From the NCBI GenBank assembly GCA_964574655.1, contig CAZNOH010000002.1, forward strand, positions 172,596-236,595: DNA of 64,000 nucleotides, read 5' to 3'. The stretch is from an uncultured Candidatus Saccharibacteria bacterium. GTDB lineage: Bacteria; Patescibacteriota; JABMPQ01; JAQVVF01. Shown in pieces: positions 1-64,000 of the stretch. Each line of letters starts with the position of its first letter. The stretch's first letter is position 1. The notes beneath the pieces are model-generated. The model saw only the letters and a list, made by a program, of their open reading frames with translations, made no database searches and had not been told where the DNA came from. The translations under genes and the position numbers were made by a program.

Positions 1-352
1 ATGCGTTAACTATGACAATGATAAATCATCTTTTTTTATTCTTGATAAAGATTTAAATAAAAAAGATCTGAATATGCCAGATGCAACAATAAGTCAATTT
101 CTATGGAATCAAAATGGAACAAAGCTATATTATGTAAATAGTTCTTTGGAAACGTATGGACAAGGGCTCAGTTATCTATTATTGAAAGAAATTTTGATAA
201 TTAACCCAGATAATCTTAGCACAGAGAAAACTATAAATATCGCTGATAAGGGACAATATGGAAGTTCAAATATTGTGTTGGCACCAGATGATAGCAAAAT
301 TTATTTTGTAAACCCAAGCGATCTTGGATTTTATTCAATCAACTTACAATAA
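1..352 (+). CDS. 3'-terminal fragment of a larger protein; beta-propeller/TolB-like repeat flavour (hypothetical)
   Basis: Reading frame is open from position 2 to the stop at 352, so the N-terminus lies upstream of the window. Motifs such as 'KLYYVNSS' and 'SKIYFVNPSD' resemble beta-propeller blades. Confidence 0.4.
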   Translation, partial: CVNYDNDKSSFFILDKDLNKKDLNMPDATISQFLWNQNGTKLYYVNSSLETYGQGLSYLLLKEILIINPDNLSTEKTINIADKGQYGSSNIVLAPDDSKIYFVNPSDLGFYSINLQ

Positions 353-362
353 TATAACAAAA

Positions 363-388
363 CCTGCCAAGATTCGGCAGGTTTTTTG
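363..388 (+). terminator. Rho-independent terminator (hairpin CCTGCC...GGCAGG followed by a T-run)
   Basis: 'cctgccaagattcggcagg' followed by 'ttttttg', immediately downstream of the ORF ending at 352. Confidence 0.6.
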
Positions 389-470
389 TTTGCTCAAAAT
401 TAAAATTAAAGCTAAAATAACTTAATGAGAAACTTGGTTTTTCAAAAACCGAGTTTCGTAACATTCATTT

Positions 471-1820
471 ATGACAAAATCAACAACAGTTTACGCTTGT
501 CAAAGCTGTGGCGCTGAATTCATGCGCTGGGCTGGAAAATGCGAACAATGCGGAGAATGGAATTCTTTGTCACAAATTACCAGACAGCCAACTTTATCAA
601 TGGGTAAATCTTTTAATTCAGCTCAAGCTTTGAAACCGCAGATATTCTCGCAAGTATCAAGCCAAGATTTCAAAAGATTGCAAACAAACATTTCGGAATT
701 TGATCGTGTTCTTGGTGGTGGATTTGTACCTGGCTCAGTAATTTTATTAGGTGGCGATCCGGGAATCGGTAAGTCAACTTTGGCTTTGCAAATTTGTTGT
801 ATCTTGCAAAGCCAGGGCAAGAAAATATTGTACGCTTCTGGAGAGGAATCAGCACAGCAGGTAAAAATGCGAGCAGTAAGGTTAAGCCACAAATCAGATA
901 ATATCCAATTTTTAGCTAACAACAATATTGATAGCATTGTTCAAACAATTGATCAAATCAAGCCAGATTTAACAATCATTGATTCTATCCAGACCATGCA
1001 GACCGAAAATATCCAGACAATCATGGGCAGTGTCAGCCAAGTCAAAACCTGCGCTATTATGTTGACCGAAGTAGCCAAGCGAAATAATTTGCCTATAATA
1101 ATAATTGGTCATGTTACAAAAGAGGGCACGGTTGCTGGACCAAAAACATTAGAGCATCTTGTTGATGCATTGTTATATTTAGAGGGTGATCGATATCATT
1201 CTCTTCGCGTTCTTCGCTCAATCAAAAATCGCTTTGGTTCAACCAATGAAACAGGTATTTTTGAAATGAAAGAGAGCGGTTTGGTTGAAGTAAAAAATCC
1301 TTCCGGAATTTTTTTAGAAGAAAGATTAAAAGGTGCTGAAGGAACTTGTGTCACAGCAACAATCGAAGGTTCAAGATCATTTTTAATAGAAGTCCAGGCT
1401 TTAGTTTCCAAAACCAACCTAGCTTTTCCAAGACGTACAGCTTCTGGTTTTAGTTATAATCGTTTGCAAATGTTAATTGCTGCAATTTCAAATAAGGCTG
1501 GCTTAAGATTAGATAGCCAGGATATCTATGTCAATATTGTCGGCGGAATTAAAACTACCGAGCCAGCTGTTGATTTAGCAGTCTGTTTATCAATTGTTTC
1601 TGCATATCAAAAAAGACCAATTGATGCCGAGACAATCGTTTTGGGAGAAGTCGGTTTAACCGGTGAAGTGCGTACTGTTCCACAGATTGAAAAAAGAATT
1701 GCCGAAGCCGAAAAATTAGGTTTTAAGAGAATTATCTTGCCAAGAACAGAAATCAAAACAAGTTTGCAAGTTATTCGTGTTAATAGTTTAAGAGATGCTA
1801 TTACTAAAATATTGTTTTAA
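471..1820 (+). CDS. radA: DNA repair protein RadA/Sms
   Basis: N-terminal C4 zinc finger (CQSCGAEF...CEQCGEW), Walker A 'GDPGIGKST', 'KNRFG' motif and a C-terminal Lon-protease-like domain. Confidence 0.92.
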   Translation: MTKSTTVYACQSCGAEFMRWAGKCEQCGEWNSLSQITRQPTLSMGKSFNSAQALKPQIFSQVSSQDFKRLQTNISEFDRVLGGGFVPGSVILLGGDPGIGKSTLALQICCILQSQGKKILYASGEESAQQVKMRAVRLSHKSDNIQFLANNNIDSIVQTIDQIKPDLTIIDSIQTMQTENIQTIMGSVSQVKTCAIMLTEVAKRNNLPIIIIGHVTKEGTVAGPKTLEHLVDALLYLEGDRYHSLRVLRSIKNRFGSTNETGIFEMKESGLVEVKNPSGIFLEERLKGAEGTCVTATIEGSRSFLIEVQALVSKTNLAFPRRTASGFSYNRLQMLIAAISNKAGLRLDSQDIYVNIVGGIKTTEPAVDLAVCLSIVSAYQKRPIDAETIVLGEVGLTGEVRTVPQIEKRIAEAEKLGFKRIILPRTEIKTSLQVIRVNSLRDAITKILF

Positions 1821-1826
1821 AGAATT

Positions 1827-1918
1827 CGCTAATCATTTGCGAATATTTGCAAATATTTTGCGAATAAAAATCTAACTTTATTAGCAAATAATTGGCAAAT
1901 ATTCGCAAATGATTAGCG
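1827..1918. repeat. Perfect 24-bp inverted repeat (CGCTAATCATTTGCGAATATTTGC / GCAAATATTCGCAAATGATTAGCG) with a spacer of about 44 bp
   Basis: The right arm is the exact reverse complement of the left arm. It sits between the convergent radA and the small GC-rich ORF. Confidence 0.85.
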
Positions 1919-1986
1919 ATTCGTCAGGAATTTAAGCATAAAAAAACTAGCAATGCTAGTTAAAAAAAGTGCAAAATAAAAATGTG

Positions 1987-2214
1987 CTAGACGAGACCTT
2001 TTTCTGTCAAAATCCTGCGATGCTTGTCATCCCATTTCATTTGTGGAACGAGTTGTAAAGCTTCGCGGACTCTAGCCTTTTGTTCATCAGTATCAGCAGC
2101 TACGACGTGGGCAAAAAAACGACTACGCAAATCATGTCCCGAAGAAATATCACCTCTTTGATACATCTGGACCAGAGTTTTTGGATGAACTTCAGCAGTC
2201 TTGCCACCAGTCAT
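1987..2214 (-). CDS. Small hypothetical protein (75 aa from MTGGK), noticeably higher GC than neighbours
   Basis: ORF 1987..2238. A strong SD 'aaggaggagagcgag' precedes the internal ATG (MTGGKTAEV...), so the true start is probably at 2214. No family recognised. Confidence 0.5.
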   Translation of the reverse strand: MTGGKTAEVHPKTLVQMYQRGDISSGHDLRSRFFAHVVAADTDEQKARVREALQLVPQMKWDDKHRRILTEKGLV

Positions 2215-2339
2215 CTCGCTCTCCTCCTTTTCCTCCACGAAAGCTTTCCGCTAAATCCATTCCCTGCGGAAAGCCGGTTACCATAATAAAAAACAACTTG
2301 TTAGTATTCTATAATAAAATCAAAAAAAAGCAAGTTATT

Positions 2340-4448
2340 TTACTCAAAATGAGTGATTTGGCTAAAATCAGCAATCTTTTCCCTTAAATTAGGGAATTTT
2401 TTTAGATCATTTTTAGCTAAAAAGCCTTCAACTTCAGTTTTCGCTATTTTCAATAAGTTCACATCCATCAAAGAAGCCATTTTTAGATCAGGAATACCAG
2501 ACTGCCTTATGCCGTAAACCTCACCCGGACCTCTTAATTCCAGATCTTTTTCAGCTAAAACAAATCCGTCATCACAACTAACCAGAGCCATTAATCTGTC
2601 ATATGATTTTTGTGACATTGAATCAGAGAAAAGAAAGCAAAAAGATTGAATTTCTGATCTGCCAACTCTTCCTCTAAATTGATGTAATTGCGCTAATCCA
2701 AATCGTTCTGCTCCTTCAATCATCATTATTGTTGCATTCGGAAAATCAATGCCAACTTCAATTACTGATGTCGATACTAATATCTTAATTTCATTATTTC
2801 TAAATTTTAACAAAGTCTTTTCTTTCTCTTCTTTCTTCAACTTTCCATGCATCATCGCAATTTTAAATTCCGGAAATATTTCTTTCTTTAATTTTTCATA
2901 TTCTTCTTCAACAGCTTTAACATCATCCCACATGTTTTGATTTAAATCAGGTTTTTCCTCACTTGCCTTAATTCTTGGACAAACAACAAAAACTTGTCGA
3001 CCTAAATTAATTTTTTCTCTGATAAATTCATAGGCTTTATCGCGATTATATGGCGCAACAAGCTTTGTTAATATTTTTTTTCGTCCAACTGGTTTTTCTT
3101 TCAAAATAGAAATATCCAAATCACCATAAAGTCCTAATGCCAGAGTTCTAGGAATTGGTGTTGCTGTCATTGACAACAAATGAGGCGATTTTTTTGAATC
3201 GATATTTATTTTTTTTAATTTCGCTCTTTGTTCGACACCAAAACGGTGCTGTTCGTCAATTACAGTTAATGCCAAATTTTTAAATTTAATGTCTTCTTGG
3301 ATAACCGCATGTGTGCCAATCAAAATGTCAATCTGTCCTTTTTTAGCCTTATTTATTAAAGCAATCTTGCTGACATCTTTGTCATTTATTTTGTGGTCAA
3401 CACGTGTCAACAGGCCGATTCGCATTTGTGTAATTTGTGGTCGTAAGACATTTGTGCAAATTCGCGATATAGTCTCGTAGTGTTGCTTAGCCAAAATTTC
3501 TGTTGGCGCCATCAAAATTGATTGCTTCTTAAAATTTGCGATCAAATACATTGCCATCAAAGCTACAACAGTCTTTCCAGATCCAACATCTCCTTCTAGC
3601 AATCTGTTCATTGGTTTATCTTTTTCTAAATCCAAAAAAATTTCCCAAGCAGTAATTTTTTGATCTTTGGTCAACTTGAAGGGTAGAGAAGCAACAAATT
3701 TCTTAATTAATTTTTCATCAAACTTAATTTTAAAAGCTTTATTTTCTTGCCACTTCTTTTTCTTTAATAAATTATTTAATTGCAATAAAAACAATTCATC
3801 AAAAGCTAGCCTTAATCTTGCTTTTTTCAAAATTTCCAAATTATCTGGAAAATGAATTTGTTTTAAAGCCTCACTTAGATCAATTAAGCTTAATTTTTTC
3901 TTAATCTCATCAGGCATAAAATCATTAAATTTGTCAGATAATTTTAATAAAGGTTTTAAAATAAATCTCAAATATTTTGAAGACATGCCATTTGTTTCGG
4001 AATAAACTGGCAAAATTTGTCCGCCTTTAGAATCAAACTTAAACTTTTCAAAAGCAGGGGAATTCATTGACACGGAATTGTAACTCATCTCTATCTTGCC
4101 ATTCAAAGTTACATATGTACCAATTCTCAAGAATTTTTCTAGATATGGCTGATTAAACCAGACAATTTTTAGCTGGCCAGATTTATCTTCTACTTTTGCC
4201 TCAGTTAATATCAGCCATCTCTTTGATGTCCGCTTATTCTTTATTGATTTTATCATCCCTCTGATTGTCTGCTTCTCATTTATCTTTAAATCTTTGATTA
4301 AAGTGATATTGCTAAAATCATCATAACGGACAGGAAAATATAAAAACAAATCAGAAACATTTTTCAATTCTAATCTATCTAAAGCTCGTTTGTGCTTTAG
4401 ATCAAATTTTCGCAAGCTATTTAATTTTGTCTTTAAATTTGTCGGCAT
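2340..4448 (-). CDS. recG: ATP-dependent DNA helicase RecG
   Basis: Walker A 'GDVGSGKT', 'DEQHRFG' DEAH box, helicase C-terminal motifs and an N-terminal wedge region. 702 aa. Confidence 0.9.
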   Translation of the reverse strand: MPTNLKTKLNSLRKFDLKHKRALDRLELKNVSDLFLYFPVRYDDFSNITLIKDLKINEKQTIRGMIKSIKNKRTSKRWLILTEAKVEDKSGQLKIVWFNQPYLEKFLRIGTYVTLNGKIEMSYNSVSMNSPAFEKFKFDSKGGQILPVYSETNGMSSKYLRFILKPLLKLSDKFNDFMPDEIKKKLSLIDLSEALKQIHFPDNLEILKKARLRLAFDELFLLQLNNLLKKKKWQENKAFKIKFDEKLIKKFVASLPFKLTKDQKITAWEIFLDLEKDKPMNRLLEGDVGSGKTVVALMAMYLIANFKKQSILMAPTEILAKQHYETISRICTNVLRPQITQMRIGLLTRVDHKINDKDVSKIALINKAKKGQIDILIGTHAVIQEDIKFKNLALTVIDEQHRFGVEQRAKLKKINIDSKKSPHLLSMTATPIPRTLALGLYGDLDISILKEKPVGRKKILTKLVAPYNRDKAYEFIREKINLGRQVFVVCPRIKASEEKPDLNQNMWDDVKAVEEEYEKLKKEIFPEFKIAMMHGKLKKEEKEKTLLKFRNNEIKILVSTSVIEVGIDFPNATIMMIEGAERFGLAQLHQFRGRVGRSEIQSFCFLFSDSMSQKSYDRLMALVSCDDGFVLAEKDLELRGPGEVYGIRQSGIPDLKMASLMDVNLLKIAKTEVEGFLAKNDLKKFPNLREKIADFSQITHFE

Positions 4449-4563
4449 TTTAAAAGTTTAAATCCGCGTTGATCAGCGTTCGTTATCAGCGTAAAATCAG
4501 CGCTTGTAAATAATTATGGCTGAAAATAAAAAAAGAGCAATATCATGCTCTTTATATCAATTA

Positions 4564-5052
4564 TTATATTTTCTTTAACATATCAATAATACGATTATTA
4601 TAATTCATTTTTTGGTAAAAAGTATGAGCTTTACTGTTAGGCACGAAAACTTCAACTCGGATAAAATCACAACCTGACTTTTTGCAATAATCTTCAAATT
4701 TTTTCATCAGTTGAGATCCTGCAGATTTACCACGAAATTTTTCATCAACATAAACTTCTAGTACTCTACTTGCTTTTGTTGGCACGCATTCTAGTAAATT
4801 TTCAGGCTTTTGTTTTTCAATTATACCAGCAATACAGCCAATGACTTTATTGTCTGCTTTAGCCAAAAAAATAATTCCTTTGTGTTTGTTAATTTTTTCT
4901 AACAAATTATCAGTATATTTTTTTCCATAATCAGGCACTCTTCTTAGTCTCTTCATTGGATCAATGGAAATCAAATAATCCTGCAGTTCTACCATACATT
5001 TTACTAAATCTTGTTTATCTGATTCTTTATATTTTTCAATTTTTATTTCCAT
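4564..5052 (-). CDS. GNAT family N-acetyltransferase
   Basis: Acetyl-CoA binding region 'VDEKFRGKSAGSQLMKKFEDYC' of GNAT type. 162 aa. Confidence 0.7.
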   Translation of the reverse strand: MEIKIEKYKESDKQDLVKCMVELQDYLISIDPMKRLRRVPDYGKKYTDNLLEKINKHKGIIFLAKADNKVIGCIAGIIEKQKPENLLECVPTKASRVLEVYVDEKFRGKSAGSQLMKKFEDYCKKSGCDFIRVEVFVPNSKAHTFYQKMNYNNRIIDMLKKI

Positions 5053-5062
5053 AAAATTATAA

Positions 5063-5815
5063 TTATTGTTTTATATTTTCAGCCGTTCTCCGTGCATTTT
5101 CTTCAATAGTATTATCAAGCTCTTTCAATTCAATATCGCCATATCTTCTTTTTAAAGCTAATTTAATCAACAAATCACAAAATTCATTATTTTTTGGCAA
5201 TACTGAACCATGCATATAAGTTCCAAAAACATTCTTGTATCTGGCTCCTTCAAATCCGTCTTCGCCATTGTTGCCCCAACCTTTCAAAACTTTTCCCAAA
5301 GGCTCAACTCCTTCGCCTAAATAAGTTTTTCCAGAATGATTTTCAAAACCAACAATCTTTTTTGTCATATCATTGACTTGCCCTCCGGAGTCTAGCAAGA
5401 CGGAGGAGGGTTCAATCAAAATATTTCCAATCATTCGATCGTAACTTGCCAAAGTTTTAACATTCAAAATTCCCAAGCCCATTAGTTTTTCACCATTATG
5501 TGGTTGGTAATAATTGCCTAACAATTGATAACCTCCGCAAACTGTCAAGAATACCGCGCCATTTTCAGCAGCAGTTTTTAAATTAGATTTATTTTCTCTC
5601 AAATCTTTTGAAGCTAAGATTTGCTCTTTATCCTGTCCTCCGCCAAAAAAGTAAAAATCAAATTTTTCAATATCAACTTTTGTGTTTACATCAAGATAAA
5701 CTATTTCCGTTTCAATCCCTCGCCACTCGCATCTCTTTGCAAAAGCAATCACATTACCGCGGTCGCCGTAGATGTTCATGATATTCGGATATAGATAGCC
5801 AATATTTAATTTCAT
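5063..5815 (-). CDS. gatD: Lipid II isoglutaminyl synthase, glutaminase subunit GatD (CobB/CobQ-like GATase)
   Basis: Close match to S. aureus GatD motifs: 'LTVCGGYQLLGNYY', 'GFENHSGKTY', 'YKNVFGTYMHGSVLPKN'. Adjacent to murT. Confidence 0.85.
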   Translation of the reverse strand: MKLNIGYLYPNIMNIYGDRGNVIAFAKRCEWRGIETEIVYLDVNTKVDIEKFDFYFFGGGQDKEQILASKDLRENKSNLKTAAENGAVFLTVCGGYQLLGNYYQPHNGEKLMGLGILNVKTLASYDRMIGNILIEPSSVLLDSGGQVNDMTKKIVGFENHSGKTYLGEGVEPLGKVLKGWGNNGEDGFEGARYKNVFGTYMHGSVLPKNNEFCDLLIKLALKRRYGDIELKELDNTIEENARRTAENIKQ

Positions 5816-5824
5816 AATTTTAAA

Positions 5825-7201
5825 TTATGCCCAAGTCTTATTTAAACAGCCTTTCTCTGCAATAATTTTTCTCAAATCAAGCATTGAAGAATAGGTAGGC
5901 AAAATATACAAAGTTTCGTTTTGATCTAATTTTGATATTGCCATTTCTAGCAATTTACAATAATCTTTTTCTTGCTTAATTTTATTCAAATCAAATCCGG
6001 CGTATTCTAATCTCAAAACAAGTTCTTCTGATCTAAGACCAGCCACAAAAATATAGTCAGCAATCTTTATCAGTCTCTCAAAATTAACATCCCAAATCCA
6101 AGAAATATCGCGTCCATCTGGTATATTGTCGTTCAATGCAATAATCATTTTCTTTTTTTTGCCATCAATTTCTAGTAATCTGATAACTTCATTAAAGCCA
6201 GTAGGATTTTTTACAAGCATCAACAGTGCATCATGATTTTCAAACTTAAATCTCTCTAATCTGCCAAATGCAGCTTTAGTATTTTTTATGCCTTGTTTTA
6301 TTTTATCTTCAGAAACATTTAAATTTAATCCAACAGCAGTTGCAGCTAAAACATTATAAGCATTATAAAAACCAGGTAAATATGCTTCAAGATTTAATAA
6401 TTTACCATTCTGTTTAATTTGCAAATTTATATTCTTAAAGCTATTTAATTTTATTTCTTCAACACTTATATTTAGGTTCGGCCTTTTTAGACCGCATTTT
6501 GGACAATGATATTTTCCAATATGAGAATAAAAAAGAGCGCTATAAACTAATGGCTCTTTGCAGTTTGGACAATTTTTCGAATCAGCAGATTCAGCAATCT
6601 TTTCTATTTTATAATTTTCGTTATTAATTCCATAAAAATAAATATTTTTGTTATTTACAGCAATACTAGAAATTAGAGGATCATCAGCATTCAAAATAAT
6701 TTTAGTTTCGCTTGGCAAATTATTTATTGTTTCTCGCCAAAGTTTCGCCAGTTTTTCCAGCTCGCCGTATCTATCTAGTTGATCACGAAACAAATTCATC
6801 AAAACAATCACTTTTGGATTAGTTTGTTTTGAAACTAAAGGCACTGTTGCTTCATCAACTTCAAAAATTGCCCAATCTTGATTTAATTTGCCAGTTAGCG
6901 AGCATTTTGCAAGTAAAGAAGAAGTTACGCCAGATAACAAATTAGCGCCAGCGCGATTATGAATAAAAGTAAAATTCGCTTCTTTCAAAATATTAGAAAT
7001 CAATCTTGTTGTCGTTGTTTTTCCATTAGTGCCAGAAACAATTATTACGCCCTTATCTAATTTTTTACTTAATTTTGTTAAAACTTGCGGATCAATTTTT
7101 CTGGCTAACAAACCAGGCAAAGAAGTTGCTTGGCCTCTATTTAGCGCTCTTACGAAGAAAGAAGCTAACCTAGCAATAATTATGGCTAAGAAAAGACGCA
7201 T
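5825..7201 (-). CDS. murT: Lipid II isoglutaminyl synthase MurT (Mur-ligase family with Cys4 zinc ribbon)
   Basis: 'GTNGKTTT' Mur-ligase P-loop, zinc ribbon CPNC...CPKC, DUF1727-like C-terminal part. Operon with gatD. Confidence 0.85.
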   Translation of the reverse strand: MRLFLAIIIARLASFFVRALNRGQATSLPGLLARKIDPQVLTKLSKKLDKGVIIVSGTNGKTTTTRLISNILKEANFTFIHNRAGANLLSGVTSSLLAKCSLTGKLNQDWAIFEVDEATVPLVSKQTNPKVIVLMNLFRDQLDRYGELEKLAKLWRETINNLPSETKIILNADDPLISSIAVNNKNIYFYGINNENYKIEKIAESADSKNCPNCKEPLVYSALFYSHIGKYHCPKCGLKRPNLNISVEEIKLNSFKNINLQIKQNGKLLNLEAYLPGFYNAYNVLAATAVGLNLNVSEDKIKQGIKNTKAAFGRLERFKFENHDALLMLVKNPTGFNEVIRLLEIDGKKKKMIIALNDNIPDGRDISWIWDVNFERLIKIADYIFVAGLRSEELVLRLEYAGFDLNKIKQEKDYCKLLEMAISKLDQNETLYILPTYSSMLDLRKIIAEKGCLNKTWA

Positions 7202-7337
7202 AATAATTTAAAATTTTTAATTTTGAATTTCGATTCAATTTCGAAATCAGAATTTTAAAATCACTAGCAAGCTATGTTTAAAATTAGAAATTAAATTATT
7301 CGAAATTAATTTGAAATTCGAAATTTGAACTTTCATT

Positions 7338-7409
7338 TGCCCTCAAGAAGAATCGAACTTCTATCCCAAGCTCCGCAAGCTTATGCTCTATCCGTTGAGC
7401 TATGAGGGC
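7338..7409 (-). tRNA. tRNA-Arg (anticodon GCG as read)
   Basis: 72-nt cloverleaf on the minus strand: GCCCTCA acceptor, anticodon loop TTGCGGA, T-loop TTCGATT, discriminator A. Confidence 0.75.
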
Positions 7410-7524
7410 TTAAAAATTAAAAAGTGATGCTTGCACATCACCTTTATTTTACATTAAATCATTACAAAATCAATATAATTCGTACAAATTTGAGGCCGTT
7501 AGGCATTCGCGCGATTCGTAAGAA

Positions 7525-8064
7525 CTAAAAGCCAATTTTTCTTGACATCCTATCAATAGTACTTTCGTCTTGCGAAAGATCTTCAGGCAAAAATTTCAAA
7601 AGAATTTCTCTGATTTTCAAAGGATTTTGATCTTCAAGCTGAATAACAAGGCTTGGAAGCAAAGATTGTCTTCTTTTAAAATTCAAAACTTTTAGATCTG
7701 GCGGATTATATAAAATCCAAAAATTTTCTATATCATCTTCGTAGGTATAGAGAATATTATTAATTTTAAAGCCTTTCTTCATCAATGCTACCTTTAAAAT
7801 ATTTGGTTTTCTTTGGGTATAAATAACAATAATAATCGTAAACAAAACAACTAAAACTGCAAACAAAAAATTCATTGTCCAAATTGCATAGACTAAAGTA
7901 AGAGATGCGAGAATATAAACAACCAAAATCCAAGCCGGATTTCGATCATATTGGATGAATTCTCTTGATTCCCAATTCATGAGAATGTCATCTTTTTTAA
8001 AAGCTAAAACTTTTTCACCAGTTGCAGTTGCCTCGACTGGTTTTTCTGATAATCTTATAGGCAT
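7525..8064 (-). CDS. Hypothetical membrane protein (2 TM helices)
   Basis: Hydrophobic segment 'AWILVVYILASLTLVYAIWTMNFLFAVLVVLFTIIIVIY'. No recognisable family. Confidence 0.5.
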   Translation of the reverse strand: MPIRLSEKPVEATATGEKVLAFKKDDILMNWESREFIQYDRNPAWILVVYILASLTLVYAIWTMNFLFAVLVVLFTIIIVIYTQRKPNILKVALMKKGFKINNILYTYEDDIENFWILYNPPDLKVLNFKRRQSLLPSLVIQLEDQNPLKIREILLKFLPEDLSQDESTIDRMSRKIGF

Positions 8065-8132
8065 ATTGTGAAATTAAAATGTTATGAAATCTATAAATAT
8101 TATAACACAAAATATAATATCATAAAAATCGA

Positions 8133-8840
8133 TTAAAGCAAAACTACGCCTTCTGTCTCGCCATGGTTTGTTTCATTGTCATAATTTTCATTTAGTTCTC
8201 CGATTTCAAGCAAATATTTTTCATGAATCGGATAAACTTTATCATCAAAATCTTGGCAGGAAGTATAATCTTTAATATTTTTTATTTCTGCCAAATATTT
8301 GTTTGCTTCCTGTTTTGCAATTTCTCCATGTTTATTTTCATGCTTTTCTAGCAGGGCATAAAAGGCATCCCATCGTTGTTGCATGTCTAAAGTGGCTTCT
8401 GTGTAGTTTGTCCAGCGAGGCATAATATATTCAATATTCACTTCTGTTTCGACTTCTGTACATCCTTCGTCAGTCTTCATCGGAAGTGACCAGTTGATCC
8501 AATTGTTAGCCATTGTGTAAACTCGTTCATTGCTAGTCATCTCCGGCCCCAAAGTTCCCATTTGATTGCGCAATTCGTCAGAAGTGAAACCTGAAATATC
8601 ATAGTAAGTTGTGGTAACGTTTTGAATAACTTCATCTTTGACAGGAACAAAAACATTTTCTTGCTTTTTAATCTCATTACTTCCTTGATCATAATTAAAG
8701 TTATTATAATCAAAGTTTTGAGGAATATTATTTCTATTCATTAGCAAATACATTGCTGGATAAGCTTTCCAAGCTAGGAAAGCGCAACCGCTGAAAGTTA
8801 GAGTGCAAATAACTAATAAAGCAATAATCAAAATAATCAA
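8133..8840 (-). CDS. Secreted/lipoprotein-like hypothetical with HExxH motif (possible DUF922-type Zn-dependent protease)
   Basis: N-terminal signal peptide plus Cys 'LTFSGCAF', and 'HENKH' (HExxH) near the C-terminus. Confidence 0.45.
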   Translation of the reverse strand: MIILIIALLVICTLTFSGCAFLAWKAYPAMYLLMNRNNIPQNFDYNNFNYDQGSNEIKKQENVFVPVKDEVIQNVTTTYYDISGFTSDELRNQMGTLGPEMTSNERVYTMANNWINWSLPMKTDEGCTEVETEVNIEYIMPRWTNYTEATLDMQQRWDAFYALLEKHENKHGEIAKQEANKYLAEIKNIKDYTSCQDFDDKVYPIHEKYLLEIGELNENYDNETNHGETEGVVLL

Positions 8841-9019
8841 AAGAGACTTATCATTTTTTGTTTTTGGATTTGATGTTTACATATTCTAATTTATTTTAGA
8901 TTCTGTATTCATTGCTTGTCTGCTTTGTTAAGCAATATTTAAAATTGTTTATATCTACATCTTATAGTATAATATAAATAATATAAAATTTCATTAAAAA
9001 CAAAAATTAATTTTAAAAA

Positions 9020-9994
9020 ATGATTAATAAAAAAGAAAAAAAAGATGCTTTTTTAGTAAAATGCAAAAATTTTTTTCCTGAATTTACAAAAAAAGAAAGA
9101 CCATCTTGGCACACTGATTTAAAATGGGCATCAAGTTTGTTATTTATTAGCTTTTTTGTTTCAGCCCTTCTGCTTTATAATTTCAGCCAAATAGTTTCTA
9201 AGAAAAACGTTGTCGATCAAATGACCACAAATATTCAGACTTCTTTGCAAAAGGAATTGTCTGATTTTTTTCAGTTAGCTAACCAGTTCCTATCAACCAA
9301 TGAAAATTATGTCAAAATAATTTTGAGTGAAGCAAAAAACGAATTGGACAAATTAGCTCAAACTTCAGAGCAAGCTTCAAATGAAACCAGTCAAGATGGC
9401 GAAAAAATCCAGCCAATTAAGGGATTAAGTTTTTCAATTGAAAAGAACCAAATTGATAAATATTTCAAACAAATTGAAACAGCAATCTACAAAGAAATAG
9501 CTAGCTCTCTGCAAGATATTCAAGACAAAGGATTGACGAATGCAACCGATCGCGAACAATGGCAGAAAGAATTAACTGAAAAAATTAGTTTCACAAAAAT
9601 TTATTCAGCTGAATTGCATCGCAAGTATATTCTAATCTCGTCTTTATTATTCTTCATTTCTTTTATTTTATTTTTGAGTGCATTTTTTTTCAGCTTTAAA
9701 TGGGGCAGGGTATTTACGCCAGGTTTATTAATTTTATTAACCAGTATTCCAGGCTTTTATATTCTTAACCGCGCTCATGATTATTTAGTTCATTCTTCTT
9801 TAAAAAATCTAGCCGATAGCAGTAATTTCCTTGTCCAACTTTTCGCTCAGGCAGTTTATGACGCGTTCAATCAGCAAATCAATTCAATCTATTTAGTTTA
9901 CAAGGTCTTATTAATTATCGGTATGATTCTAGTTGTTACAGCCATTGCCGGAAAAATTTATTGCTACATTAAAGACAAGAAGAAAAGAAAATAA
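9020..9994 (+). CDS. Hypothetical membrane protein with central coiled-coil region
   Basis: One N-terminal TM helix and several C-terminal TM helices. No family recognised. Confidence 0.5.
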   Translation: MINKKEKKDAFLVKCKNFFPEFTKKERPSWHTDLKWASSLLFISFFVSALLLYNFSQIVSKKNVVDQMTTNIQTSLQKELSDFFQLANQFLSTNENYVKIILSEAKNELDKLAQTSEQASNETSQDGEKIQPIKGLSFSIEKNQIDKYFKQIETAIYKEIASSLQDIQDKGLTNATDREQWQKELTEKISFTKIYSAELHRKYILISSLLFFISFILFLSAFFFSFKWGRVFTPGLLILLTSIPGFYILNRAHDYLVHSSLKNLADSSNFLVQLFAQAVYDAFNQQINSIYLVYKVLLIIGMILVVTAIAGKIYCYIKDKKKRK

Positions 9995-10018
9995 AAGTTA
10001 TTAAACTTAACAAACAAA

Positions 10019-10048
10019 AAACGCCGGAAATTTTCTGGCGTTTTTTTA
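10019..10048. terminator. Bidirectional rho-independent terminator
   Basis: 'aaaacgccggaaattttctggcgtttttt' hairpin flanked by A/T runs, between convergent genes. Confidence 0.7.
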
Positions 10049-10057
10049 AACCTAAAA

Positions 10058-10714
10058 TTATTTCACGAAAAACGTAATTCCGTGATACAAAAAGTAAACG
10101 CCAAAAATTGCGAACAAGACAAACATAATAAAACGGCTGTACTTCATTGCCAAAATATTAAGTTTTGCTAACGGCTTGGCTGCCAATTTTGGAAAAAGTA
10201 AATAAAAAAATAAAGGCAAGGTTATCGCTAAAACAAAGAAAAACAAATTCATTATCAAAAAAATAACTTTCCAAAAAATATCAACATCTGGAGCACTAGC
10301 TGTTTCTTTAGTTGCAATAAAATTAAATAAATCAGCATCAGTATTGGTAACAGTAATGACAACGCCAATCAAAAATATTTTCCATAATGACAATTCATGG
10401 GTTTTACTTTTATCAACTTTCTTTTCTTTTGTCAGCAAAACTTTAACCCCAAAAATAATGAAAGCCAATCCAGCGACTAAATCAACAATTGCTGAAACCA
10501 AAGTTGGTTTTTGATCTGGTGATGCAATTTGCGCCAAAACAACGCCAAGAATTGTAATGCCAATACCGACTATTAATGAACCAAGAAGAAAAACAAAAGT
10601 TTTTGTTTTCGGCTTTACTTTATTGCCCAATAGCAACAAAGCAATGGTCAATATTCCTGGACTCAATGTTGCCGCTATATCAAGCGGAATTATCTTTGCT
10701 AGTAATTCCATCAT
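10058..10714 (-). CDS. Polytopic membrane protein, hypothetical
   Basis: About 6 TM helices. No diagnostic motif. Confidence 0.5.
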   Translation of the reverse strand: MMELLAKIIPLDIAATLSPGILTIALLLLGNKVKPKTKTFVFLLGSLIVGIGITILGVVLAQIASPDQKPTLVSAIVDLVAGLAFIIFGVKVLLTKEKKVDKSKTHELSLWKIFLIGVVITVTNTDADLFNFIATKETASAPDVDIFWKVIFLIMNLFFFVLAITLPLFFYLLFPKLAAKPLAKLNILAMKYSRFIMFVLFAIFGVYFLYHGITFFVK

Positions 10715-10733
10715 ATGATTTATTTATTTATTT

Positions 10734-12188
10734 TTACCTGCCTGACCGGTAGGCAGGGTAGGCAGGTTTTTCTAAAACCATCCTTAAAAAATTTTCGATG
10801 TATTTTGTGCCTTGATTGTATGGCACATGAATTTCAGCATGAAATTGCTCGCCATAAATAAATCTTCTAGTGCTTTTCTGCGCCTGAACATAAGTAGATT
10901 TTGCAATAACCTCAAATTCTTCAGCTGGCTCGGCAACTTCCCAACTATGAACTTCTGGTGCAGTAAAATTATCTTTAAATCCAGCGAATATTGGATCTTT
11001 TTTTAAAATTTTAATCTTAGTCCATCTGGTTTTAGGCTCAATAGCTGTAATATCAGACCAGCCCATAGATCTTGCTCTTGTGTAGCCATAAGCCATTCCT
11101 AAAAATTGATGGCCAGCGCAGATTCCAAGAAGTGGAATGTCAGTTTGTCTAATAATTTCAAATTCGCCATTATGTTCAAACATCGGCAAATTTGGATAAT
11201 CAGCATTATTTCCGCTTAAAATTATTGCTCTTGGCTTATTTGTCAAACTATTTAGCATTTCCATTGACGCTTCAAAGTAGGGAACAGTTATAGTCTTTAA
11301 ATCTAATTTTAGGCCTTCTATATGTTTAGCTAAATCAGTGAAAGTAAAGCCATTGTGTTCATTGCCAATAATTAAAATGTAATCTTTTTCTGGAACAGTT
11401 GGCAATTTAGGTTTACCAGGAGAATATAATATTACTTCATTAAGTTGAGCTGCATAACCAATAAATTCTTTTATATATAATTCAAAGTACCTAGCCTTTA
11501 TTGGTTTAAAATCAATTATATTTCTGAAAGTATCATTATTTTTAAATTCTGTTCCAGGAATTTCTTTCCAAGTTTTATTATCATTGCTATACACCCATAC
11601 AAAATTTTTCAGCCAGCCATCAGCATCAGTTGGAGTTGACAGCATCCAAATTCTAGAAATTTCTGAAGGCTTCCCTAAATCAAATTTTACCCAATGTTCA
11701 GTTTCGCATGGAGGAGGACTTTGCCAAAATGTTACTAATCCTGGATCGTCATAGTCAATAATATTTTTAGAATTATATCCTCCAGATACTTCAATGTCTC
11801 TAATCTTAGCGCGCGTCATGTTCATAAAATGATCATCTGATTCAATATCTACAAAAAAACGAGAAACAGTCCAATCACTTTTGCATGTTTGCGTTATTGC
11901 TCGAACTCTCCAGTAATATTGTTGTTTATCTTTTAAAGAATTCTCCTTCTCAATCTTTTTGTCAGAAACAAACTCACTATTTTCTGGAATATTTTTATAT
12001 TCGATTAAGTTTGATGAATTAAAGTTTTTAGTTGTATCTAGCTGGATTTCATAATGTCTATCTTTAGGTCCGCCAGTTGCATTAAAAAAAGAAAGTAGAG
12101 GATTGAGCTCCGTTACAATCACATCCCAACTAGGGTTATTATTTAATTTCGGCGGAATAATTTCATGATTGATTATTTTTGTTGTCAT
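10734..12188 (-). CDS. Multidomain protein: FN3-like + discoidin (F5/8 type C) + class-I glutamine amidotransferase / peptidase C26-like domain
   Basis: 'GICAGHQFLGMAYG' GATase1 nucleophile elbow with downstream His/Glu. Discoidin-like segment 'NFVWVYSNDNKTWKEIPG...YFELYIKEF'. Confidence 0.55.
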   Translation of the reverse strand: MTTKIINHEIIPPKLNNNPSWDVIVTELNPLLSFFNATGGPKDRHYEIQLDTTKNFNSSNLIEYKNIPENSEFVSDKKIEKENSLKDKQQYYWRVRAITQTCKSDWTVSRFFVDIESDDHFMNMTRAKIRDIEVSGGYNSKNIIDYDDPGLVTFWQSPPPCETEHWVKFDLGKPSEISRIWMLSTPTDADGWLKNFVWVYSNDNKTWKEIPGTEFKNNDTFRNIIDFKPIKARYFELYIKEFIGYAAQLNEVILYSPGKPKLPTVPEKDYILIIGNEHNGFTFTDLAKHIEGLKLDLKTITVPYFEASMEMLNSLTNKPRAIILSGNNADYPNLPMFEHNGEFEIIRQTDIPLLGICAGHQFLGMAYGYTRARSMGWSDITAIEPKTRWTKIKILKKDPIFAGFKDNFTAPEVHSWEVAEPAEEFEVIAKSTYVQAQKSTRRFIYGEQFHAEIHVPYNQGTKYIENFLRMVLEKPAYPAYRSGR

Positions 12189-12310
12189 TTTATTTTAAAA
12201 ATAATTTTGTAAACTTTATTCCATTTTATCATATAATTAATTTGTTAGAAATTTATTTTTTTGTTATACTAAAAACAATTAGAAAGTTATTAAAAATAAA
12301 AATAAAATTA

Positions 12311-13729
12311 ATGAAAAAATCGCAAAAAGCAGGTAAGTTTTTGGGAGTTTTTGCGTTAGCTATGATCAACGTCTCGTTGATTTGCAGCTTGCGTGGCCTT
12401 CCCACAATGGCAGAATATGGTCTTTCTGTAGTCTTTTTTTTGATGGTTTCTGTTATCCTGTTTCTGATTCCAGTGTCTATCGTTTCGGCTGAATTAGCCA
12501 CAGGTTGGCCAAAGGGTGGAGGTATTTATGTCTGGGTCAGAGAAGCCTTTGGTGAAAAATGGGGTTTCGTGACAATCGTTTTGCAATGGGTTCAAAATTT
12601 AGTTTTCTACCCAACTGCCTTAGCAGCTACTGCTGCAGTAATTGCATATATGTTTGTTGATCCAGATTTAGCCAATAATAGATATTACACCTTGGCAGTT
12701 ATTATCATAGTCTATTGGTTTGCTGTTCTGGTCAATTTACGTGGCATGAAAGCTTCTGGAAGATTTACTAGCATCGGAACAATTTTGGGTATAATTTTCC
12801 CTGGTGTTCTATTATTTGTCTTAGGTTTGGCTTGGATATTAAGCGGACAGCACTTTGCCTTAACGATTGATCTCGATGGCTTCATACCTGATCTAGGCAA
12901 CGTCAACAATTTTGTTCTTTTAACTGGCATGTTTTTATTTTTTGCTGGCATGGAAGTATCTGGAGTCCATGCAATGGAAGTCAAAAATCCAACCAAAGAT
13001 TATCCCAGAGCGATTTTTATTTCTGCCTTGATTGTCACTTTGATTTTTCTTTTTGGATCTTTGGCAATTGCACTTATTATCCCAACTTCGCAATTAAGTT
13101 TGACAGCTGGCATAATGCAGACCTATTTAGCTGTTTTAAACAAATTCGGTATTGGCTGGTTAGTTCCAATTATTGCTCTTTTAGCTGCTCCTGGAATGGT
13201 TGTTCAGGTCAGCTCTTGGATTGTCGGCCCAAGCCGTGGTCTTCTTGTTACTGCTGAAAATGGCGACTTGCCTCCTTTTTTCCAAAAACTGAATAAGAAC
13301 AATATGCCATCTCATATTATGATTGTTCAAGGAATTTTGGTTTCCGTAATTGCAATGGTTTTTATGCTCATGCCTTCAGTCAGTAGTTCATTTTGGATAT
13401 TGACTGCTTTGGCGGCCATCTTATATCTGACCGTTTATATTATTATGTTTGCAGCTGCCATTAAATTAAAATACAGCCAGCCCAAAACACCTCGTCCTTA
13501 TGAAGTACCTGGCGGAAAGATTGGTATGTGGATAATTGCTGGTATTGGAATCATCTCTTGCGCAGTTGCGATCTTATTTGGATTTTTCCCACCGTCGCAA
13601 ATTTCAACTGGAAGTGTCGGAGTCTATGTTGGCTTGTTAGTAATCGGTTACATTGTTTTAGGATCTATCCCTTTTATCGTTTTTTCTTTTAGAAAAAAAT
13701 CCTGGAAAAAGAAAATCAAACTAGATTAA
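12311..13729 (+). CDS. gadC: APC-family amino acid permease, GadC-like glutamate:GABA antiporter
   Basis: Strong similarity to GadC N-terminus ('LSVVFFLMVSVILFLIPVSIVSAELATGWPKGGGIYVWV'), 12 TM helices, next to glutamate decarboxylase. ORF opens at 12179, but the probable start is the ATG at 12311 (MKKSQ). Confidence 0.7.
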   Translation: MKKSQKAGKFLGVFALAMINVSLICSLRGLPTMAEYGLSVVFFLMVSVILFLIPVSIVSAELATGWPKGGGIYVWVREAFGEKWGFVTIVLQWVQNLVFYPTALAATAAVIAYMFVDPDLANNRYYTLAVIIIVYWFAVLVNLRGMKASGRFTSIGTILGIIFPGVLLFVLGLAWILSGQHFALTIDLDGFIPDLGNVNNFVLLTGMFLFFAGMEVSGVHAMEVKNPTKDYPRAIFISALIVTLIFLFGSLAIALIIPTSQLSLTAGIMQTYLAVLNKFGIGWLVPIIALLAAPGMVVQVSSWIVGPSRGLLVTAENGDLPPFFQKLNKNNMPSHIMIVQGILVSVIAMVFMLMPSVSSSFWILTALAAILYLTVYIIMFAAAIKLKYSQPKTPRPYEVPGGKIGMWIIAGIGIISCAVAILFGFFPPSQISTGSVGVYVGLLVIGYIVLGSIPFIVFSFRKKSWKKKIKLD

Positions 13730-13921
13730 CTACGTAAAATTATATTTCTGTATCTTTTGTATATAATTTTGCCTTCTCCAGAAATTAGTGTTGCCGCAGA
13801 AAATTTTCCGTTCGTTTCCGCGTTTTCCGCGTAAGCTTCTGCGTCATTCTGCGTTAAAAATGTTTTAAAATTTTAAGACATTCAAATATCATATAACTAA
13901 ATTTAAAAAAATAAACAAAAA

Positions 13922-15322
13922 ATGATGTTACACAAAAAAAAGAAACAAGAAGAAATAACAAATGTCGGTCATTCTAGCACCTACAGCCAGCGCTATTTTC
14001 ATGAGTCTATTCCAAAATATCAAATGCCGGAAAAAGAAATGCCAGCCAATGCTGCATATCAATTAATTCATGACGAATTGAATATGGACGGTAATCCTTC
14101 CTTGAATTTAGCTAGTTTCTGTACTACATGGATGGAGCCAGAAGCAGATAAGCTGATTGCCGAATGCAATAGCAAGAATTTTATTGATCATGATCAATAC
14201 CCACAGACTGAAAAAATTCATGAAAGAATGGTCAATATGATGGCGAGATTATTTAATAGTCCAGAAGGATCAAATTCGGTCGGTACTGCAACGATTGGAT
14301 CTTCCGAAGCAATCATGTTAGGTTTACTAGCTCACAAATGGTCTTGGATCAATCGTCGAAAAAAAGAAAATAAACCATACAACAAACCAAATATAATTTA
14401 TGGCGCCGACGTTCACGTCTGTTGGGAGAAATTTGCCCGCTATTTTGATGTTGAAGAAAGAATGATTCCGATGGAAAAAGATCGCTATGTTATATCAACA
14501 GAAGAGGTAGAAAAAAGAATTGATGAAAATACAATTTGTGTCGGAACGATTTTAGGTACTACGTTTACAGGTCAATACGATCCAATTGAAGAAATTAATG
14601 ATTTATTGTTAAAAATTAAAAAAGAAAAAGGCTGGGACATTCCAATTCATGTTGATGGCGCAAGCGGTGGATTTGTTGCTCCATTTGTTTACCCAGATTT
14701 AAAATGGGATTTCAGACTAGAACAAGTCAGATCAATCAATGTTTCTGGCCATAAATACGGCTTGGTTTATCCAGGACTTGGCTGGCTAGTTTTTCGTGAT
14801 TCCAAAGATGTGCCAGAAGATATTATCTTTAAGGTCAATTATTTAGGCGGAGAAATGCCAACTTACACTTTGAATTTTTCGCGTGGCGGATCAACAGTCA
14901 TCGCTCAGTATTATAATTTTTTAAGGATGGGCAGAGAAGGTTACACTAGAATAATGAAGAACTGCGTAGAGAATGCTCAATATTTATCAAAGAAGATGAT
15001 CGATTCTGGATATTTTGATTCGCTGAATCCAACACAGCTTTTGCCAGTTGTCGCCGTTAAACTAAAAGATAAGGAAAAATTTACTCTCTATGATTTAGTT
15101 GACAAAATAAGGCAGAGGGGCTGGATTATTTCGGCTTACACTTTACCCAAAAACGCAGAAGAAACCGTCATTTTCAGAGTTGTGGTTAGAGAAAATCTAA
15201 GCAAAGACATGATTGATATTTTATATAAAGATGTCATGGACGCTTTCAAATTTTTACAAGGCGCTGTTAAAACATTTGCAAAAGGCGTCAAGTCTGAAGA
15301 TACTACGCACAAGATTTGCTAA
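13922..15322 (+). CDS. gadB: Glutamate decarboxylase (PLP-dependent, group II decarboxylase)
   Basis: '[18 protein letters not shown]' PLP-lysine motif, 466 aa, GAD-like N-terminal region. Confidence 0.85.
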
Positions 15323-15374
15323 ATTTTAAATTAAAAAACGTCGGATACTTTTCCGACGTTTTTTTTAATTTGAT

Positions 15375-16538
15375 TTAGAAAGTCTTTCGCACTCCTAATA
15401 AAACAGCATCAACTCTTCGCGACACATTTGTTCGCGAAGCATATTTCAAAGCATTTGCGCTAAAAACAGCAGGGTATGATCCTTCTTGGTATTCGATTGT
15501 TAATTTTTGTCTGCCATTTTTCCAATCTTTTATTTTAAAAATTCCAAAGTATTCCTTGCCATTATCATTGTTGATAATATGCAGTTGGTTTGTGTTGTAA
15601 TTTACTTCATAAGTTCCATTAATTGACCAATCTGATATGCCACCTTCACTCTCATCGTCTGTGCCAAAAACTCTTGTGCCTTTATAATATTTTGTATTTG
15701 AACTCAAAAAAGTTAGAATATCATTCGGATATATTGGCTTCCATTTTTTCAAACTATACCAGACACCCAAGATTTTTCCTTTTTTTCGCTTTGACAAATC
15801 AATACGATTAGTTAATTTTGGTTCATAGGGTTCAAAGAGAGTAGAGTCGTCAATTCCAGTCTGTAAGTATGGTTTTAAAATATATTTATTATAAGCTTTA
15901 ACAAGCTTTGTTTTTTCGCTTGGCAACAAGTAATCATATGGCGAAACTAAATAGCCAGTGTCAACAAAAACACCGTCAGTCCTGCCTGAATCTTCAAGCG
16001 CGAATTCAGCGCTAGATTGATCTGGATCAAAACTCATTCCTAGTCCAATTTTTTGACCGCGTTTTACTTTTTGTCCCTTTTTAACATATGAAGTTAATAC
16101 TTCCATATGCGTGCCTCTAAGTTTTTTTCCATAATCAATTACAATATGGAGTTCTTCTCCATTTTGCCGTATATCCAATACTTGTCCGTCTGCCCAGCTT
16201 TTCAATGGTGTGCCATGTTTTAATTCAATCCAAACATGGTCTAATCCTTCAATATGTCCGCCAGCGTGCAGACCAAAACCAACCAAGCCAGTTTTAGGTC
16301 CATAAAATATTTTATTAATTTTTGCTGGCAAACTCAGCCTTATAGGTGAAGCATTATCTGGCAATGTATAAGTTAATTCGTTAGTTGAAGGATCTGGCTT
16401 TGCTTTCGTAGCTGCAAAAGAATTTTGAATGAGAAAAAACATTCCCAGAATAACTAAGGTACGAAACCCCCATTTTTTTAGTAAAACCTTTTGTTTGTTC
16501 ATATTTTTTTGTTTATTTTTAAATATTAATATAATCAA
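15375..16538 (-). CDS. Secreted protein with M23/LytM-like peptidase motifs (putative)
   Basis: Signal peptide, then 'HAGGHIEGLDHVW' (HxxxD) and 'GTHMEV' regions reminiscent of M23. Confidence 0.4.
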   Translation of the reverse strand: MIILIFKNKQKNMNKQKVLLKKWGFRTLVILGMFFLIQNSFAATKAKPDPSTNELTYTLPDNASPIRLSLPAKINKIFYGPKTGLVGFGLHAGGHIEGLDHVWIELKHGTPLKSWADGQVLDIRQNGEELHIVIDYGKKLRGTHMEVLTSYVKKGQKVKRGQKIGLGMSFDPDQSSAEFALEDSGRTDGVFVDTGYLVSPYDYLLPSEKTKLVKAYNKYILKPYLQTGIDDSTLFEPYEPKLTNRIDLSKRKKGKILGVWYSLKKWKPIYPNDILTFLSSNTKYYKGTRVFGTDDESEGGISDWSINGTYEVNYNTNQLHIINNDNGKEYFGIFKIKDWKNGRQKLTIEYQEGSYPAVFSANALKYASRTNVSRRVDAVLLGVRKTF

Positions 16539-16540
16539 AT

Positions 16541-17203
16541 TTATTTTTTGTCTTTCTCTTTAAATAATTTCTGAGAAATATTTATAGCCGGAAAAGTCCG
16601 CCAGTTAAAAGCATAAGAAAGCATCCTGACTAAAAAGATTAAAGCTATGCTTAAAATCGCCGCAGTTTGGGCATTTAAGCTAGCATACATGGTTAAAGCA
16701 ATAAAAAGTACAATTCCAACAAGCGAGGCTGTAATATAGTACTGGCCAGGTTTTAAAAGCAGGGGCTCGCTTTTAGTAAAAATATCGCGCAAAAAACCTC
16801 CGCTTATTGCTCCGACCATGCCAACTAATACTGCAGCTAAGATATTCAAATCGTTATCTAATGCCATTTGCGTGGAAATAATTGCAAATAATCCCAAGCC
16901 TAATGCGTCAATAATTATAAAAACTAAATTTATCTTTTTAATATAATAAATAAAGATTGGCGTAATAATAGTCGCGATCAAAATAGCAACAAGATATTGC
17001 CATTCCTCAATTATGACTGGTTTTTGTAATAAAAAAACACTATCTCTTATGATAGCGCCACTTGCACCAGTAATAAACGCTAGGACAAATACTCCAGAAA
17101 AATCATATTTTTTTTCAGTTGCCAGCATTGCTCCAGTTATTGCCAGCAAAAATACTGCAATTACTTGAAAAAATAAAGGTAATTCAAATTGGCCTAGTAG
17201 CAT
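16541..17203 (-). CDS. UPF0126/TRIC-like (Gly-transporter repeat) membrane protein
   Basis: Duplicated 'GxxGGxxRD' motifs ('GASGAIIRD', 'GAISGGFLRD'). 220 aa, about 7 TM helices. Confidence 0.7.
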   Translation of the reverse strand: MLLGQFELPLFFQVIAVFLLAITGAMLATEKKYDFSGVFVLAFITGASGAIIRDSVFLLQKPVIIEEWQYLVAILIATIITPIFIYYIKKINLVFIIIDALGLGLFAIISTQMALDNDLNILAAVLVGMVGAISGGFLRDIFTKSEPLLLKPGQYYITASLVGIVLFIALTMYASLNAQTAAILSIALIFLVRMLSYAFNWRTFPAINISQKLFKEKDKK

Positions 17204-17218
17204 ATTTTTGTTTTTATT

Positions 17219-17455
17219 TTAAATTAATCTCTTTTTTAAGAAAGCTCGTCCTGAACCTGATTTTAAATATTTTTCAAAATAGAATGCCTTATATTTGTTA
17301 GTGAATACTATAAAGATTTTTAATTTTATAGGTCTTAAATTTTTTGTTGCAGGTACATAACCTTTTTTATGTCTAATGATTCTTTCTTTTAATTTCGATG
17401 TGCAACCGATATAATAACCTTTATTTTTAGTTTCTAGAATATAAACATAATTCAT
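17219..17455 (-). CDS. Stand-alone GIY-YIG nuclease domain protein
   Basis: 'YVYILETKNKGYYIGCTSKLKERIIRH' GIY-YIG core, 78 aa. SD GGAGGG upstream. Confidence 0.75.
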   Translation of the reverse strand: MNYVYILETKNKGYYIGCTSKLKERIIRHKKGYVPATKNLRPIKLKIFIVFTNKYKAFYFEKYLKSGSGRAFLKKRLI

Positions 17456-17585
17456 ATTATTATGCTCCCTCCAAGACGGACTTTGTCCGTCGAAGCCCGC
17501 CCGTGAATTTGAAAAAATAAAAATTTTTGAATTGAATACTCAGCTATCCCGCCTTCGCTTTTGCTAAAGCTTCGGCGGGCGAAGA

Positions 17586-17672
17586 CGGAGAGGGTGGGAT
17601 TTGAACCCACGAGGGACTTGCGCCCCTAACGCCTTAGCACGGCGCCGCTTTCGGCCACTCAGCCACCTCTCC
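17586..17672 (-). tRNA. tRNA-Ser (anticodon GCT), type II with long variable arm
   Basis: 87 nt: GGAGAGG acceptor, anticodon loop GTGCTAA, long variable arm, T-loop TTCAAAT, discriminator G. Confidence 0.85.
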
Positions 17673-17758
17673 ATTTCTAATAACAAAATAACTAAATTAA
17701 AAATAACAAAATTACTTATATTCAGTTTAATTTATTTAGCCTTAAAAATCAAGTTAAA

Positions 17759-18466
17759 TCATTTTCCTCTCGCCAGCACTAGTCCCCAAATTTCGGAAGG
17801 ACTAAAACCATAGATTGCTTTAGCGCATTCTTCCAAAGTTGATGAAGTTGTGCAAACATCATCAACTAAAATTATTTTTTTATTTTCAATAAATTTTGGA
17901 TTATTGCAAACAAATGCGCCCTTAATATTTTTTCGCCTATAAATTGGATTTAAACTCATCTGTGATTTAGTTTTTTTAATTCTGGAAATAGCACTATTTA
18001 AGCAAGTTAGCTTAAAATAATCAGCTACTTCTTGGCCCAAAAGTTCAGCCTGATTAAATCCTCGTTCTCTCAATTTTTTCTTATGCAACGGAATCGGCAG
18101 AATAATATAATTATGATCAGTTTTTTCTTTGAATAAAGTATTTTTCAATCCAGAAATTAAAATTTTCGCCAATGGTTTTGCCAGCTCTTCTATATATTTA
18201 TACTTCATGGCATGAATTGATTTTTGCAGTAAATCATTTTCATAAGACGCAGATACGATTATGCCATTTAGCCTTGAAGTATTCTCGCATTCTTTACAAA
18301 AATTGCCAAACTTTGTTTTTTTATGGCATTTTGGACAATCTTGTTTTTCATTTAATTCTAAATCTTCAAAACAATGTTTGCACAAAAAATTTCCTTCATC
18401 TGAACAGAAAATACATTCAATCGGGAATAAAATATCTAATGTAAAATTTTTGATTTGTTTTAACAA
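17759..18466 (-). CDS. comFC: ComF family protein (double zinc ribbon + phosphoribosyltransferase domain)
   Basis: N-terminal CxxC x4 ribbons; C-terminal PRTase motif 'ILVDDVCTTSSTL'. Confidence 0.85.
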   Translation of the reverse strand: MLKQIKNFTLDILFPIECIFCSDEGNFLCKHCFEDLELNEKQDCPKCHKKTKFGNFCKECENTSRLNGIIVSASYENDLLQKSIHAMKYKYIEELAKPLAKILISGLKNTLFKEKTDHNYIILPIPLHKKKLRERGFNQAELLGQEVADYFKLTCLNSAISRIKKTKSQMSLNPIYRRKNIKGAFVCNNPKFIENKKIILVDDVCTTSSTLEECAKAIYGFSPSEIWGLVLARGK

Positions 18467-18478
18467 TTGTTTTACTCC

Positions 18479-18507
18479 TTGACAATCATTATTTTATCAA
18501 ATAAACT
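18479..18507 (+). promoter_or_regulatory. Sigma70-type promoter (TTGACA-17-TAAACT), copy 1 of a duplicated cassette
   Basis: TTGACA at 18479-18484 and TAAACT at 18502-18507 with 17-bp spacing. [13 protein letters not shown] sequence at 19003-19031. Confidence 0.6.
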
Positions 18508-18543
18508 AATTTAATGCACCTTCAACAAAAAAGGAGGAAGCAC

Positions 18544-18942
18544 GTGCCCAACGAACAAGAACAAGAAAGAAGAACTGCAGAAAAAGAATTTTATGAAATT
18601 TTAAAACAACTCCAAGCTTGTTTGCAAAAAATGAATCATGATCAAAAAATTGCTGTTGCTGATGAAAGTAAATGGCAGTGTCCGAATTGTACATTAATTA
18701 ATTCGCCAGGAACAAATAGCTGTGAACTTTGCGAACAAACGGCTGACCCCAAACTTTTCCCAGTGCAAACAGTTCTTCATTTTGATGTCCGTTGTTCTCA
18801 AGGAGAAATTTCAAATTCAGAAAAAGCTCACAGATTGCTTTCGCTAATTCTGCAAAGAAGCTTTGAAACTTTTGCTTCATGTATAGTCAGCGGTAAAGTT
18901 GGAGCTAGTTTCAGTCAAGAACCAAGATCATTTCCAAGATAA
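18544..18942 (+). CDS. Small zinc-finger protein with Npl4/RanBP2-type zinc finger (NZF-like) motif
   Basis: 'WQCPNCTLINSPGTNSCELC' fits the W-x-C-x2-C-x3-N-x6-C-x2-C pattern. GTG start at 18544 is preceded by SD AGGAGG. The ORF-track ATG at 18514 coincides with the predicted transcription start. Confidence 0.65.
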   Translation: MPNEQEQERRTAEKEFYEILKQLQACLQKMNHDQKIAVADESKWQCPNCTLINSPGTNSCELCEQTADPKLFPVQTVLHFDVRCSQGEISNSEKAHRLLSLILQRSFETFASCIVSGKVGASFSQEPRSFPR

Positions 18943-18952
18943 ACCGTTCTTT

Positions 18953-18998
18953 AAAAGAGCATTAAAACTCGTTCTAGAGTTTTAAGCTCTTTTTTTTA
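18953..18998 (+). terminator. Rho-independent terminator (long imperfect hairpin + T8), copy 1
   Basis: 'aaaagagcattaaaactcgttctagagttttaagctctttttttt'. Confidence 0.75.
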
Positions 18999-19002
18999 AT
19001 TC

Positions 19003-19031
19003 TTGACAATTACTATTTTATCAAATAAACT
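19003..19031 (+). promoter_or_regulatory. Sigma70-type promoter (TTGACA-17-TAAACT), copy 2
   Basis: About 80% identical to 18479-18513. Followed by a strong SD 'gaggaggagg' and the ATG at 19070. Confidence 0.6.
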
Positions 19032-19069
19032 GTTTTAACGCACCCTAGACAACAGAGGAGGAGGAAAGA

Positions 19070-19477
19070 ATGTACCCAGAGCCTAATCCAGAAACAATTT
19101 GTCCTGAGGATTTTTCAAAAATCATGTATTTACTTTCTGTCTGTTTAAAATCCATAGACAGAACAGAACCAGTACCAAAAGAAAGAGTTCCGGAACAATA
19201 TTTTTGTATAAACTGTGCAACATTAGATTTGAGTAAGCCAGGCAATTGTGTTATTTGTGGAACAGAGATTTTAAAAAATCAGCGCAAGCCAGCTCGTCTC
19301 AATTTTGAAATTTTATTTTTTCCAGAGCATTTTCCTCGAGCCAAATTAGCCGAAACCTTAATTCAAAGCATTATTTCAACGTGTCTTGAAGGCCTTGGTT
19401 TGCAATCATGCATACTTTCTTTTTCGCTTGATCCCAGACCTCAACCAGTAAATACGGAATCAGAAGAAAAAAAATAA
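19070..19477 (+). CDS. Small zinc-ribbon protein, diverged paralog of 18544..18942
   Basis: 'FCINCATLDLSKPGNCVICG' shares the C-x-N-C-(T/A)-L...S-x-PG-x-N-x-C-x-x-C core. 135 aa. Confidence 0.65.
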   Translation: MYPEPNPETICPEDFSKIMYLLSVCLKSIDRTEPVPKERVPEQYFCINCATLDLSKPGNCVICGTEILKNQRKPARLNFEILFFPEHFPRAKLAETLIQSIISTCLEGLGLQSCILSFSLDPRPQPVNTESEEKK

Positions 19478-19496
19478 CGTTCTTTTATTTCAATCA

Positions 19497-19545
19497 AAAA
19501 GAGCATTAGAACTCGTTCCAGAGTTTTAAGCTCTTTTTTTATATC
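19497..19545. terminator. Rho-independent terminator, copy 2 (bidirectional, shared with clpC)
   Basis: 'aaaagagcattagaactcgttccagagttttaagctcttttttt'. Confidence 0.75.
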
Positions 19546-22047
19546 TCAAACTTTATTTTTCAAAACAACTTGATTAGAAATTTTGTCAATTTTAACAAAA
19601 GCGCCTTCTACAAATTTCTCCGAAATAATTCCTTCAGCCAATGGATCTTCAATTACCTCGCCAATTGTGCCACGAAGCGGTCTTGCGCCTCTTTCAAAAT
19701 CAAAACCTTTGTCAGCAATTTCTTTTTTAACCAAATCAGAAACAGCAATCTTGATTTTTTTATTCCACAATCTTTTTTGTAATTCTTTAATCTGCAAGTC
19801 AATAATTATTTTTATAGATTCAGGACCTAGCGGTTTAAAAATAACGACTCTGTCAATTCTATTCAAAAATTCTGGTCTATATTCTTTTTTGACATCACTC
19901 AAAATTTCTTGTTTGTAATCTTCATACGTTTTATCAAAATTTTCTGGATTATATTTTTCTGTTTCGCCAAAGCCAACTGCATTTTTAGTTATTGATTTCG
20001 TTCCTGTGTTAGAAGTCATTATAATGATTGTATTTTTGAAATCAACTTTTGTTCCAGCAGCATCAGTCAAAACGCCATCATCCAAAACTTGCAAAAACAA
20101 ATTAAAAACATCTGGATGCGCTTTTTCAATTTCATCAAACAACACAACAGCATAAGGTTTTCGCTTTACTGCTTCAGTCAATTTTCCGCCTTCTTCATAG
20201 CCGATATAGCCGGCAGGCGCGCCAATTAATTTAGAAATATTAAATTTTTCGCTGAATTCTGACATATCAATTCTAATCAAATCATCAATGTTTCCAAAAA
20301 CTTCCATGGCTAAAACTTTTGCCAATTCTGTTTTTCCGACACCAGTAGGTCCTAAAAACAAGAAAGAACCAATCGGACGATTTGGGCTAGAAATTCCAGC
20401 CCTTGCTCTTCTTATAAATTTCGCGACTAACTCAATTGCTTGTTCCTGTCCAATTACTTTTTTGCCTAAAATATTTTCTAAATTTAATAATTTTTCTTTT
20501 TCCTTTGTAACCAATGTGTCAAGAGGAATATCCGTCATCAATGACAAAGTTTTTGCAATGTCTGATGCAAATATTTCTGGCCAGATTTTTGTATCATCTA
20601 AAATGCTATATATTTTTTCTGTTATTGCAATTTCCTCTCTCTTCAAAACCAAAGCTTCCTTGAATTTTTCTTCTTTTACTTTTCTTTCCTTATCTAATTT
20701 AATTTGATCAAGCTTTTTATCTAAAATTAAAAGTTTGTCATTAACTACTATTCTTCCGTGTTCAATCTTGTGGCGAGATAAAGTTTCGTCCAAGACGTCT
20801 ATTGCTTTATCAGGCAAGAAACGATTATGCAAATATCTTTTTGATAAATAAACAGCGCTCTCAATTGCATCATCAGAAATTTTTGTGCGATGAAATTTTT
20901 CAAAATTAGCTCTGATGCCTTTTAATATTTTCATCGTTTCTATTTCATTCGGTTCGTTGATTTTTATTAGCTGAAATCTTCTGACTAATGAATTATCATT
21001 TTCAATTGTTTTTTTATAATCAGCAAATGAAGAAGTACAGATAATTTGCAAGTTGCTTGAAGACATAGCTGGTTTTAAAATACTGCCAGCATCAAAAGCG
21101 CCATTAGCTTGTCCCATTGAGATTATGGAATTAATTTCGTCAATAAATAAAATTACGTTTTTATTTTGAGCTAATTCATCAATCAAAGCTTTCAATCTCA
21201 TTTCAAATTCACCGCGGAATACAGTTCCAGCAATTAATTTTGCTGAATCTAATTTAAAAATTTTTTTATCCTTCAAAAAACCAGGCACTTTTTTTTCAAA
21301 TATTTTCTTTGCTAACCCATAGATAATTGCTGTTTTCCCGACTCCAGATTCACCAACCAGCAGGGGATTGTTTTTTTGCTTTCTTCCCAGAATATTTATA
21401 ATTCTTTCTATTTCTTTTTCTCGGCCAACAATTCTATCAAAATTTTTCAAGATTTTTTTATCGCAAATATTAGAGCAGTAAAATCTTAATGCCTCTCTAT
21501 TTTTTTTATTAGATGTTTCATAATGTTTTGTCATATCTGCAAATTTTTCTGTATTTTTTAACATTATGTTAGCTTGTTCTTCAATATATCTTAGGTTGCA
21601 TTTTAAATCTCGCAACAAGACAAAAGCTTGGCACTTTTTAATTTGTAAAATAGCCCATAACAAATGCTCTGTGCCAATGAATTTATGATTGTGTTTATTG
21701 GCGCAAGAAAATGCTTTAAGAAGCAAATTTTCTGTATCTTCTGTCAATGAAACAAAATCATCTTTCTTGAAAGTCTTGTTTTTATTGTTTAATAATTTTC
21801 CTAAATTAGCATTGGAAGATAAATCTTTTTGTTTAATAATCTTTACTTCTAATTCTGCTAATTTTAATCCAGAATTTTTCAAAATTTCCGCTGCAATCCC
21901 GCCTTTTTGGGACGCTAATCCATAAAGCAAAAAATCAGAACTTAATTGGTTTGTTCCTGATTCTTGCGTGGCTGAAAAAGCAATGTTTATTGCATCTTTC
22001 AGATTCGTTGAAAATTTATTTAAAATCTTTGGTATTTCGTCAATCAT
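19546..22047 (-). CDS. clpC: ATP-dependent Clp protease ATP-binding subunit ClpC (two AAA+ modules, Clp_N repeats, no long ClpB M-domain)
   Basis: Walker A 'GESGVGKTAI' (D1) and 'GPTGVGKTELAK' (D2), plus a ClpB_D2-small domain. 833 aa. Confidence 0.88.
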   Translation of the reverse strand: MIDEIPKILNKFSTNLKDAINIAFSATQESGTNQLSSDFLLYGLASQKGGIAAEILKNSGLKLAELEVKIIKQKDLSSNANLGKLLNNKNKTFKKDDFVSLTEDTENLLLKAFSCANKHNHKFIGTEHLLWAILQIKKCQAFVLLRDLKCNLRYIEEQANIMLKNTEKFADMTKHYETSNKKNREALRFYCSNICDKKILKNFDRIVGREKEIERIINILGRKQKNNPLLVGESGVGKTAIIYGLAKKIFEKKVPGFLKDKKIFKLDSAKLIAGTVFRGEFEMRLKALIDELAQNKNVILFIDEINSIISMGQANGAFDAGSILKPAMSSSNLQIICTSSFADYKKTIENDNSLVRRFQLIKINEPNEIETMKILKGIRANFEKFHRTKISDDAIESAVYLSKRYLHNRFLPDKAIDVLDETLSRHKIEHGRIVVNDKLLILDKKLDQIKLDKERKVKEEKFKEALVLKREEIAITEKIYSILDDTKIWPEIFASDIAKTLSLMTDIPLDTLVTKEKEKLLNLENILGKKVIGQEQAIELVAKFIRRARAGISSPNRPIGSFLFLGPTGVGKTELAKVLAMEVFGNIDDLIRIDMSEFSEKFNISKLIGAPAGYIGYEEGGKLTEAVKRKPYAVVLFDEIEKAHPDVFNLFLQVLDDGVLTDAAGTKVDFKNTIIIMTSNTGTKSITKNAVGFGETEKYNPENFDKTYEDYKQEILSDVKKEYRPEFLNRIDRVVIFKPLGPESIKIIIDLQIKELQKRLWNKKIKIAVSDLVKKEIADKGFDFERGARPLRGTIGEVIEDPLAEGIISEKFVEGAFVKIDKISNQVVLKNKV

Positions 22048-22054
22048 ATCTACA

Positions 22055-22133
22055 TGTCATCCTGAACCGCAGTGAAGGATCCCGTTATTATTATAGAATT
22101 ACGGGATTCTTCGGTTGCGACCTCAGAATGACA
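22055..22133. repeat. Palindromic MITE/REP-like element, copy 1 (TIR TGTCATYCTGA...TCAGAATGACA)
   Basis: Imperfect inverted repeat 'tgtcatcctgaaccgcagtgaaggatcccg' / 'cgggattcttcggttgcgacctcagaatgaca'. Homologous copies at 24527 and 44843. It sits 8 bp upstream of the clpC start codon. Confidence 0.7.
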
Positions 22134-22258
22134 AAATTAATTTAGTTCTTAAGTCTCGATAATCATAGTATAGAATTTACAAAAATTCAAGACTAATTGC
22201 TCAATTGCTAAATTGTTATATAATAAATTTAGCCATAAAAAAAGAGGCAAAATAACCT

Positions 22259-22708
22259 CTAGCTCAAAAAACGCTTCAAAAGATCAACACGTCCTATCAT
22301 TGCAGTAATTTTTTCAAACATTGTTTGACCATTCTTGGCCAAAGCTGTTCCTTGCCAGACTCTTTCTTCTTCTAAATTTCCAACCAGATATCCTCTCGCT
22401 TCATTTAGATATTGTGTGACCTCAATTCGATTCGATGACACAGTAATATTGAATAAGATATAGCTAGTAATTTCTTCCTTGCCTTGTAAATCGGTTCGCT
22501 TCAATATCACCCTTGGATTTTTGCAAGGAAAAATTTTTAGCCAAATCGTCAGAGTCGCACTGCATTCAATTTCGAAAATCAAAGCATCTTCCGTAGTTAC
22601 CTCAAAAAAAGTGCGAACTTGTTCATCCGTCTCAGTAGCTGACAAAGATTTGCAAAGTTGATACAATCTATCAAATTCGTCGTTTAATCGCTCTTCGTGC
22701 TCATTCAT
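22259..22708 (-). CDS. Hypothetical cytoplasmic protein (149 aa; possibly YbjN-like)
   Basis: ORF with acidic N-terminus. No diagnostic motif. Confidence 0.4.
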   Translation of the reverse strand: MNEHEERLNDEFDRLYQLCKSLSATETDEQVRTFFEVTTEDALIFEIECSATLTIWLKIFPCKNPRVILKRTDLQGKEEITSYILFNITVSSNRIEVTQYLNEARGYLVGNLEEERVWQGTALAKNGQTMFEKITAMIGRVDLLKRFLS

Positions 22709-22782
22709 CTCTGACTCCTTTTTGAAAGTAGTATTTAGTAATAATCAATTAATGCTTTAAATAAAGCAAAAGTAGGTATTGA

Positions 22783-23304
22783 TTGCTTATAAATGCTACT
22801 ATCAAGAATACATATTACTATATGTCAAATAAACAATTTTGTCAAGCATTAGATTATTCTCAAAAACTTCTTTCTCAATATCAAAGAACTGTTTTTGAAA
22901 TCAAGGAAAAATTAAAAAAAAAGAATTGCTCGCCAAAGATAATTAACCAAGCCATCAAATATCTTCAAGAAAAAGATTATCTTAACGATCAAGAATATGC
23001 CGAAACATGGTTAGAATTTCAGCTCAAAAATCGTCCATGTGGAAGAATAATTTGTTATAAAAAATTAACGCAGAAAGGCATTTCCAAAAACTTAGCCAGC
23101 CAAATTTTGGCTGAAAACTATTCTGATGAAAAAGAACTAGAGCTAGTAAAAATGTTAGCCCAGAAAAAATGCAGGGACTTTGCATTGCAACGTCTTGGCG
23201 ATAAAAAGAAAAGAATGCTTAAAATAAATTCATATCTGAAAAATAAAGGCTTTTCGGAAAGCATAATTATCCAATATCTTGAAAGTTGTGGGTATTTTAA
23301 TTGA
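22783..23304 (+). CDS. recX: RecX-like regulatory protein
   Basis: Three repeated helical units with 'L..KGIS..L....L' patterns ('YKKLTQKGISKNLASQILAEN'). Alternative start at 22822 (MSNKQ). Confidence 0.55.
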   Translation: MLINATIKNTYYYMSNKQFCQALDYSQKLLSQYQRTVFEIKEKLKKKNCSPKIINQAIKYLQEKDYLNDQEYAETWLEFQLKNRPCGRIICYKKLTQKGISKNLASQILAENYSDEKELELVKMLAQKKCRDFALQRLGDKKKRMLKINSYLKNKGFSESIIIQYLESCGYFN

Positions 23305-23461
23305 TAGATTTTTAATTATTTGCTATAATTATTCTAAGAAATAAGAAACATTCAAAATCAAAAATTAACAAATAAATATCTTTAGCTAAAATCAACAAAT
23401 ATTTTCTAATTTTTTTTGTTTGTGTTTTTAATTTTTGGTATTTAATATTTAATTTTGCTAC

Positions 23462-24514
23462 ATGCAACTTCAAGAGCTTTTAGCTGAAGTCGTAAAACAA
23501 AATGCTTCTGATCTGCATATTACGGTAGGCAAGCCTCCAACGATTAGAGTTAATGATCAGCTAATTCCAATCGCCAATAGAGAAGTAATCACTCCTGAAA
23601 TAGCCGAGAATTTAGTTTTGAGTTTATTAACAAAAGAACAAAAAGATATCCTTTTGCAAGATAAGGAGTTTGATTTTTCTTATGCCTATAGCGATCAAGG
23701 ACGTTTTCGTGTTAACGCTTATTTTCAAAAAAGTTATCTAGCCGCAGCCTTAAGATTGATTCCTGCCAAAGTTAAAACACTTGAAGAATTGAATCTGCCA
23801 GTAGTTTTAAAAAGCTTTGCAGATGCCAAGCAAGGATTCTTTATCGCTTGCGGACCTGCTGGCCATGGAAAAACCACAACAGTAGCAGCAATGATTGACC
23901 ATATTAACAAACAAAGAGCTGATCACATTATTACTATTGAAGATCCAATTGAATATACTTTTATCCAAGACAAATGTTTGATTGACCAGCGTGAAGTTCA
24001 TCTTGATACTCATTCTTTTCCGCAAGCATTGAAATCCTGTCTCCGCCAAGACCCTGATGTCATTTTTGTCGGTGAAATGCGCGACTTAGAAACAATTTCT
24101 ACTGCCGCGACTTTGGCAGAAACTGGCCATTTAGTTTTATCAACTTTGCACACGAATACTGCAGCCGAAACAATAGACCGTATGGTTGGAGTTTTTCCGC
24201 CGCATCAGCAAGAGCAGATTCGTTTCCAGCTTGCCAGCTCTTTGCTCGGCATGATTTCTCAAAGATTAATTCCAAGAATAGACAAGCCAGGCCGAATCGT
24301 TGTCGCTGAAGTTCTAAAAATAAATTCTGCTGCCAGAAATTTAATTCGAGAAGGAAAAACTTATCAATTGAATAATATTATTTTAACAAGCAAGCAAGAA
24401 GGCATGATTTCACTAGATACTTCATTAGCTGAATTAGTAAAATCAAAAATTATTAGCAAAGAAAATGCGTTAGCTTATGCGATTGATCAAAAGAATTTGA
24501 GCATGTTATTATAA
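23462..24514 (+). CDS. pilT: Type IV pilus retraction ATPase PilT
   Basis: Walker A 'GPAGHGKTTT', Asp box 'DVIFVGEMRD', His box. Confidence 0.9.
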   Translation: MQLQELLAEVVKQNASDLHITVGKPPTIRVNDQLIPIANREVITPEIAENLVLSLLTKEQKDILLQDKEFDFSYAYSDQGRFRVNAYFQKSYLAAALRLIPAKVKTLEELNLPVVLKSFADAKQGFFIACGPAGHGKTTTVAAMIDHINKQRADHIITIEDPIEYTFIQDKCLIDQREVHLDTHSFPQALKSCLRQDPDVIFVGEMRDLETISTAATLAETGHLVLSTLHTNTAAETIDRMVGVFPPHQQEQIRFQLASSLLGMISQRLIPRIDKPGRIVVAEVLKINSAARNLIREGKTYQLNNIILTSKQEGMISLDTSLAELVKSKIISKENALAYAIDQKNLSMLL

Positions 24515-24526
24515 TTTTGTCATTCT

Positions 24527-24594
24527 GAACTGCAGTGAAGAATTCCGTAGTTTTCACTTAATAACAGGATCCTTCGCTTCGGCTCAGGATGACA
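24527..24594. repeat. Palindromic MITE/REP-like element, copy 2
   Basis: 'ttgtcattctgaactgcagtgaagaattccg...aggatccttcgcttcggctcaggatgacaa'. Same terminal inverted repeats as copies 1 and 3. Confidence 0.7.
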
Positions 24595-24646
24595 ATAAAT
24601 ACGATTTTAATAAATAAATCTCTTTGAAAGGGGGTGAAAATAGAAA

Positions 24647-25072
24647 ATGTTAAGAAGAAAACAAAAAGGTTTCACTTTGATTGAGTTATTGGTTGTTATT
24701 GCTATTATCGGTATTTTGGCAGCAATCGTCTTCGTTGCTTTAGGAACAGCAAGAAGAAAAGCAAGAGACGCAAGACGCGAATCAGATGTTCGCCAAGTCG
24801 CACTAGCTATGGAATTGTATAATGATGACAATGGCGCCTATATAACAAACGCCGGCCCAGCAGTTCCAGCAATTGGCACATATATGCCAACAGCGCCTTC
24901 AGATCCAGGCTCAGGTAGCTACGTTTGGGTAAGCAATGTTGCTAATGCTCAAGACTATGCAGTTTATTCGACATTAGAAAAAACATGTACAAATACTTGT
25001 TACATGGTAGCAAATCCAAATGGAGTTCAAGAAGTTGATCAAGCAGCTGCACCTACATTAGCACTTCCATAG
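24647..25072 (+). CDS. Type IV pilin (prepilin-type N-terminal cleavage/methylation domain)
   Basis: '[22 protein letters not shown]' class III signal sequence. SD 'aagggggtga'. Confidence 0.88.
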
Positions 25073-25082
25073 TTTTATACTT

Positions 25083-25118
25083 AAACTGGCGGAGCAGAAA
25101 AATGTTCCGCCAGTTTAA
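25083..25118 (+). terminator. Rho-independent terminator after the pilin gene
   Basis: 'actggcggagcagaaaaatgttccgccagttt'. Confidence 0.7.
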
Positions 25119-25206
25119 TGTGCAGTTGATAAAAAATAAAAACCTAAAAATATAAAAATCTAGTTTAGTCAGTTTATTTTTTAGTTCTTTATTTTTTTAG
25201 ATTTTT

Positions 25207-25635
25207 ATGAAAAAACAAAAGGGATTTACTTTGATAGAAATATTGGTAGTTGTCGCCATCATCGGCATTTTAGCATCAATTGCCCTTATAGGCGTTAATG
25301 ATGCTAGAGAAAAAGCTCGAGACGCGCGTCGAGTTTCTGATCTATATCAAATTTCTCAAGCAATAGAAATGTATAACAATGCTTCTGGAATATATCCAGA
25401 AAATTTAGCATCAAATCTTTCTTATTATTTTCCAAAAGGCTTGCCAAAAGATCCAAACCCAAATAATAATTACGATTATATTTATAATGGCTCAAAATGT
25501 TACATCCTGAGAGCAAAGCTAGACAGGAATAATAAAGATGTCCTTAAAAGAGATTTGGATAACGAGATTAGTTGTGGATCATCATTGGATTGCAACGACG
25601 AATCTCTTTATTATTGCGTAGGTAATAACCAATAG
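25207..25635 (+). CDS. Type IV pilin / pseudopilin (second paralog)
   Basis: 'KGFTLIEILVVVAIIGILASIAL' N-terminal motif. Confidence 0.85.
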   Translation: MKKQKGFTLIEILVVVAIIGILASIALIGVNDAREKARDARRVSDLYQISQAIEMYNNASGIYPENLASNLSYYFPKGLPKDPNPNNNYDYIYNGSKCYILRAKLDRNNKDVLKRDLDNEISCGSSLDCNDESLYYCVGNNQ

Positions 25636-25636
25636 T

Positions 25637-26446
25637 ATGTTAATTTTACCAATAATTATAATCTTTGTTTTGGGCCTTGTTGTTGGCAGTTTTTTAAATG
25701 TTGTCATTAATCGGCTAAATATCAATCAAAATTTAGCTTCACCGAGATCCTATTGTCCAAAATGCAAACATCAATTGAATTTTTGGGACTTAATTCCTAT
25801 TTTTAGTTTTATTTTTTTAAGAGGTAAATGTCGTTATTGTCAGAAAAAGATTTCTTGGCAATATCCATTAGTAGAACTTGCAACTGGAATCTCTTTTATA
25901 CTAATCTTTTTTAAATTTGTTAATATCAATAATATTAATTTAGATTTCGTAGTTATTTTAGAACAGCTCCTGATCTATTTCTTTTTTACAAGTATATTAA
26001 TAATAATTTTTGTTTACGATCTAAAGCATTATCTAATTCCAAACAAAATTATTTATCCAGCGATTTTAATCACTTTATTAATTCAGATTTTGCCAATTCC
26101 GGAATATCCAAGTATTTCTATTTCAAGCTTGATCATCGGTTCGTTAATACCAGGAATATTTTTTTTAATTCTTGTCCTTGTTTCTAAAGAAAAATGGATG
26201 GGAGCAGGCGATATAAAGTTAGGTTTTTTAAGCGGTTTGATTGTTGGCTATCCAAATATTTTGGTTACCTTATTCATCTCATTTGTAGTAGGCGCAATCA
26301 TTGGTATTATCCTAATAATCTCAAAGAAAAAGGCTTTAAAAGACAAAATGCCATATGGCACCTTGCTAACTTTCGCGACTTTTGCCACAATTTTGTTTGG
26401 CAGTCAAGTTATTGACTGGTATCTAGGCTTTTTAGGCATAATGTGA
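25637..26446 (+). CDS. pilD: Prepilin peptidase (A24 family) PilD
   Basis: N-terminal zinc-binding CPKC...CRYC, 8 TM helices, conserved Asp residues. Confidence 0.85.
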   Translation: MLILPIIIIFVLGLVVGSFLNVVINRLNINQNLASPRSYCPKCKHQLNFWDLIPIFSFIFLRGKCRYCQKKISWQYPLVELATGISFILIFFKFVNINNINLDFVVILEQLLIYFFFTSILIIIFVYDLKHYLIPNKIIYPAILITLLIQILPIPEYPSISISSLIIGSLIPGIFFLILVLVSKEKWMGAGDIKLGFLSGLIVGYPNILVTLFISFVVGAIIGIILIISKKKALKDKMPYGTLLTFATFATILFGSQVIDWYLGFLGIM

Positions 26447-26533
26447 TACAATATTTTTGTAGATTCGCATATTCGCAACATTTGCATTTATTTGTATATT
26501 CGTATTATATTCAATAAAAAATAAAATAAAAAA

Positions 26534-28075
26534 ATGAACAAACTAAAGTTTTATCTGGCAGGCGTTTTTTGTCTTGCCACAATATTTGGAGTCAGCCACT
26601 TTGTTTCTGCTGCTTCAACCATCTCTGGTAAAATTTTAAGAGAAAATGGCACGCCAGTCTACAATACTACAGTCTATGCCTATAGCGATACTCAAAAATT
26701 TAGTGACGCAACTGATGTAAATGGAGATTATGCTATTAATATTACTGGAACGACTGTTTCTGGTAGCTATACTATTATCACCAGTGGTCAAGTCTCAATT
26801 AGTGATGGGGCCTCAGCTAATTCTTTAGGCTATCACAACGAATATTTTTATTTTCAATCAACGGCAATTACTGTTGTTGATGGAGTAAATCAAAATGGCG
26901 TTAATTTATCTTTAAAACAGCATGGCATGTTATCTGGCAATATTGCCAGCAGTAGCGGTGTGCCAATTTATTATACTAGTATCACTCTATTAAGCAAAAA
27001 TGAAAATTCTGTATTTGGATCTGACTACGCTGATGAAATTGGTAATTATTATGTCACGCCTCTCAAAATTTATGATACTAGAGGTACTCAAAATACTCAA
27101 GGATATTATTATGCTCGAATTTATGCCGCGGGTTATTTACCCAAATATATTGACAATATCCAAATTCTTGATAACCAAACCGCTACTTTAAATATTACTC
27201 TGGTTCGAAATAGCTATGTTTCTGGTCAAATTACTAATAAAAACGGCGCGCCGCTATCTAATATTATTATTAAGGCTTACAAATTAGGTGGCGTTGATGC
27301 CCTGTCTTATGCCACAACTGATCAAAATGGAAATTATCAAATAGAAATTGGCAATACTTTAAATACCTACGGTTATGACTATTATGGAGAATATACTGCT
27401 GTTGGTAAATATACAATTGAAGTTAGTCCCAATGACGCTTCTGGTTATGCCAAAAAAACCAAAAAAATAACCATCAGTTCTGACGAATCAGCTCTCTCGG
27501 GTGTTAATTTTAAGCTTTCCGCAAAAAGAGGTTCTCTTTCGGGCAGAATTTTAACGGCTAAGAAAAAAGCAATAAATGGCGCTTTAGTTAAAATTTACCT
27601 TCTAAAAGATCCAACCGTTTACGCCCAAAGCTATACTGATGCTTCTGGAAATTATAGTTTTTCAGAGTTGCCAACGGGCAATTATTATTTAAGCATTGTT
27701 AAAAGCAATTACGCATTTAAAGAAATTGCCAAATTAAAGATTAAAGGCCATAAAACCAAAAACTATAAACTAGGCCCGGCTGGCGTGATTTCAGGCTATG
27801 TTTTTGATAGCGTAACTAAAAAACCGCTTAGTAGTATTGCAGTTCGCCTTATAGGCTCCGATCTGACTAGTTGGACCAACACTTATGGTTATTATAAAAT
27901 TAATTATGTCCCAACCGGCAAAAGAAAAGTTTTTGTCAAAGAGGTTGCTTATGCCGAACAATTTTATTTAAAAGCAACAACAGCTGTAAAATCTAAAAAA
28001 ATAAAAGTCAAAAAAGGCAAGGAATCAAAGAATGTCAATTTTTATTTAACTCCATTTTCAAGAATTTATAAATAA
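26534..28075 (+). CDS. Secreted protein with repeated CarboxypepD_reg/Cna-B-like beta-sandwich domains
   Basis: Signal peptide. Repeated 'G.V.d..t..Pl..a.V.l....GnY.f..lp.G.Y' patterns ('SGYVFDSVTKKPLSSIAVRL', 'GNYYLSIVKSNY'). Confidence 0.55.
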   Translation: MNKLKFYLAGVFCLATIFGVSHFVSAASTISGKILRENGTPVYNTTVYAYSDTQKFSDATDVNGDYAINITGTTVSGSYTIITSGQVSISDGASANSLGYHNEYFYFQSTAITVVDGVNQNGVNLSLKQHGMLSGNIASSSGVPIYYTSITLLSKNENSVFGSDYADEIGNYYVTPLKIYDTRGTQNTQGYYYARIYAAGYLPKYIDNIQILDNQTATLNITLVRNSYVSGQITNKNGAPLSNIIIKAYKLGGVDALSYATTDQNGNYQIEIGNTLNTYGYDYYGEYTAVGKYTIEVSPNDASGYAKKTKKITISSDESALSGVNFKLSAKRGSLSGRILTAKKKAINGALVKIYLLKDPTVYAQSYTDASGNYSFSELPTGNYYLSIVKSNYAFKEIAKLKIKGHKTKNYKLGPAGVISGYVFDSVTKKPLSSIAVRLIGSDLTSWTNTYGYYKINYVPTGKRKVFVKEVAYAEQFYLKATTAVKSKKIKVKKGKESKNVNFYLTPFSRIYK

Positions 28076-28113
28076 TCGCGAATTTACACAAATTTAGCAC
28101 AAACAGCACAAAT

Positions 28114-28142
28114 AAAAACGAGATTCAATTCTCGTTTTTATT
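28114..28142 (+). terminator. Rho-independent terminator
   Basis: 'aaaacgagattcaattctcgttttta'. Confidence 0.65.
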
Positions 28143-28173
28143 ATTTGTGAAATTTGTGTAGAATTTGTGAAAA

Positions 28174-29061
28174 TTAGAGATTATTTATTTCAATCATTCT
28201 ATTGGCATGATTATTTCCACTCACATTGACTTCAAAATAATGATAATAGCTATCATCGCTTTTCATAAAATCATATTGAGGCAACGATCCAGCACTTCCG
28301 ACAATCGTCATTGTTATGCTTTGAAGATTAAACGGAAAATACATGTGCAGATGTCCAGAATAAACTTCTTTCACATTATTTTTTACGTCATTAATAATTT
28401 CATAAAATTTTTCATAGCTGGCAAAAGTTTGTTTTGTTCCGCCATCATTGATTTCAAAAACATCTTCAAAAGGAATTTTAGTTGGTCTATGCATAAAAAT
28501 AAAAGTCGGGTATTTATTCACGCTTAAATCTTTAGTTAGCCAATCAAGTTGTTCATCAGAAAATCCTTCCAAATTCCAAGAATTATCTAAAATAACAAAA
28601 TGATTTTCTTCATAATCAAAAGATTGATATAGATTTTTATAATAATTCAAAAAAATTGATTTATTCTGTTCATCTTGCAAAATATCATGATTGCCAGGTA
28701 CAACATAATACGGAATATCTAAATTTTTGGCCATGTAATTTCTAAATTCCTCAAATTCTTTAGCCGTGCCATTTTGCGTAAAATCTCCTAAATGAACAAA
28801 AAATTTAGCATTGCCTTGATTAACCTTTTCAACTATTTTTTTATAAATTTGATTTAAATCATCACCTTCTCGTCCTGAATCAGAAGCAACAGCAAAAGTA
28901 AAATCTGTTTCATTAGAAACAAAATTTTTAATTTTATCAGTCAAATTCGCTTTGTTTACGGAATTATCAAGCTTTGGTTTTAAATAATATATATAAAAAC
29001 CAACTAAAAGAAGCAAGCTTAAAATTAACGCTAAAATAAAACAAGAAATATGCTTTTTCAT
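28174..29061 (-). CDS. Calcineurin-like metallophosphoesterase (membrane anchored)
   Basis: Motifs 'FAVASDSG', 'HLGDF', 'VPGNHD' and 'GHLH'. Confidence 0.8.
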   Translation of the reverse strand: MKKHISCFILALILSLLLLVGFYIYYLKPKLDNSVNKANLTDKIKNFVSNETDFTFAVASDSGREGDDLNQIYKKIVEKVNQGNAKFFVHLGDFTQNGTAKEFEEFRNYMAKNLDIPYYVVPGNHDILQDEQNKSIFLNYYKNLYQSFDYEENHFVILDNSWNLEGFSDEQLDWLTKDLSVNKYPTFIFMHRPTKIPFEDVFEINDGGTKQTFASYEKFYEIINDVKNNVKEVYSGHLHMYFPFNLQSITMTIVGSAGSLPQYDFMKSDDSYYHYFEVNVSGNNHANRMIEINNL

Positions 29062-29109
29062 AACTTTATGATAAAATTATAATACAACTCTAATAATTAA
29101 GCCAATAAT

Positions 29110-29391
29110 ATGGACAAACTCAAAAAAATTAATCAATTCTTATTTTGGGATATCAATCTAAAGAAAATTGACCCAGAAAAAAATAAAAACTTCATTATTC
29201 ATCGCATTTTATCTTATGGAACAATGGATGATATCAGAGAGCTTTTCAAAATTTATAATAAAGAAACTATCAAGAAAGAATTTTTAAAAGCTCAGCCTGG
29301 AATTTATTATCCTAATATTTTAAAGCTTTGCCAGCATCTTTTAGGCATTAAAGAAATTGATAAAGATAAATATTTAAAAAAAATAAGATAA
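29110..29391 (+). CDS. Small partner protein of AbiEii-like nucleotidyltransferase (putative antitoxin), copy 1
   Basis: 93 aa, ends 7 bp before the AbiEii-like gene. Homologous to 50509.. ('WDINLKKIDPEK...SYGTMDDIREL' vs 'WSYNLDELNPKD...NYGTWEQLNWL'). Confidence 0.55.
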   Translation: MDKLKKINQFLFWDINLKKIDPEKNKNFIIHRILSYGTMDDIRELFKIYNKETIKKEFLKAQPGIYYPNILKLCQHLLGIKEIDKDKYLKKIR

Positions 29392-29397
29392 AATAAC

Positions 29398-30024
29398 ATG
29401 AAATTTTATAAAGAAGAAGTCTTGAGTGAAAAAATGAAGCAAGATTGGGACAAACTAAAAAAACTCAAAGACATTGGCATTTTGGGAGGCGGTACTGCTT
29501 TAGCCTTGCAACTTGGACATCGCCAATCAATTGATTTTGATTTTTTTTGTTCAAAACTAATCTCCAGCAAATTGATTTTAAAAATAAAAGACATTTTCGG
29601 CGAAATCAAAATTTTAATTAACAATTCTGATGAACTTACCTTTTTAACACCGAACAAAGTCAAAATAACTTTTTTATATTATCCTTTCAAATTTAACAGC
29701 CAGCCTTTAAATTTTGAAGACCTAAAACTTTTAAACATTCTTGATATTTCCGCAACAAAAGCTTACGCCCTGAATCGCCGAGCAAGCATCAAGGATTATA
29801 TAGATATTTATACTATTCTAAAATCAGGCATTACTTTGCCTCAAATTATCAAAAAAGCTATAAATATTTTTGGCGAACTATTCAGCGAAAAATTATTCTT
29901 ATCCCAATTGTTATTTATGGAAGATATTGATCCCAGCAGTTTTGGTGAAATACTTTTTATTGGAAAAAATAAACCGGATTTTAAGCAAATACAAAACTAT
30001 TTTAAAGAACAAATTAAGATATAA
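29398..30024 (+). CDS. AbiEii/AbiGii-family nucleotidyltransferase (type IV TA toxin-like), copy 1
   Basis: 'GGTALALQLGHRQSIDFDFF' matches the DUF1814/AbiEii N-terminal signature. Confidence 0.7.
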   Translation: MKFYKEEVLSEKMKQDWDKLKKLKDIGILGGGTALALQLGHRQSIDFDFFCSKLISSKLILKIKDIFGEIKILINNSDELTFLTPNKVKITFLYYPFKFNSQPLNFEDLKLLNILDISATKAYALNRRASIKDYIDIYTILKSGITLPQIIKKAINIFGELFSEKLFLSQLLFMEDIDPSSFGEILFIGKNKPDFKQIQNYFKEQIKI

Positions 30025-30058
30025 CAGCGATAATAATATAAAAAATAATTAAAATATT

Positions 30059-31078
30059 ATGCCCAGATCGCCAGAACATCCACAACAATTAGCTGATATT
30101 AAGGAGCCTGAAGAAGCAAAAAAAGCTTCAGGTTTTGAAATTGCCAGAACTCCAGAATCAAAAAGTTTTATTGATGTTGCTGATAATCTAGCAGGACAAA
30201 TAGAGCGAGATGAAAATGTTACAGCAGGCCAAGTTTTAGAATTAGAACAAGCATTAGACAGATTAATCGAATCAGATCCAAGATTAGAAGCAAAGAGACT
30301 GTTTGGCGAGAGCTATATGGGACCAGATGAGATAGAACAGCACTTTACTTTAGAAAGCGGAGAGAAGCTATTTGAATACACAGTAGAAGAAAAACAAAGA
30401 ATTAGCCAGATGCTCAGAGAGAAATTAGATGATCCGCAAATCAGAGATTTGATAAAGCGAACATCAAGAGAAGAATTGCGTGATAGATTCCAGCTATTTC
30501 TTTTTCCTGACAAGTTTAAAGATGGCACGCCTGTTACGATGAAAAGCTTGCAGGAGAGATTTGAACCGGAAATGATGAGGCGAGGTTTAGACAAATTGCT
30601 GAAGGATACAAGCTGGTATGAAAATGAAGATTTTTTTACTTCTGATTCCAATCCATTATCATGGAAATTATTAAGCCGTGGCAATATTGAAGGATCAACT
30701 AACAAGAATTATATTGAAGAAACTAGATTTTTTAGAGAATATTTAAGACAAAACAATCTAGCAACGACAGATGAATTAAATGAATGCAGTGATGCGAAAT
30801 TAGAGGAACTAAATCAACTGATGAGTACAGATTTGAAAGAAGCAGCCAAACAACTATCTGAACTAAAAATTAATCAAAAATACCGAATTAATCCTTTAGA
30901 AGTAATTTTTATCCATGCAACTTCAAAGAGTGCTTTAGCAGGTGCTTATGCGAGGACAGCAAAGCGTTCGTCTGGTGGCGAGTTGGTCGGTGCTGGGCAC
31001 TGTGGTGATGATGGTGCTAATTTGCATTGGTGGCCTGGCGGTGCTGTTAGTGATCTGGGCGTTTCTTTTTCCCGCTAA
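30059..31078 (+). CDS. Acidic hypothetical protein (339 aa); 3' end probably mis-called (see overlapping TM-peptide ORF)
   Basis: Long ORF with SD. Helical acidic composition, higher GC. The C-terminal 45 aa are low-complexity Gly/Ala-rich, typical of an out-of-frame read of a hydrophobic-coding region. Confidence 0.5.
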   Translation: MPRSPEHPQQLADIKEPEEAKKASGFEIARTPESKSFIDVADNLAGQIERDENVTAGQVLELEQALDRLIESDPRLEAKRLFGESYMGPDEIEQHFTLESGEKLFEYTVEEKQRISQMLREKLDDPQIRDLIKRTSREELRDRFQLFLFPDKFKDGTPVTMKSLQERFEPEMMRRGLDKLLKDTSWYENEDFFTSDSNPLSWKLLSRGNIEGSTNKNYIEETRFFREYLRQNNLATTDELNECSDAKLEELNQLMSTDLKEAAKQLSELKINQKYRINPLEVIFIHATSKSALAGAYARTAKRSSGGELVGAGHCGDDGANLHWWPGGAVSDLGVSFSR

Positions 31079-31118
31079 TATATTTGAATTCTTGATTTTT
31101 GGTTGCTTGGACGCTTAA
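30948..31118 (+). CDS. Candidate small membrane protein (56 aa) overlapping the 3' end of 30059..31078 in another frame
   Basis: Frame-0 ORF 'MRGQQSVRLVASWSVLGTVVMMVLICIGGLAVLLVIWAFLFPANIFEFLIFGCLDA', a clear TM helix. Bounded by TAG at 30936 and TAA at 31116. Confidence 0.4.
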   Translation: MRGQQSVRLVASWSVLGTVVMMVLICIGGLAVLLVIWAFLFPANIFEFLIFGCLDA

Positions 31119-31142
31119 AATTTTTAGACCACAAAATAATTT

Positions 31143-33215
31143 ATGGACAAAAAACAAGCCAAAATCAGAATAGAAAAATTAAAGAAAGAAGTTAATCATC
31201 ATCGCTATCTTTATCATGTCTTAGACAAGCCAGAAATATCTGACTCTGCTTTAGATTCTTTGAAAAATGAATTATTTAAATTAGAACAGCAATATCCAGA
31301 ATTTGTAACTTCTGATTCGCCGACTCAAAGAGTGGGAGGCGAGGCTTTAAAAGAATTTAAAAAAGTTAAACATGATGTTCGCATGCTCTCATTCAATGAC
31401 GCTTTTTCCAAAGAAGATATGGAAGATTGGCAAAAAAGGATGGAAAATTATCTTAAAGAAAAAAAAGAATTTAATTTTTATTGCGAGCCAAAGATTGATG
31501 GCTTAGCGATTTCTTTAATCTATAAAAATGGGCAATTCGTCTTAGGTTCAACAAGAGGTAACGGCTTTGTTGGTGAAGATGTAACTTTGAATTTAAAAAC
31601 AATTGAAAGTATTCCATTAAATTTAACAAAGAAAGATCATAAAATTTATTTAAAAAAACAAGACAGCAGATTAGCGAGCGAATTAAAAAAAGTTGACCAG
31701 ATGTTAGAAAAATTTAATTTAGCCAAATCAGAACTTGAAGTTCGCGGCGAAATTTATTTAGACAAAAATGATTTTGAAAAATTAAATTTAGAACAAAAAA
31801 AGAAAAACTTACAAATTTTCGCAAATCCCAGAAATGTTGCTGCTGGATCAATCAGACAACTAAATCCAAAAATTACAGCTTCACGTAAATTAAAATGTTT
31901 TGTATATCATGTAATAACAGACTTAGGTCAGACAACGCACGAACAAGAGCATTTGATCTTATGCCGTTTGGGTTTCAGAATAAATCCTTATACTGAATTA
32001 GCTAAAAATTTGAAAGAAGTTTTTAGTTATCACAAAAAAATAGGTAAAGTCAGAAATAGGTTAGAATATGAAATTGATGGCATGGTCGCAATCGTTAACG
32101 ATAATAAATTGTGGCAAAAATTAGGTATTGTTGGCAAAGCTCCAAGAGCTTGCATGGCTTACAAGTTTCCAGGCAGAGAAGCGACAACCATCGTTGAGGA
32201 TATTAAGGTTCAAGTCGGTCGCACTGGCGCTTTGACTCCAGTAGCGCATTTGCAACCTGTTTCACTCAGCGGTGTCACTATTTCTCACGCTACTTTGCAT
32301 AATGAAGATGAAATTAATCGATTAGGATTAAAAATAGGCGATACAGTTATTATAAAGAGAGCAGGCGATGTGATTCCTGACATTGTGAAAGTTCTAAAAA
32401 ATTTGCGAACAGGCAAAGAAAAAGAATTTCATATGCCAAGCAAATGTCCAATTTGTGGATCAGAAATAATTAAAAAAACAGATCAAGTTGCCTATTATTG
32501 TTCCAACAAAAAATGTTTTGCCATGCAAGAAAGAAATATCAGCCATTTTGTTTCAAAAACAGCTTTTGATATTGATGGCTTAGGTCCAAAAATAATTGAA
32601 CAATTAATCAGCAATGATATAATTGATGATGCTTCTAATTTGTTCACTTTAAAAATTGATGACTTGAAACCATTGGAAAGATTTGCTGAAAAATCAGCCA
32701 ACAATATTATTAATGCAATCAACAAAGCAAAAGAAATTTCTTTGGCAAGATTTATTTATGCTTTAGGAATTCGTCATGTCGGAGAGGAAACAGCTTATGC
32801 TTTGGCTAATCATTTCAATAATTTAGAAAAAATAGAAATAGCAAAATTAGAAGAATTACAAAAAATTAGAGATGTGGGAGGAATTGTCGCTCAAAGCATT
32901 TACGAATATTTTCAAAATAAGAAAAACCTTGACATTGTCCATAAATTAATAAAAAATGGCATAAAGATTGAAAAACAAAAGCAAATTGCCCAAAAATTAT
33001 CAAGTAAGACTTTTGTTTTGACTGGAACATTAGATAAATATTCCAGAGACGAGGCCAAGAAAAAAATCCGTGACTTAGGCGGTGATATTTCTTCATCAGT
33101 AAGTTCTGAAACTAGTTATGTTGTCGCAGGCAAAGAGCCTGGATCAAAGTATGAAAAAGCCAAGGCGCTTAAAATTAAGATTCTTGATGAAAAAGAGTTT
33201 ATTAAAATGATTTAA
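31143..33215 (+). CDS. ligA: NAD-dependent DNA ligase LigA
   Basis: Adenylation motif 'CEPKIDGLAIS', OB fold, C4 zinc finger (CPICG...C..KC), HhH and C-terminal BRCT. Confidence 0.92.
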   Translation: MDKKQAKIRIEKLKKEVNHHRYLYHVLDKPEISDSALDSLKNELFKLEQQYPEFVTSDSPTQRVGGEALKEFKKVKHDVRMLSFNDAFSKEDMEDWQKRMENYLKEKKEFNFYCEPKIDGLAISLIYKNGQFVLGSTRGNGFVGEDVTLNLKTIESIPLNLTKKDHKIYLKKQDSRLASELKKVDQMLEKFNLAKSELEVRGEIYLDKNDFEKLNLEQKKKNLQIFANPRNVAAGSIRQLNPKITASRKLKCFVYHVITDLGQTTHEQEHLILCRLGFRINPYTELAKNLKEVFSYHKKIGKVRNRLEYEIDGMVAIVNDNKLWQKLGIVGKAPRACMAYKFPGREATTIVEDIKVQVGRTGALTPVAHLQPVSLSGVTISHATLHNEDEINRLGLKIGDTVIIKRAGDVIPDIVKVLKNLRTGKEKEFHMPSKCPICGSEIIKKTDQVAYYCSNKKCFAMQERNISHFVSKTAFDIDGLGPKIIEQLISNDIIDDASNLFTLKIDDLKPLERFAEKSANNIINAINKAKEISLARFIYALGIRHVGEETAYALANHFNNLEKIEIAKLEELQKIRDVGGIVAQSIYEYFQNKKNLDIVHKLIKNGIKIEKQKQIAQKLSSKTFVLTGTLDKYSRDEAKKKIRDLGGDISSSVSSETSYVVAGKEPGSKYEKAKALKIKILDEKEFIKMI

Positions 33216-33224
33216 AAATCTCTT

Positions 33225-33281
33225 ATCCTCGTGGCCCGGCCTTTAGGCCGGGACGTTCCGGGCTAAAGCCCGGACCACAAA
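33225..33281. repeat. GC-rich nested-palindrome element (cruciform-capable), REP-like or small structured RNA
   Basis: 'gtggcccggcctttaggccgggac gttccgggctaaagcccggaccac'. Each half is itself a hairpin and the halves are mutually complementary. About 70% GC in an AT-rich intergenic region. Confidence 0.6.
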
Positions 33282-33301
33282 AAAGTTAATTTAAAAATTT
33301 T

Positions 33302-33592
33302 ATGCCAGACATAATTACAAAACAGGAAGTCGAGAAAGTCGCAAAACTAGCGCGCATTAAAATTACCGAGCCAGAAAAAGAAAAATTCGCCAAGCAATTG
33401 ACAAGCATTTTAGATTACGTTAATCAGCTTTCTGAAGTTGATACAAAAAATGTTCAGCCAACTAGCCAAGTTACAGAATTAAATAATGTAATGCGTGCTG
33501 ATGAGGTCAAGAGTTATGAAAATAAAGTTCAATTAATCGAAAGCGCGCCAGAAAGCATAGACAATCAAATTAGAGTCAAAAGCATTCTATAA
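33302..33592 (+). CDS. gatC: Glutamyl/aspartyl-tRNA amidotransferase subunit C
   Basis: 96 aa, 'ITKQEVEKVAKLARIKITEPE...LDYVNQL', typical GatC. Confidence 0.85.
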   Translation: MPDIITKQEVEKVAKLARIKITEPEKEKFAKQLTSILDYVNQLSEVDTKNVQPTSQVTELNNVMRADEVKSYENKVQLIESAPESIDNQIRVKSIL

Positions 33593-33731
33593 TTTCGAAT
33601 TTTGAATTTAGAATTTTAAATCAATTTCGAAATCAGAATTTTTAATTTAAAAAACTATTACGTTCCGGAATTTAGAATTTAGTCATTTAAAATTTATTTA
33701 AAATTTGAAATTTAGAATTCAAAATTAAAAT

Positions 33732-35147
33732 ATGTTAAACAAACTCAATCTTACCGATTTATCCGCCAAACTTCAGAGAAAAGAAATTTCTTCTTTTCAA
33801 TTAGTTTCTGATTGTCTGAAAGAGATAAAAGAGCAAGACCAAAAAATTGGCGCTTTTTTAGAAGTCTTTGAAGAAGATGCGATCAATCAAGCTAAAGAAA
33901 TTGATAAAAAAGAAAAACTAGGACCATTGGAAGGAATTCCGATTGCTATAAAAGATGCAATATTGGTTAAAGGTAAAAAAAATACTTGTGGCTCAAAAAT
34001 ATTAGAGAATTATATTGCCTCTTATGATGCGACTGCTGTCAAAAAATTGAAAGATGCTGGTATGATTATTATAGGTAAAACAAATATGGACGAATTTGCC
34101 ATGGGCTCTTCAACTGAAACTTCTGCATATCATCAAACCAAAAATCCAGTTAATTTAGAATATGTTCCTGGCGGATCATCAGGTGGATCAGTTGCTTCTG
34201 TTTCCGCAAATTTTGTTCCAGTCTCATTGGGTTCTGATACTGGCGGATCAATTCGTCAGCCAGCTGCATTCTGCGGAGTTTACGGACTTAAACCAACTTA
34301 CGGCCGAGTTAGTCGTTTTGGATTATCAGCTCTAGCCTCAAGTTTCGATTGCATCGGTCCATTTGCCAGATCAGCCGAAGATTGCGCTTGGATTTTTTCT
34401 GCGATTGCAGGATCAGATCCTAAAGATTCAACATCGTCAAAGTTAGATACTCAAGATCTAATTAATCAAACTTTTCCAGTAATTAAGGGCCTAAAAATTG
34501 GCCTGCCAAAAGAATGTTTTGGCGAGGGCGTAAATTCAGAGGTTAAAGAAAAAGTTAATTTAGCCATTAAAAAATTAGAAAAACTGGGAGCAAAAATTCA
34601 AGAAGTTAGCTTGCCGTATTCCAAATATGCCTTAGCAGTTTATTATATTTTACTTCCAGCCGAAGCTTCAGCAAATCTAGCTCGTTTTGATGGAGTTCGT
34701 TACGGCTACTCTTCAAAATCAGATGATCTAATTTCTAATTATTTAGAAACAAGAGCCCAAGGCTTTGGCGATGAAGTAAAAAGAAGAATAATGCTCGGCA
34801 CCTATATCTTGTCAGCTGGTTATTATGATGCCTATTACAAAAAAGCTCAGAAAGTTAGGACAAAAGTCATCGAAGATTACAAAAAAGTTTTTGAAAAAGT
34901 CGATCTTTTAGCAACGCCAACAACTCCGACAACAGCTTTTAAATTTGGCGAAAATTCAGATGATCCAGTTGCGATGTACATGAATGATATTTTGACAGTT
35001 TCAGCTAATGTTGCCGGTGTTCCAGCCATCTCAATACCTTGTGGTTTTGATAGTAAAAAATTGCCAGTTGGCTTACAGCTAATTGCCAACCATTTTGAAG
35101 AAACAAAATTATTGCAAGCAGCAAAAGCATATGAAACATTAAAATAA
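33732..35147 (+). CDS. gatA: Glutamyl/aspartyl-tRNA amidotransferase subunit A (amidase signature family)
   Basis: Amidase signature 'GGSSGGSVASVSA...GSDTGGSIRQPA'. 471 aa. Confidence 0.9.
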   Translation: MLNKLNLTDLSAKLQRKEISSFQLVSDCLKEIKEQDQKIGAFLEVFEEDAINQAKEIDKKEKLGPLEGIPIAIKDAILVKGKKNTCGSKILENYIASYDATAVKKLKDAGMIIIGKTNMDEFAMGSSTETSAYHQTKNPVNLEYVPGGSSGGSVASVSANFVPVSLGSDTGGSIRQPAAFCGVYGLKPTYGRVSRFGLSALASSFDCIGPFARSAEDCAWIFSAIAGSDPKDSTSSKLDTQDLINQTFPVIKGLKIGLPKECFGEGVNSEVKEKVNLAIKKLEKLGAKIQEVSLPYSKYALAVYYILLPAEASANLARFDGVRYGYSSKSDDLISNYLETRAQGFGDEVKRRIMLGTYILSAGYYDAYYKKAQKVRTKVIEDYKKVFEKVDLLATPTTPTTAFKFGENSDDPVAMYMNDILTVSANVAGVPAISIPCGFDSKKLPVGLQLIANHFEETKLLQAAKAYETLK

Positions 35148-35151
35148 TTTT

Positions 35152-35847
35152 ATGTCAGATCCAGAAAAAAATATTCTTGACGAGTTAGTTGAATGGAGAA
35201 AAACTGAAGACGCAATTGAAAGAGTTAAGGATTCTCCTCAGTATAAAGAAAAAGATGAAAATGCGCCTCATGGCTATTTTGCCGGAAGAAGAATTATCGG
35301 TCGAGATACTCCAATCAACAAAGGCATTTCTATCGGTGATTCAAGCAGAGAAATGATTGTTGTTGATGACGAAAAATTTCCAAAACTCAAAAAAATTTAC
35401 GGTGATCTCTTTGAAAAAAGAAAGCAAGAATTAATAGGTAACAGAGAAAGAGAAAAAACAGGTACAGCCGAAATTCTAGATACTGTTTATCGTCATGTTT
35501 TAGATGTCATGCCATATAGTACAGAAATTGCTGAGGAAATAAGAAAACAAGTAATTGATAGAAAAATAAGTCTTACGGTTTTTGTTGACAAAAAAGGCGG
35601 TCAATGCCGTCATCAAGTCCTTTTAGCTGGTTATTTGATTGAAAAGATGATTAGCGAGGGCTTATTAGACGGCAAAGTAGCAGTCAATCGTAATTTTATT
35701 AAAATTATCGGTGGTCATACTTGGGTAAAATTTACTGATGAAAATAAGCAAGTTTATATTGTTGATCCTGCTCAAAAATTTTGTGGAACCTTGGAAGAGG
35801 CGAAAAAAATAGTTCCTTGGTTTTACGAAGAGCCAAAAAAGAAATAA
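35152..35847 (+). CDS. Transglutaminase-like / papain-fold cysteine peptidase superfamily protein (putative)
   Basis: Ordered Cys-His-Asp candidates in TGase-core context: 'GGQCRHQV', 'GGHTWVKF', 'VDPAQ'. Confidence 0.45.
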   Translation: MSDPEKNILDELVEWRKTEDAIERVKDSPQYKEKDENAPHGYFAGRRIIGRDTPINKGISIGDSSREMIVVDDEKFPKLKKIYGDLFEKRKQELIGNREREKTGTAEILDTVYRHVLDVMPYSTEIAEEIRKQVIDRKISLTVFVDKKGGQCRHQVLLAGYLIEKMISEGLLDGKVAVNRNFIKIIGGHTWVKFTDENKQVYIVDPAQKFCGTLEEAKKIVPWFYEEPKKK

Positions 35848-35904
35848 TTTTCAGCAAATTTTCAGCTAAAGTTATTAAACTGAAATTGTAAATAACTAAC
35901 CACT

Positions 35905-37218
35905 ATGTTAAGCAATCAAACACTGGACAAAGAAACAAAATCAAAAATCAATCCAGCAGTCAATTTCCCAACCCAAGAAAAAAAATCTAAACCTAAAAAA
36001 TCTTTAGGAACTCTTAAAATCGTAATTATTTGCGTCATTGTCAGCTTTTTAGTTTCATCAATCGCTGGTTTTGCTTTTAGCGGTCTTGGCAACGTTATTG
36101 TCCAAAGCTTGAGCAATAAAAAATTAACTATTCCAGATAGAACAATAACTGTCAAAGAAGAATCCCAAACTATTGATGTTGTTAAAAAAGTCCAACCGTC
36201 AGTTGTTTCAATCGTTGTATCAAAAGATTTGCAAAAATTATATCAATATAATTCCTCTCCATTCCAAAATGATCCATTTTTCAAAGATTTTTTTCAAGGT
36301 TCAAATTTAGACGAACAGCAACAACAACCAGATCAGCAAAATGGCCAACAAGAAATTGGTGGTGGCACTGGATTTGTGATTTCTTCTGACGGCGTTATTT
36401 TAACCAATCGCCACGTTGTTTCTGATCAAGAAGCAAGCTATACAGTTGTAACAAATGATAATAAAAAATACGAGGCAAAAATTCAGGCAATTGATCCAAC
36501 TAACGATGTCGCTGTTTTGAAAATTGATGCCCATAATTTGACTCCTGCTGAATTAGGAAATTCTGATTCCATTCAAATTGGTCAAACTGTCATTGCTATT
36601 GGCAATGCCATGGGAGAATACCATAATACCGTTACTAAGGGCGTTGTTTCTGGATTAGGACGCGCAATTACTGCTGGCGATGAATTTAGTCAAGCTATCG
36701 AACAATTAGACAATATTATTCAAACTGATGTTGCAATTAATCCAGGAAATTCTGGCGGTCCATTAATTAATCTTGATGGACAAGTTGTCGGAATTAATAC
36801 GGCTATGGATTATTCTGGGCAATCAATTGCTTTTGCCATTCCAATCAATGATGCCAAAGCAGATATTGATTCTGTCAAAAAAGACGGCAAAATCAGCACT
36901 CCGTATATCGGTGTTCGTTATCAAATTATTGACAAAAGCATTGCTACTAAAAATAATCTAAAGTACGAATACGGCGCAATTGTTTTGCGAGGTACAAATC
37001 AAGACGAAGTTGCAGTTATACCAGGCAGTCCAGCTGACAAGGCCGGTATTGTTGAAAATGACATTATTTTAGAACTTAATGGTACAAAAACTGATTCTAA
37101 TAACACTCTGGCTAAATTAATCGCTAAGTACAAAATCGGCGATGAAGTAACATTAAAAATTTCGCATAAAGGCGAGGAAAAAGAGGTTAAGTTAAAACTA
37201 GAAGAAAGAAAAAGTTAA
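35905..37218 (+). CDS. htrA: HtrA/DegP-family serine protease with PDZ domain
   Basis: N-terminal TM anchor, catalytic 'GNSGGPLINLDGQVVGINTA', His/Asp motifs, C-terminal PDZ. Confidence 0.88.
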   Translation: MLSNQTLDKETKSKINPAVNFPTQEKKSKPKKSLGTLKIVIICVIVSFLVSSIAGFAFSGLGNVIVQSLSNKKLTIPDRTITVKEESQTIDVVKKVQPSVVSIVVSKDLQKLYQYNSSPFQNDPFFKDFFQGSNLDEQQQQPDQQNGQQEIGGGTGFVISSDGVILTNRHVVSDQEASYTVVTNDNKKYEAKIQAIDPTNDVAVLKIDAHNLTPAELGNSDSIQIGQTVIAIGNAMGEYHNTVTKGVVSGLGRAITAGDEFSQAIEQLDNIIQTDVAINPGNSGGPLINLDGQVVGINTAMDYSGQSIAFAIPINDAKADIDSVKKDGKISTPYIGVRYQIIDKSIATKNNLKYEYGAIVLRGTNQDEVAVIPGSPADKAGIVENDIILELNGTKTDSNNTLAKLIAKYKIGDEVTLKISHKGEEKEVKLKLEERKS

Positions 37219-37239
37219 CAACGATATAAATAAATATAA

Positions 37240-37270
37240 AAAGCACTTCTTGCAGTGCTTTTTGCTTTTC
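37240..37270 (+). terminator. Rho-independent terminator after htrA
   Basis: 'aaaagcacttcttgcagtgctttttg'. Confidence 0.7.
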
Positions 37271-37346
37271 AAAATCATTATTTTATTGTAATATATTATC
37301 AAATAGGCAAACCTTAATTATTTGTAATATTTAATATTTTTTCGTT

Positions 37347-37538
37347 ATGCCAAAAAAAACCTTAACAACAACAACAACAAAGATTTCAACAAAAACAGCT
37401 CGTTATACAGCAATTGCTACCTCTGCCTTAGTTTTATTAGGAATATTAGCTGGTTTTTCTTACGGAATGTTTATTAAATACAAGGGTCAAAAAAATCAAA
37501 AAACAGCAGAAAAATTTTTCCAACAATATATTAAATAA
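37347..37538 (+). CDS. Small single-TM protein, hypothetical
   Basis: 63 aa with TM 'AIATSALVLLGILAGFSYGMFI'. Confidence 0.4.
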   Translation: MPKKTLTTTTTKISTKTARYTAIATSALVLLGILAGFSYGMFIKYKGQKNQKTAEKFFQQYIK

Positions 37539-37624
37539 ATTAAAAAATTGTTCAATTGTTAAATTGTTAACATAGTTGTTAATATTTTAACAATTTAACC
37601 ATTTAGCAATTAAACAATTTAGCT

Positions 37625-38074
37625 ATGTTGAAAGAACAAATTAACAAAGACTTAATTACTGCTTTGAAAGCCAAAGAGCAGGCCAAAACATCAATTTTAA
37701 GGCTTATTAATTCAGAAATAAAAAACGAAGAAATCGCCAAGAAAAAAAGAGAGCAAGGTTTGACAGATGAAGAAACGCAAGCTGTTATTACTCGCCAAGT
37801 CAAACAAATCAATGACTCCATTGAATCCTTCAAGGCTGGAGAAAGAGAAGACCTGATCAAAGAAGAAGAACAAAAATTAGCAATATTGAAAGTTTATTTA
37901 CCAAAACAAATAGAATCTGCTGATGTGGAAAAAATTGTTGACGAGATTATCGCCCAAATAAAACCGCAAGGTCCAAAAGATTTCGGCAAAGTCATGGGAG
38001 CTGTCATGGCCAAAGTCAAAGGCAAAGCCGATGGCAAGGTAGTGAATGAATTAGTTAAAAAAAAACTAGGCTAA
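37625..38074 (+). CDS. GatB/YqeY domain-containing protein
   Basis: 149 aa; 'LKEQINKDLITALKAKE...LRLINSEIKN...YLPKQ' typical YqeY-like helical domain. Confidence 0.75.
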   Translation: MLKEQINKDLITALKAKEQAKTSILRLINSEIKNEEIAKKKREQGLTDEETQAVITRQVKQINDSIESFKAGEREDLIKEEEQKLAILKVYLPKQIESADVEKIVDEIIAQIKPQGPKDFGKVMGAVMAKVKGKADGKVVNELVKKKLG

Positions 38075-38078
38075 ATTA

Positions 38079-38645
38079 ATGGCAAAAATAAAAATTAGAA
38101 AAAACAAAAAAAAATTGCTTAACGTACCGAACTTTTTATCTATGTTTCGTTCAGTTGTAATGCTTATTGTCTTTATCGCGTTATTCGTTGATATCAATTT
38201 TTTGCTTTTACAAATTTTAGTTGTTTTGGCAATAATCAGCGACAAAATTGACGGCAGTTGGGCAAGACATTTTAAAGAAACAACCAGATTCGGAATGCTT
38301 TTTGATTCTTATGCTGATGCTGGATTTATTGCGATCTGCTTGATTTATGCAATTTTTAAATTAGATTTTCCATTATACATTTTATATTTTGGATTGCCGT
38401 TTGTTTTTATTATTTTGATTTTTTATCTTATCTTCTCAATATTTGGCAAAAAAATTCTCTCATTTTGGAATTTTGGTAAAAAGATAGAATCCAAGTCAAC
38501 CGCAGTCGTGCTTTTCACTTTAATTATTTTTTATTTTTTTGATCTGCCTGCCAAAGAATATATTGCTTGGTTCATGTTTATTTATATTTATATTTATTTA
38601 TTTTATTATTTATTTTCAGTTATAAAAAATGCAAAGAAAAAATGA
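38079..38645 (+). CDS. CDP-alcohol phosphatidyltransferase family protein
   Basis: Exact D-G-x2-A-R-x8-G-x3-D-x3-D motif: 'DGSWARHFKETTRFGMLFDSYAD'. Confidence 0.75.
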   Translation: MAKIKIRKNKKKLLNVPNFLSMFRSVVMLIVFIALFVDINFLLLQILVVLAIISDKIDGSWARHFKETTRFGMLFDSYADAGFIAICLIYAIFKLDFPLYILYFGLPFVFIILIFYLIFSIFGKKILSFWNFGKKIESKSTAVVLFTLIIFYFFDLPAKEYIAWFMFIYIYIYLFYYLFSVIKNAKKK

Positions 38646-39234
38646 AAAAGCAAAAATTAAAGACATTATAAAAATTCCTAACATTTTAACTTGTATTAGG
38701 ATTGGAATCTCTTTAACAATAATCACCTTATTTTTTACTGACAATCATATTTGGCTTGTAAAATGGCTTTTTGTTGTTGGCATTTTGACTGATACCTTAG
38801 ATGGCAATATAGCGCGACTTTTTAATCAAAAAACAAGATTAGGAGTTATGTTAGAACCAATTGCTGATACCTTGCTAGTTGCAGGAACAGTATTGTTCGT
38901 TACTTTTAGGCTTGATCTGCCCAAGCTAATCTTTATGATTTACGTTGCTGTAGTATTTGTTGGATTTTTAGGAATTGTACTAGTTTATTTAATCAGAAGA
39001 GAATGGTTTGCCAATAAATTAGTTGTTTCAGAGATTGCTATTGTTTTTGTTTATGCAACTGGTATTTTCTATCTTTTTGGCTTTCCGTTCAAAAATTATT
39101 TAGCTTTATTTACTATCGGTTTTGGCATTGCCGCCTTGATTGATTTGATAATCAAGCTCAAAAAATTTAAAGGCCGTGCAAAATTCAAGTTAGAAAAACT
39201 TCAGAACAGCAAAGATTTCAAAATGTTAGACTAA
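38629..39234 (+). CDS. CDP-alcohol phosphatidyltransferase family protein (tandem paralog)
   Basis: 'DTLDGNIARLFNQKTRLGVMLEPIAD', a motif variant with Glu at the third acidic position. Confidence 0.7.
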   Translation: MQRKNEKAKIKDIIKIPNILTCIRIGISLTIITLFFTDNHIWLVKWLFVVGILTDTLDGNIARLFNQKTRLGVMLEPIADTLLVAGTVLFVTFRLDLPKLIFMIYVAVVFVGFLGIVLVYLIRREWFANKLVVSEIAIVFVYATGIFYLFGFPFKNYLALFTIGFGIAALIDLIIKLKKFKGRAKFKLEKLQNSKDFKMLD

Positions 39235-39238
39235 TGTC

Positions 39239-40336
39239 ATGCAAAAATCTCCTAACAAAATAATCTTACTTGGCACGCTATTAATTATTCTAGCAATTAT
39301 TGGAATTATTTTTTTTACCAAAAGCAACAAAAAATCTGTTGCTGAAGATGGAATAATAATTGACCTAACCTCATCAAAAAAAGACCAAAAACAAAGTGAA
39401 AAAAAAGTAGAAGAAAATCCAGAAATCAATTTGACAGCAGTTGGCGATATTATTCTGTCTAGAACTGTCGGTGTAAAAATAAAAGAATCTGGCGATAATT
39501 CTTTGCCATTTCGAAAAGTTAGCAATATTTTATCGCAAGGTGATATTACTTTTGGAAATTTGGAAGCGCCATTTTATAATCAAGGCGAATTAATTAAAGA
39601 AGGCATGACATTTAAAGCCGAGCCAGAATTTATAGAAGGCATTAAGTTAGCAGGCTTTGATGTTATGTCATTAGCTAATAATCATACCAAAAATCAAGGG
39701 TCAGAAGGTTTATTATTTACTTTTAATTTATTAAATCAAAATAATATCAAGTTTTGCGGCGCCGGCAAAAATTTTCAAGAAGCTCATCAGCCTGCTATTT
39801 TAGAAAGCAAAGGCAAAAAGTTCGCATTCTTAGCCTACACTTATTCTGATGGCATTGACTTTGAAACTCACTTGGGCGAGAATGAACCAGACGTTGCTTT
39901 TTGGGATGCTAATCAGGCAAAAATTGATATTGCCCAAGCAAAAACTCAGGCGGATTCGGTTATAGTTTATATGCATGCTGGACAAGAATATTCTCCCAAG
40001 CCAATTCAAGATCAAATCAATTTTGCTCACTCAGCAATTGATAATGGCGCAGATTTAGTTCTCGGGTCTCATCCGCATTGGGTTGAAACAACCGAAAAAT
40101 ATAAAGATAAATATATAATTTATTCAATGGGTAATTTTGTTTTTGATCAAGAATGGTCGCAGGAAACCAAAGAAGGAGTTATCGTAAAATTAAAATATAA
40201 AGATAACAGATTTAGCCAAGCCGAATTTATTCCAGTTATTATAGAAAATTTTAATCAGCCAAGAGTAGCTAATGATGCAGAAAAAAATAAAATATTTAAT
40301 CAGATGGAACTAAAAAGTTCAGTTGTCAATTTCTAG
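39239..40336 (+). CDS. capA: CapA/PGA_cap family metallophosphatase-like protein (poly-gamma-glutamate/capsule synthesis type)
   Basis: N-terminal TM, 'LTAVGDIILSR', 'ANNHTKNQG', 'MHAGQEYS...GSHPHW' motifs. Confidence 0.75.
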   Translation: MQKSPNKIILLGTLLIILAIIGIIFFTKSNKKSVAEDGIIIDLTSSKKDQKQSEKKVEENPEINLTAVGDIILSRTVGVKIKESGDNSLPFRKVSNILSQGDITFGNLEAPFYNQGELIKEGMTFKAEPEFIEGIKLAGFDVMSLANNHTKNQGSEGLLFTFNLLNQNNIKFCGAGKNFQEAHQPAILESKGKKFAFLAYTYSDGIDFETHLGENEPDVAFWDANQAKIDIAQAKTQADSVIVYMHAGQEYSPKPIQDQINFAHSAIDNGADLVLGSHPHWVETTEKYKDKYIIYSMGNFVFDQEWSQETKEGVIVKLKYKDNRFSQAEFIPVIIENFNQPRVANDAEKNKIFNQMELKSSVVNF

Positions 40337-40343
40337 ATAAATA

Positions 40344-40372
40344 AAAAAATCATCGTGTCGATGATTTATAAA
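40344..40372. terminator. Bidirectional terminator between convergent genes
   Basis: 'aaaaaaatcatcgtgtcgatgatttataaaa'. Confidence 0.6.
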
Positions 40373-40925
40373 AAGGTTCAAAAAGATCAGGATATTTCAG
40401 TAAAATGAAAAGAGTATCAGGATCACCGTAATCAACCATTCTTAAGCATCTTGTTTGATCATAACAGAAATTAGAAAGATCAGAAAAATGATGAGTTATT
40501 GTGCTCGTTATTGGAACATTGTCTGCTCCAAGCTTGCTTTTCAAGCGTTTCCAAAGATCATCGTAAAGACTTCTATCATCTATTTTACAAGGAAAGCCTC
40601 TTCGTTGAATATTTACTACACCAATGGAAAAATAAGTTGGCATCATATTTTCTTTTCTAAATCGCAGATAATACCAAAATTCCCGGCAATTAATAATTAA
40701 ACCATTAAAAAGATAATATCTTGCACCATCTTTAATAGATAAAGGATCATTCAAAAACCCTTTTAATGTATTACAAAAAGCTTTAAATTTATATATACCA
40801 GAAATCAAAAGTTGCAATTGAGATTTTATTTCTCGAAACACAAAATCTATTCTGATAAAAGCAATTTTGAATGCGAAAGGTCCAACCAGTATTACAATTC
40901 GCCAGCTGCCTCTCTTTATCTTCAT
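40350..40925 (-). CDS. Hypothetical protein (191 aa), divergent from the por operon
   Basis: ORF with SD 'aggagg' upstream. No family recognised. Confidence 0.45.
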   Translation of the reverse strand: MKIKRGSWRIVILVGPFAFKIAFIRIDFVFREIKSQLQLLISGIYKFKAFCNTLKGFLNDPLSIKDGARYYLFNGLIINCREFWYYLRFRKENMMPTYFSIGVVNIQRRGFPCKIDDRSLYDDLWKRLKSKLGADNVPITSTITHHFSDLSNFCYDQTRCLRMVDYGDPDTLFILLKYPDLFEPFYKSSTR

Positions 40926-40997
40926 ATCTCTCCTCCTTCAAATTGTAGGGTGCGAATCACTCAAATCTATCAAAATTTAATCTTAAAGTCAATTCTC

Positions 40998-41576
40998 ATG
41001 CAAAATATTTTCGAAATTAGAATTCACGCTCGAGCTCAACAAGGCGCCAACACCATTGCTCATTTTTTTGCTGAAAGCATTATTAATTCTGGCAAGTATG
41101 CTCAAGCTTTTCCATACTTCGGGCCAGAAAGATCAGGCTCTCCGTTAGCTGCATTCATCAGAATTTCTGATGAGCCGATCAGAATTTATTCTCAGGTTTA
41201 CAATCCAAATATTTCAGTTGTTATCGACCAAACTTTATTAAGCACAGAAAATGTCGCCAAAAATTTTACAGAAAAACAAATGGTTTTAGTTAATTCTTCT
41301 AAATCAAGCGATGATATCCGTGAGATTCTAAAGAGCGATGCAAAATTTTATTCAATTGATGCAAATGTTATTTCAAAAGAAATCTTTGGCAAAACAATCC
41401 CAAATACTATTTTGCTTGGTGCGTTGATTAAAGTTTTAGAAATTAATAATCAAAAGTTTATCAGTTTAGATAATATAATTGAAACAATCAACAAAGAATT
41501 TCCAGCCAGATATGGACAAGAGATGACAGAAAAAAACTTGCAGGCAGTAAAAGCTGGTTATGATGGAATAAAATAA
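40998..41576 (+). CDS. porG: 2-oxoacid:ferredoxin oxidoreductase gamma subunit
   Basis: 'IRIHARAQQGANTIAHFFAESIINSGKYAQAFPYFGPERSG' typical of POR/KOR gamma. ORF-track start at 40812 is an upstream extension. Confidence 0.8.
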   Translation: MQNIFEIRIHARAQQGANTIAHFFAESIINSGKYAQAFPYFGPERSGSPLAAFIRISDEPIRIYSQVYNPNISVVIDQTLLSTENVAKNFTEKQMVLVNSSKSSDDIREILKSDAKFYSIDANVISKEIFGKTIPNTILLGALIKVLEINNQKFISLDNIIETINKEFPARYGQEMTEKNLQAVKAGYDGIK

Positions 41577-41593
41577 TTTAAAATTATAAATTT

Positions 41594-41854
41594 ATGTCAG
41601 ATTTACATATTGGTGCCAAAATAATTACGCCGGGATCATCAAAAGAAAACAAGACTGGTTCATGGAAATTGCAAGTTCCAATCGTTGACAAAAAAAAGTG
41701 CGTTAATTGTTTGACTTGCGTTCAATATTGTCCAGAAAATTGCATCAAAGCAAAAGATGATAAATTAGATTATATTGATTTGAATTATTGCAAAGGTTGT
41801 GGAATTTGTGCTCATGAATGTCCGAGCAAAGCAATAACAATGAAGCAACAATAA
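41594..41854 (+). CDS. porD: 2-oxoacid:ferredoxin oxidoreductase delta subunit (2x[4Fe-4S] ferredoxin)
   Basis: Two CxxCxxCxxxCP motifs. Confidence 0.85.
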   Translation: MSDLHIGAKIITPGSSKENKTGSWKLQVPIVDKKKCVNCLTCVQYCPENCIKAKDDKLDYIDLNYCKGCGICAHECPSKAITMKQQ

Positions 41855-41864
41855 AAATTAATTT

Positions 41865-43028
41865 ATGAATAACCAAAAATTTAAAGCAATTACAGGTTCT
41901 CAAACTGCCGTTGAATCAATGCGCCAAATTAATCCTGACGTTGTTTCAATTTATCCAATTTGTCCGCAGACATTTATCATCGAATTTTTTTCCAAACTCG
42001 TTGCTGATGGCAAAGTTAACACAAAAGTGATCTACGCTGAATCCGAACATTCAGTCATGTCTGCTTGCGTCGGCGCATCTGCCTCTGGAGCAAGAACTAT
42101 AACTTCAACTGCATCATTAGGCTTAGCTTTAATGTGGGAAGTCTTGGGAGTGGCATCCGGTTTTCGTTTGCCAATTGTTATGCATTTGGTCATGCGCGCT
42201 TTGTCTGCTCCAATTAACATCCATAGTGATCATTCAGATGCTATGGGAGCAAGAGATACTGGCTGGATCCAATTATTTTGTGGCAATAATCAAGAAGTTT
42301 ATGATTTTTCGATCATTGCTCAAAGATTAGCTGAAAAATTATTCTTGCCAATAATGGTTTGCCAGGATGGTTTTACAACTTCTCATAGCGTTGAAAAAAC
42401 TTTTATTTTGGAAGATAATGACGTCAAAAATTTTGTCGGTGAATTCAAACCAGATCGCCCGCTTTTAGATGTCGCAAATCCGACAACTTATGGTCCGTTG
42501 TCATTGCCAAATACTTTCACTGAAATAAAAAAACAGCAATTTGAAGTTTATAAAAAAGTTGGACAGGAATTTTTAGAGATCGGTTCAGAATTATCAAAAT
42601 TAACTAATCGAAAATATAATTTAATTGAAGAATATAAAACAGAGGACGCCGACACAATTATAATTTTACTTGCTTCAACTGCATCAACCGCCAAAGTTGT
42701 TGTTGACGAATTAAGAGAACAAGGCCAAAAAGTTGGTCTTGTCAGGCCAATAATGTTTCGTCCATTTCCTTATCAAGAAATTGCTAGCAGTTTAGCAAAT
42801 GCAAAAAAAATTGCAGTCTTGGATCGATCGATCGCTTTTGGTGCCATGCCTCCATTATATTCCGATGTCATGATATCTTTAAGTTTTACAAAATTAAAAC
42901 CGCAGGTAGCATCATATATTTACGGTTTAGGCGGACATGATACAGTAATAAATGATATAAAAAAAGTTTTTCAAGATTTACAAGAAAATAAATTTTTGCC
43001 AACATCTCAGTTTTTATATGAAAAATAA
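41865..43028 (+). CDS. porA: 2-oxoacid:ferredoxin oxidoreductase alpha subunit
   Basis: 387 aa with POR_N and transketolase-C-like domains. Confidence 0.8.
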   Translation: MNNQKFKAITGSQTAVESMRQINPDVVSIYPICPQTFIIEFFSKLVADGKVNTKVIYAESEHSVMSACVGASASGARTITSTASLGLALMWEVLGVASGFRLPIVMHLVMRALSAPINIHSDHSDAMGARDTGWIQLFCGNNQEVYDFSIIAQRLAEKLFLPIMVCQDGFTTSHSVEKTFILEDNDVKNFVGEFKPDRPLLDVANPTTYGPLSLPNTFTEIKKQQFEVYKKVGQEFLEIGSELSKLTNRKYNLIEEYKTEDADTIIILLASTASTAKVVVDELREQGQKVGLVRPIMFRPFPYQEIASSLANAKKIAVLDRSIAFGAMPPLYSDVMISLSFTKLKPQVASYIYGLGGHDTVINDIKKVFQDLQENKFLPTSQFLYEK

Positions 43029-43767
43029 TTTCCAAGAACCGCCATTAATCATTGCCCACAGAGGAGCATCATCTTACGCTTTTGAAAATACGCTAGATTC
43101 ATTCAGAAAAGCTTGTGCTTTTGGCGCGGACATGATTGAGCTAGATATCAGAGTTACAAAAGACAATGAACTCATAGTTTTTCATGATTCAGCAATTGAT
43201 CGCATGACTGATGGCTCTGGACTAGTCCAATATTTTACCTTAGCTGATCTAAAAAAAATAAAAATCCATGGAGAAGCAATTCCAACATTGGAAGAAGTTA
43301 TTAAAATTACACTTGGCAAAACAAATTACAATTTTGAAGTAAAAAATATTCCTTTAGAATGCATTGATAAATTAATCGCGCTCTTAGATAAATATGATCT
43401 ACGTTACAAAGTAATTATTTCATCATTCAACAGAAAAATAATTTTAAGAGTTAGAGAAATTGATCGACAGATCAAAATTGCCTTGCTTTGCTGGCAATTA
43501 CGCAAAAACAATCTCAAATTTTTGCAAAAAAATGATCTAAATTACGTCCATCCATATTATGGATTTTTAACCAGAAAGAAAATAAAACAAGTCCATGATT
43601 TAGGAATTAAAATTAATACATGGACTGTTAATTGGTCTCTTGATCTAAAATGGGTGATGGAATTAGGAGTTAATGGAATAATTACCAATCGGCCAGATAT
43701 GGCAAAGGCAGTGTTAGGGAAGTTAAATCGTGAGAAGACAACTGTTATAAAAAACTCTAAATCCTAA
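43018..43767 (+). CDS. Glycerophosphodiester phosphodiesterase (GDPD family)
   Basis: 'IIAHRGASSYAFENTLDSF...MIELDIRVTKDNELIVFHD' GDPD catalytic motifs. Overlaps the porA stop by 11 bp. Confidence 0.85.
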   Translation: MKNNFQEPPLIIAHRGASSYAFENTLDSFRKACAFGADMIELDIRVTKDNELIVFHDSAIDRMTDGSGLVQYFTLADLKKIKIHGEAIPTLEEVIKITLGKTNYNFEVKNIPLECIDKLIALLDKYDLRYKVIISSFNRKIILRVREIDRQIKIALLCWQLRKNNLKFLQKNDLNYVHPYYGFLTRKKIKQVHDLGIKINTWTVNWSLDLKWVMELGVNGIITNRPDMAKAVLGKLNREKTTVIKNSKS

Positions 43768-43867
43768 ATTCTAAATAAATTTAAAATCAAAATGATCAAA
43801 ATTAAAAATCGACATCAAATTTTAATTTTTGTATTTTACCATTTGAATTTATTTAGGATTTAGAGTT
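43753..43867. repeat. AT-rich long inverted repeat (17-bp perfect core AACTCTAAATCCTAAAT / ATTTAGGATTTAGAGTT, arms extend to ~27 bp)
   Basis: Perfect reverse-complement arms about 80 bp apart, in the GDPD-porB spacer. Confidence 0.7.
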
Positions 43868-43888
43868 TAGAATTTTTATTAAACCATT

Positions 43889-44836
43889 ATGATTACTTTA
43901 AAAGAAATTTGCAAGAAACCGAACCCATTAGAATCCGGCCACGGCACCTGCCGCGGCTGTACTGCAATCCCGCAAATAATTAGGACAATTTTGAAAGCAT
44001 CAGACAAGCCAGCTATCGTTGCCAATGCCACAGGCTGTATGGAAGTAACAACCACAATTTATCCGACAACTTCTTGGAATGTGCCATGGATTCATTCAAC
44101 TTTTGAAGCAGTTGGAGCTTTGATTTCTGGAGTTGAAACAGCCCACAGAGCCTTGTTAAACAAAACAATACATGATGCATCAGGCAAAGAATTTAGAGTT
44201 GAAGATTGCAATTTTATTGCTTTTGCAGGGGACGGAGGATCTTATGATATTGGGTTGCAAGCCTTATCTGGAATGTTAGAAAGAGGGCACAACTGTCTTT
44301 TTGTTTGCTATGACAATGAAGCTTATATGAATACTGGCGTACAACGTTCAAGTGCTACTCCTTTTGGGGCTACAACTTCAACAACTCCAGATGGCAAAGA
44401 ACATCATGGCAAGGAAGAAAAAAGAAAAAATTTAACTAAAATTGCAATAGCTCATGACATTCCATACGTTGCTCAAGCAGCAGTTTCTCATTGGCAGGAT
44501 TTGTATGAAAAAGCAAGCAAGGCCTTCAAAATTAAAGGTCCAAAATTTATCAATGTTTTAGCGCCTTGTACTTTAGGTTGGGGATTTAAAGAAAATTTAG
44601 GAATAGAAATTTCTCGTCTCGGTGTTGAAACAAATTTCTGGCCTCTTTATGAAGTTGAAAATGGCCAATACAAAATTAATTATAAGTCAGAACAAAGAAA
44701 GCCAATTGAGGAATTCTTAAAACCGCAAAAAAGATTCGCCCATTTATTTGAAGAGAATAACAAGCACATAATTTCTGTCATGCAAAAAAATATTGATGAA
44801 GAATGGGAAAGACTAACTAAAAATATAAAAAACTAA
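43889..44836 (+). CDS. porB: 2-oxoacid:ferredoxin oxidoreductase beta subunit (TPP-binding)
   Basis: 'GHGTCRGCTAIPQI' and the TPP-binding fold motif 'GDGGSYDIG'. Confidence 0.85.
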   Translation: MITLKEICKKPNPLESGHGTCRGCTAIPQIIRTILKASDKPAIVANATGCMEVTTTIYPTTSWNVPWIHSTFEAVGALISGVETAHRALLNKTIHDASGKEFRVEDCNFIAFAGDGGSYDIGLQALSGMLERGHNCLFVCYDNEAYMNTGVQRSSATPFGATTSTTPDGKEHHGKEEKRKNLTKIAIAHDIPYVAQAAVSHWQDLYEKASKAFKIKGPKFINVLAPCTLGWGFKENLGIEISRLGVETNFWPLYEVENGQYKINYKSEQRKPIEEFLKPQKRFAHLFEENNKHIISVMQKNIDEEWERLTKNIKN

Positions 44837-44842
44837 AAAAAT

Positions 44843-44947
44843 TTGTCATCCTAAGCCGAAGCGAAGGATTCCGTTATCTATTGGAATAATCACGGGATTC
44901 TTCACTGGTTAAATTTATTGGCACCAATAAATTTAACCAGAATGACA
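44843..44947. repeat. Palindromic MITE/REP-like element, copy 3 (with a nested internal palindrome)
   Basis: 'ttgtcatcctaagccgaagcgaaggattccg...cgggattcttcactgg-[ttaaatttattggcaccaataaatttaa]-ccagaatgacaa'. Confidence 0.7.
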
Positions 44948-44983
44948 ATCCATTTTTATGCTTTCAAGTTTTAAATTATATTT

Positions 44984-45625
44984 ATGCAAAATAAAACAAA
45001 CAATTCAGAACCAACACGTAAACACAACACCACGTTAATCATTAGTTTAAGTATCTTTGTGGGTCTTTTAATTTTTATTTTAATTATTTCGAGTGCCGGG
45101 TTCTTATTTATCAAATATATAAATCAGCAAAAATCTAATACTCCATCTAATGTCAAGAAATGGCAAGAAACATTAAATGGCTTGGTAGAAGAGCCAATTG
45201 TTACCGTTCCTTCCGAAGAGCAAGATAAGAGAAAACAAAATGTTGGAAAAATCGGTCAGACCATTTCTAATGAAATTTTAGATTTACAGATTAGTTCATT
45301 AGAAAAAATTAATTTAAAATCTAGCCAGCCAGCAAAAGATAATGAATTTTACAAAGTCGATTTTTCAATTAAAAACAATACCGACCAAGATCAAGTAATT
45401 TCTCTTCTTGATTTTTCATTGCTTGATCCAAGCGATGGCGAATTCTCTTTAGTCATTCCATCAAAAAATGAAGCTTCTGATTTGCTTGAACAGGAAACAA
45501 ACTTAAAAGCCGGAGAAAAAGTCACTAAAAATTTAATTTTTGAGATAAAGCAAAATGTCAAAAAAGCTGATTTTGTGTTTGACGATGATATTGATACTAA
45601 AATTATAATAAAATTAGAAAAATAG
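44984..45625 (+). CDS. Membrane-anchored DUF4352-like protein (Ig-like fold)
   Basis: N-terminal TM. 'KVDFSIKNNTDQDQVISLLDFSLLDPSDGEF' resembles DUF4352. Confidence 0.45.
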   Translation: MQNKTNNSEPTRKHNTTLIISLSIFVGLLIFILIISSAGFLFIKYINQQKSNTPSNVKKWQETLNGLVEEPIVTVPSEEQDKRKQNVGKIGQTISNEILDLQISSLEKINLKSSQPAKDNEFYKVDFSIKNNTDQDQVISLLDFSLLDPSDGEFSLVIPSKNEASDLLEQETNLKAGEKVTKNLIFEIKQNVKKADFVFDDDIDTKIIIKLEK

Positions 45626-45823
45626 ATTTTAAACAAAATCATTTGACAAATTTTAATTATAAGAATAACATTAAAGTATCAAAGATAATTTTACTCTTGT
45701 TTCTGAGAGTAAAGACATACTTTCAGTAATGAGCGCATAAATTCCCCACAAGGGAATTTTTTGTTAGCACCTTACAACTAGCCCCCCTTCTGAGAAGGGG
45801 ACCAACAAGCGCAGGAGGAAGAG

Positions 45824-48800
45824 ATGGCCAAACGACGTAGATTGAAACTTTTAGTGTCAACCGTTTTAGCAAGTTTTAGCTTAATTTTTTGCAGTTTATC
45901 CTTCGGTCAATCAATCATTCGCAATGGCGGTTTTGAAAATGGCATGAACTCTTGGTTGAATGAAAACGACTTAAATGTCGCTCAATTTAGCACGGATTGT
46001 CAGCAAGCCTTTTCCGGCAATTGTTCAGCAAGAGTTGATGTTTCTAACGCAGTCAATGTCCACCAAGTTCAACTCAAACAGAATTTTGCAGTTCAGCAAA
46101 ATGTTGCTTACGCGCTTGTCTTTTCTGCCAAAGCTTCACGCAATCGCACTATTGAAGTTGAAGCCAATCAAGACCACGATCCCTGGAATCAAGTCAGTTT
46201 TTACAACGTAATCAATCTGACCACTTCCTGGCAAACTTTCCATTATAACTTTTTTGGCGCACTTAATGACAATCTCTACAAGCTGACTTTTCATGTTGGC
46301 AACGATGTTTCAACAGTTTGGGTTGATGATGTTTCCATCACTCAGCAAATTCTGCCATTACCAGACGGCAGTCTAGTTTTCAATCGTGATTTTGAAGAAG
46401 GTACTCTTGACTTCTGGAATACTGAAAACTATGTCCAGGCCGGCCGATTCTCCAAGGATTGCGCTGTCGCAGCTTCGGGTAGATGTTCTGCCAAGATAGA
46501 AGTTCTCAGCGTCACAGATTGCTGGCAGGTTCAACTCAAGCAAGCTTTCCCCCTGGAACTGCAGCGTCGCTACCGTATCTCTTTTTCCGCCAAAAGCACA
46601 GCTAACAGAGTCATTACACTCGATGTGCACCGTGATTATAGTCCTTGGGGAAATAGCCAAATTTATCAGCAAGTCAATATTACTTCGCAATGGCAATCAT
46701 TTGAGTATACTTTTACAGGACAGGTGAATGATAGTCGCTATCGCGCTGCTTTCCATGTCGGCAATAATCTTAATACTGTCTGGATTGATAATGTTTTTCT
46801 TCGCTATGACATTGTCCAACCACCACCCAACCAAGCGCCAACAGTCTCGATTACTTCTGGACCAAATGGTAACATCAATCAGAACTCAGCCACTTTCACT
46901 TTTAGCGGTACAGACGCTGATGGTCAAATCGCTGGCTATTACTACGGTTTAGACAATGCCAATCCTAACACATTCACCAATGCCAACAGTTTTACTTGGA
47001 GCAATCTTTCCGCAGGTCAACACACTTTCTACATCAAATCTGTTGATAACAGCAATGCTTTTTCTGCAATTGTCAATCGGACTTTCACTTACGTAATTCC
47101 GCCACCGCCTAACCAAGTACCAACAGTTTCGATCACTTCCGGACCAAATGGCGTTATAAATCAGAATTCAGCCACATTTACTTTTAACGGAATTGATTCT
47201 GATGGCCTTGTCACCGGTTATTATTATGGACTTGATCTTCCCAACCCCAACACTTTTACCGTCAATAATCAGTTCATTTGGAGCAATCTTATCGCCGGTC
47301 AACATACCTTCTATGTTCTAGCACAAGATGATGACGGAGCCTCTTCAGCGATTGTCAGTCGGACTTTCACTTACATTGTCCAACCGCCGCCCAACCAAGC
47401 GCCAACAGTTTTGATTACTTCCGGACCAATGGATATTATCAACCATAATTCTGCCACTTTCATTTTTGAGGGATGGGATCCGGATGGAATAATTGTTGGA
47501 TTTTACTATGATTTGGATAATCCCAATCCGTCTAACTGGAATACAACAGGCAGTGTTGGTTTTTCCAATCTTTCGATTGGCCAGCACATTTTTTATGTCA
47601 AAGCTGTTGATGACGGAAACGCTTTTTCAGCAATTGTTTCTTTAGTCTTCTCTTATCAAGCGCAAGCTCCGCCTCCACCAGATCGTCCAGTTGTCAACAT
47701 GTTGCGCAATCCTAGCTTTGAAGTTAACGGCGGTCTTGAATCTTGGTTGTCAGAAAATCATCAGAATACAGCTCAATTCTTTAGAGATTGCAATAATGTC
47801 GCCAGTCATGGTAGCTGTTCAGCGAGAATTGAAAATTCACGCATTGTTGAAGTTTATAATGTTCAGCTCAAGCAGATTATTCCGATGGAACAGCGAGAAT
47901 ATAAAGGATCGTTTTCGGCAAAGAGTTCCAGTAATCGCCCTATTACTTTAGACATTCATCGTGACTATAGTCCTTGGGGTGACAGTCAGATTTACCAGCA
48001 ATATAATCTGACCACGCAATGGCAAACTTTTGAATTCTCTTTCACTGGAAGGCTTACCGATGATCATTTCCGAATTACTTTTCACATCGGTGACAACACT
48101 CCCGCAGTCTGGCTTGATAATATTGTCTTAGGCTATCGTAATGGCGATGCTCCAAATAGGCCAGTCAATCAACCTCCTCAGGCCAATATTCTTTCCGGTC
48201 CTTCTGGAACAATAAATCAGAACTTTGCCAACTTCACTTTTTCTGGCTCTGATCCTGATGGCCAAGTTATCTACTATATGATCGGCCTCGACGATCCTCT
48301 TAATTTGAATATTTACAATAATTCTGGCATGTACACTTGGGGAAATCTAGGCACAGGTGAAAGAACTTTCTTTATCAAAGCTTATGATGATTTGGGTGAC
48401 GCTTCTCCGCTTGTTTATAGAACTTTCATTTATCAAATACATCAAGATCCACAAGCTCAGAATCCGCTTGCTCAAGATCCACCAGCTCAAAATAATCCGC
48501 CACAACCAGTTATTGAAGAAGATGATACTGTGGCTGTTGTTAGCACTGGCACATTGCGAATAGCTTCTGCAAACGATAACGACAATAATGCTATTTATGC
48601 AATTGCCTTAGTTATACCAAATCGCAATCCTATTCCCAAAGCTTACTTTGAAAGATACGCCTCGGCCAATAATCCGATAGTCGGTAATGTTAGCCGTGAA
48701 AATCATTTTCCTGAAGGATTCTATTATGTCACCACGCAAAATGGCTGGGTACTGGCATCCTATGATACTTCCAAAGCGCCACACAGCATTGGCAGCGGAC

Positions 48801-58082: not shown

Positions 58083-58688
58083 ATGAAAAATACTGATTTA
58101 AAAAACATTATCTCCAAAGTAGCAAAGGAATCTGAAGCCGGAAAAACCAAAGCCGAAGAATTTATTCAGCTGGTTGTTTTTGAATTAGACAAAGAAGAAT
58201 ACGGCGTAGAAATCGAGGATCTAAAAGAGATTATAAGAATTCCTCAAGTTACGCCAGTGCCGGGCGCTCCAGATTTTATTTCCGGAATCCTGAATTTACG
58301 GGGAAAGATTGTTGTAACTTTGGATTTAGAAAAAAGATTTAAATTAGCAAGAGAACATCAAGCTGTTCCACAACACATTATTATTGTCGAAGTGGGAAAT
58401 AGCCTATTCGGCGTTATTGTCGATAAGGTAGCCGGGGTTTTGCGAGTGCCAATCTCTCAAATTAAGAAGGCGCCAGGTTTAGTTACTGCGAAAATTCATG
58501 CTGAGTTTATTAAAGGAGTTGTAGTTCAAGAAGCAAAAGCTAAAATCAACAAAACCGAAGAAACTAAAAAAAAGGAAAAACAAAAAGAAAGCCGTCTAAT
58601 TATCTTGATCGATTTGCCAAAAATGCTTTCCGACAAAGAGTTATTAAGCCTAGGAAAAATAACAAAAGAAGTTGGCAAAATTGATTAA
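58083..58688 (+). CDS. cheW: Chemotaxis coupling protein CheW
   Basis: 'EYGVEIEDLKEIIRIPQVTPVPGAPDFISGILNLRGKIVVTLDL' CheW-domain hallmark. Confidence 0.88.
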   Translation: MKNTDLKNIISKVAKESEAGKTKAEEFIQLVVFELDKEEYGVEIEDLKEIIRIPQVTPVPGAPDFISGILNLRGKIVVTLDLEKRFKLAREHQAVPQHIIIVEVGNSLFGVIVDKVAGVLRVPISQIKKAPGLVTAKIHAEFIKGVVVQEAKAKINKTEETKKKEKQKESRLIILIDLPKMLSDKELLSLGKITKEVGKID

Positions 58689-58732
58689 AGACTTAATCTT
58701 ATAATTTAATCTTTAATTTTAAACTAACATTT

Positions 58733-59092
58733 ATGGACAAAAACATTAAAATTCTAATTGCCGATGATTCAATTTTTATGCGCCAGGTTTTGAAAGACAT
58801 TCTTCAAAATATAGGCTTATCTAAATTTTACGAAGCAGGAAACGGCAAAGAGACTCTTGAAATACAAGAAAGAGAAAAACCTGGATTAATCTTACTGGAT
58901 TTAATTATGCCCGAAGTTGATGGCATGGAGGTGTTGAAAAAAATCGGCCGTACGACAAATATCTTAGTTGTCAGCGCAGTAGGCCAAGAAAAACTGATTG
59001 AGGAGGCAAAAAGTTATGGCGCCTTGGGCTTTGTTGTCAAACCATTTGATTCTTCAAAAGTAATTGAGGAAATTAAAAAAATATTGAAATAA
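58733..59092 (+). CDS. cheY: Chemotaxis response regulator CheY
   Basis: REC domain 'ILIADDSIFMRQ...LILLDLIMPEVDGMEVL...K'. 119 aa. Confidence 0.85.
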   Translation: MDKNIKILIADDSIFMRQVLKDILQNIGLSKFYEAGNGKETLEIQEREKPGLILLDLIMPEVDGMEVLKKIGRTTNILVVSAVGQEKLIEEAKSYGALGFVVKPFDSSKVIEEIKKILK

Positions 59093-59197
59093 AAAAAGGA
59101 CGGGAAATATTAAGTGAATCAAGTATTTAGCTTAATACCGTCTTTATTTGTATCAGATAGATTTTAAATTAATTTGTTAACAATCAACTAAATCAAA

Positions 59198-60250
59198 ATG
59201 AATAAAATCCGAGTTCTTATTGTTGACGACTCTTTCGTTATGCGCACATTATTAGCTGAGATTCTGAATGTTGATCCAGAAATAGAAGTTGTTGGCATGG
59301 CAAGAGATGGGGAGACGGCAATCAAAGAAGCAAAACGTCTAAAACCAGATGCAATCTTGATGGATTATTTACTGCCCAAAATTGACGGAGCGCAAGCCAC
59401 GGAGCAAATATTAAAATCAGAAAATCACCCGCCAGCGATTATCATGATTTCCGCTTTTACAAAAGAAGGAGCGGAAGTAACTTTAAAAAGCTTAAGATTG
59501 GGTGTGGCAGATTTTGTCCTAAAACCTTCAGGAGAAGTTTCTTTAGATATTGGAAAAGTGCGAGTAGAAATTATTTCTAAAATAAAAATTGCTGTCCATG
59601 CCAGAATTCTAAAATTCCATCGTATAAAAGAAAAGAAAGTCAAAAAAATAGAAGGAAACAGTGAAAATGTTTCAGCCATTGTGGTTATTGGCGCCTCAAC
59701 TGGCGGTCCTCCGCTAATTGAAAATATTTTAGAAAAATTTCCTTCTGATTTTGGCGCTACAATTCTTGTTGTCCAGCATATGCCAAAGCACTTTACTGAA
59801 ACCTTTTCGGAGCGCATAAACAAAATTTCACCATTAGTTGTTCGTGAAGCGCAAGAAGGAGAAACAATCAAGACCAGCCATGCTTTTATTGCTCCTGGTA
59901 ATATGCAAATGGAAATTGAGAAAGTAAAAAAAATAAAAAATATTTGTCTTAAAATAAATTTGATTCAAGAATTAAAAAGTTGTCATTCATGTCCTTCAAT
60001 TGATGTAACCATGATTTCTTTGGCTTATGCAAGACCCTCAAAAATTATCGGCGTGATTTTAACCGGCATGGGAGAAGATGGTTTGAAAGGCATGAAAGCA
60101 ATCAAAGCCGTTGGCGGACATACTATTGTTCAAGATCCAAAAACCGCCGCCGTTGATTCAATGCCAAAAGCAGTTATTGAAGCAAAGCTAGCAGATGAGG
60201 TTTTACCGCCAGAGAAAATTGCGGAAAAAATAATGGAATTAATAAGATAA
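59198..60250 (+). CDS. cheB: Protein-glutamate methylesterase CheB (REC + methylesterase)
   Basis: REC 'VLIVDDS', methylesterase 'VIGASTGGPPLIENIL', 'VVQHMPKHFTETF'. Confidence 0.88.
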   Translation: MNKIRVLIVDDSFVMRTLLAEILNVDPEIEVVGMARDGETAIKEAKRLKPDAILMDYLLPKIDGAQATEQILKSENHPPAIIMISAFTKEGAEVTLKSLRLGVADFVLKPSGEVSLDIGKVRVEIISKIKIAVHARILKFHRIKEKKVKKIEGNSENVSAIVVIGASTGGPPLIENILEKFPSDFGATILVVQHMPKHFTETFSERINKISPLVVREAQEGETIKTSHAFIAPGNMQMEIEKVKKIKNICLKINLIQELKSCHSCPSIDVTMISLAYARPSKIIGVILTGMGEDGLKGMKAIKAVGGHTIVQDPKTAAVDSMPKAVIEAKLADEVLPPEKIAEKIMELIR

Positions 60251-60253
60251 TTT

Positions 60254-61963
60254 ATGCTCGACCCCAAAAAACTTAAATCTATTTTTATCTCGGAAGTCGA
60301 AGATCATTTGCAAAGCCTAAATGCCAATCTTTTAAAATTAGAAAAAAGACCAAAAGAAAAAAAGATACTTGACGAGCTAATGCGTTCTGCTCATACGATT
60401 AAAGGCGCTTCAGCCATGATGGGATACAAGAAAATGGCTTTTTTAACGCATATTATGGAAGATGTCTTTGATTATGCTCGCCACGAAATGCTAAAAGTTA
60501 CTTCAAAAACAATTGATGAACTCCTTAAAGTTGTAGATGCGCTGGAAGAATCTTTAGTGAATATCAAAAAAACCGACAAAGAAATTAATTTGGATTATCT
60601 TTCCAACAAACTCAAAAAAATAACCGGAGTGGCAACCGAAGGATATGGAAAATCTCATAGAATGGCTGGAGGAAAGCCAGAGATCGGAAATCAAGAAATC
60701 AAGAAATCAAGAAATCATAAAATAGAAAAAGTTAATTTGAAAATTGAAAAATCCCCGCTTCCGCAATTTATAAATTATATTAAAGTGCCGGTAGAGCGTT
60801 TAGATGATTTAATGAATCTGATGGAGGAATTGATCATTGACAAAATGAAGCTGGAAAGATTAGCAAAAATTTTGAATTTTAGAGAAGAAACAAAAAGTTT
60901 AGTTGAACATCTAAGCCGTCTTATTTCTGAAATGCAATATCAAATTCTTCAAACAAGAATGGTGCCACTCGAACAAATCTTTGCCCGTTTCCCGCGTTTG
61001 GTCCGAGATTTAAGCCATGAGCAGAAAAAAGATATTAATTTTAAAATTTTTGGCGAAGAAACAGAGCTTGATCGAACAGTCGTAGATAAATTAACCGAAC
61101 CTTTAATTCATCTTCTTCGTAACGCTGTTGATCACGGCGTTGAAAAAAAAGGAAAAATTTCACTGACGGCAAAACGAGAAAAAGAATTTACCCATGTGGT
61201 AGTAGAAAATACTGGTCATTCGATAAATTGGCAGGTAGTTGTTGAAAAAGCGCATAAACAAGGAATGATTGATAAAGAAATTTACCATAAATATTTAGAA
61301 AATATTGAGAGTTTTAAATCAGAAATTATAAACTTATTATATCAAGGCGGACTTTCATCAAAAGAGAAAGTGACTGAAACTTCCGGCCGAGGCGTGGGAC
61401 TTAGCATTGCAAAAAAATTTGTTGAACAAGTTGGCGGAAGAATAGTTATCGAATCGCCAGTAGATCCTATCAAAAAAGAAGGAACGCGAATAACATTAGA
61501 GCTTCCCTTGACTTTAGCTATTATCAAATCTCTCTTAGTCAAAGTCGTTAATGATTTTTTCGCCATTCCTTTTTCGGGCATTCAGAGAACAGTCAAGATT
61601 TTGCCAAAAAATATCAAAAGTATGGCCGATCAAGATGTGGCGATAATTGATGGTCAAGATGTTCCCTTAATTTGGCTTGAGCGAATTTTAAAGCTTCAGC
61701 GTCCAGAATCAAGCGTAATGCCATCAAATTTAATTATCGTAATCGTTAAAAGAGGAGCGGATAAGGCGGGTTTTGTTGTTGATGAGCTTGTTGATAAACA
61801 AGAAACCGTTGTTAAATCACTGCCACCGCTTTTGCAAAAAACAAAGGGTTTTTCTGGCTCAACCATCTTAGGCGATGGAAAAACAATCTTAATATTAGAT
61901 ATCGTAAGTTTGCTAGAGAATACAAAGAAATTTATAAGAACAAATAAAGTTATATCAACTTAA
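60254..61963 (+). CDS. cheA: Chemotaxis histidine kinase CheA
   Basis: HPt 'HTIKGASAMMGY', HATPase 'LIHLLRNAVDHG...GRGVGLSIA', C-terminal CheW-like domain. Confidence 0.9.
   Translation: MLDPKKLKSIFISEVEDHLQSLNANLLKLEKRPKEKKILDELMRSAHTIKGASAMMGYKKMAFLTHIMEDVFDYARHEMLKVTSKTIDELLKVVDALEESLVNIKKTDKEINLDYLSNKLKKITGVATEGYGKSHRMAGGKPEIGNQEIKKSRNHKIEKVNLKIEKSPLPQFINYIKVPVERLDDLMNLMEELIIDKMKLERLAKILNFREETKSLVEHLSRLISEMQYQILQTRMVPLEQIFARFPRLVRDLSHEQKKDINFKIFGEETELDRTVVDKLTEPLIHLLRNAVDHGVEKKGKISLTAKREKEFTHVVVENTGHSINWQVVVEKAHKQGMIDKEIYHKYLENIESFKSEIINLLYQGGLSSKEKVTETSGRGVGLSIAKKFVEQVGGRIVIESPVDPIKKEGTRITLELPLTLAIIKSLLVKVVNDFFAIPFSGIQRTVKILPKNIKSMADQDVAIIDGQDVPLIWLERILKLQRPESSVMPSNLIIVIVKRGADKAGFVVDELVDKQETVVKSLPPLLQKTKGFSGSTILGDGKTILILDIVSLLENTKKFIRTNKVIST
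60687..60718 (+). repeat. 8-nt tandem repeat (GAAATCAA)x3 + GAAATCAT inside the cheA linker
   Basis: 'gaaatcaagaaatcaagaaatcaagaaatcat'. The unit length is not a multiple of 3. Confidence 0.9.
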
Positions 61964-61979
61964 ATTTAAAACCAAAATT

Positions 61980-62606
61980 ATGACTTTTTTATCAAATCTT
62001 GAAAAAGACAAATTAACCGAAGTCGTTAATATTGGAGCCGGCAACGCTTCAACGGCCTTATCGCAGATTATTCATAAAACTGTGAATATAAAAGTTCCTG
62101 AGACTTTTGTTGGTCCTATAGAAAAAGTTCATCAATTTTTTGGCGAGTCAGAAGAGATCATGACTGCGATTCTTTTGAAAATTCTAGGGGATGCGCCGGG
62201 AGTAATGCTTTTAATGTTTCCGCCAAAAAATGCCATGATATTAGCTGGCTTTTTAACTCAAGGTCATAAAAAAGACTTAAAAGTTTTAGATGAACTTGAT
62301 CGTTCGGCTTTGCGGGAAGTAGGCAATATTTTAGCTGGAGCATCGCTTACTGCGCTTTCCAAATTTCTTAATATGAATATTCTGCAGTCCGTGCCAGAGA
62401 CGGCGACAGATATGCTTGGTGCGGTAATGGAAACAATTCTATCAGAAATTGGTAAAAAATCTGAAACGGTTCTAGTTTTTAAAGTTGATTTTAAGATTGA
62501 AGGCGATAGCGTTTCCGGCAATCTTTTTTTTATTTTTGATCCTCAGGCAACCACCAAAATATTAGATGCAACTAAAAGAAAAATAAAGGAGGCACCTCAT
62601 GTCTGA
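61980..62606 (+). CDS. cheC: CheY-P phosphatase CheC
   Basis: 'NIGAGNASTALSQII' and a second CheC-type repeat 'EVGNILAGASLTALS'. Confidence 0.8.
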   Translation: MTFLSNLEKDKLTEVVNIGAGNASTALSQIIHKTVNIKVPETFVGPIEKVHQFFGESEEIMTAILLKILGDAPGVMLLMFPPKNAMILAGFLTQGHKKDLKVLDELDRSALREVGNILAGASLTALSKFLNMNILQSVPETATDMLGAVMETILSEIGKKSETVLVFKVDFKIEGDSVSGNLFFIFDPQATTKILDATKRKIKEAPHV

Positions 62607-63075
62607 AATAATTAATGTGAAAATAGCTGAAATTAGCGTTGGTCGTAATAATGGCCTTCGATTCAAAACCGGCAGTATTGGTTCATGCGTGATCATTATT
62701 CTTTACGATAAAAAAACAAAAACTGGCGGTTTAGCCCACGCAGTTTTACCGCAAAGGCATGAGCCAAAAAAAGACCAGATAATTGAATCTCCAGCAAAAT
62801 ATGTCTGTGAAGCGATTGATAATTTAGTTTCTGAAATTAAAAAACTTGGCAGTGAGAAAAAAAATCTTCGCGCGAAATTAGTTGGCGGGGCAAGAATGTT
62901 TAAAATATTAAGCGGCGATAAATATGGCATTGGCTATCAAAATATTGAAACAGCAAAAAATAAACTGAAAGAATCAAATATTCTTATCGCACAAGAAGAT
63001 ACCGGTGGCAATACGGGAAGAACATTGGAATTTAATCTAGAAAATGGATTAGTGAAAATAATAAAAAATTTATGA
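62599..63075 (+). CDS. cheD: Chemoreceptor glutamine deamidase CheD
   Basis: 'GSIGSCVIIILYDKKTKTGGLAHAVLP' with the catalytic Cys context. Confidence 0.8.
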   Translation: MSEIINVKIAEISVGRNNGLRFKTGSIGSCVIIILYDKKTKTGGLAHAVLPQRHEPKKDQIIESPAKYVCEAIDNLVSEIKKLGSEKKNLRAKLVGGARMFKILSGDKYGIGYQNIETAKNKLKESNILIAQEDTGGNTGRTLEFNLENGLVKIIKNL

Positions 63076-63440
63076 AAGTTCTTATCATCGACGATGATCG
63101 TTTTACCAGATTAGTTTATCAGTCGCAATTATCTCAAGAAAATATTAAGGTAGACTTGGCTTGCGACGGCGAAGAAGGCTTAAAAAAAATAAAAGAAACA
63201 AAGCCAGACTTAATTTTGCTAGATATTATCTTGCCGAAAAAAACAGGTTTTGAAGTTTTAGAAAATATACAAAAAGACCCAGAACTAAAAAAAATCCCAG
63301 TCATCGTTTTTTCTTCTTTAAGCCGTCAAAGCGATATTGAAAAGGCAATGAAACTTGGCGCAAAAAAATATTTGCCCAAAGATTCCCATACCCCAAAACA
63401 AATCGTTGAAGAAATCAAGAAAATTTTAATTAAAAAATAA
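63072..63440 (+). CDS. Stand-alone response regulator receiver (CheY-like)
   Basis: REC motifs 'VLIIDDD', 'LILLDIILPKKTGFEVL', 'K'. Confidence 0.75.
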   Translation: MKVLIIDDDRFTRLVYQSQLSQENIKVDLACDGEEGLKKIKETKPDLILLDIILPKKTGFEVLENIQKDPELKKIPVIVFSSLSRQSDIEKAMKLGAKKYLPKDSHTPKQIVEEIKKILIKK

Positions 63441-63699
63441 TTTCTTTAAAAAAATCAACAAATTTTATTGAGCCAAATCAAAAGCTCATTTTTTTGCTCC
63501 ATAAACATTATTATGTTATAATAAAAAAATAATAGTTGATTGAAACATTAAAATCTGTCATCTTGAAGCAAATTTTTGAATATGACAAATCAAAATTAAC
63601 AAAAATTAATAATTATTTTTGAACAAGCGTCAGTATTGTCAAGGCGGAAGTCAGGTGTACGATAAAATCATACAACTGAAATTATAACCCAAAGTAGTT

Positions 63700-64000
63700 A
63701 TGCCCAAAAAAATAGAAACTACAACCAAAATAGCAATTTTCCGCAGAAAAGAGATTAGAAAAACTGTTAATAATAAAGAGTGGTGGTTTTCCATTATTGA
63801 CATAATAGAGGCACTAACAGGAACAGAAAGACCAAGGAAATATTGGAGTGATTTAAAGCAAAAACTTATAAAAGAAGGATATCTTGAACTGTCCGATAAT
63901 ATCGGACAGTTGAAAATGAAAGCGCCGGACGGGAAAATGAGAGAAACTGATTGCGCAAATACAGAAACGCTTTTTCGCATTATTCAATCCATACCTTCTC
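63700..64000 (+). CDS. Bro-N domain protein paralog (5' part; runs off the window end)
   Basis: 'KIAIFRRKEIRKTVNNKEWWFSIIDIIEAL...CANTETLFRIIQSIPS' is homologous to 52026..52865. The ORF-track minus-strand ORF 63651..63980 is the antisense artefact. Confidence 0.65.
   Translation, partial: MPKKIETTTKIAIFRRKEIRKTVNNKEWWFSIIDIIEALTGTERPRKYWSDLKQKLIKEGYLELSDNIGQLKMKAPDGKMRETDCANTETLFRIIQSIPS

Follow-up and report, generated by a model that had tools for sequence, protein, structure and literature searches.

The three palindromic elements in the window (the whole 64-kb stretch of DNA analyzed here) are inverted pairs of TGTC-tagged hairpins. They probably form a TGTC subtype of the superfamily of CGTC-tagged REPs and Ssn-related motifs and would, by homology with Neisseria, be targets of Ssn nucleases. 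This assignment follows from the finding that TGTC arms flank the gene of an SsnA homologue in an NTS-like layout. The superfamily is already known, and the TGTC elements are not a new class. CGTC-tagged REPs were described in 2013 as repeats whose tag is "changed to TGTC in many repeats" and whose families CGTC-1 to CGTC-4 include Neisseria dRS3 and Rickettsia RPE-4/RPE-6 (Di Nocera et al., PMC3733652). In 2025, dRS3/NTS was shown to be the single-stranded DNA (ssDNA) target of the GIY-YIG nuclease SsnA by Chenal et al., who named such repeats Ssn-related motifs (SRM; PMC11893778). The view of an earlier note on this DNA, that no family with these termini had been described, was therefore wrong at the superfamily level.

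Three inverted pairs of arms lie between genes

A motif search of the window with TGTCATYCTRA retrieved exactly the six expected ends, which form three inverted pairs, and allowing one mismatch added only two unrelated sites. The elements are 79–106 nt long with near-perfect terminal inverted repeats of 11–12 nt (Table 1). All three were present between genes where the earlier note had placed them, except that copy 2 starts at 24517/24518 rather than 24527, a 10-nt slip. Two ends depart from the termini given there (TTGTCATYCT(G/A)A), copy 1 having ATGTCAT at its left end and copy 3 having TCTGG instead of TCTGA at its right end. The inner core (GAAGRATYCCG/CGGRATYCTTC), arms of two sequence types with both loop types, and the perfect palindrome nested in copy 3 were all recovered as described, and the neighboring genes were also those previously named. 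A ClpC-like gene (19546–22047, minus strand) has its ATG 7 nt downstream of copy 1, copy 2 begins 2 nt past the PilT stop codon and is followed by the pilin gene at 24647, and copy 3 begins 6 nt past the stop codon of a gene encoding a TPP-binding (PorB-like) protein.

Table 1. Coordinates of the elements, their arms, and neighboring signals in the window
Feature	Positions	Strand	Match to model R1
Copy 1, dimer with tags outward and a spacer of ~19 nt, in the ClpC-like 5′ leader	22054–22134	.	
Copy 1 left arm, C-type, TGTC ATCCT GA-ACCGCAGT-GA AGGAT C	22055–22083	+	33.1 bits, E 7e-7
Copy 1 right arm, T-type, TGTC ATTCT GA-GGTCGCAACC-GA AGAAT C	22103–22133	-	30.1 bits, E 5e-6
Promoter-like site (TTGAAT-17-TATGAT) ahead of copy 1 and clpC	22162–22190	-	
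Terminator-like hairpin and T-run ending the upstream gene (22259–22708, minus strand)	22243–22260	-	
Copy 2, dimer in the pilT–pilin spacer	24517–24595	.	
Copy 2 left arm, T-type, TGTC ATTCT GA-ACTGCAGT-GA AGAAT T	24518–24546	+	24.7 bits, E 1.5e-4
Copy 2 right arm, C-type, TGTC ATCCT GA-GCCGAAGC-GA AGGAT C	24566–24594	-	33.7 bits, E 5e-7
Copy 3, dimer behind the PorB-like stop codon	44843–44948	.	
Copy 3 left arm, C-type, TGTC ATCCT AA-GCCGAAGC-GA AGGAT T	44844–44872	+	19.5 bits, E 4e-3
Copy 3 right arm, T-type, long perfect hairpin in place of the loop	44894–44947	-	
Nested perfect palindrome GGTTAAATTTATTGG-CA-CCAATAAATTTAACC at the loop position of the copy 3 right arm	44907–44938	.	

The constrained structure is the hairpin inside each arm

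The repeat unit, of which each element is an inverted pair, is about 30 nt long and consists of TGTC, ATYCT-GA, a variable loop, GA-AGRAT, and then C. Its 5-bp stem (ATYCT/AGRAT) is closed by tandem G.A mismatches and a short variable stem-loop. In 290 of 293 arms, position 7 (Y) and its partner within that arm were able to pair, and the inner 2-bp stem covaried (GC 53, AU 11, GU 3). The two arms were of the same type in 65 dimers and of different types in 67, meaning that half of the dimers are mismatched in the long fold. The constrained structure is thus the hairpin inside each arm and not the long palindrome. The arms, previously regarded as terminal inverted repeats, are indeed inverted, but each is a self-contained tagged hairpin conserved within itself.

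A C directly followed the palindrome in 256 of 258 arms of other taxa, at a base constrained neither by the search pattern nor by the parse, and T preceded GTC in 459 of 474 arms of other loci, about 350 of these being forced by the search pattern. The commonest arm, ATYCT-GA-GC-GNA-GC-GA-AGRAT, reaches nine stem positions only when both G.A pairs are counted; arm loops are typical of stable ssDNA mini-hairpins (GCGNAGC), those in the window are longer, and the tail is C plus variable bases (CTC, CTG, CCC). In a sample selected for tags-out dimers, 169 such dimers were accompanied by 28 tags-in dimers and 69 solo arms, and clusters and tandem arrays were seen at three loci (L014, L029, and L035).

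In the window, GTC lies directly 5′ of the palindrome in all six arms (TGTC + ATYCT), and C lies directly 3′ in four; the left arms of copies 2 and 3 carry T instead, the latter also having AA for GA. SsnA needs the 5′ GTC for cleavage, and the 3′ C is the base most critical for its binding (PMC11893778); with T in place of this C, some copies may be decayed. The arm hairpin is the minimum-energy DNA fold of the copy 1 left arm. Calculated with nearest-neighbor DNA parameters, single arms were only marginally stable (−1.1 to −3.6 kcal/mol) and no more so than shuffles, whereas the whole dimer folded far more strongly as one long hairpin, a modeled difference that would count against the arms acting as Ssn hairpins. 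An insert similar to that of the copy 3 right arm is present in the loop of an element from a relative (L165).

TGTC arms occur in distant phyla and in viral contigs

A covariance model (R1) derived from 68 arms from other organisms and phyla recovered five of the six arms in the window (E 5e-7 to 4e-3), the remaining window matches having E > 0.3; the copy 3 right arm was missed because of its loop insertion. Given these matches and the folding z-scores of the whole elements (−5.4 to −7.3), the window elements are not chance similarity. The distribution of the unit covers at least 15 bacterial phyla as well as viral contigs: a genome scan gave at least 120 loci in Bacteroidota, Chloroflexota, Acidobacteriota, Nitrospirota, Proteobacteria, Firmicutes, Planctomycetota, Patescibacteria, and others, and a pattern scan gave 40 viral contigs with the element. 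The earlier note had proposed that a lack of further copies would point to chance similarity; this objection fails because copies occur in many phyla. No such arm was found in 742 kb of loci unselected for the element, taken from a metagenome scan with the PorB-like protein that was aimed at the orthologous site of copy 3 and returned only relatives of ≤56% identity.

Database comparisons identified no matching family. The consensus dimer had no blastn match at E ≤ 0.01 among plasmids and phages, a full-text literature search for the arm sequence returned unrelated primers only, and Rfam 15 (gathering and E-value thresholds) reported only tRNAs and no element family in the window and 16 loci with canonical copies, the sub-threshold matches being generic miRNA-like hairpins. 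Scanning 50 kb of Sinorhizobium meliloti pSymB for CGTC REPs yielded random hairpins only.

TGTC arms flank the gene of an SsnA homologue

Since scattered copies do not lie beside a nuclease gene, the linkage emerged only when we started from the protein. TGTC arms lay on both sides of the gene at all five independent loci retrieved with close homologues of the GIY-YIG ORF of L038 (L038, L254, L255, L256-261, and L263 from Planktothrix), and one flanking arm overlaps the stop codon of the GIY-YIG gene. The gene of the SsnA orthologue in N. gonorrhoeae is surrounded by NTS/dRS3 repeats in the same layout. The linked protein (P0185) was 46% identical to this gonococcal gene in tblastn (E 4e-19) and 52% identical in blastp (E 6e-29). 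The gonococcal gene is a single GIY-YIG gene of 94 aa that has Y6, Y17, and E64, positions at which mutants were made in the SsnA study (PMC11893778). Both proteins matched Pfam PF01541, and homology and size suggest that the linked protein is a member of cd10448. Searches of NCBIfam and PDB sequences with the Ssn-like proteins gave no matches, and scans of viral contigs for further Ssn homologues returned the L038 locus again and one fragment only.

Other results count against the Ssn assignment. No Ssn-type gene was detected in the loci of relatives or in the window, the search in the source genome covering these 64 kb of a 251-kb contig. The sole GIY-YIG ORF of the window (17222–17458, minus strand, 78 aa) is tRNA-Ser-linked, represents another, shorter subfamily, and lacks adjacent TGTC arms. 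In a bolder variant of the rather doubtful distinct-system reading discussed below, this tRNA-Ser-linked protein, which is widespread in the candidate phyla radiation (CPR), would itself be the nuclease partner. The published SRM string HGTCWYN(0-2)YYVSBRHN(0-5)WNVSBRGN(0-2)RNCYNB, which is the search tool of PMC11893778 and not a functional definition, matched the NTS control but failed to match the canonical TGTC arm or anything in the window.

Elements are gained and lost between close relatives

Copy 1 was absent at the same site in three syntenic relatives (L162, L165, and L166). The site of copy 2 showed five or six different states among relatives, including a different TGTC dimer (L165), a GTAG/CTAC-rich palindrome (L162-164), a small ORF (L249/250), and nothing (L166/167). 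A Logan contig (L001) ends at copy 2.

The promoter-like site upstream of copy 1, whose −35 region was invariant in the alignment with relatives, places copy 1 in a transcribed leader. The earlier proposal that copy 1 forms the clpC leader is thus consistent with the sequence, including that of the relatives lacking the insertion, and the insertion has, as a side effect, put a strong hairpin into the 5′ leader 7 nt from the start codon, where it may, as that note suggested, be regulatory. In an alternative explanation, the elements act primarily at the RNA level: those after pilT and porB would be 3′ stabilizers or terminators, the one in the clpC leader would control translation or stability, and DNA-repeat biology would be secondary. 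The strong folding of the whole elements as RNA (−29 to −40 kcal/mol), the location of copies 2 and 3 just behind stop codons, and that of copy 1 between the conserved promoter-like site and the ATG are in its favor, as are the shorter distances of dimers from stop codons (median 35 nt) than from starts (median 91 nt) in a wider sample with crude ORF calls and the opinion of Di Nocera et al. that many REPs are transcribed (PMC3733652). However, selection acts on the hairpin within the arm and not on a long RNA hairpin, which heterotypic dimers do not form perfectly; dimers look the same from either strand, and the order of the arms relative to transcription is reversed between copies 2 and 3. 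Moreover, no T-run follows copies 1 and 2, a terminator scan reported none of the three elements, no Rfam family matched, relatives do without copy 1, and SsnA fails to bind NTS as RNA (PMC11893778). A primary role in RNA therefore appears unlikely.

Discussion

The elements had been called "MITE/REP-like," and only the second half of this label was supported. A classical MITE, that is, a non-autonomous derivative of an insertion sequence with a DDE transposase, moved by cut-and-paste via its terminal inverted repeats, would have the size, near-perfect ends, and intergenic sites seen here. However, checking 174 dimers for target-site duplications (2–8 bp, any boundary offset) revealed none above shuffled controls, and all-versus-all clustering of ORFs from 160 element-bearing loci showed no recurring transposase, phage structural proteins alone being recurrent; the elements are therefore not classical MITEs. 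There was also no longer, transposase-bearing element with the same ends, the sole long arm pair (L126) enclosing prs, prfB, and pth, and the occurrence of solo, tags-in, and tandem arms besides tags-out dimers and a conservation that tracks the hairpin within each arm are likewise at odds with this origin, which is largely refuted and which we regard as scarcely credible. A REPIN-type element moved by a RAYT (an IS200/IS605-like Y1 HUH enzyme), as for GTAG REPs, would share the architecture of tagged imperfect palindromes in inverted dimers, clusters, and tandem arrays, the absence of target-site duplications, and loops of the ssDNA mini-hairpin type. Nevertheless, the tag is TGTC and not GTAG, the gene flanked by TGTC arms encodes a GIY-YIG nuclease, and tblastn found no Y1 transposase in the window and the 160 loci, albeit with an approximate IS200 TnpA probe, which makes this a weak test. 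Di Nocera et al. also found no transposase flanked by CGTC repeats (PMC3733652). The RAYT explanation is disfavored and seems very improbable to us.

Under the preferred interpretation as Ssn targets, and by homology with Neisseria, an arm would act as ssDNA and fold into a hairpin, which a small single-domain GIY-YIG nuclease (Ssn) would bind and cut a few nucleotides 5′ of the tag. In the SsnA target, the loop is dispensable and extendable (PMC11893778); if it is not read by the nuclease, it would be free to vary or to carry insertions. The repeats bracket the nuclease gene like an insertion sequence (arm–ssn–arm) and elsewhere are scattered as solo dimers, and they are gained or lost between close relatives without target duplication. 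Binding or cleavage of the window copies by an enzyme of this kind in the source genome, like their mode of spread, is proposed by homology.

The analysis turns an apparently undescribed repeat into a prediction, namely that its hairpins are ssDNA targets of a small GIY-YIG nuclease, and identifies one specific repeat subtype common to very distant phyla and phage contigs. As the string used in the 2025 survey does not detect the TGTC subtype, the true spread of Ssn and its hairpins may exceed that reported. For annotation, the arms explain assembly breaks and spurious small ORFs (peptides like VILSEAKNP or SFRMTG), and the strong hairpin near the clpC start that is missing in relatives offers a natural experiment on leader structure. 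Patescibacteria depend on type IV pilus-based DNA uptake. A more speculative and rather doubtful possibility is that the TGTC hairpin and its own clade of Ssn-like GIY-YIG proteins constitute a distinct system crossing phyla and phage contigs, which could modulate ssDNA incorporation in Patescibacteria as NTS/SsnA does in Neisseria; if so, published Ssn/SRM surveys would undercount it because their search string misses it. One copy lies in the variable pilT–pilin spacer, and another is inserted in the clpC leader.

Comparison with known systems

Small, palindromic, intergenic elements able to alter the expression of neighboring genes also include Correia/NEMIS, RUP, and Nezha MITEs, but those have target-site duplications and parent insertion sequences, and the TGTC elements have neither. 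GTAG REPs, BIMEs, and REPINs are closer, being tagged ssDNA hairpins that form clusters and inverted dimers capable of a long hairpin, intergenic and without target duplication; they differ in their tag and in relying on an HUH Y1 transposase (RAYT), which was not found here, rather than a GIY-YIG nuclease.

With the CGTC REPs, compared by the description of their families (PMC3733652), the TGTC arms share the tag, as its TGTC variant, followed in all arms by a stem that begins with AT, a short loop, an unpaired tail starting with C, and a prevalence of inverted dimers, often heterodimers, with no flanking transposase. CGTC REPs have a stem of 8–9 bp, a loop of 4–5 nt, and a tail of about CCA; in the TGTC arms, G.A mismatches break the stem, the window loops are longer, and variable bases follow the C of the tail. 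The phyla listed in that study do not include Patescibacteria.

NTS/SRM differ from the TGTC elements in their CGTC tag and in their perfect, G+C-rich 8-bp stem (5 bp, tandem G.A, and 2 bp in the TGTC arm), and the hosts of the TGTC subtype extend to Patescibacteria, Firmicutes, Chloroflexota, and viral contigs. SsnA binds and cuts its target strand-specifically as ssDNA and acts on neither dsDNA nor RNA (PMC11893778). The NTS/SRM and TGTC repeats nevertheless share GTC 5′ of a palindrome starting with AT, C directly 3′ of it, and a variable or dispensable loop (PMC11893778). In both, repeats lie on both sides of a gene for a single-domain GIY-YIG protein of ~100 aa, one of them at its stop codon, with others scattered, and the TGTC-linked protein is 46–52% identical to the gonococcal SsnA orthologue.

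Three inverted pairs of one hairpin unit in the window

The three palindromic elements described in the earlier note were present beside the genes it had named, clpC, pilT–pilin, and porB; for copy 2 the element stood, and the start it had been given (24527) was a 10-nt slip. Exact matches to their shared terminal motif, TGTCATYCTRA, were confined in a window search to the six element ends, and every whole element folded far better than its shuffles (z-scores of −5.4 to −7.3). Alignment of the six half-elements resolved every element into two inverted copies of one unit, TGTC / ATYCT GA (loop) GA AGRAT / C or T, CCGT. All window copies pair one ATTCT/AGAAT arm with one ATCCT/AGGAT arm, and a perfect 15-bp hairpin replaces the loop in the right arm of copy 3. 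Two window arms, the left arms of copies 2 and 3, carry T where C is nearly universal, suggesting decay.

Features of the window and contents of the pilT–pilin spacer in syntenic relatives
Feature	Position	Strand	Remark
Copy 1	22054-22134		
Copy 2	24517-24595		
Copy 3	44843-44948		right-arm hairpin at 44907-44938
ClpC-like AAA+ protein gene	19546-22047	minus	ATG 7 nt from copy 1
Promoter-like TTGAAT-17-TATGAT	22190-22162	minus	-35 region conserved in relatives
PilT gene	23462-24514		two pilin genes next
TPP-binding PorB-like protein gene	43889-44836		
AT-rich palindromes	7195-7345, 33578-33740, 43740-43888		
Other long inverted repeats	1826-1919, 28068-28188, 37536-37621		
Duplicated small-gene cassette	18467-19540		
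CBM/Y_Y_Y-domain protein gene	45824-49810		repeats at 46775-47529, 48193-48372
GIY-YIG ORF	17222-17458	minus	78 aa
tRNA-Ser/GIY-YIG unit	17222-17672	minus	
pilT–pilin spacer, window			copy 2
pilT–pilin spacer, L165			TGTC dimer, arm-loop hairpins quite different
pilT–pilin spacer, L162-164	L162 ~11054-11111; L163/L164 ~2553-2643		~75-nt GTAG/CTAC palindrome, GAGTAGTATGTAGCAGGTAGTAAGTAG...CTACTTTCTACTTTCTACTTGCTAC
pilT–pilin spacer, L249/250			109-aa ORF
pilT–pilin spacer, L252			AT-rich palindrome
pilT–pilin spacer, L166/167			nothing

The window also contains a second dispersed family, AT-rich intergenic palindromes of ~140 nt built of AATTT/AAATT-type units; one of these palindromes closely precedes the PorB-like gene that bears copy 3 at its 3′ end. 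The other long intergenic inverted repeats (arms of 39–51 nt, 79–91% complementary) show no sequence relationship with the TGTC elements. The tandemly duplicated small-gene cassette encodes two paralogous ORFs (142 and 135 aa); in front of each stands the same 72-nt leader, containing TTGACAAT, and behind each the same 44-nt terminator-like hairpin. The cassette is missing from the syntenic position in the relatives L162 and L165. The 1328-aa CBM/Y_Y_Y-domain protein has three to four internal 282-nt repeats.

Conservation of the within-arm hairpin

Arm position 7 (Y) and its same-arm partner R, both unconstrained by the search pattern, agreed in 290/293 arms (T-A 151, C-G 139; 175 distinct dimers), yet arm type matched within a dimer in only 65 of 132 cases, arguing that selection has kept the within-arm hairpin and not the long hairpin of the whole palindrome. 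Half of all dimers, and each of the three window copies, have mismatches in the long hairpin. The inner 2-bp stem covaried in the arm alignment (GC 53, AU 11, GU 3; CG 62, UA 4, UG 2); the outer-stem pair counts are a product of the alignment's construction and are uninformative. The most frequent loop region, GA-GCGNAGC-GA, comprises tandem G.A mismatches around a GNA triloop. Since d(GCGNAGC) forms a DNA mini-hairpin of notable stability, this loop hints at a single-stranded DNA form of the arm. By nearest-neighbor DNA parameters, single arms reached −1.1 to −3.6 kcal/mol and shuffles did equally well, so the support for the arm hairpin is comparative, not thermodynamic.

Gain and loss of elements in relatives

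Comparison with syntenic contigs of relatives (PilT identity of 80–94%) revealed turnover of the elements. Copy 1 was missing at the same site in L162, L165, and L166, relative to which the window has gained ATCTACA, the element, and AAATTAAT between the clpC ATG and conserved upstream sequence, so that copy 1 appears to be bordered by 7–8 additional nucleotides at either end. Because a promoter-like site lies upstream and a terminator-like hairpin closes the preceding gene, copy 1 is predicted to lie inside the clpC 5′ leader, where the earlier note had placed it. The pilT–pilin spacer was a hot spot of turnover. The relatives with the GTAG/CTAC palindrome (93% PilT identity) carry it exactly at the position of the window's copy 2, and no TGTC arm was found in 21 kb of L162.

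Spread of the family

Further copies were found elsewhere: a scan requiring only the two 11-nt ends matched 40 viral contigs and at least 120 loci in species-representative genomes. Among the matches listed were Bacteroidota isolates (Hymenobacter, Chryseobacterium, Flavobacterium, Pedobacter, and Mucilaginibacter), Chloroflexota, Acidobacteriota, Nitrospirota, Alpha-, Gamma- and Deltaproteobacteria, Firmicutes, Planctomycetota, Gemmatimonadota, Omnitrophota, Armatimonadota, Synergistota, and two Patescibacteria. The G+C of hosts carrying TGTC dimers ranged from 0.34 to 0.67, and some contigs (L014, L029, and L035) contained tandem arrays of four or five dimers each. No TGTC-type arm was present in 742 kb of loci retrieved for an unrelated purpose; thus, the family is widespread but patchy, and the window's density of three dimers in 64 kb is high. 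A covariance model (R1) built from 68 arms, all from other organisms, recovered five of the six window arms (E of 5e-7 to 4e-3) and no additional arm anywhere in the 64-kb window. The sixth was the arm with a long insertion (copy 3 right).

Linkage of TGTC arms to Ssn-like GIY-YIG genes

One element-bearing locus, L038, contained a small GIY-YIG ORF adjoining a dimer. This ORF had 1969 homologs at E ≤ 1e-5 (~100–111 aa, Pfam PF01541), most of them on very short contigs (0.5–2 kb). At all retrieved homolog loci (L038, L254, L255, and L256-261), TGTC arms flanked the gene on either side: one lay 50–80 nt upstream and another overlapped the stop codon, with an inverted arm often coming next. Using tblastn against a plasmid collection that also includes some mislabelled chromosomes, we detected a Planktothrix plasmid gene (protein WP_083616022.1) with 63% identity to the TGTC-linked protein, bracketed by TGTC dimers with both arm types, and an Azospirillum lipoferum homolog enclosed by CGTC-ATCCCCGC repeats. 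In N. gonorrhoeae, the match was the single 94-aa GIY-YIG gene, with 46% identity in tblastn (E 4e-19) and 52% in blastp (E 6e-29); it carries Y6, Y17, and E64, the very residues that were mutated in the study of the Neisseria nuclease SsnA (PMC11893778), and is surrounded by repeats of the Neisseria type NTS, one of which starts at the stop codon. The shared arm–gene–arm layout and the homology to the gonococcal gene argue that the TGTC repeat is the NTS counterpart for a sister clade of Ssn nucleases.

The TGTC-linked genes terminate within the 3′ arm, where the TGA of TCTGAG or GAATGACA serves as stop codon (L254-L261; proteins P0167/P0185/P0196), and the repeat therefore encodes Ssn-like C-termini (e.g. 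...RDSSLRSE). Elsewhere, arms give rise to spurious ORFs with the peptides VILSEAKNP, HSERSEESP, and SFRMTG (L126). In the Planktothrix agardhii plasmid NZ_LR882964 (17347-20616; L263), the TGTC-bracketed gene lies within a defence island, with an MmeI-type restriction-modification gene on one side and DISARM drmA on the other. A Parcubacteria locus (L098, 1757-1786) has a dRS3-like arm, TGTC ATTCCCCC...GGGGAAAT CC, 10 nt from a canonical TGTC-ATCCT arm, so two superfamily subtypes can coexist in one CPR genome. The short-read contig bearing the window's ClpC (L001; Logan SRR13723394) terminates inside copy 2; together with the short contigs of most Ssn-like homologs, this indicates that TGTC repeats evidently break metagenome assemblies.

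No Ssn-type gene was found within the 64-kb window. Its sole GIY-YIG ORF lacks the Ssn C-terminal LIExxNPxW segment, is not flanked by TGTC arms, and belongs to a family widespread in CPR (885 homologs at E ≤ 1e-3). A tRNA-Ser gene directly precedes this single-domain gene, with conserved G+C-rich hairpins, CGTCTTCGCCCGCCGAAGC...GCGAAGGCGGGA and GACGGACaaaGTCCGTC, between them. The same arrangement occurs in other CPR genomes (L266/L267 ~3560-4237 and L268-L277), in differing chromosomal contexts and with differing tRNA-Ser isoacceptors, and looks like a mobile or tRNA-targeted cassette.

Mode of action

The earlier note had read the elements as MITE/REP-like. Against a classical MITE stood several results: no target-site duplication of 2–8 bp above shuffled controls in 174 dimers, no transposase gene recurring among the element-bearing loci, and the sole widely spaced arm pair, which surrounds housekeeping genes. 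DDE-type MITEs are thus less well supported than recognition by a nuclease, as are RAYT-driven REPINs: the 160 element-bearing loci had no recurrent gene besides phage structural genes common to related viral contigs, and a tblastn probe with an approximate IS200 TnpA query gave no match in the window or these loci. A function of the dimers at the RNA level is likewise less well supported; no Rfam family matched. By homology, the most likely mode of action is that the folded arm in single-stranded DNA is recognized by a small GIY-YIG nuclease; effects on neighboring genes, such as a clpC leader hairpin, would be a by-product.

Relation to CGTC-tagged REPs and the NTS/SsnA pair

The elements are not a new class. 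Where the earlier note knew of no described family with these termini, they belong to the CGTC-tagged REP / Ssn-related superfamily of hairpin repeats, as a Patescibacteria case of a TGTC / G.A-bulged subtype. In CGTC-tagged REPs, as defined by Di Nocera et al. 2013 (PMC3733652), the CGTC tag is replaced by TGTC in many members, the stem opens with AT and is joined to a short loop and an unpaired tail, inverted dimers predominate, heterodimers are frequent, and a dedicated transposase is absent; family CGTC-1 is the Neisseria dRS3 (PMC3733652). SsnA, a 94-aa nuclease with a single GIY-YIG domain, targets the dRS3-containing repeat NTS (CGTCATTCCCGCGMAVGCGGGAATCYRG), which it binds solely as single-stranded DNA, cutting a few nucleotides upstream (Chenal et al. 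2025, PMC11893778). Binding depends most on the C directly behind the palindrome and cleavage on the three bases in front of it, and the loop can be dispensed with or lengthened (PMC11893778). SsnA homologs in many bacteria are flanked by Ssn-related motifs (SRMs) in the layout NTS-ssnA-NTS, and in N. meningitidis the pair reduces transformation by NTS-containing DNA (PMC11893778).

Unlike NTS, which matches the published 2025 SRM search string, the TGTC arm and every window site fail it, and the TGTC subtype was probably missed in that survey. Like NTS, TGTC arms carry GTC before the palindrome and, in 256/258 arms, C after it, a base unconstrained by our search.
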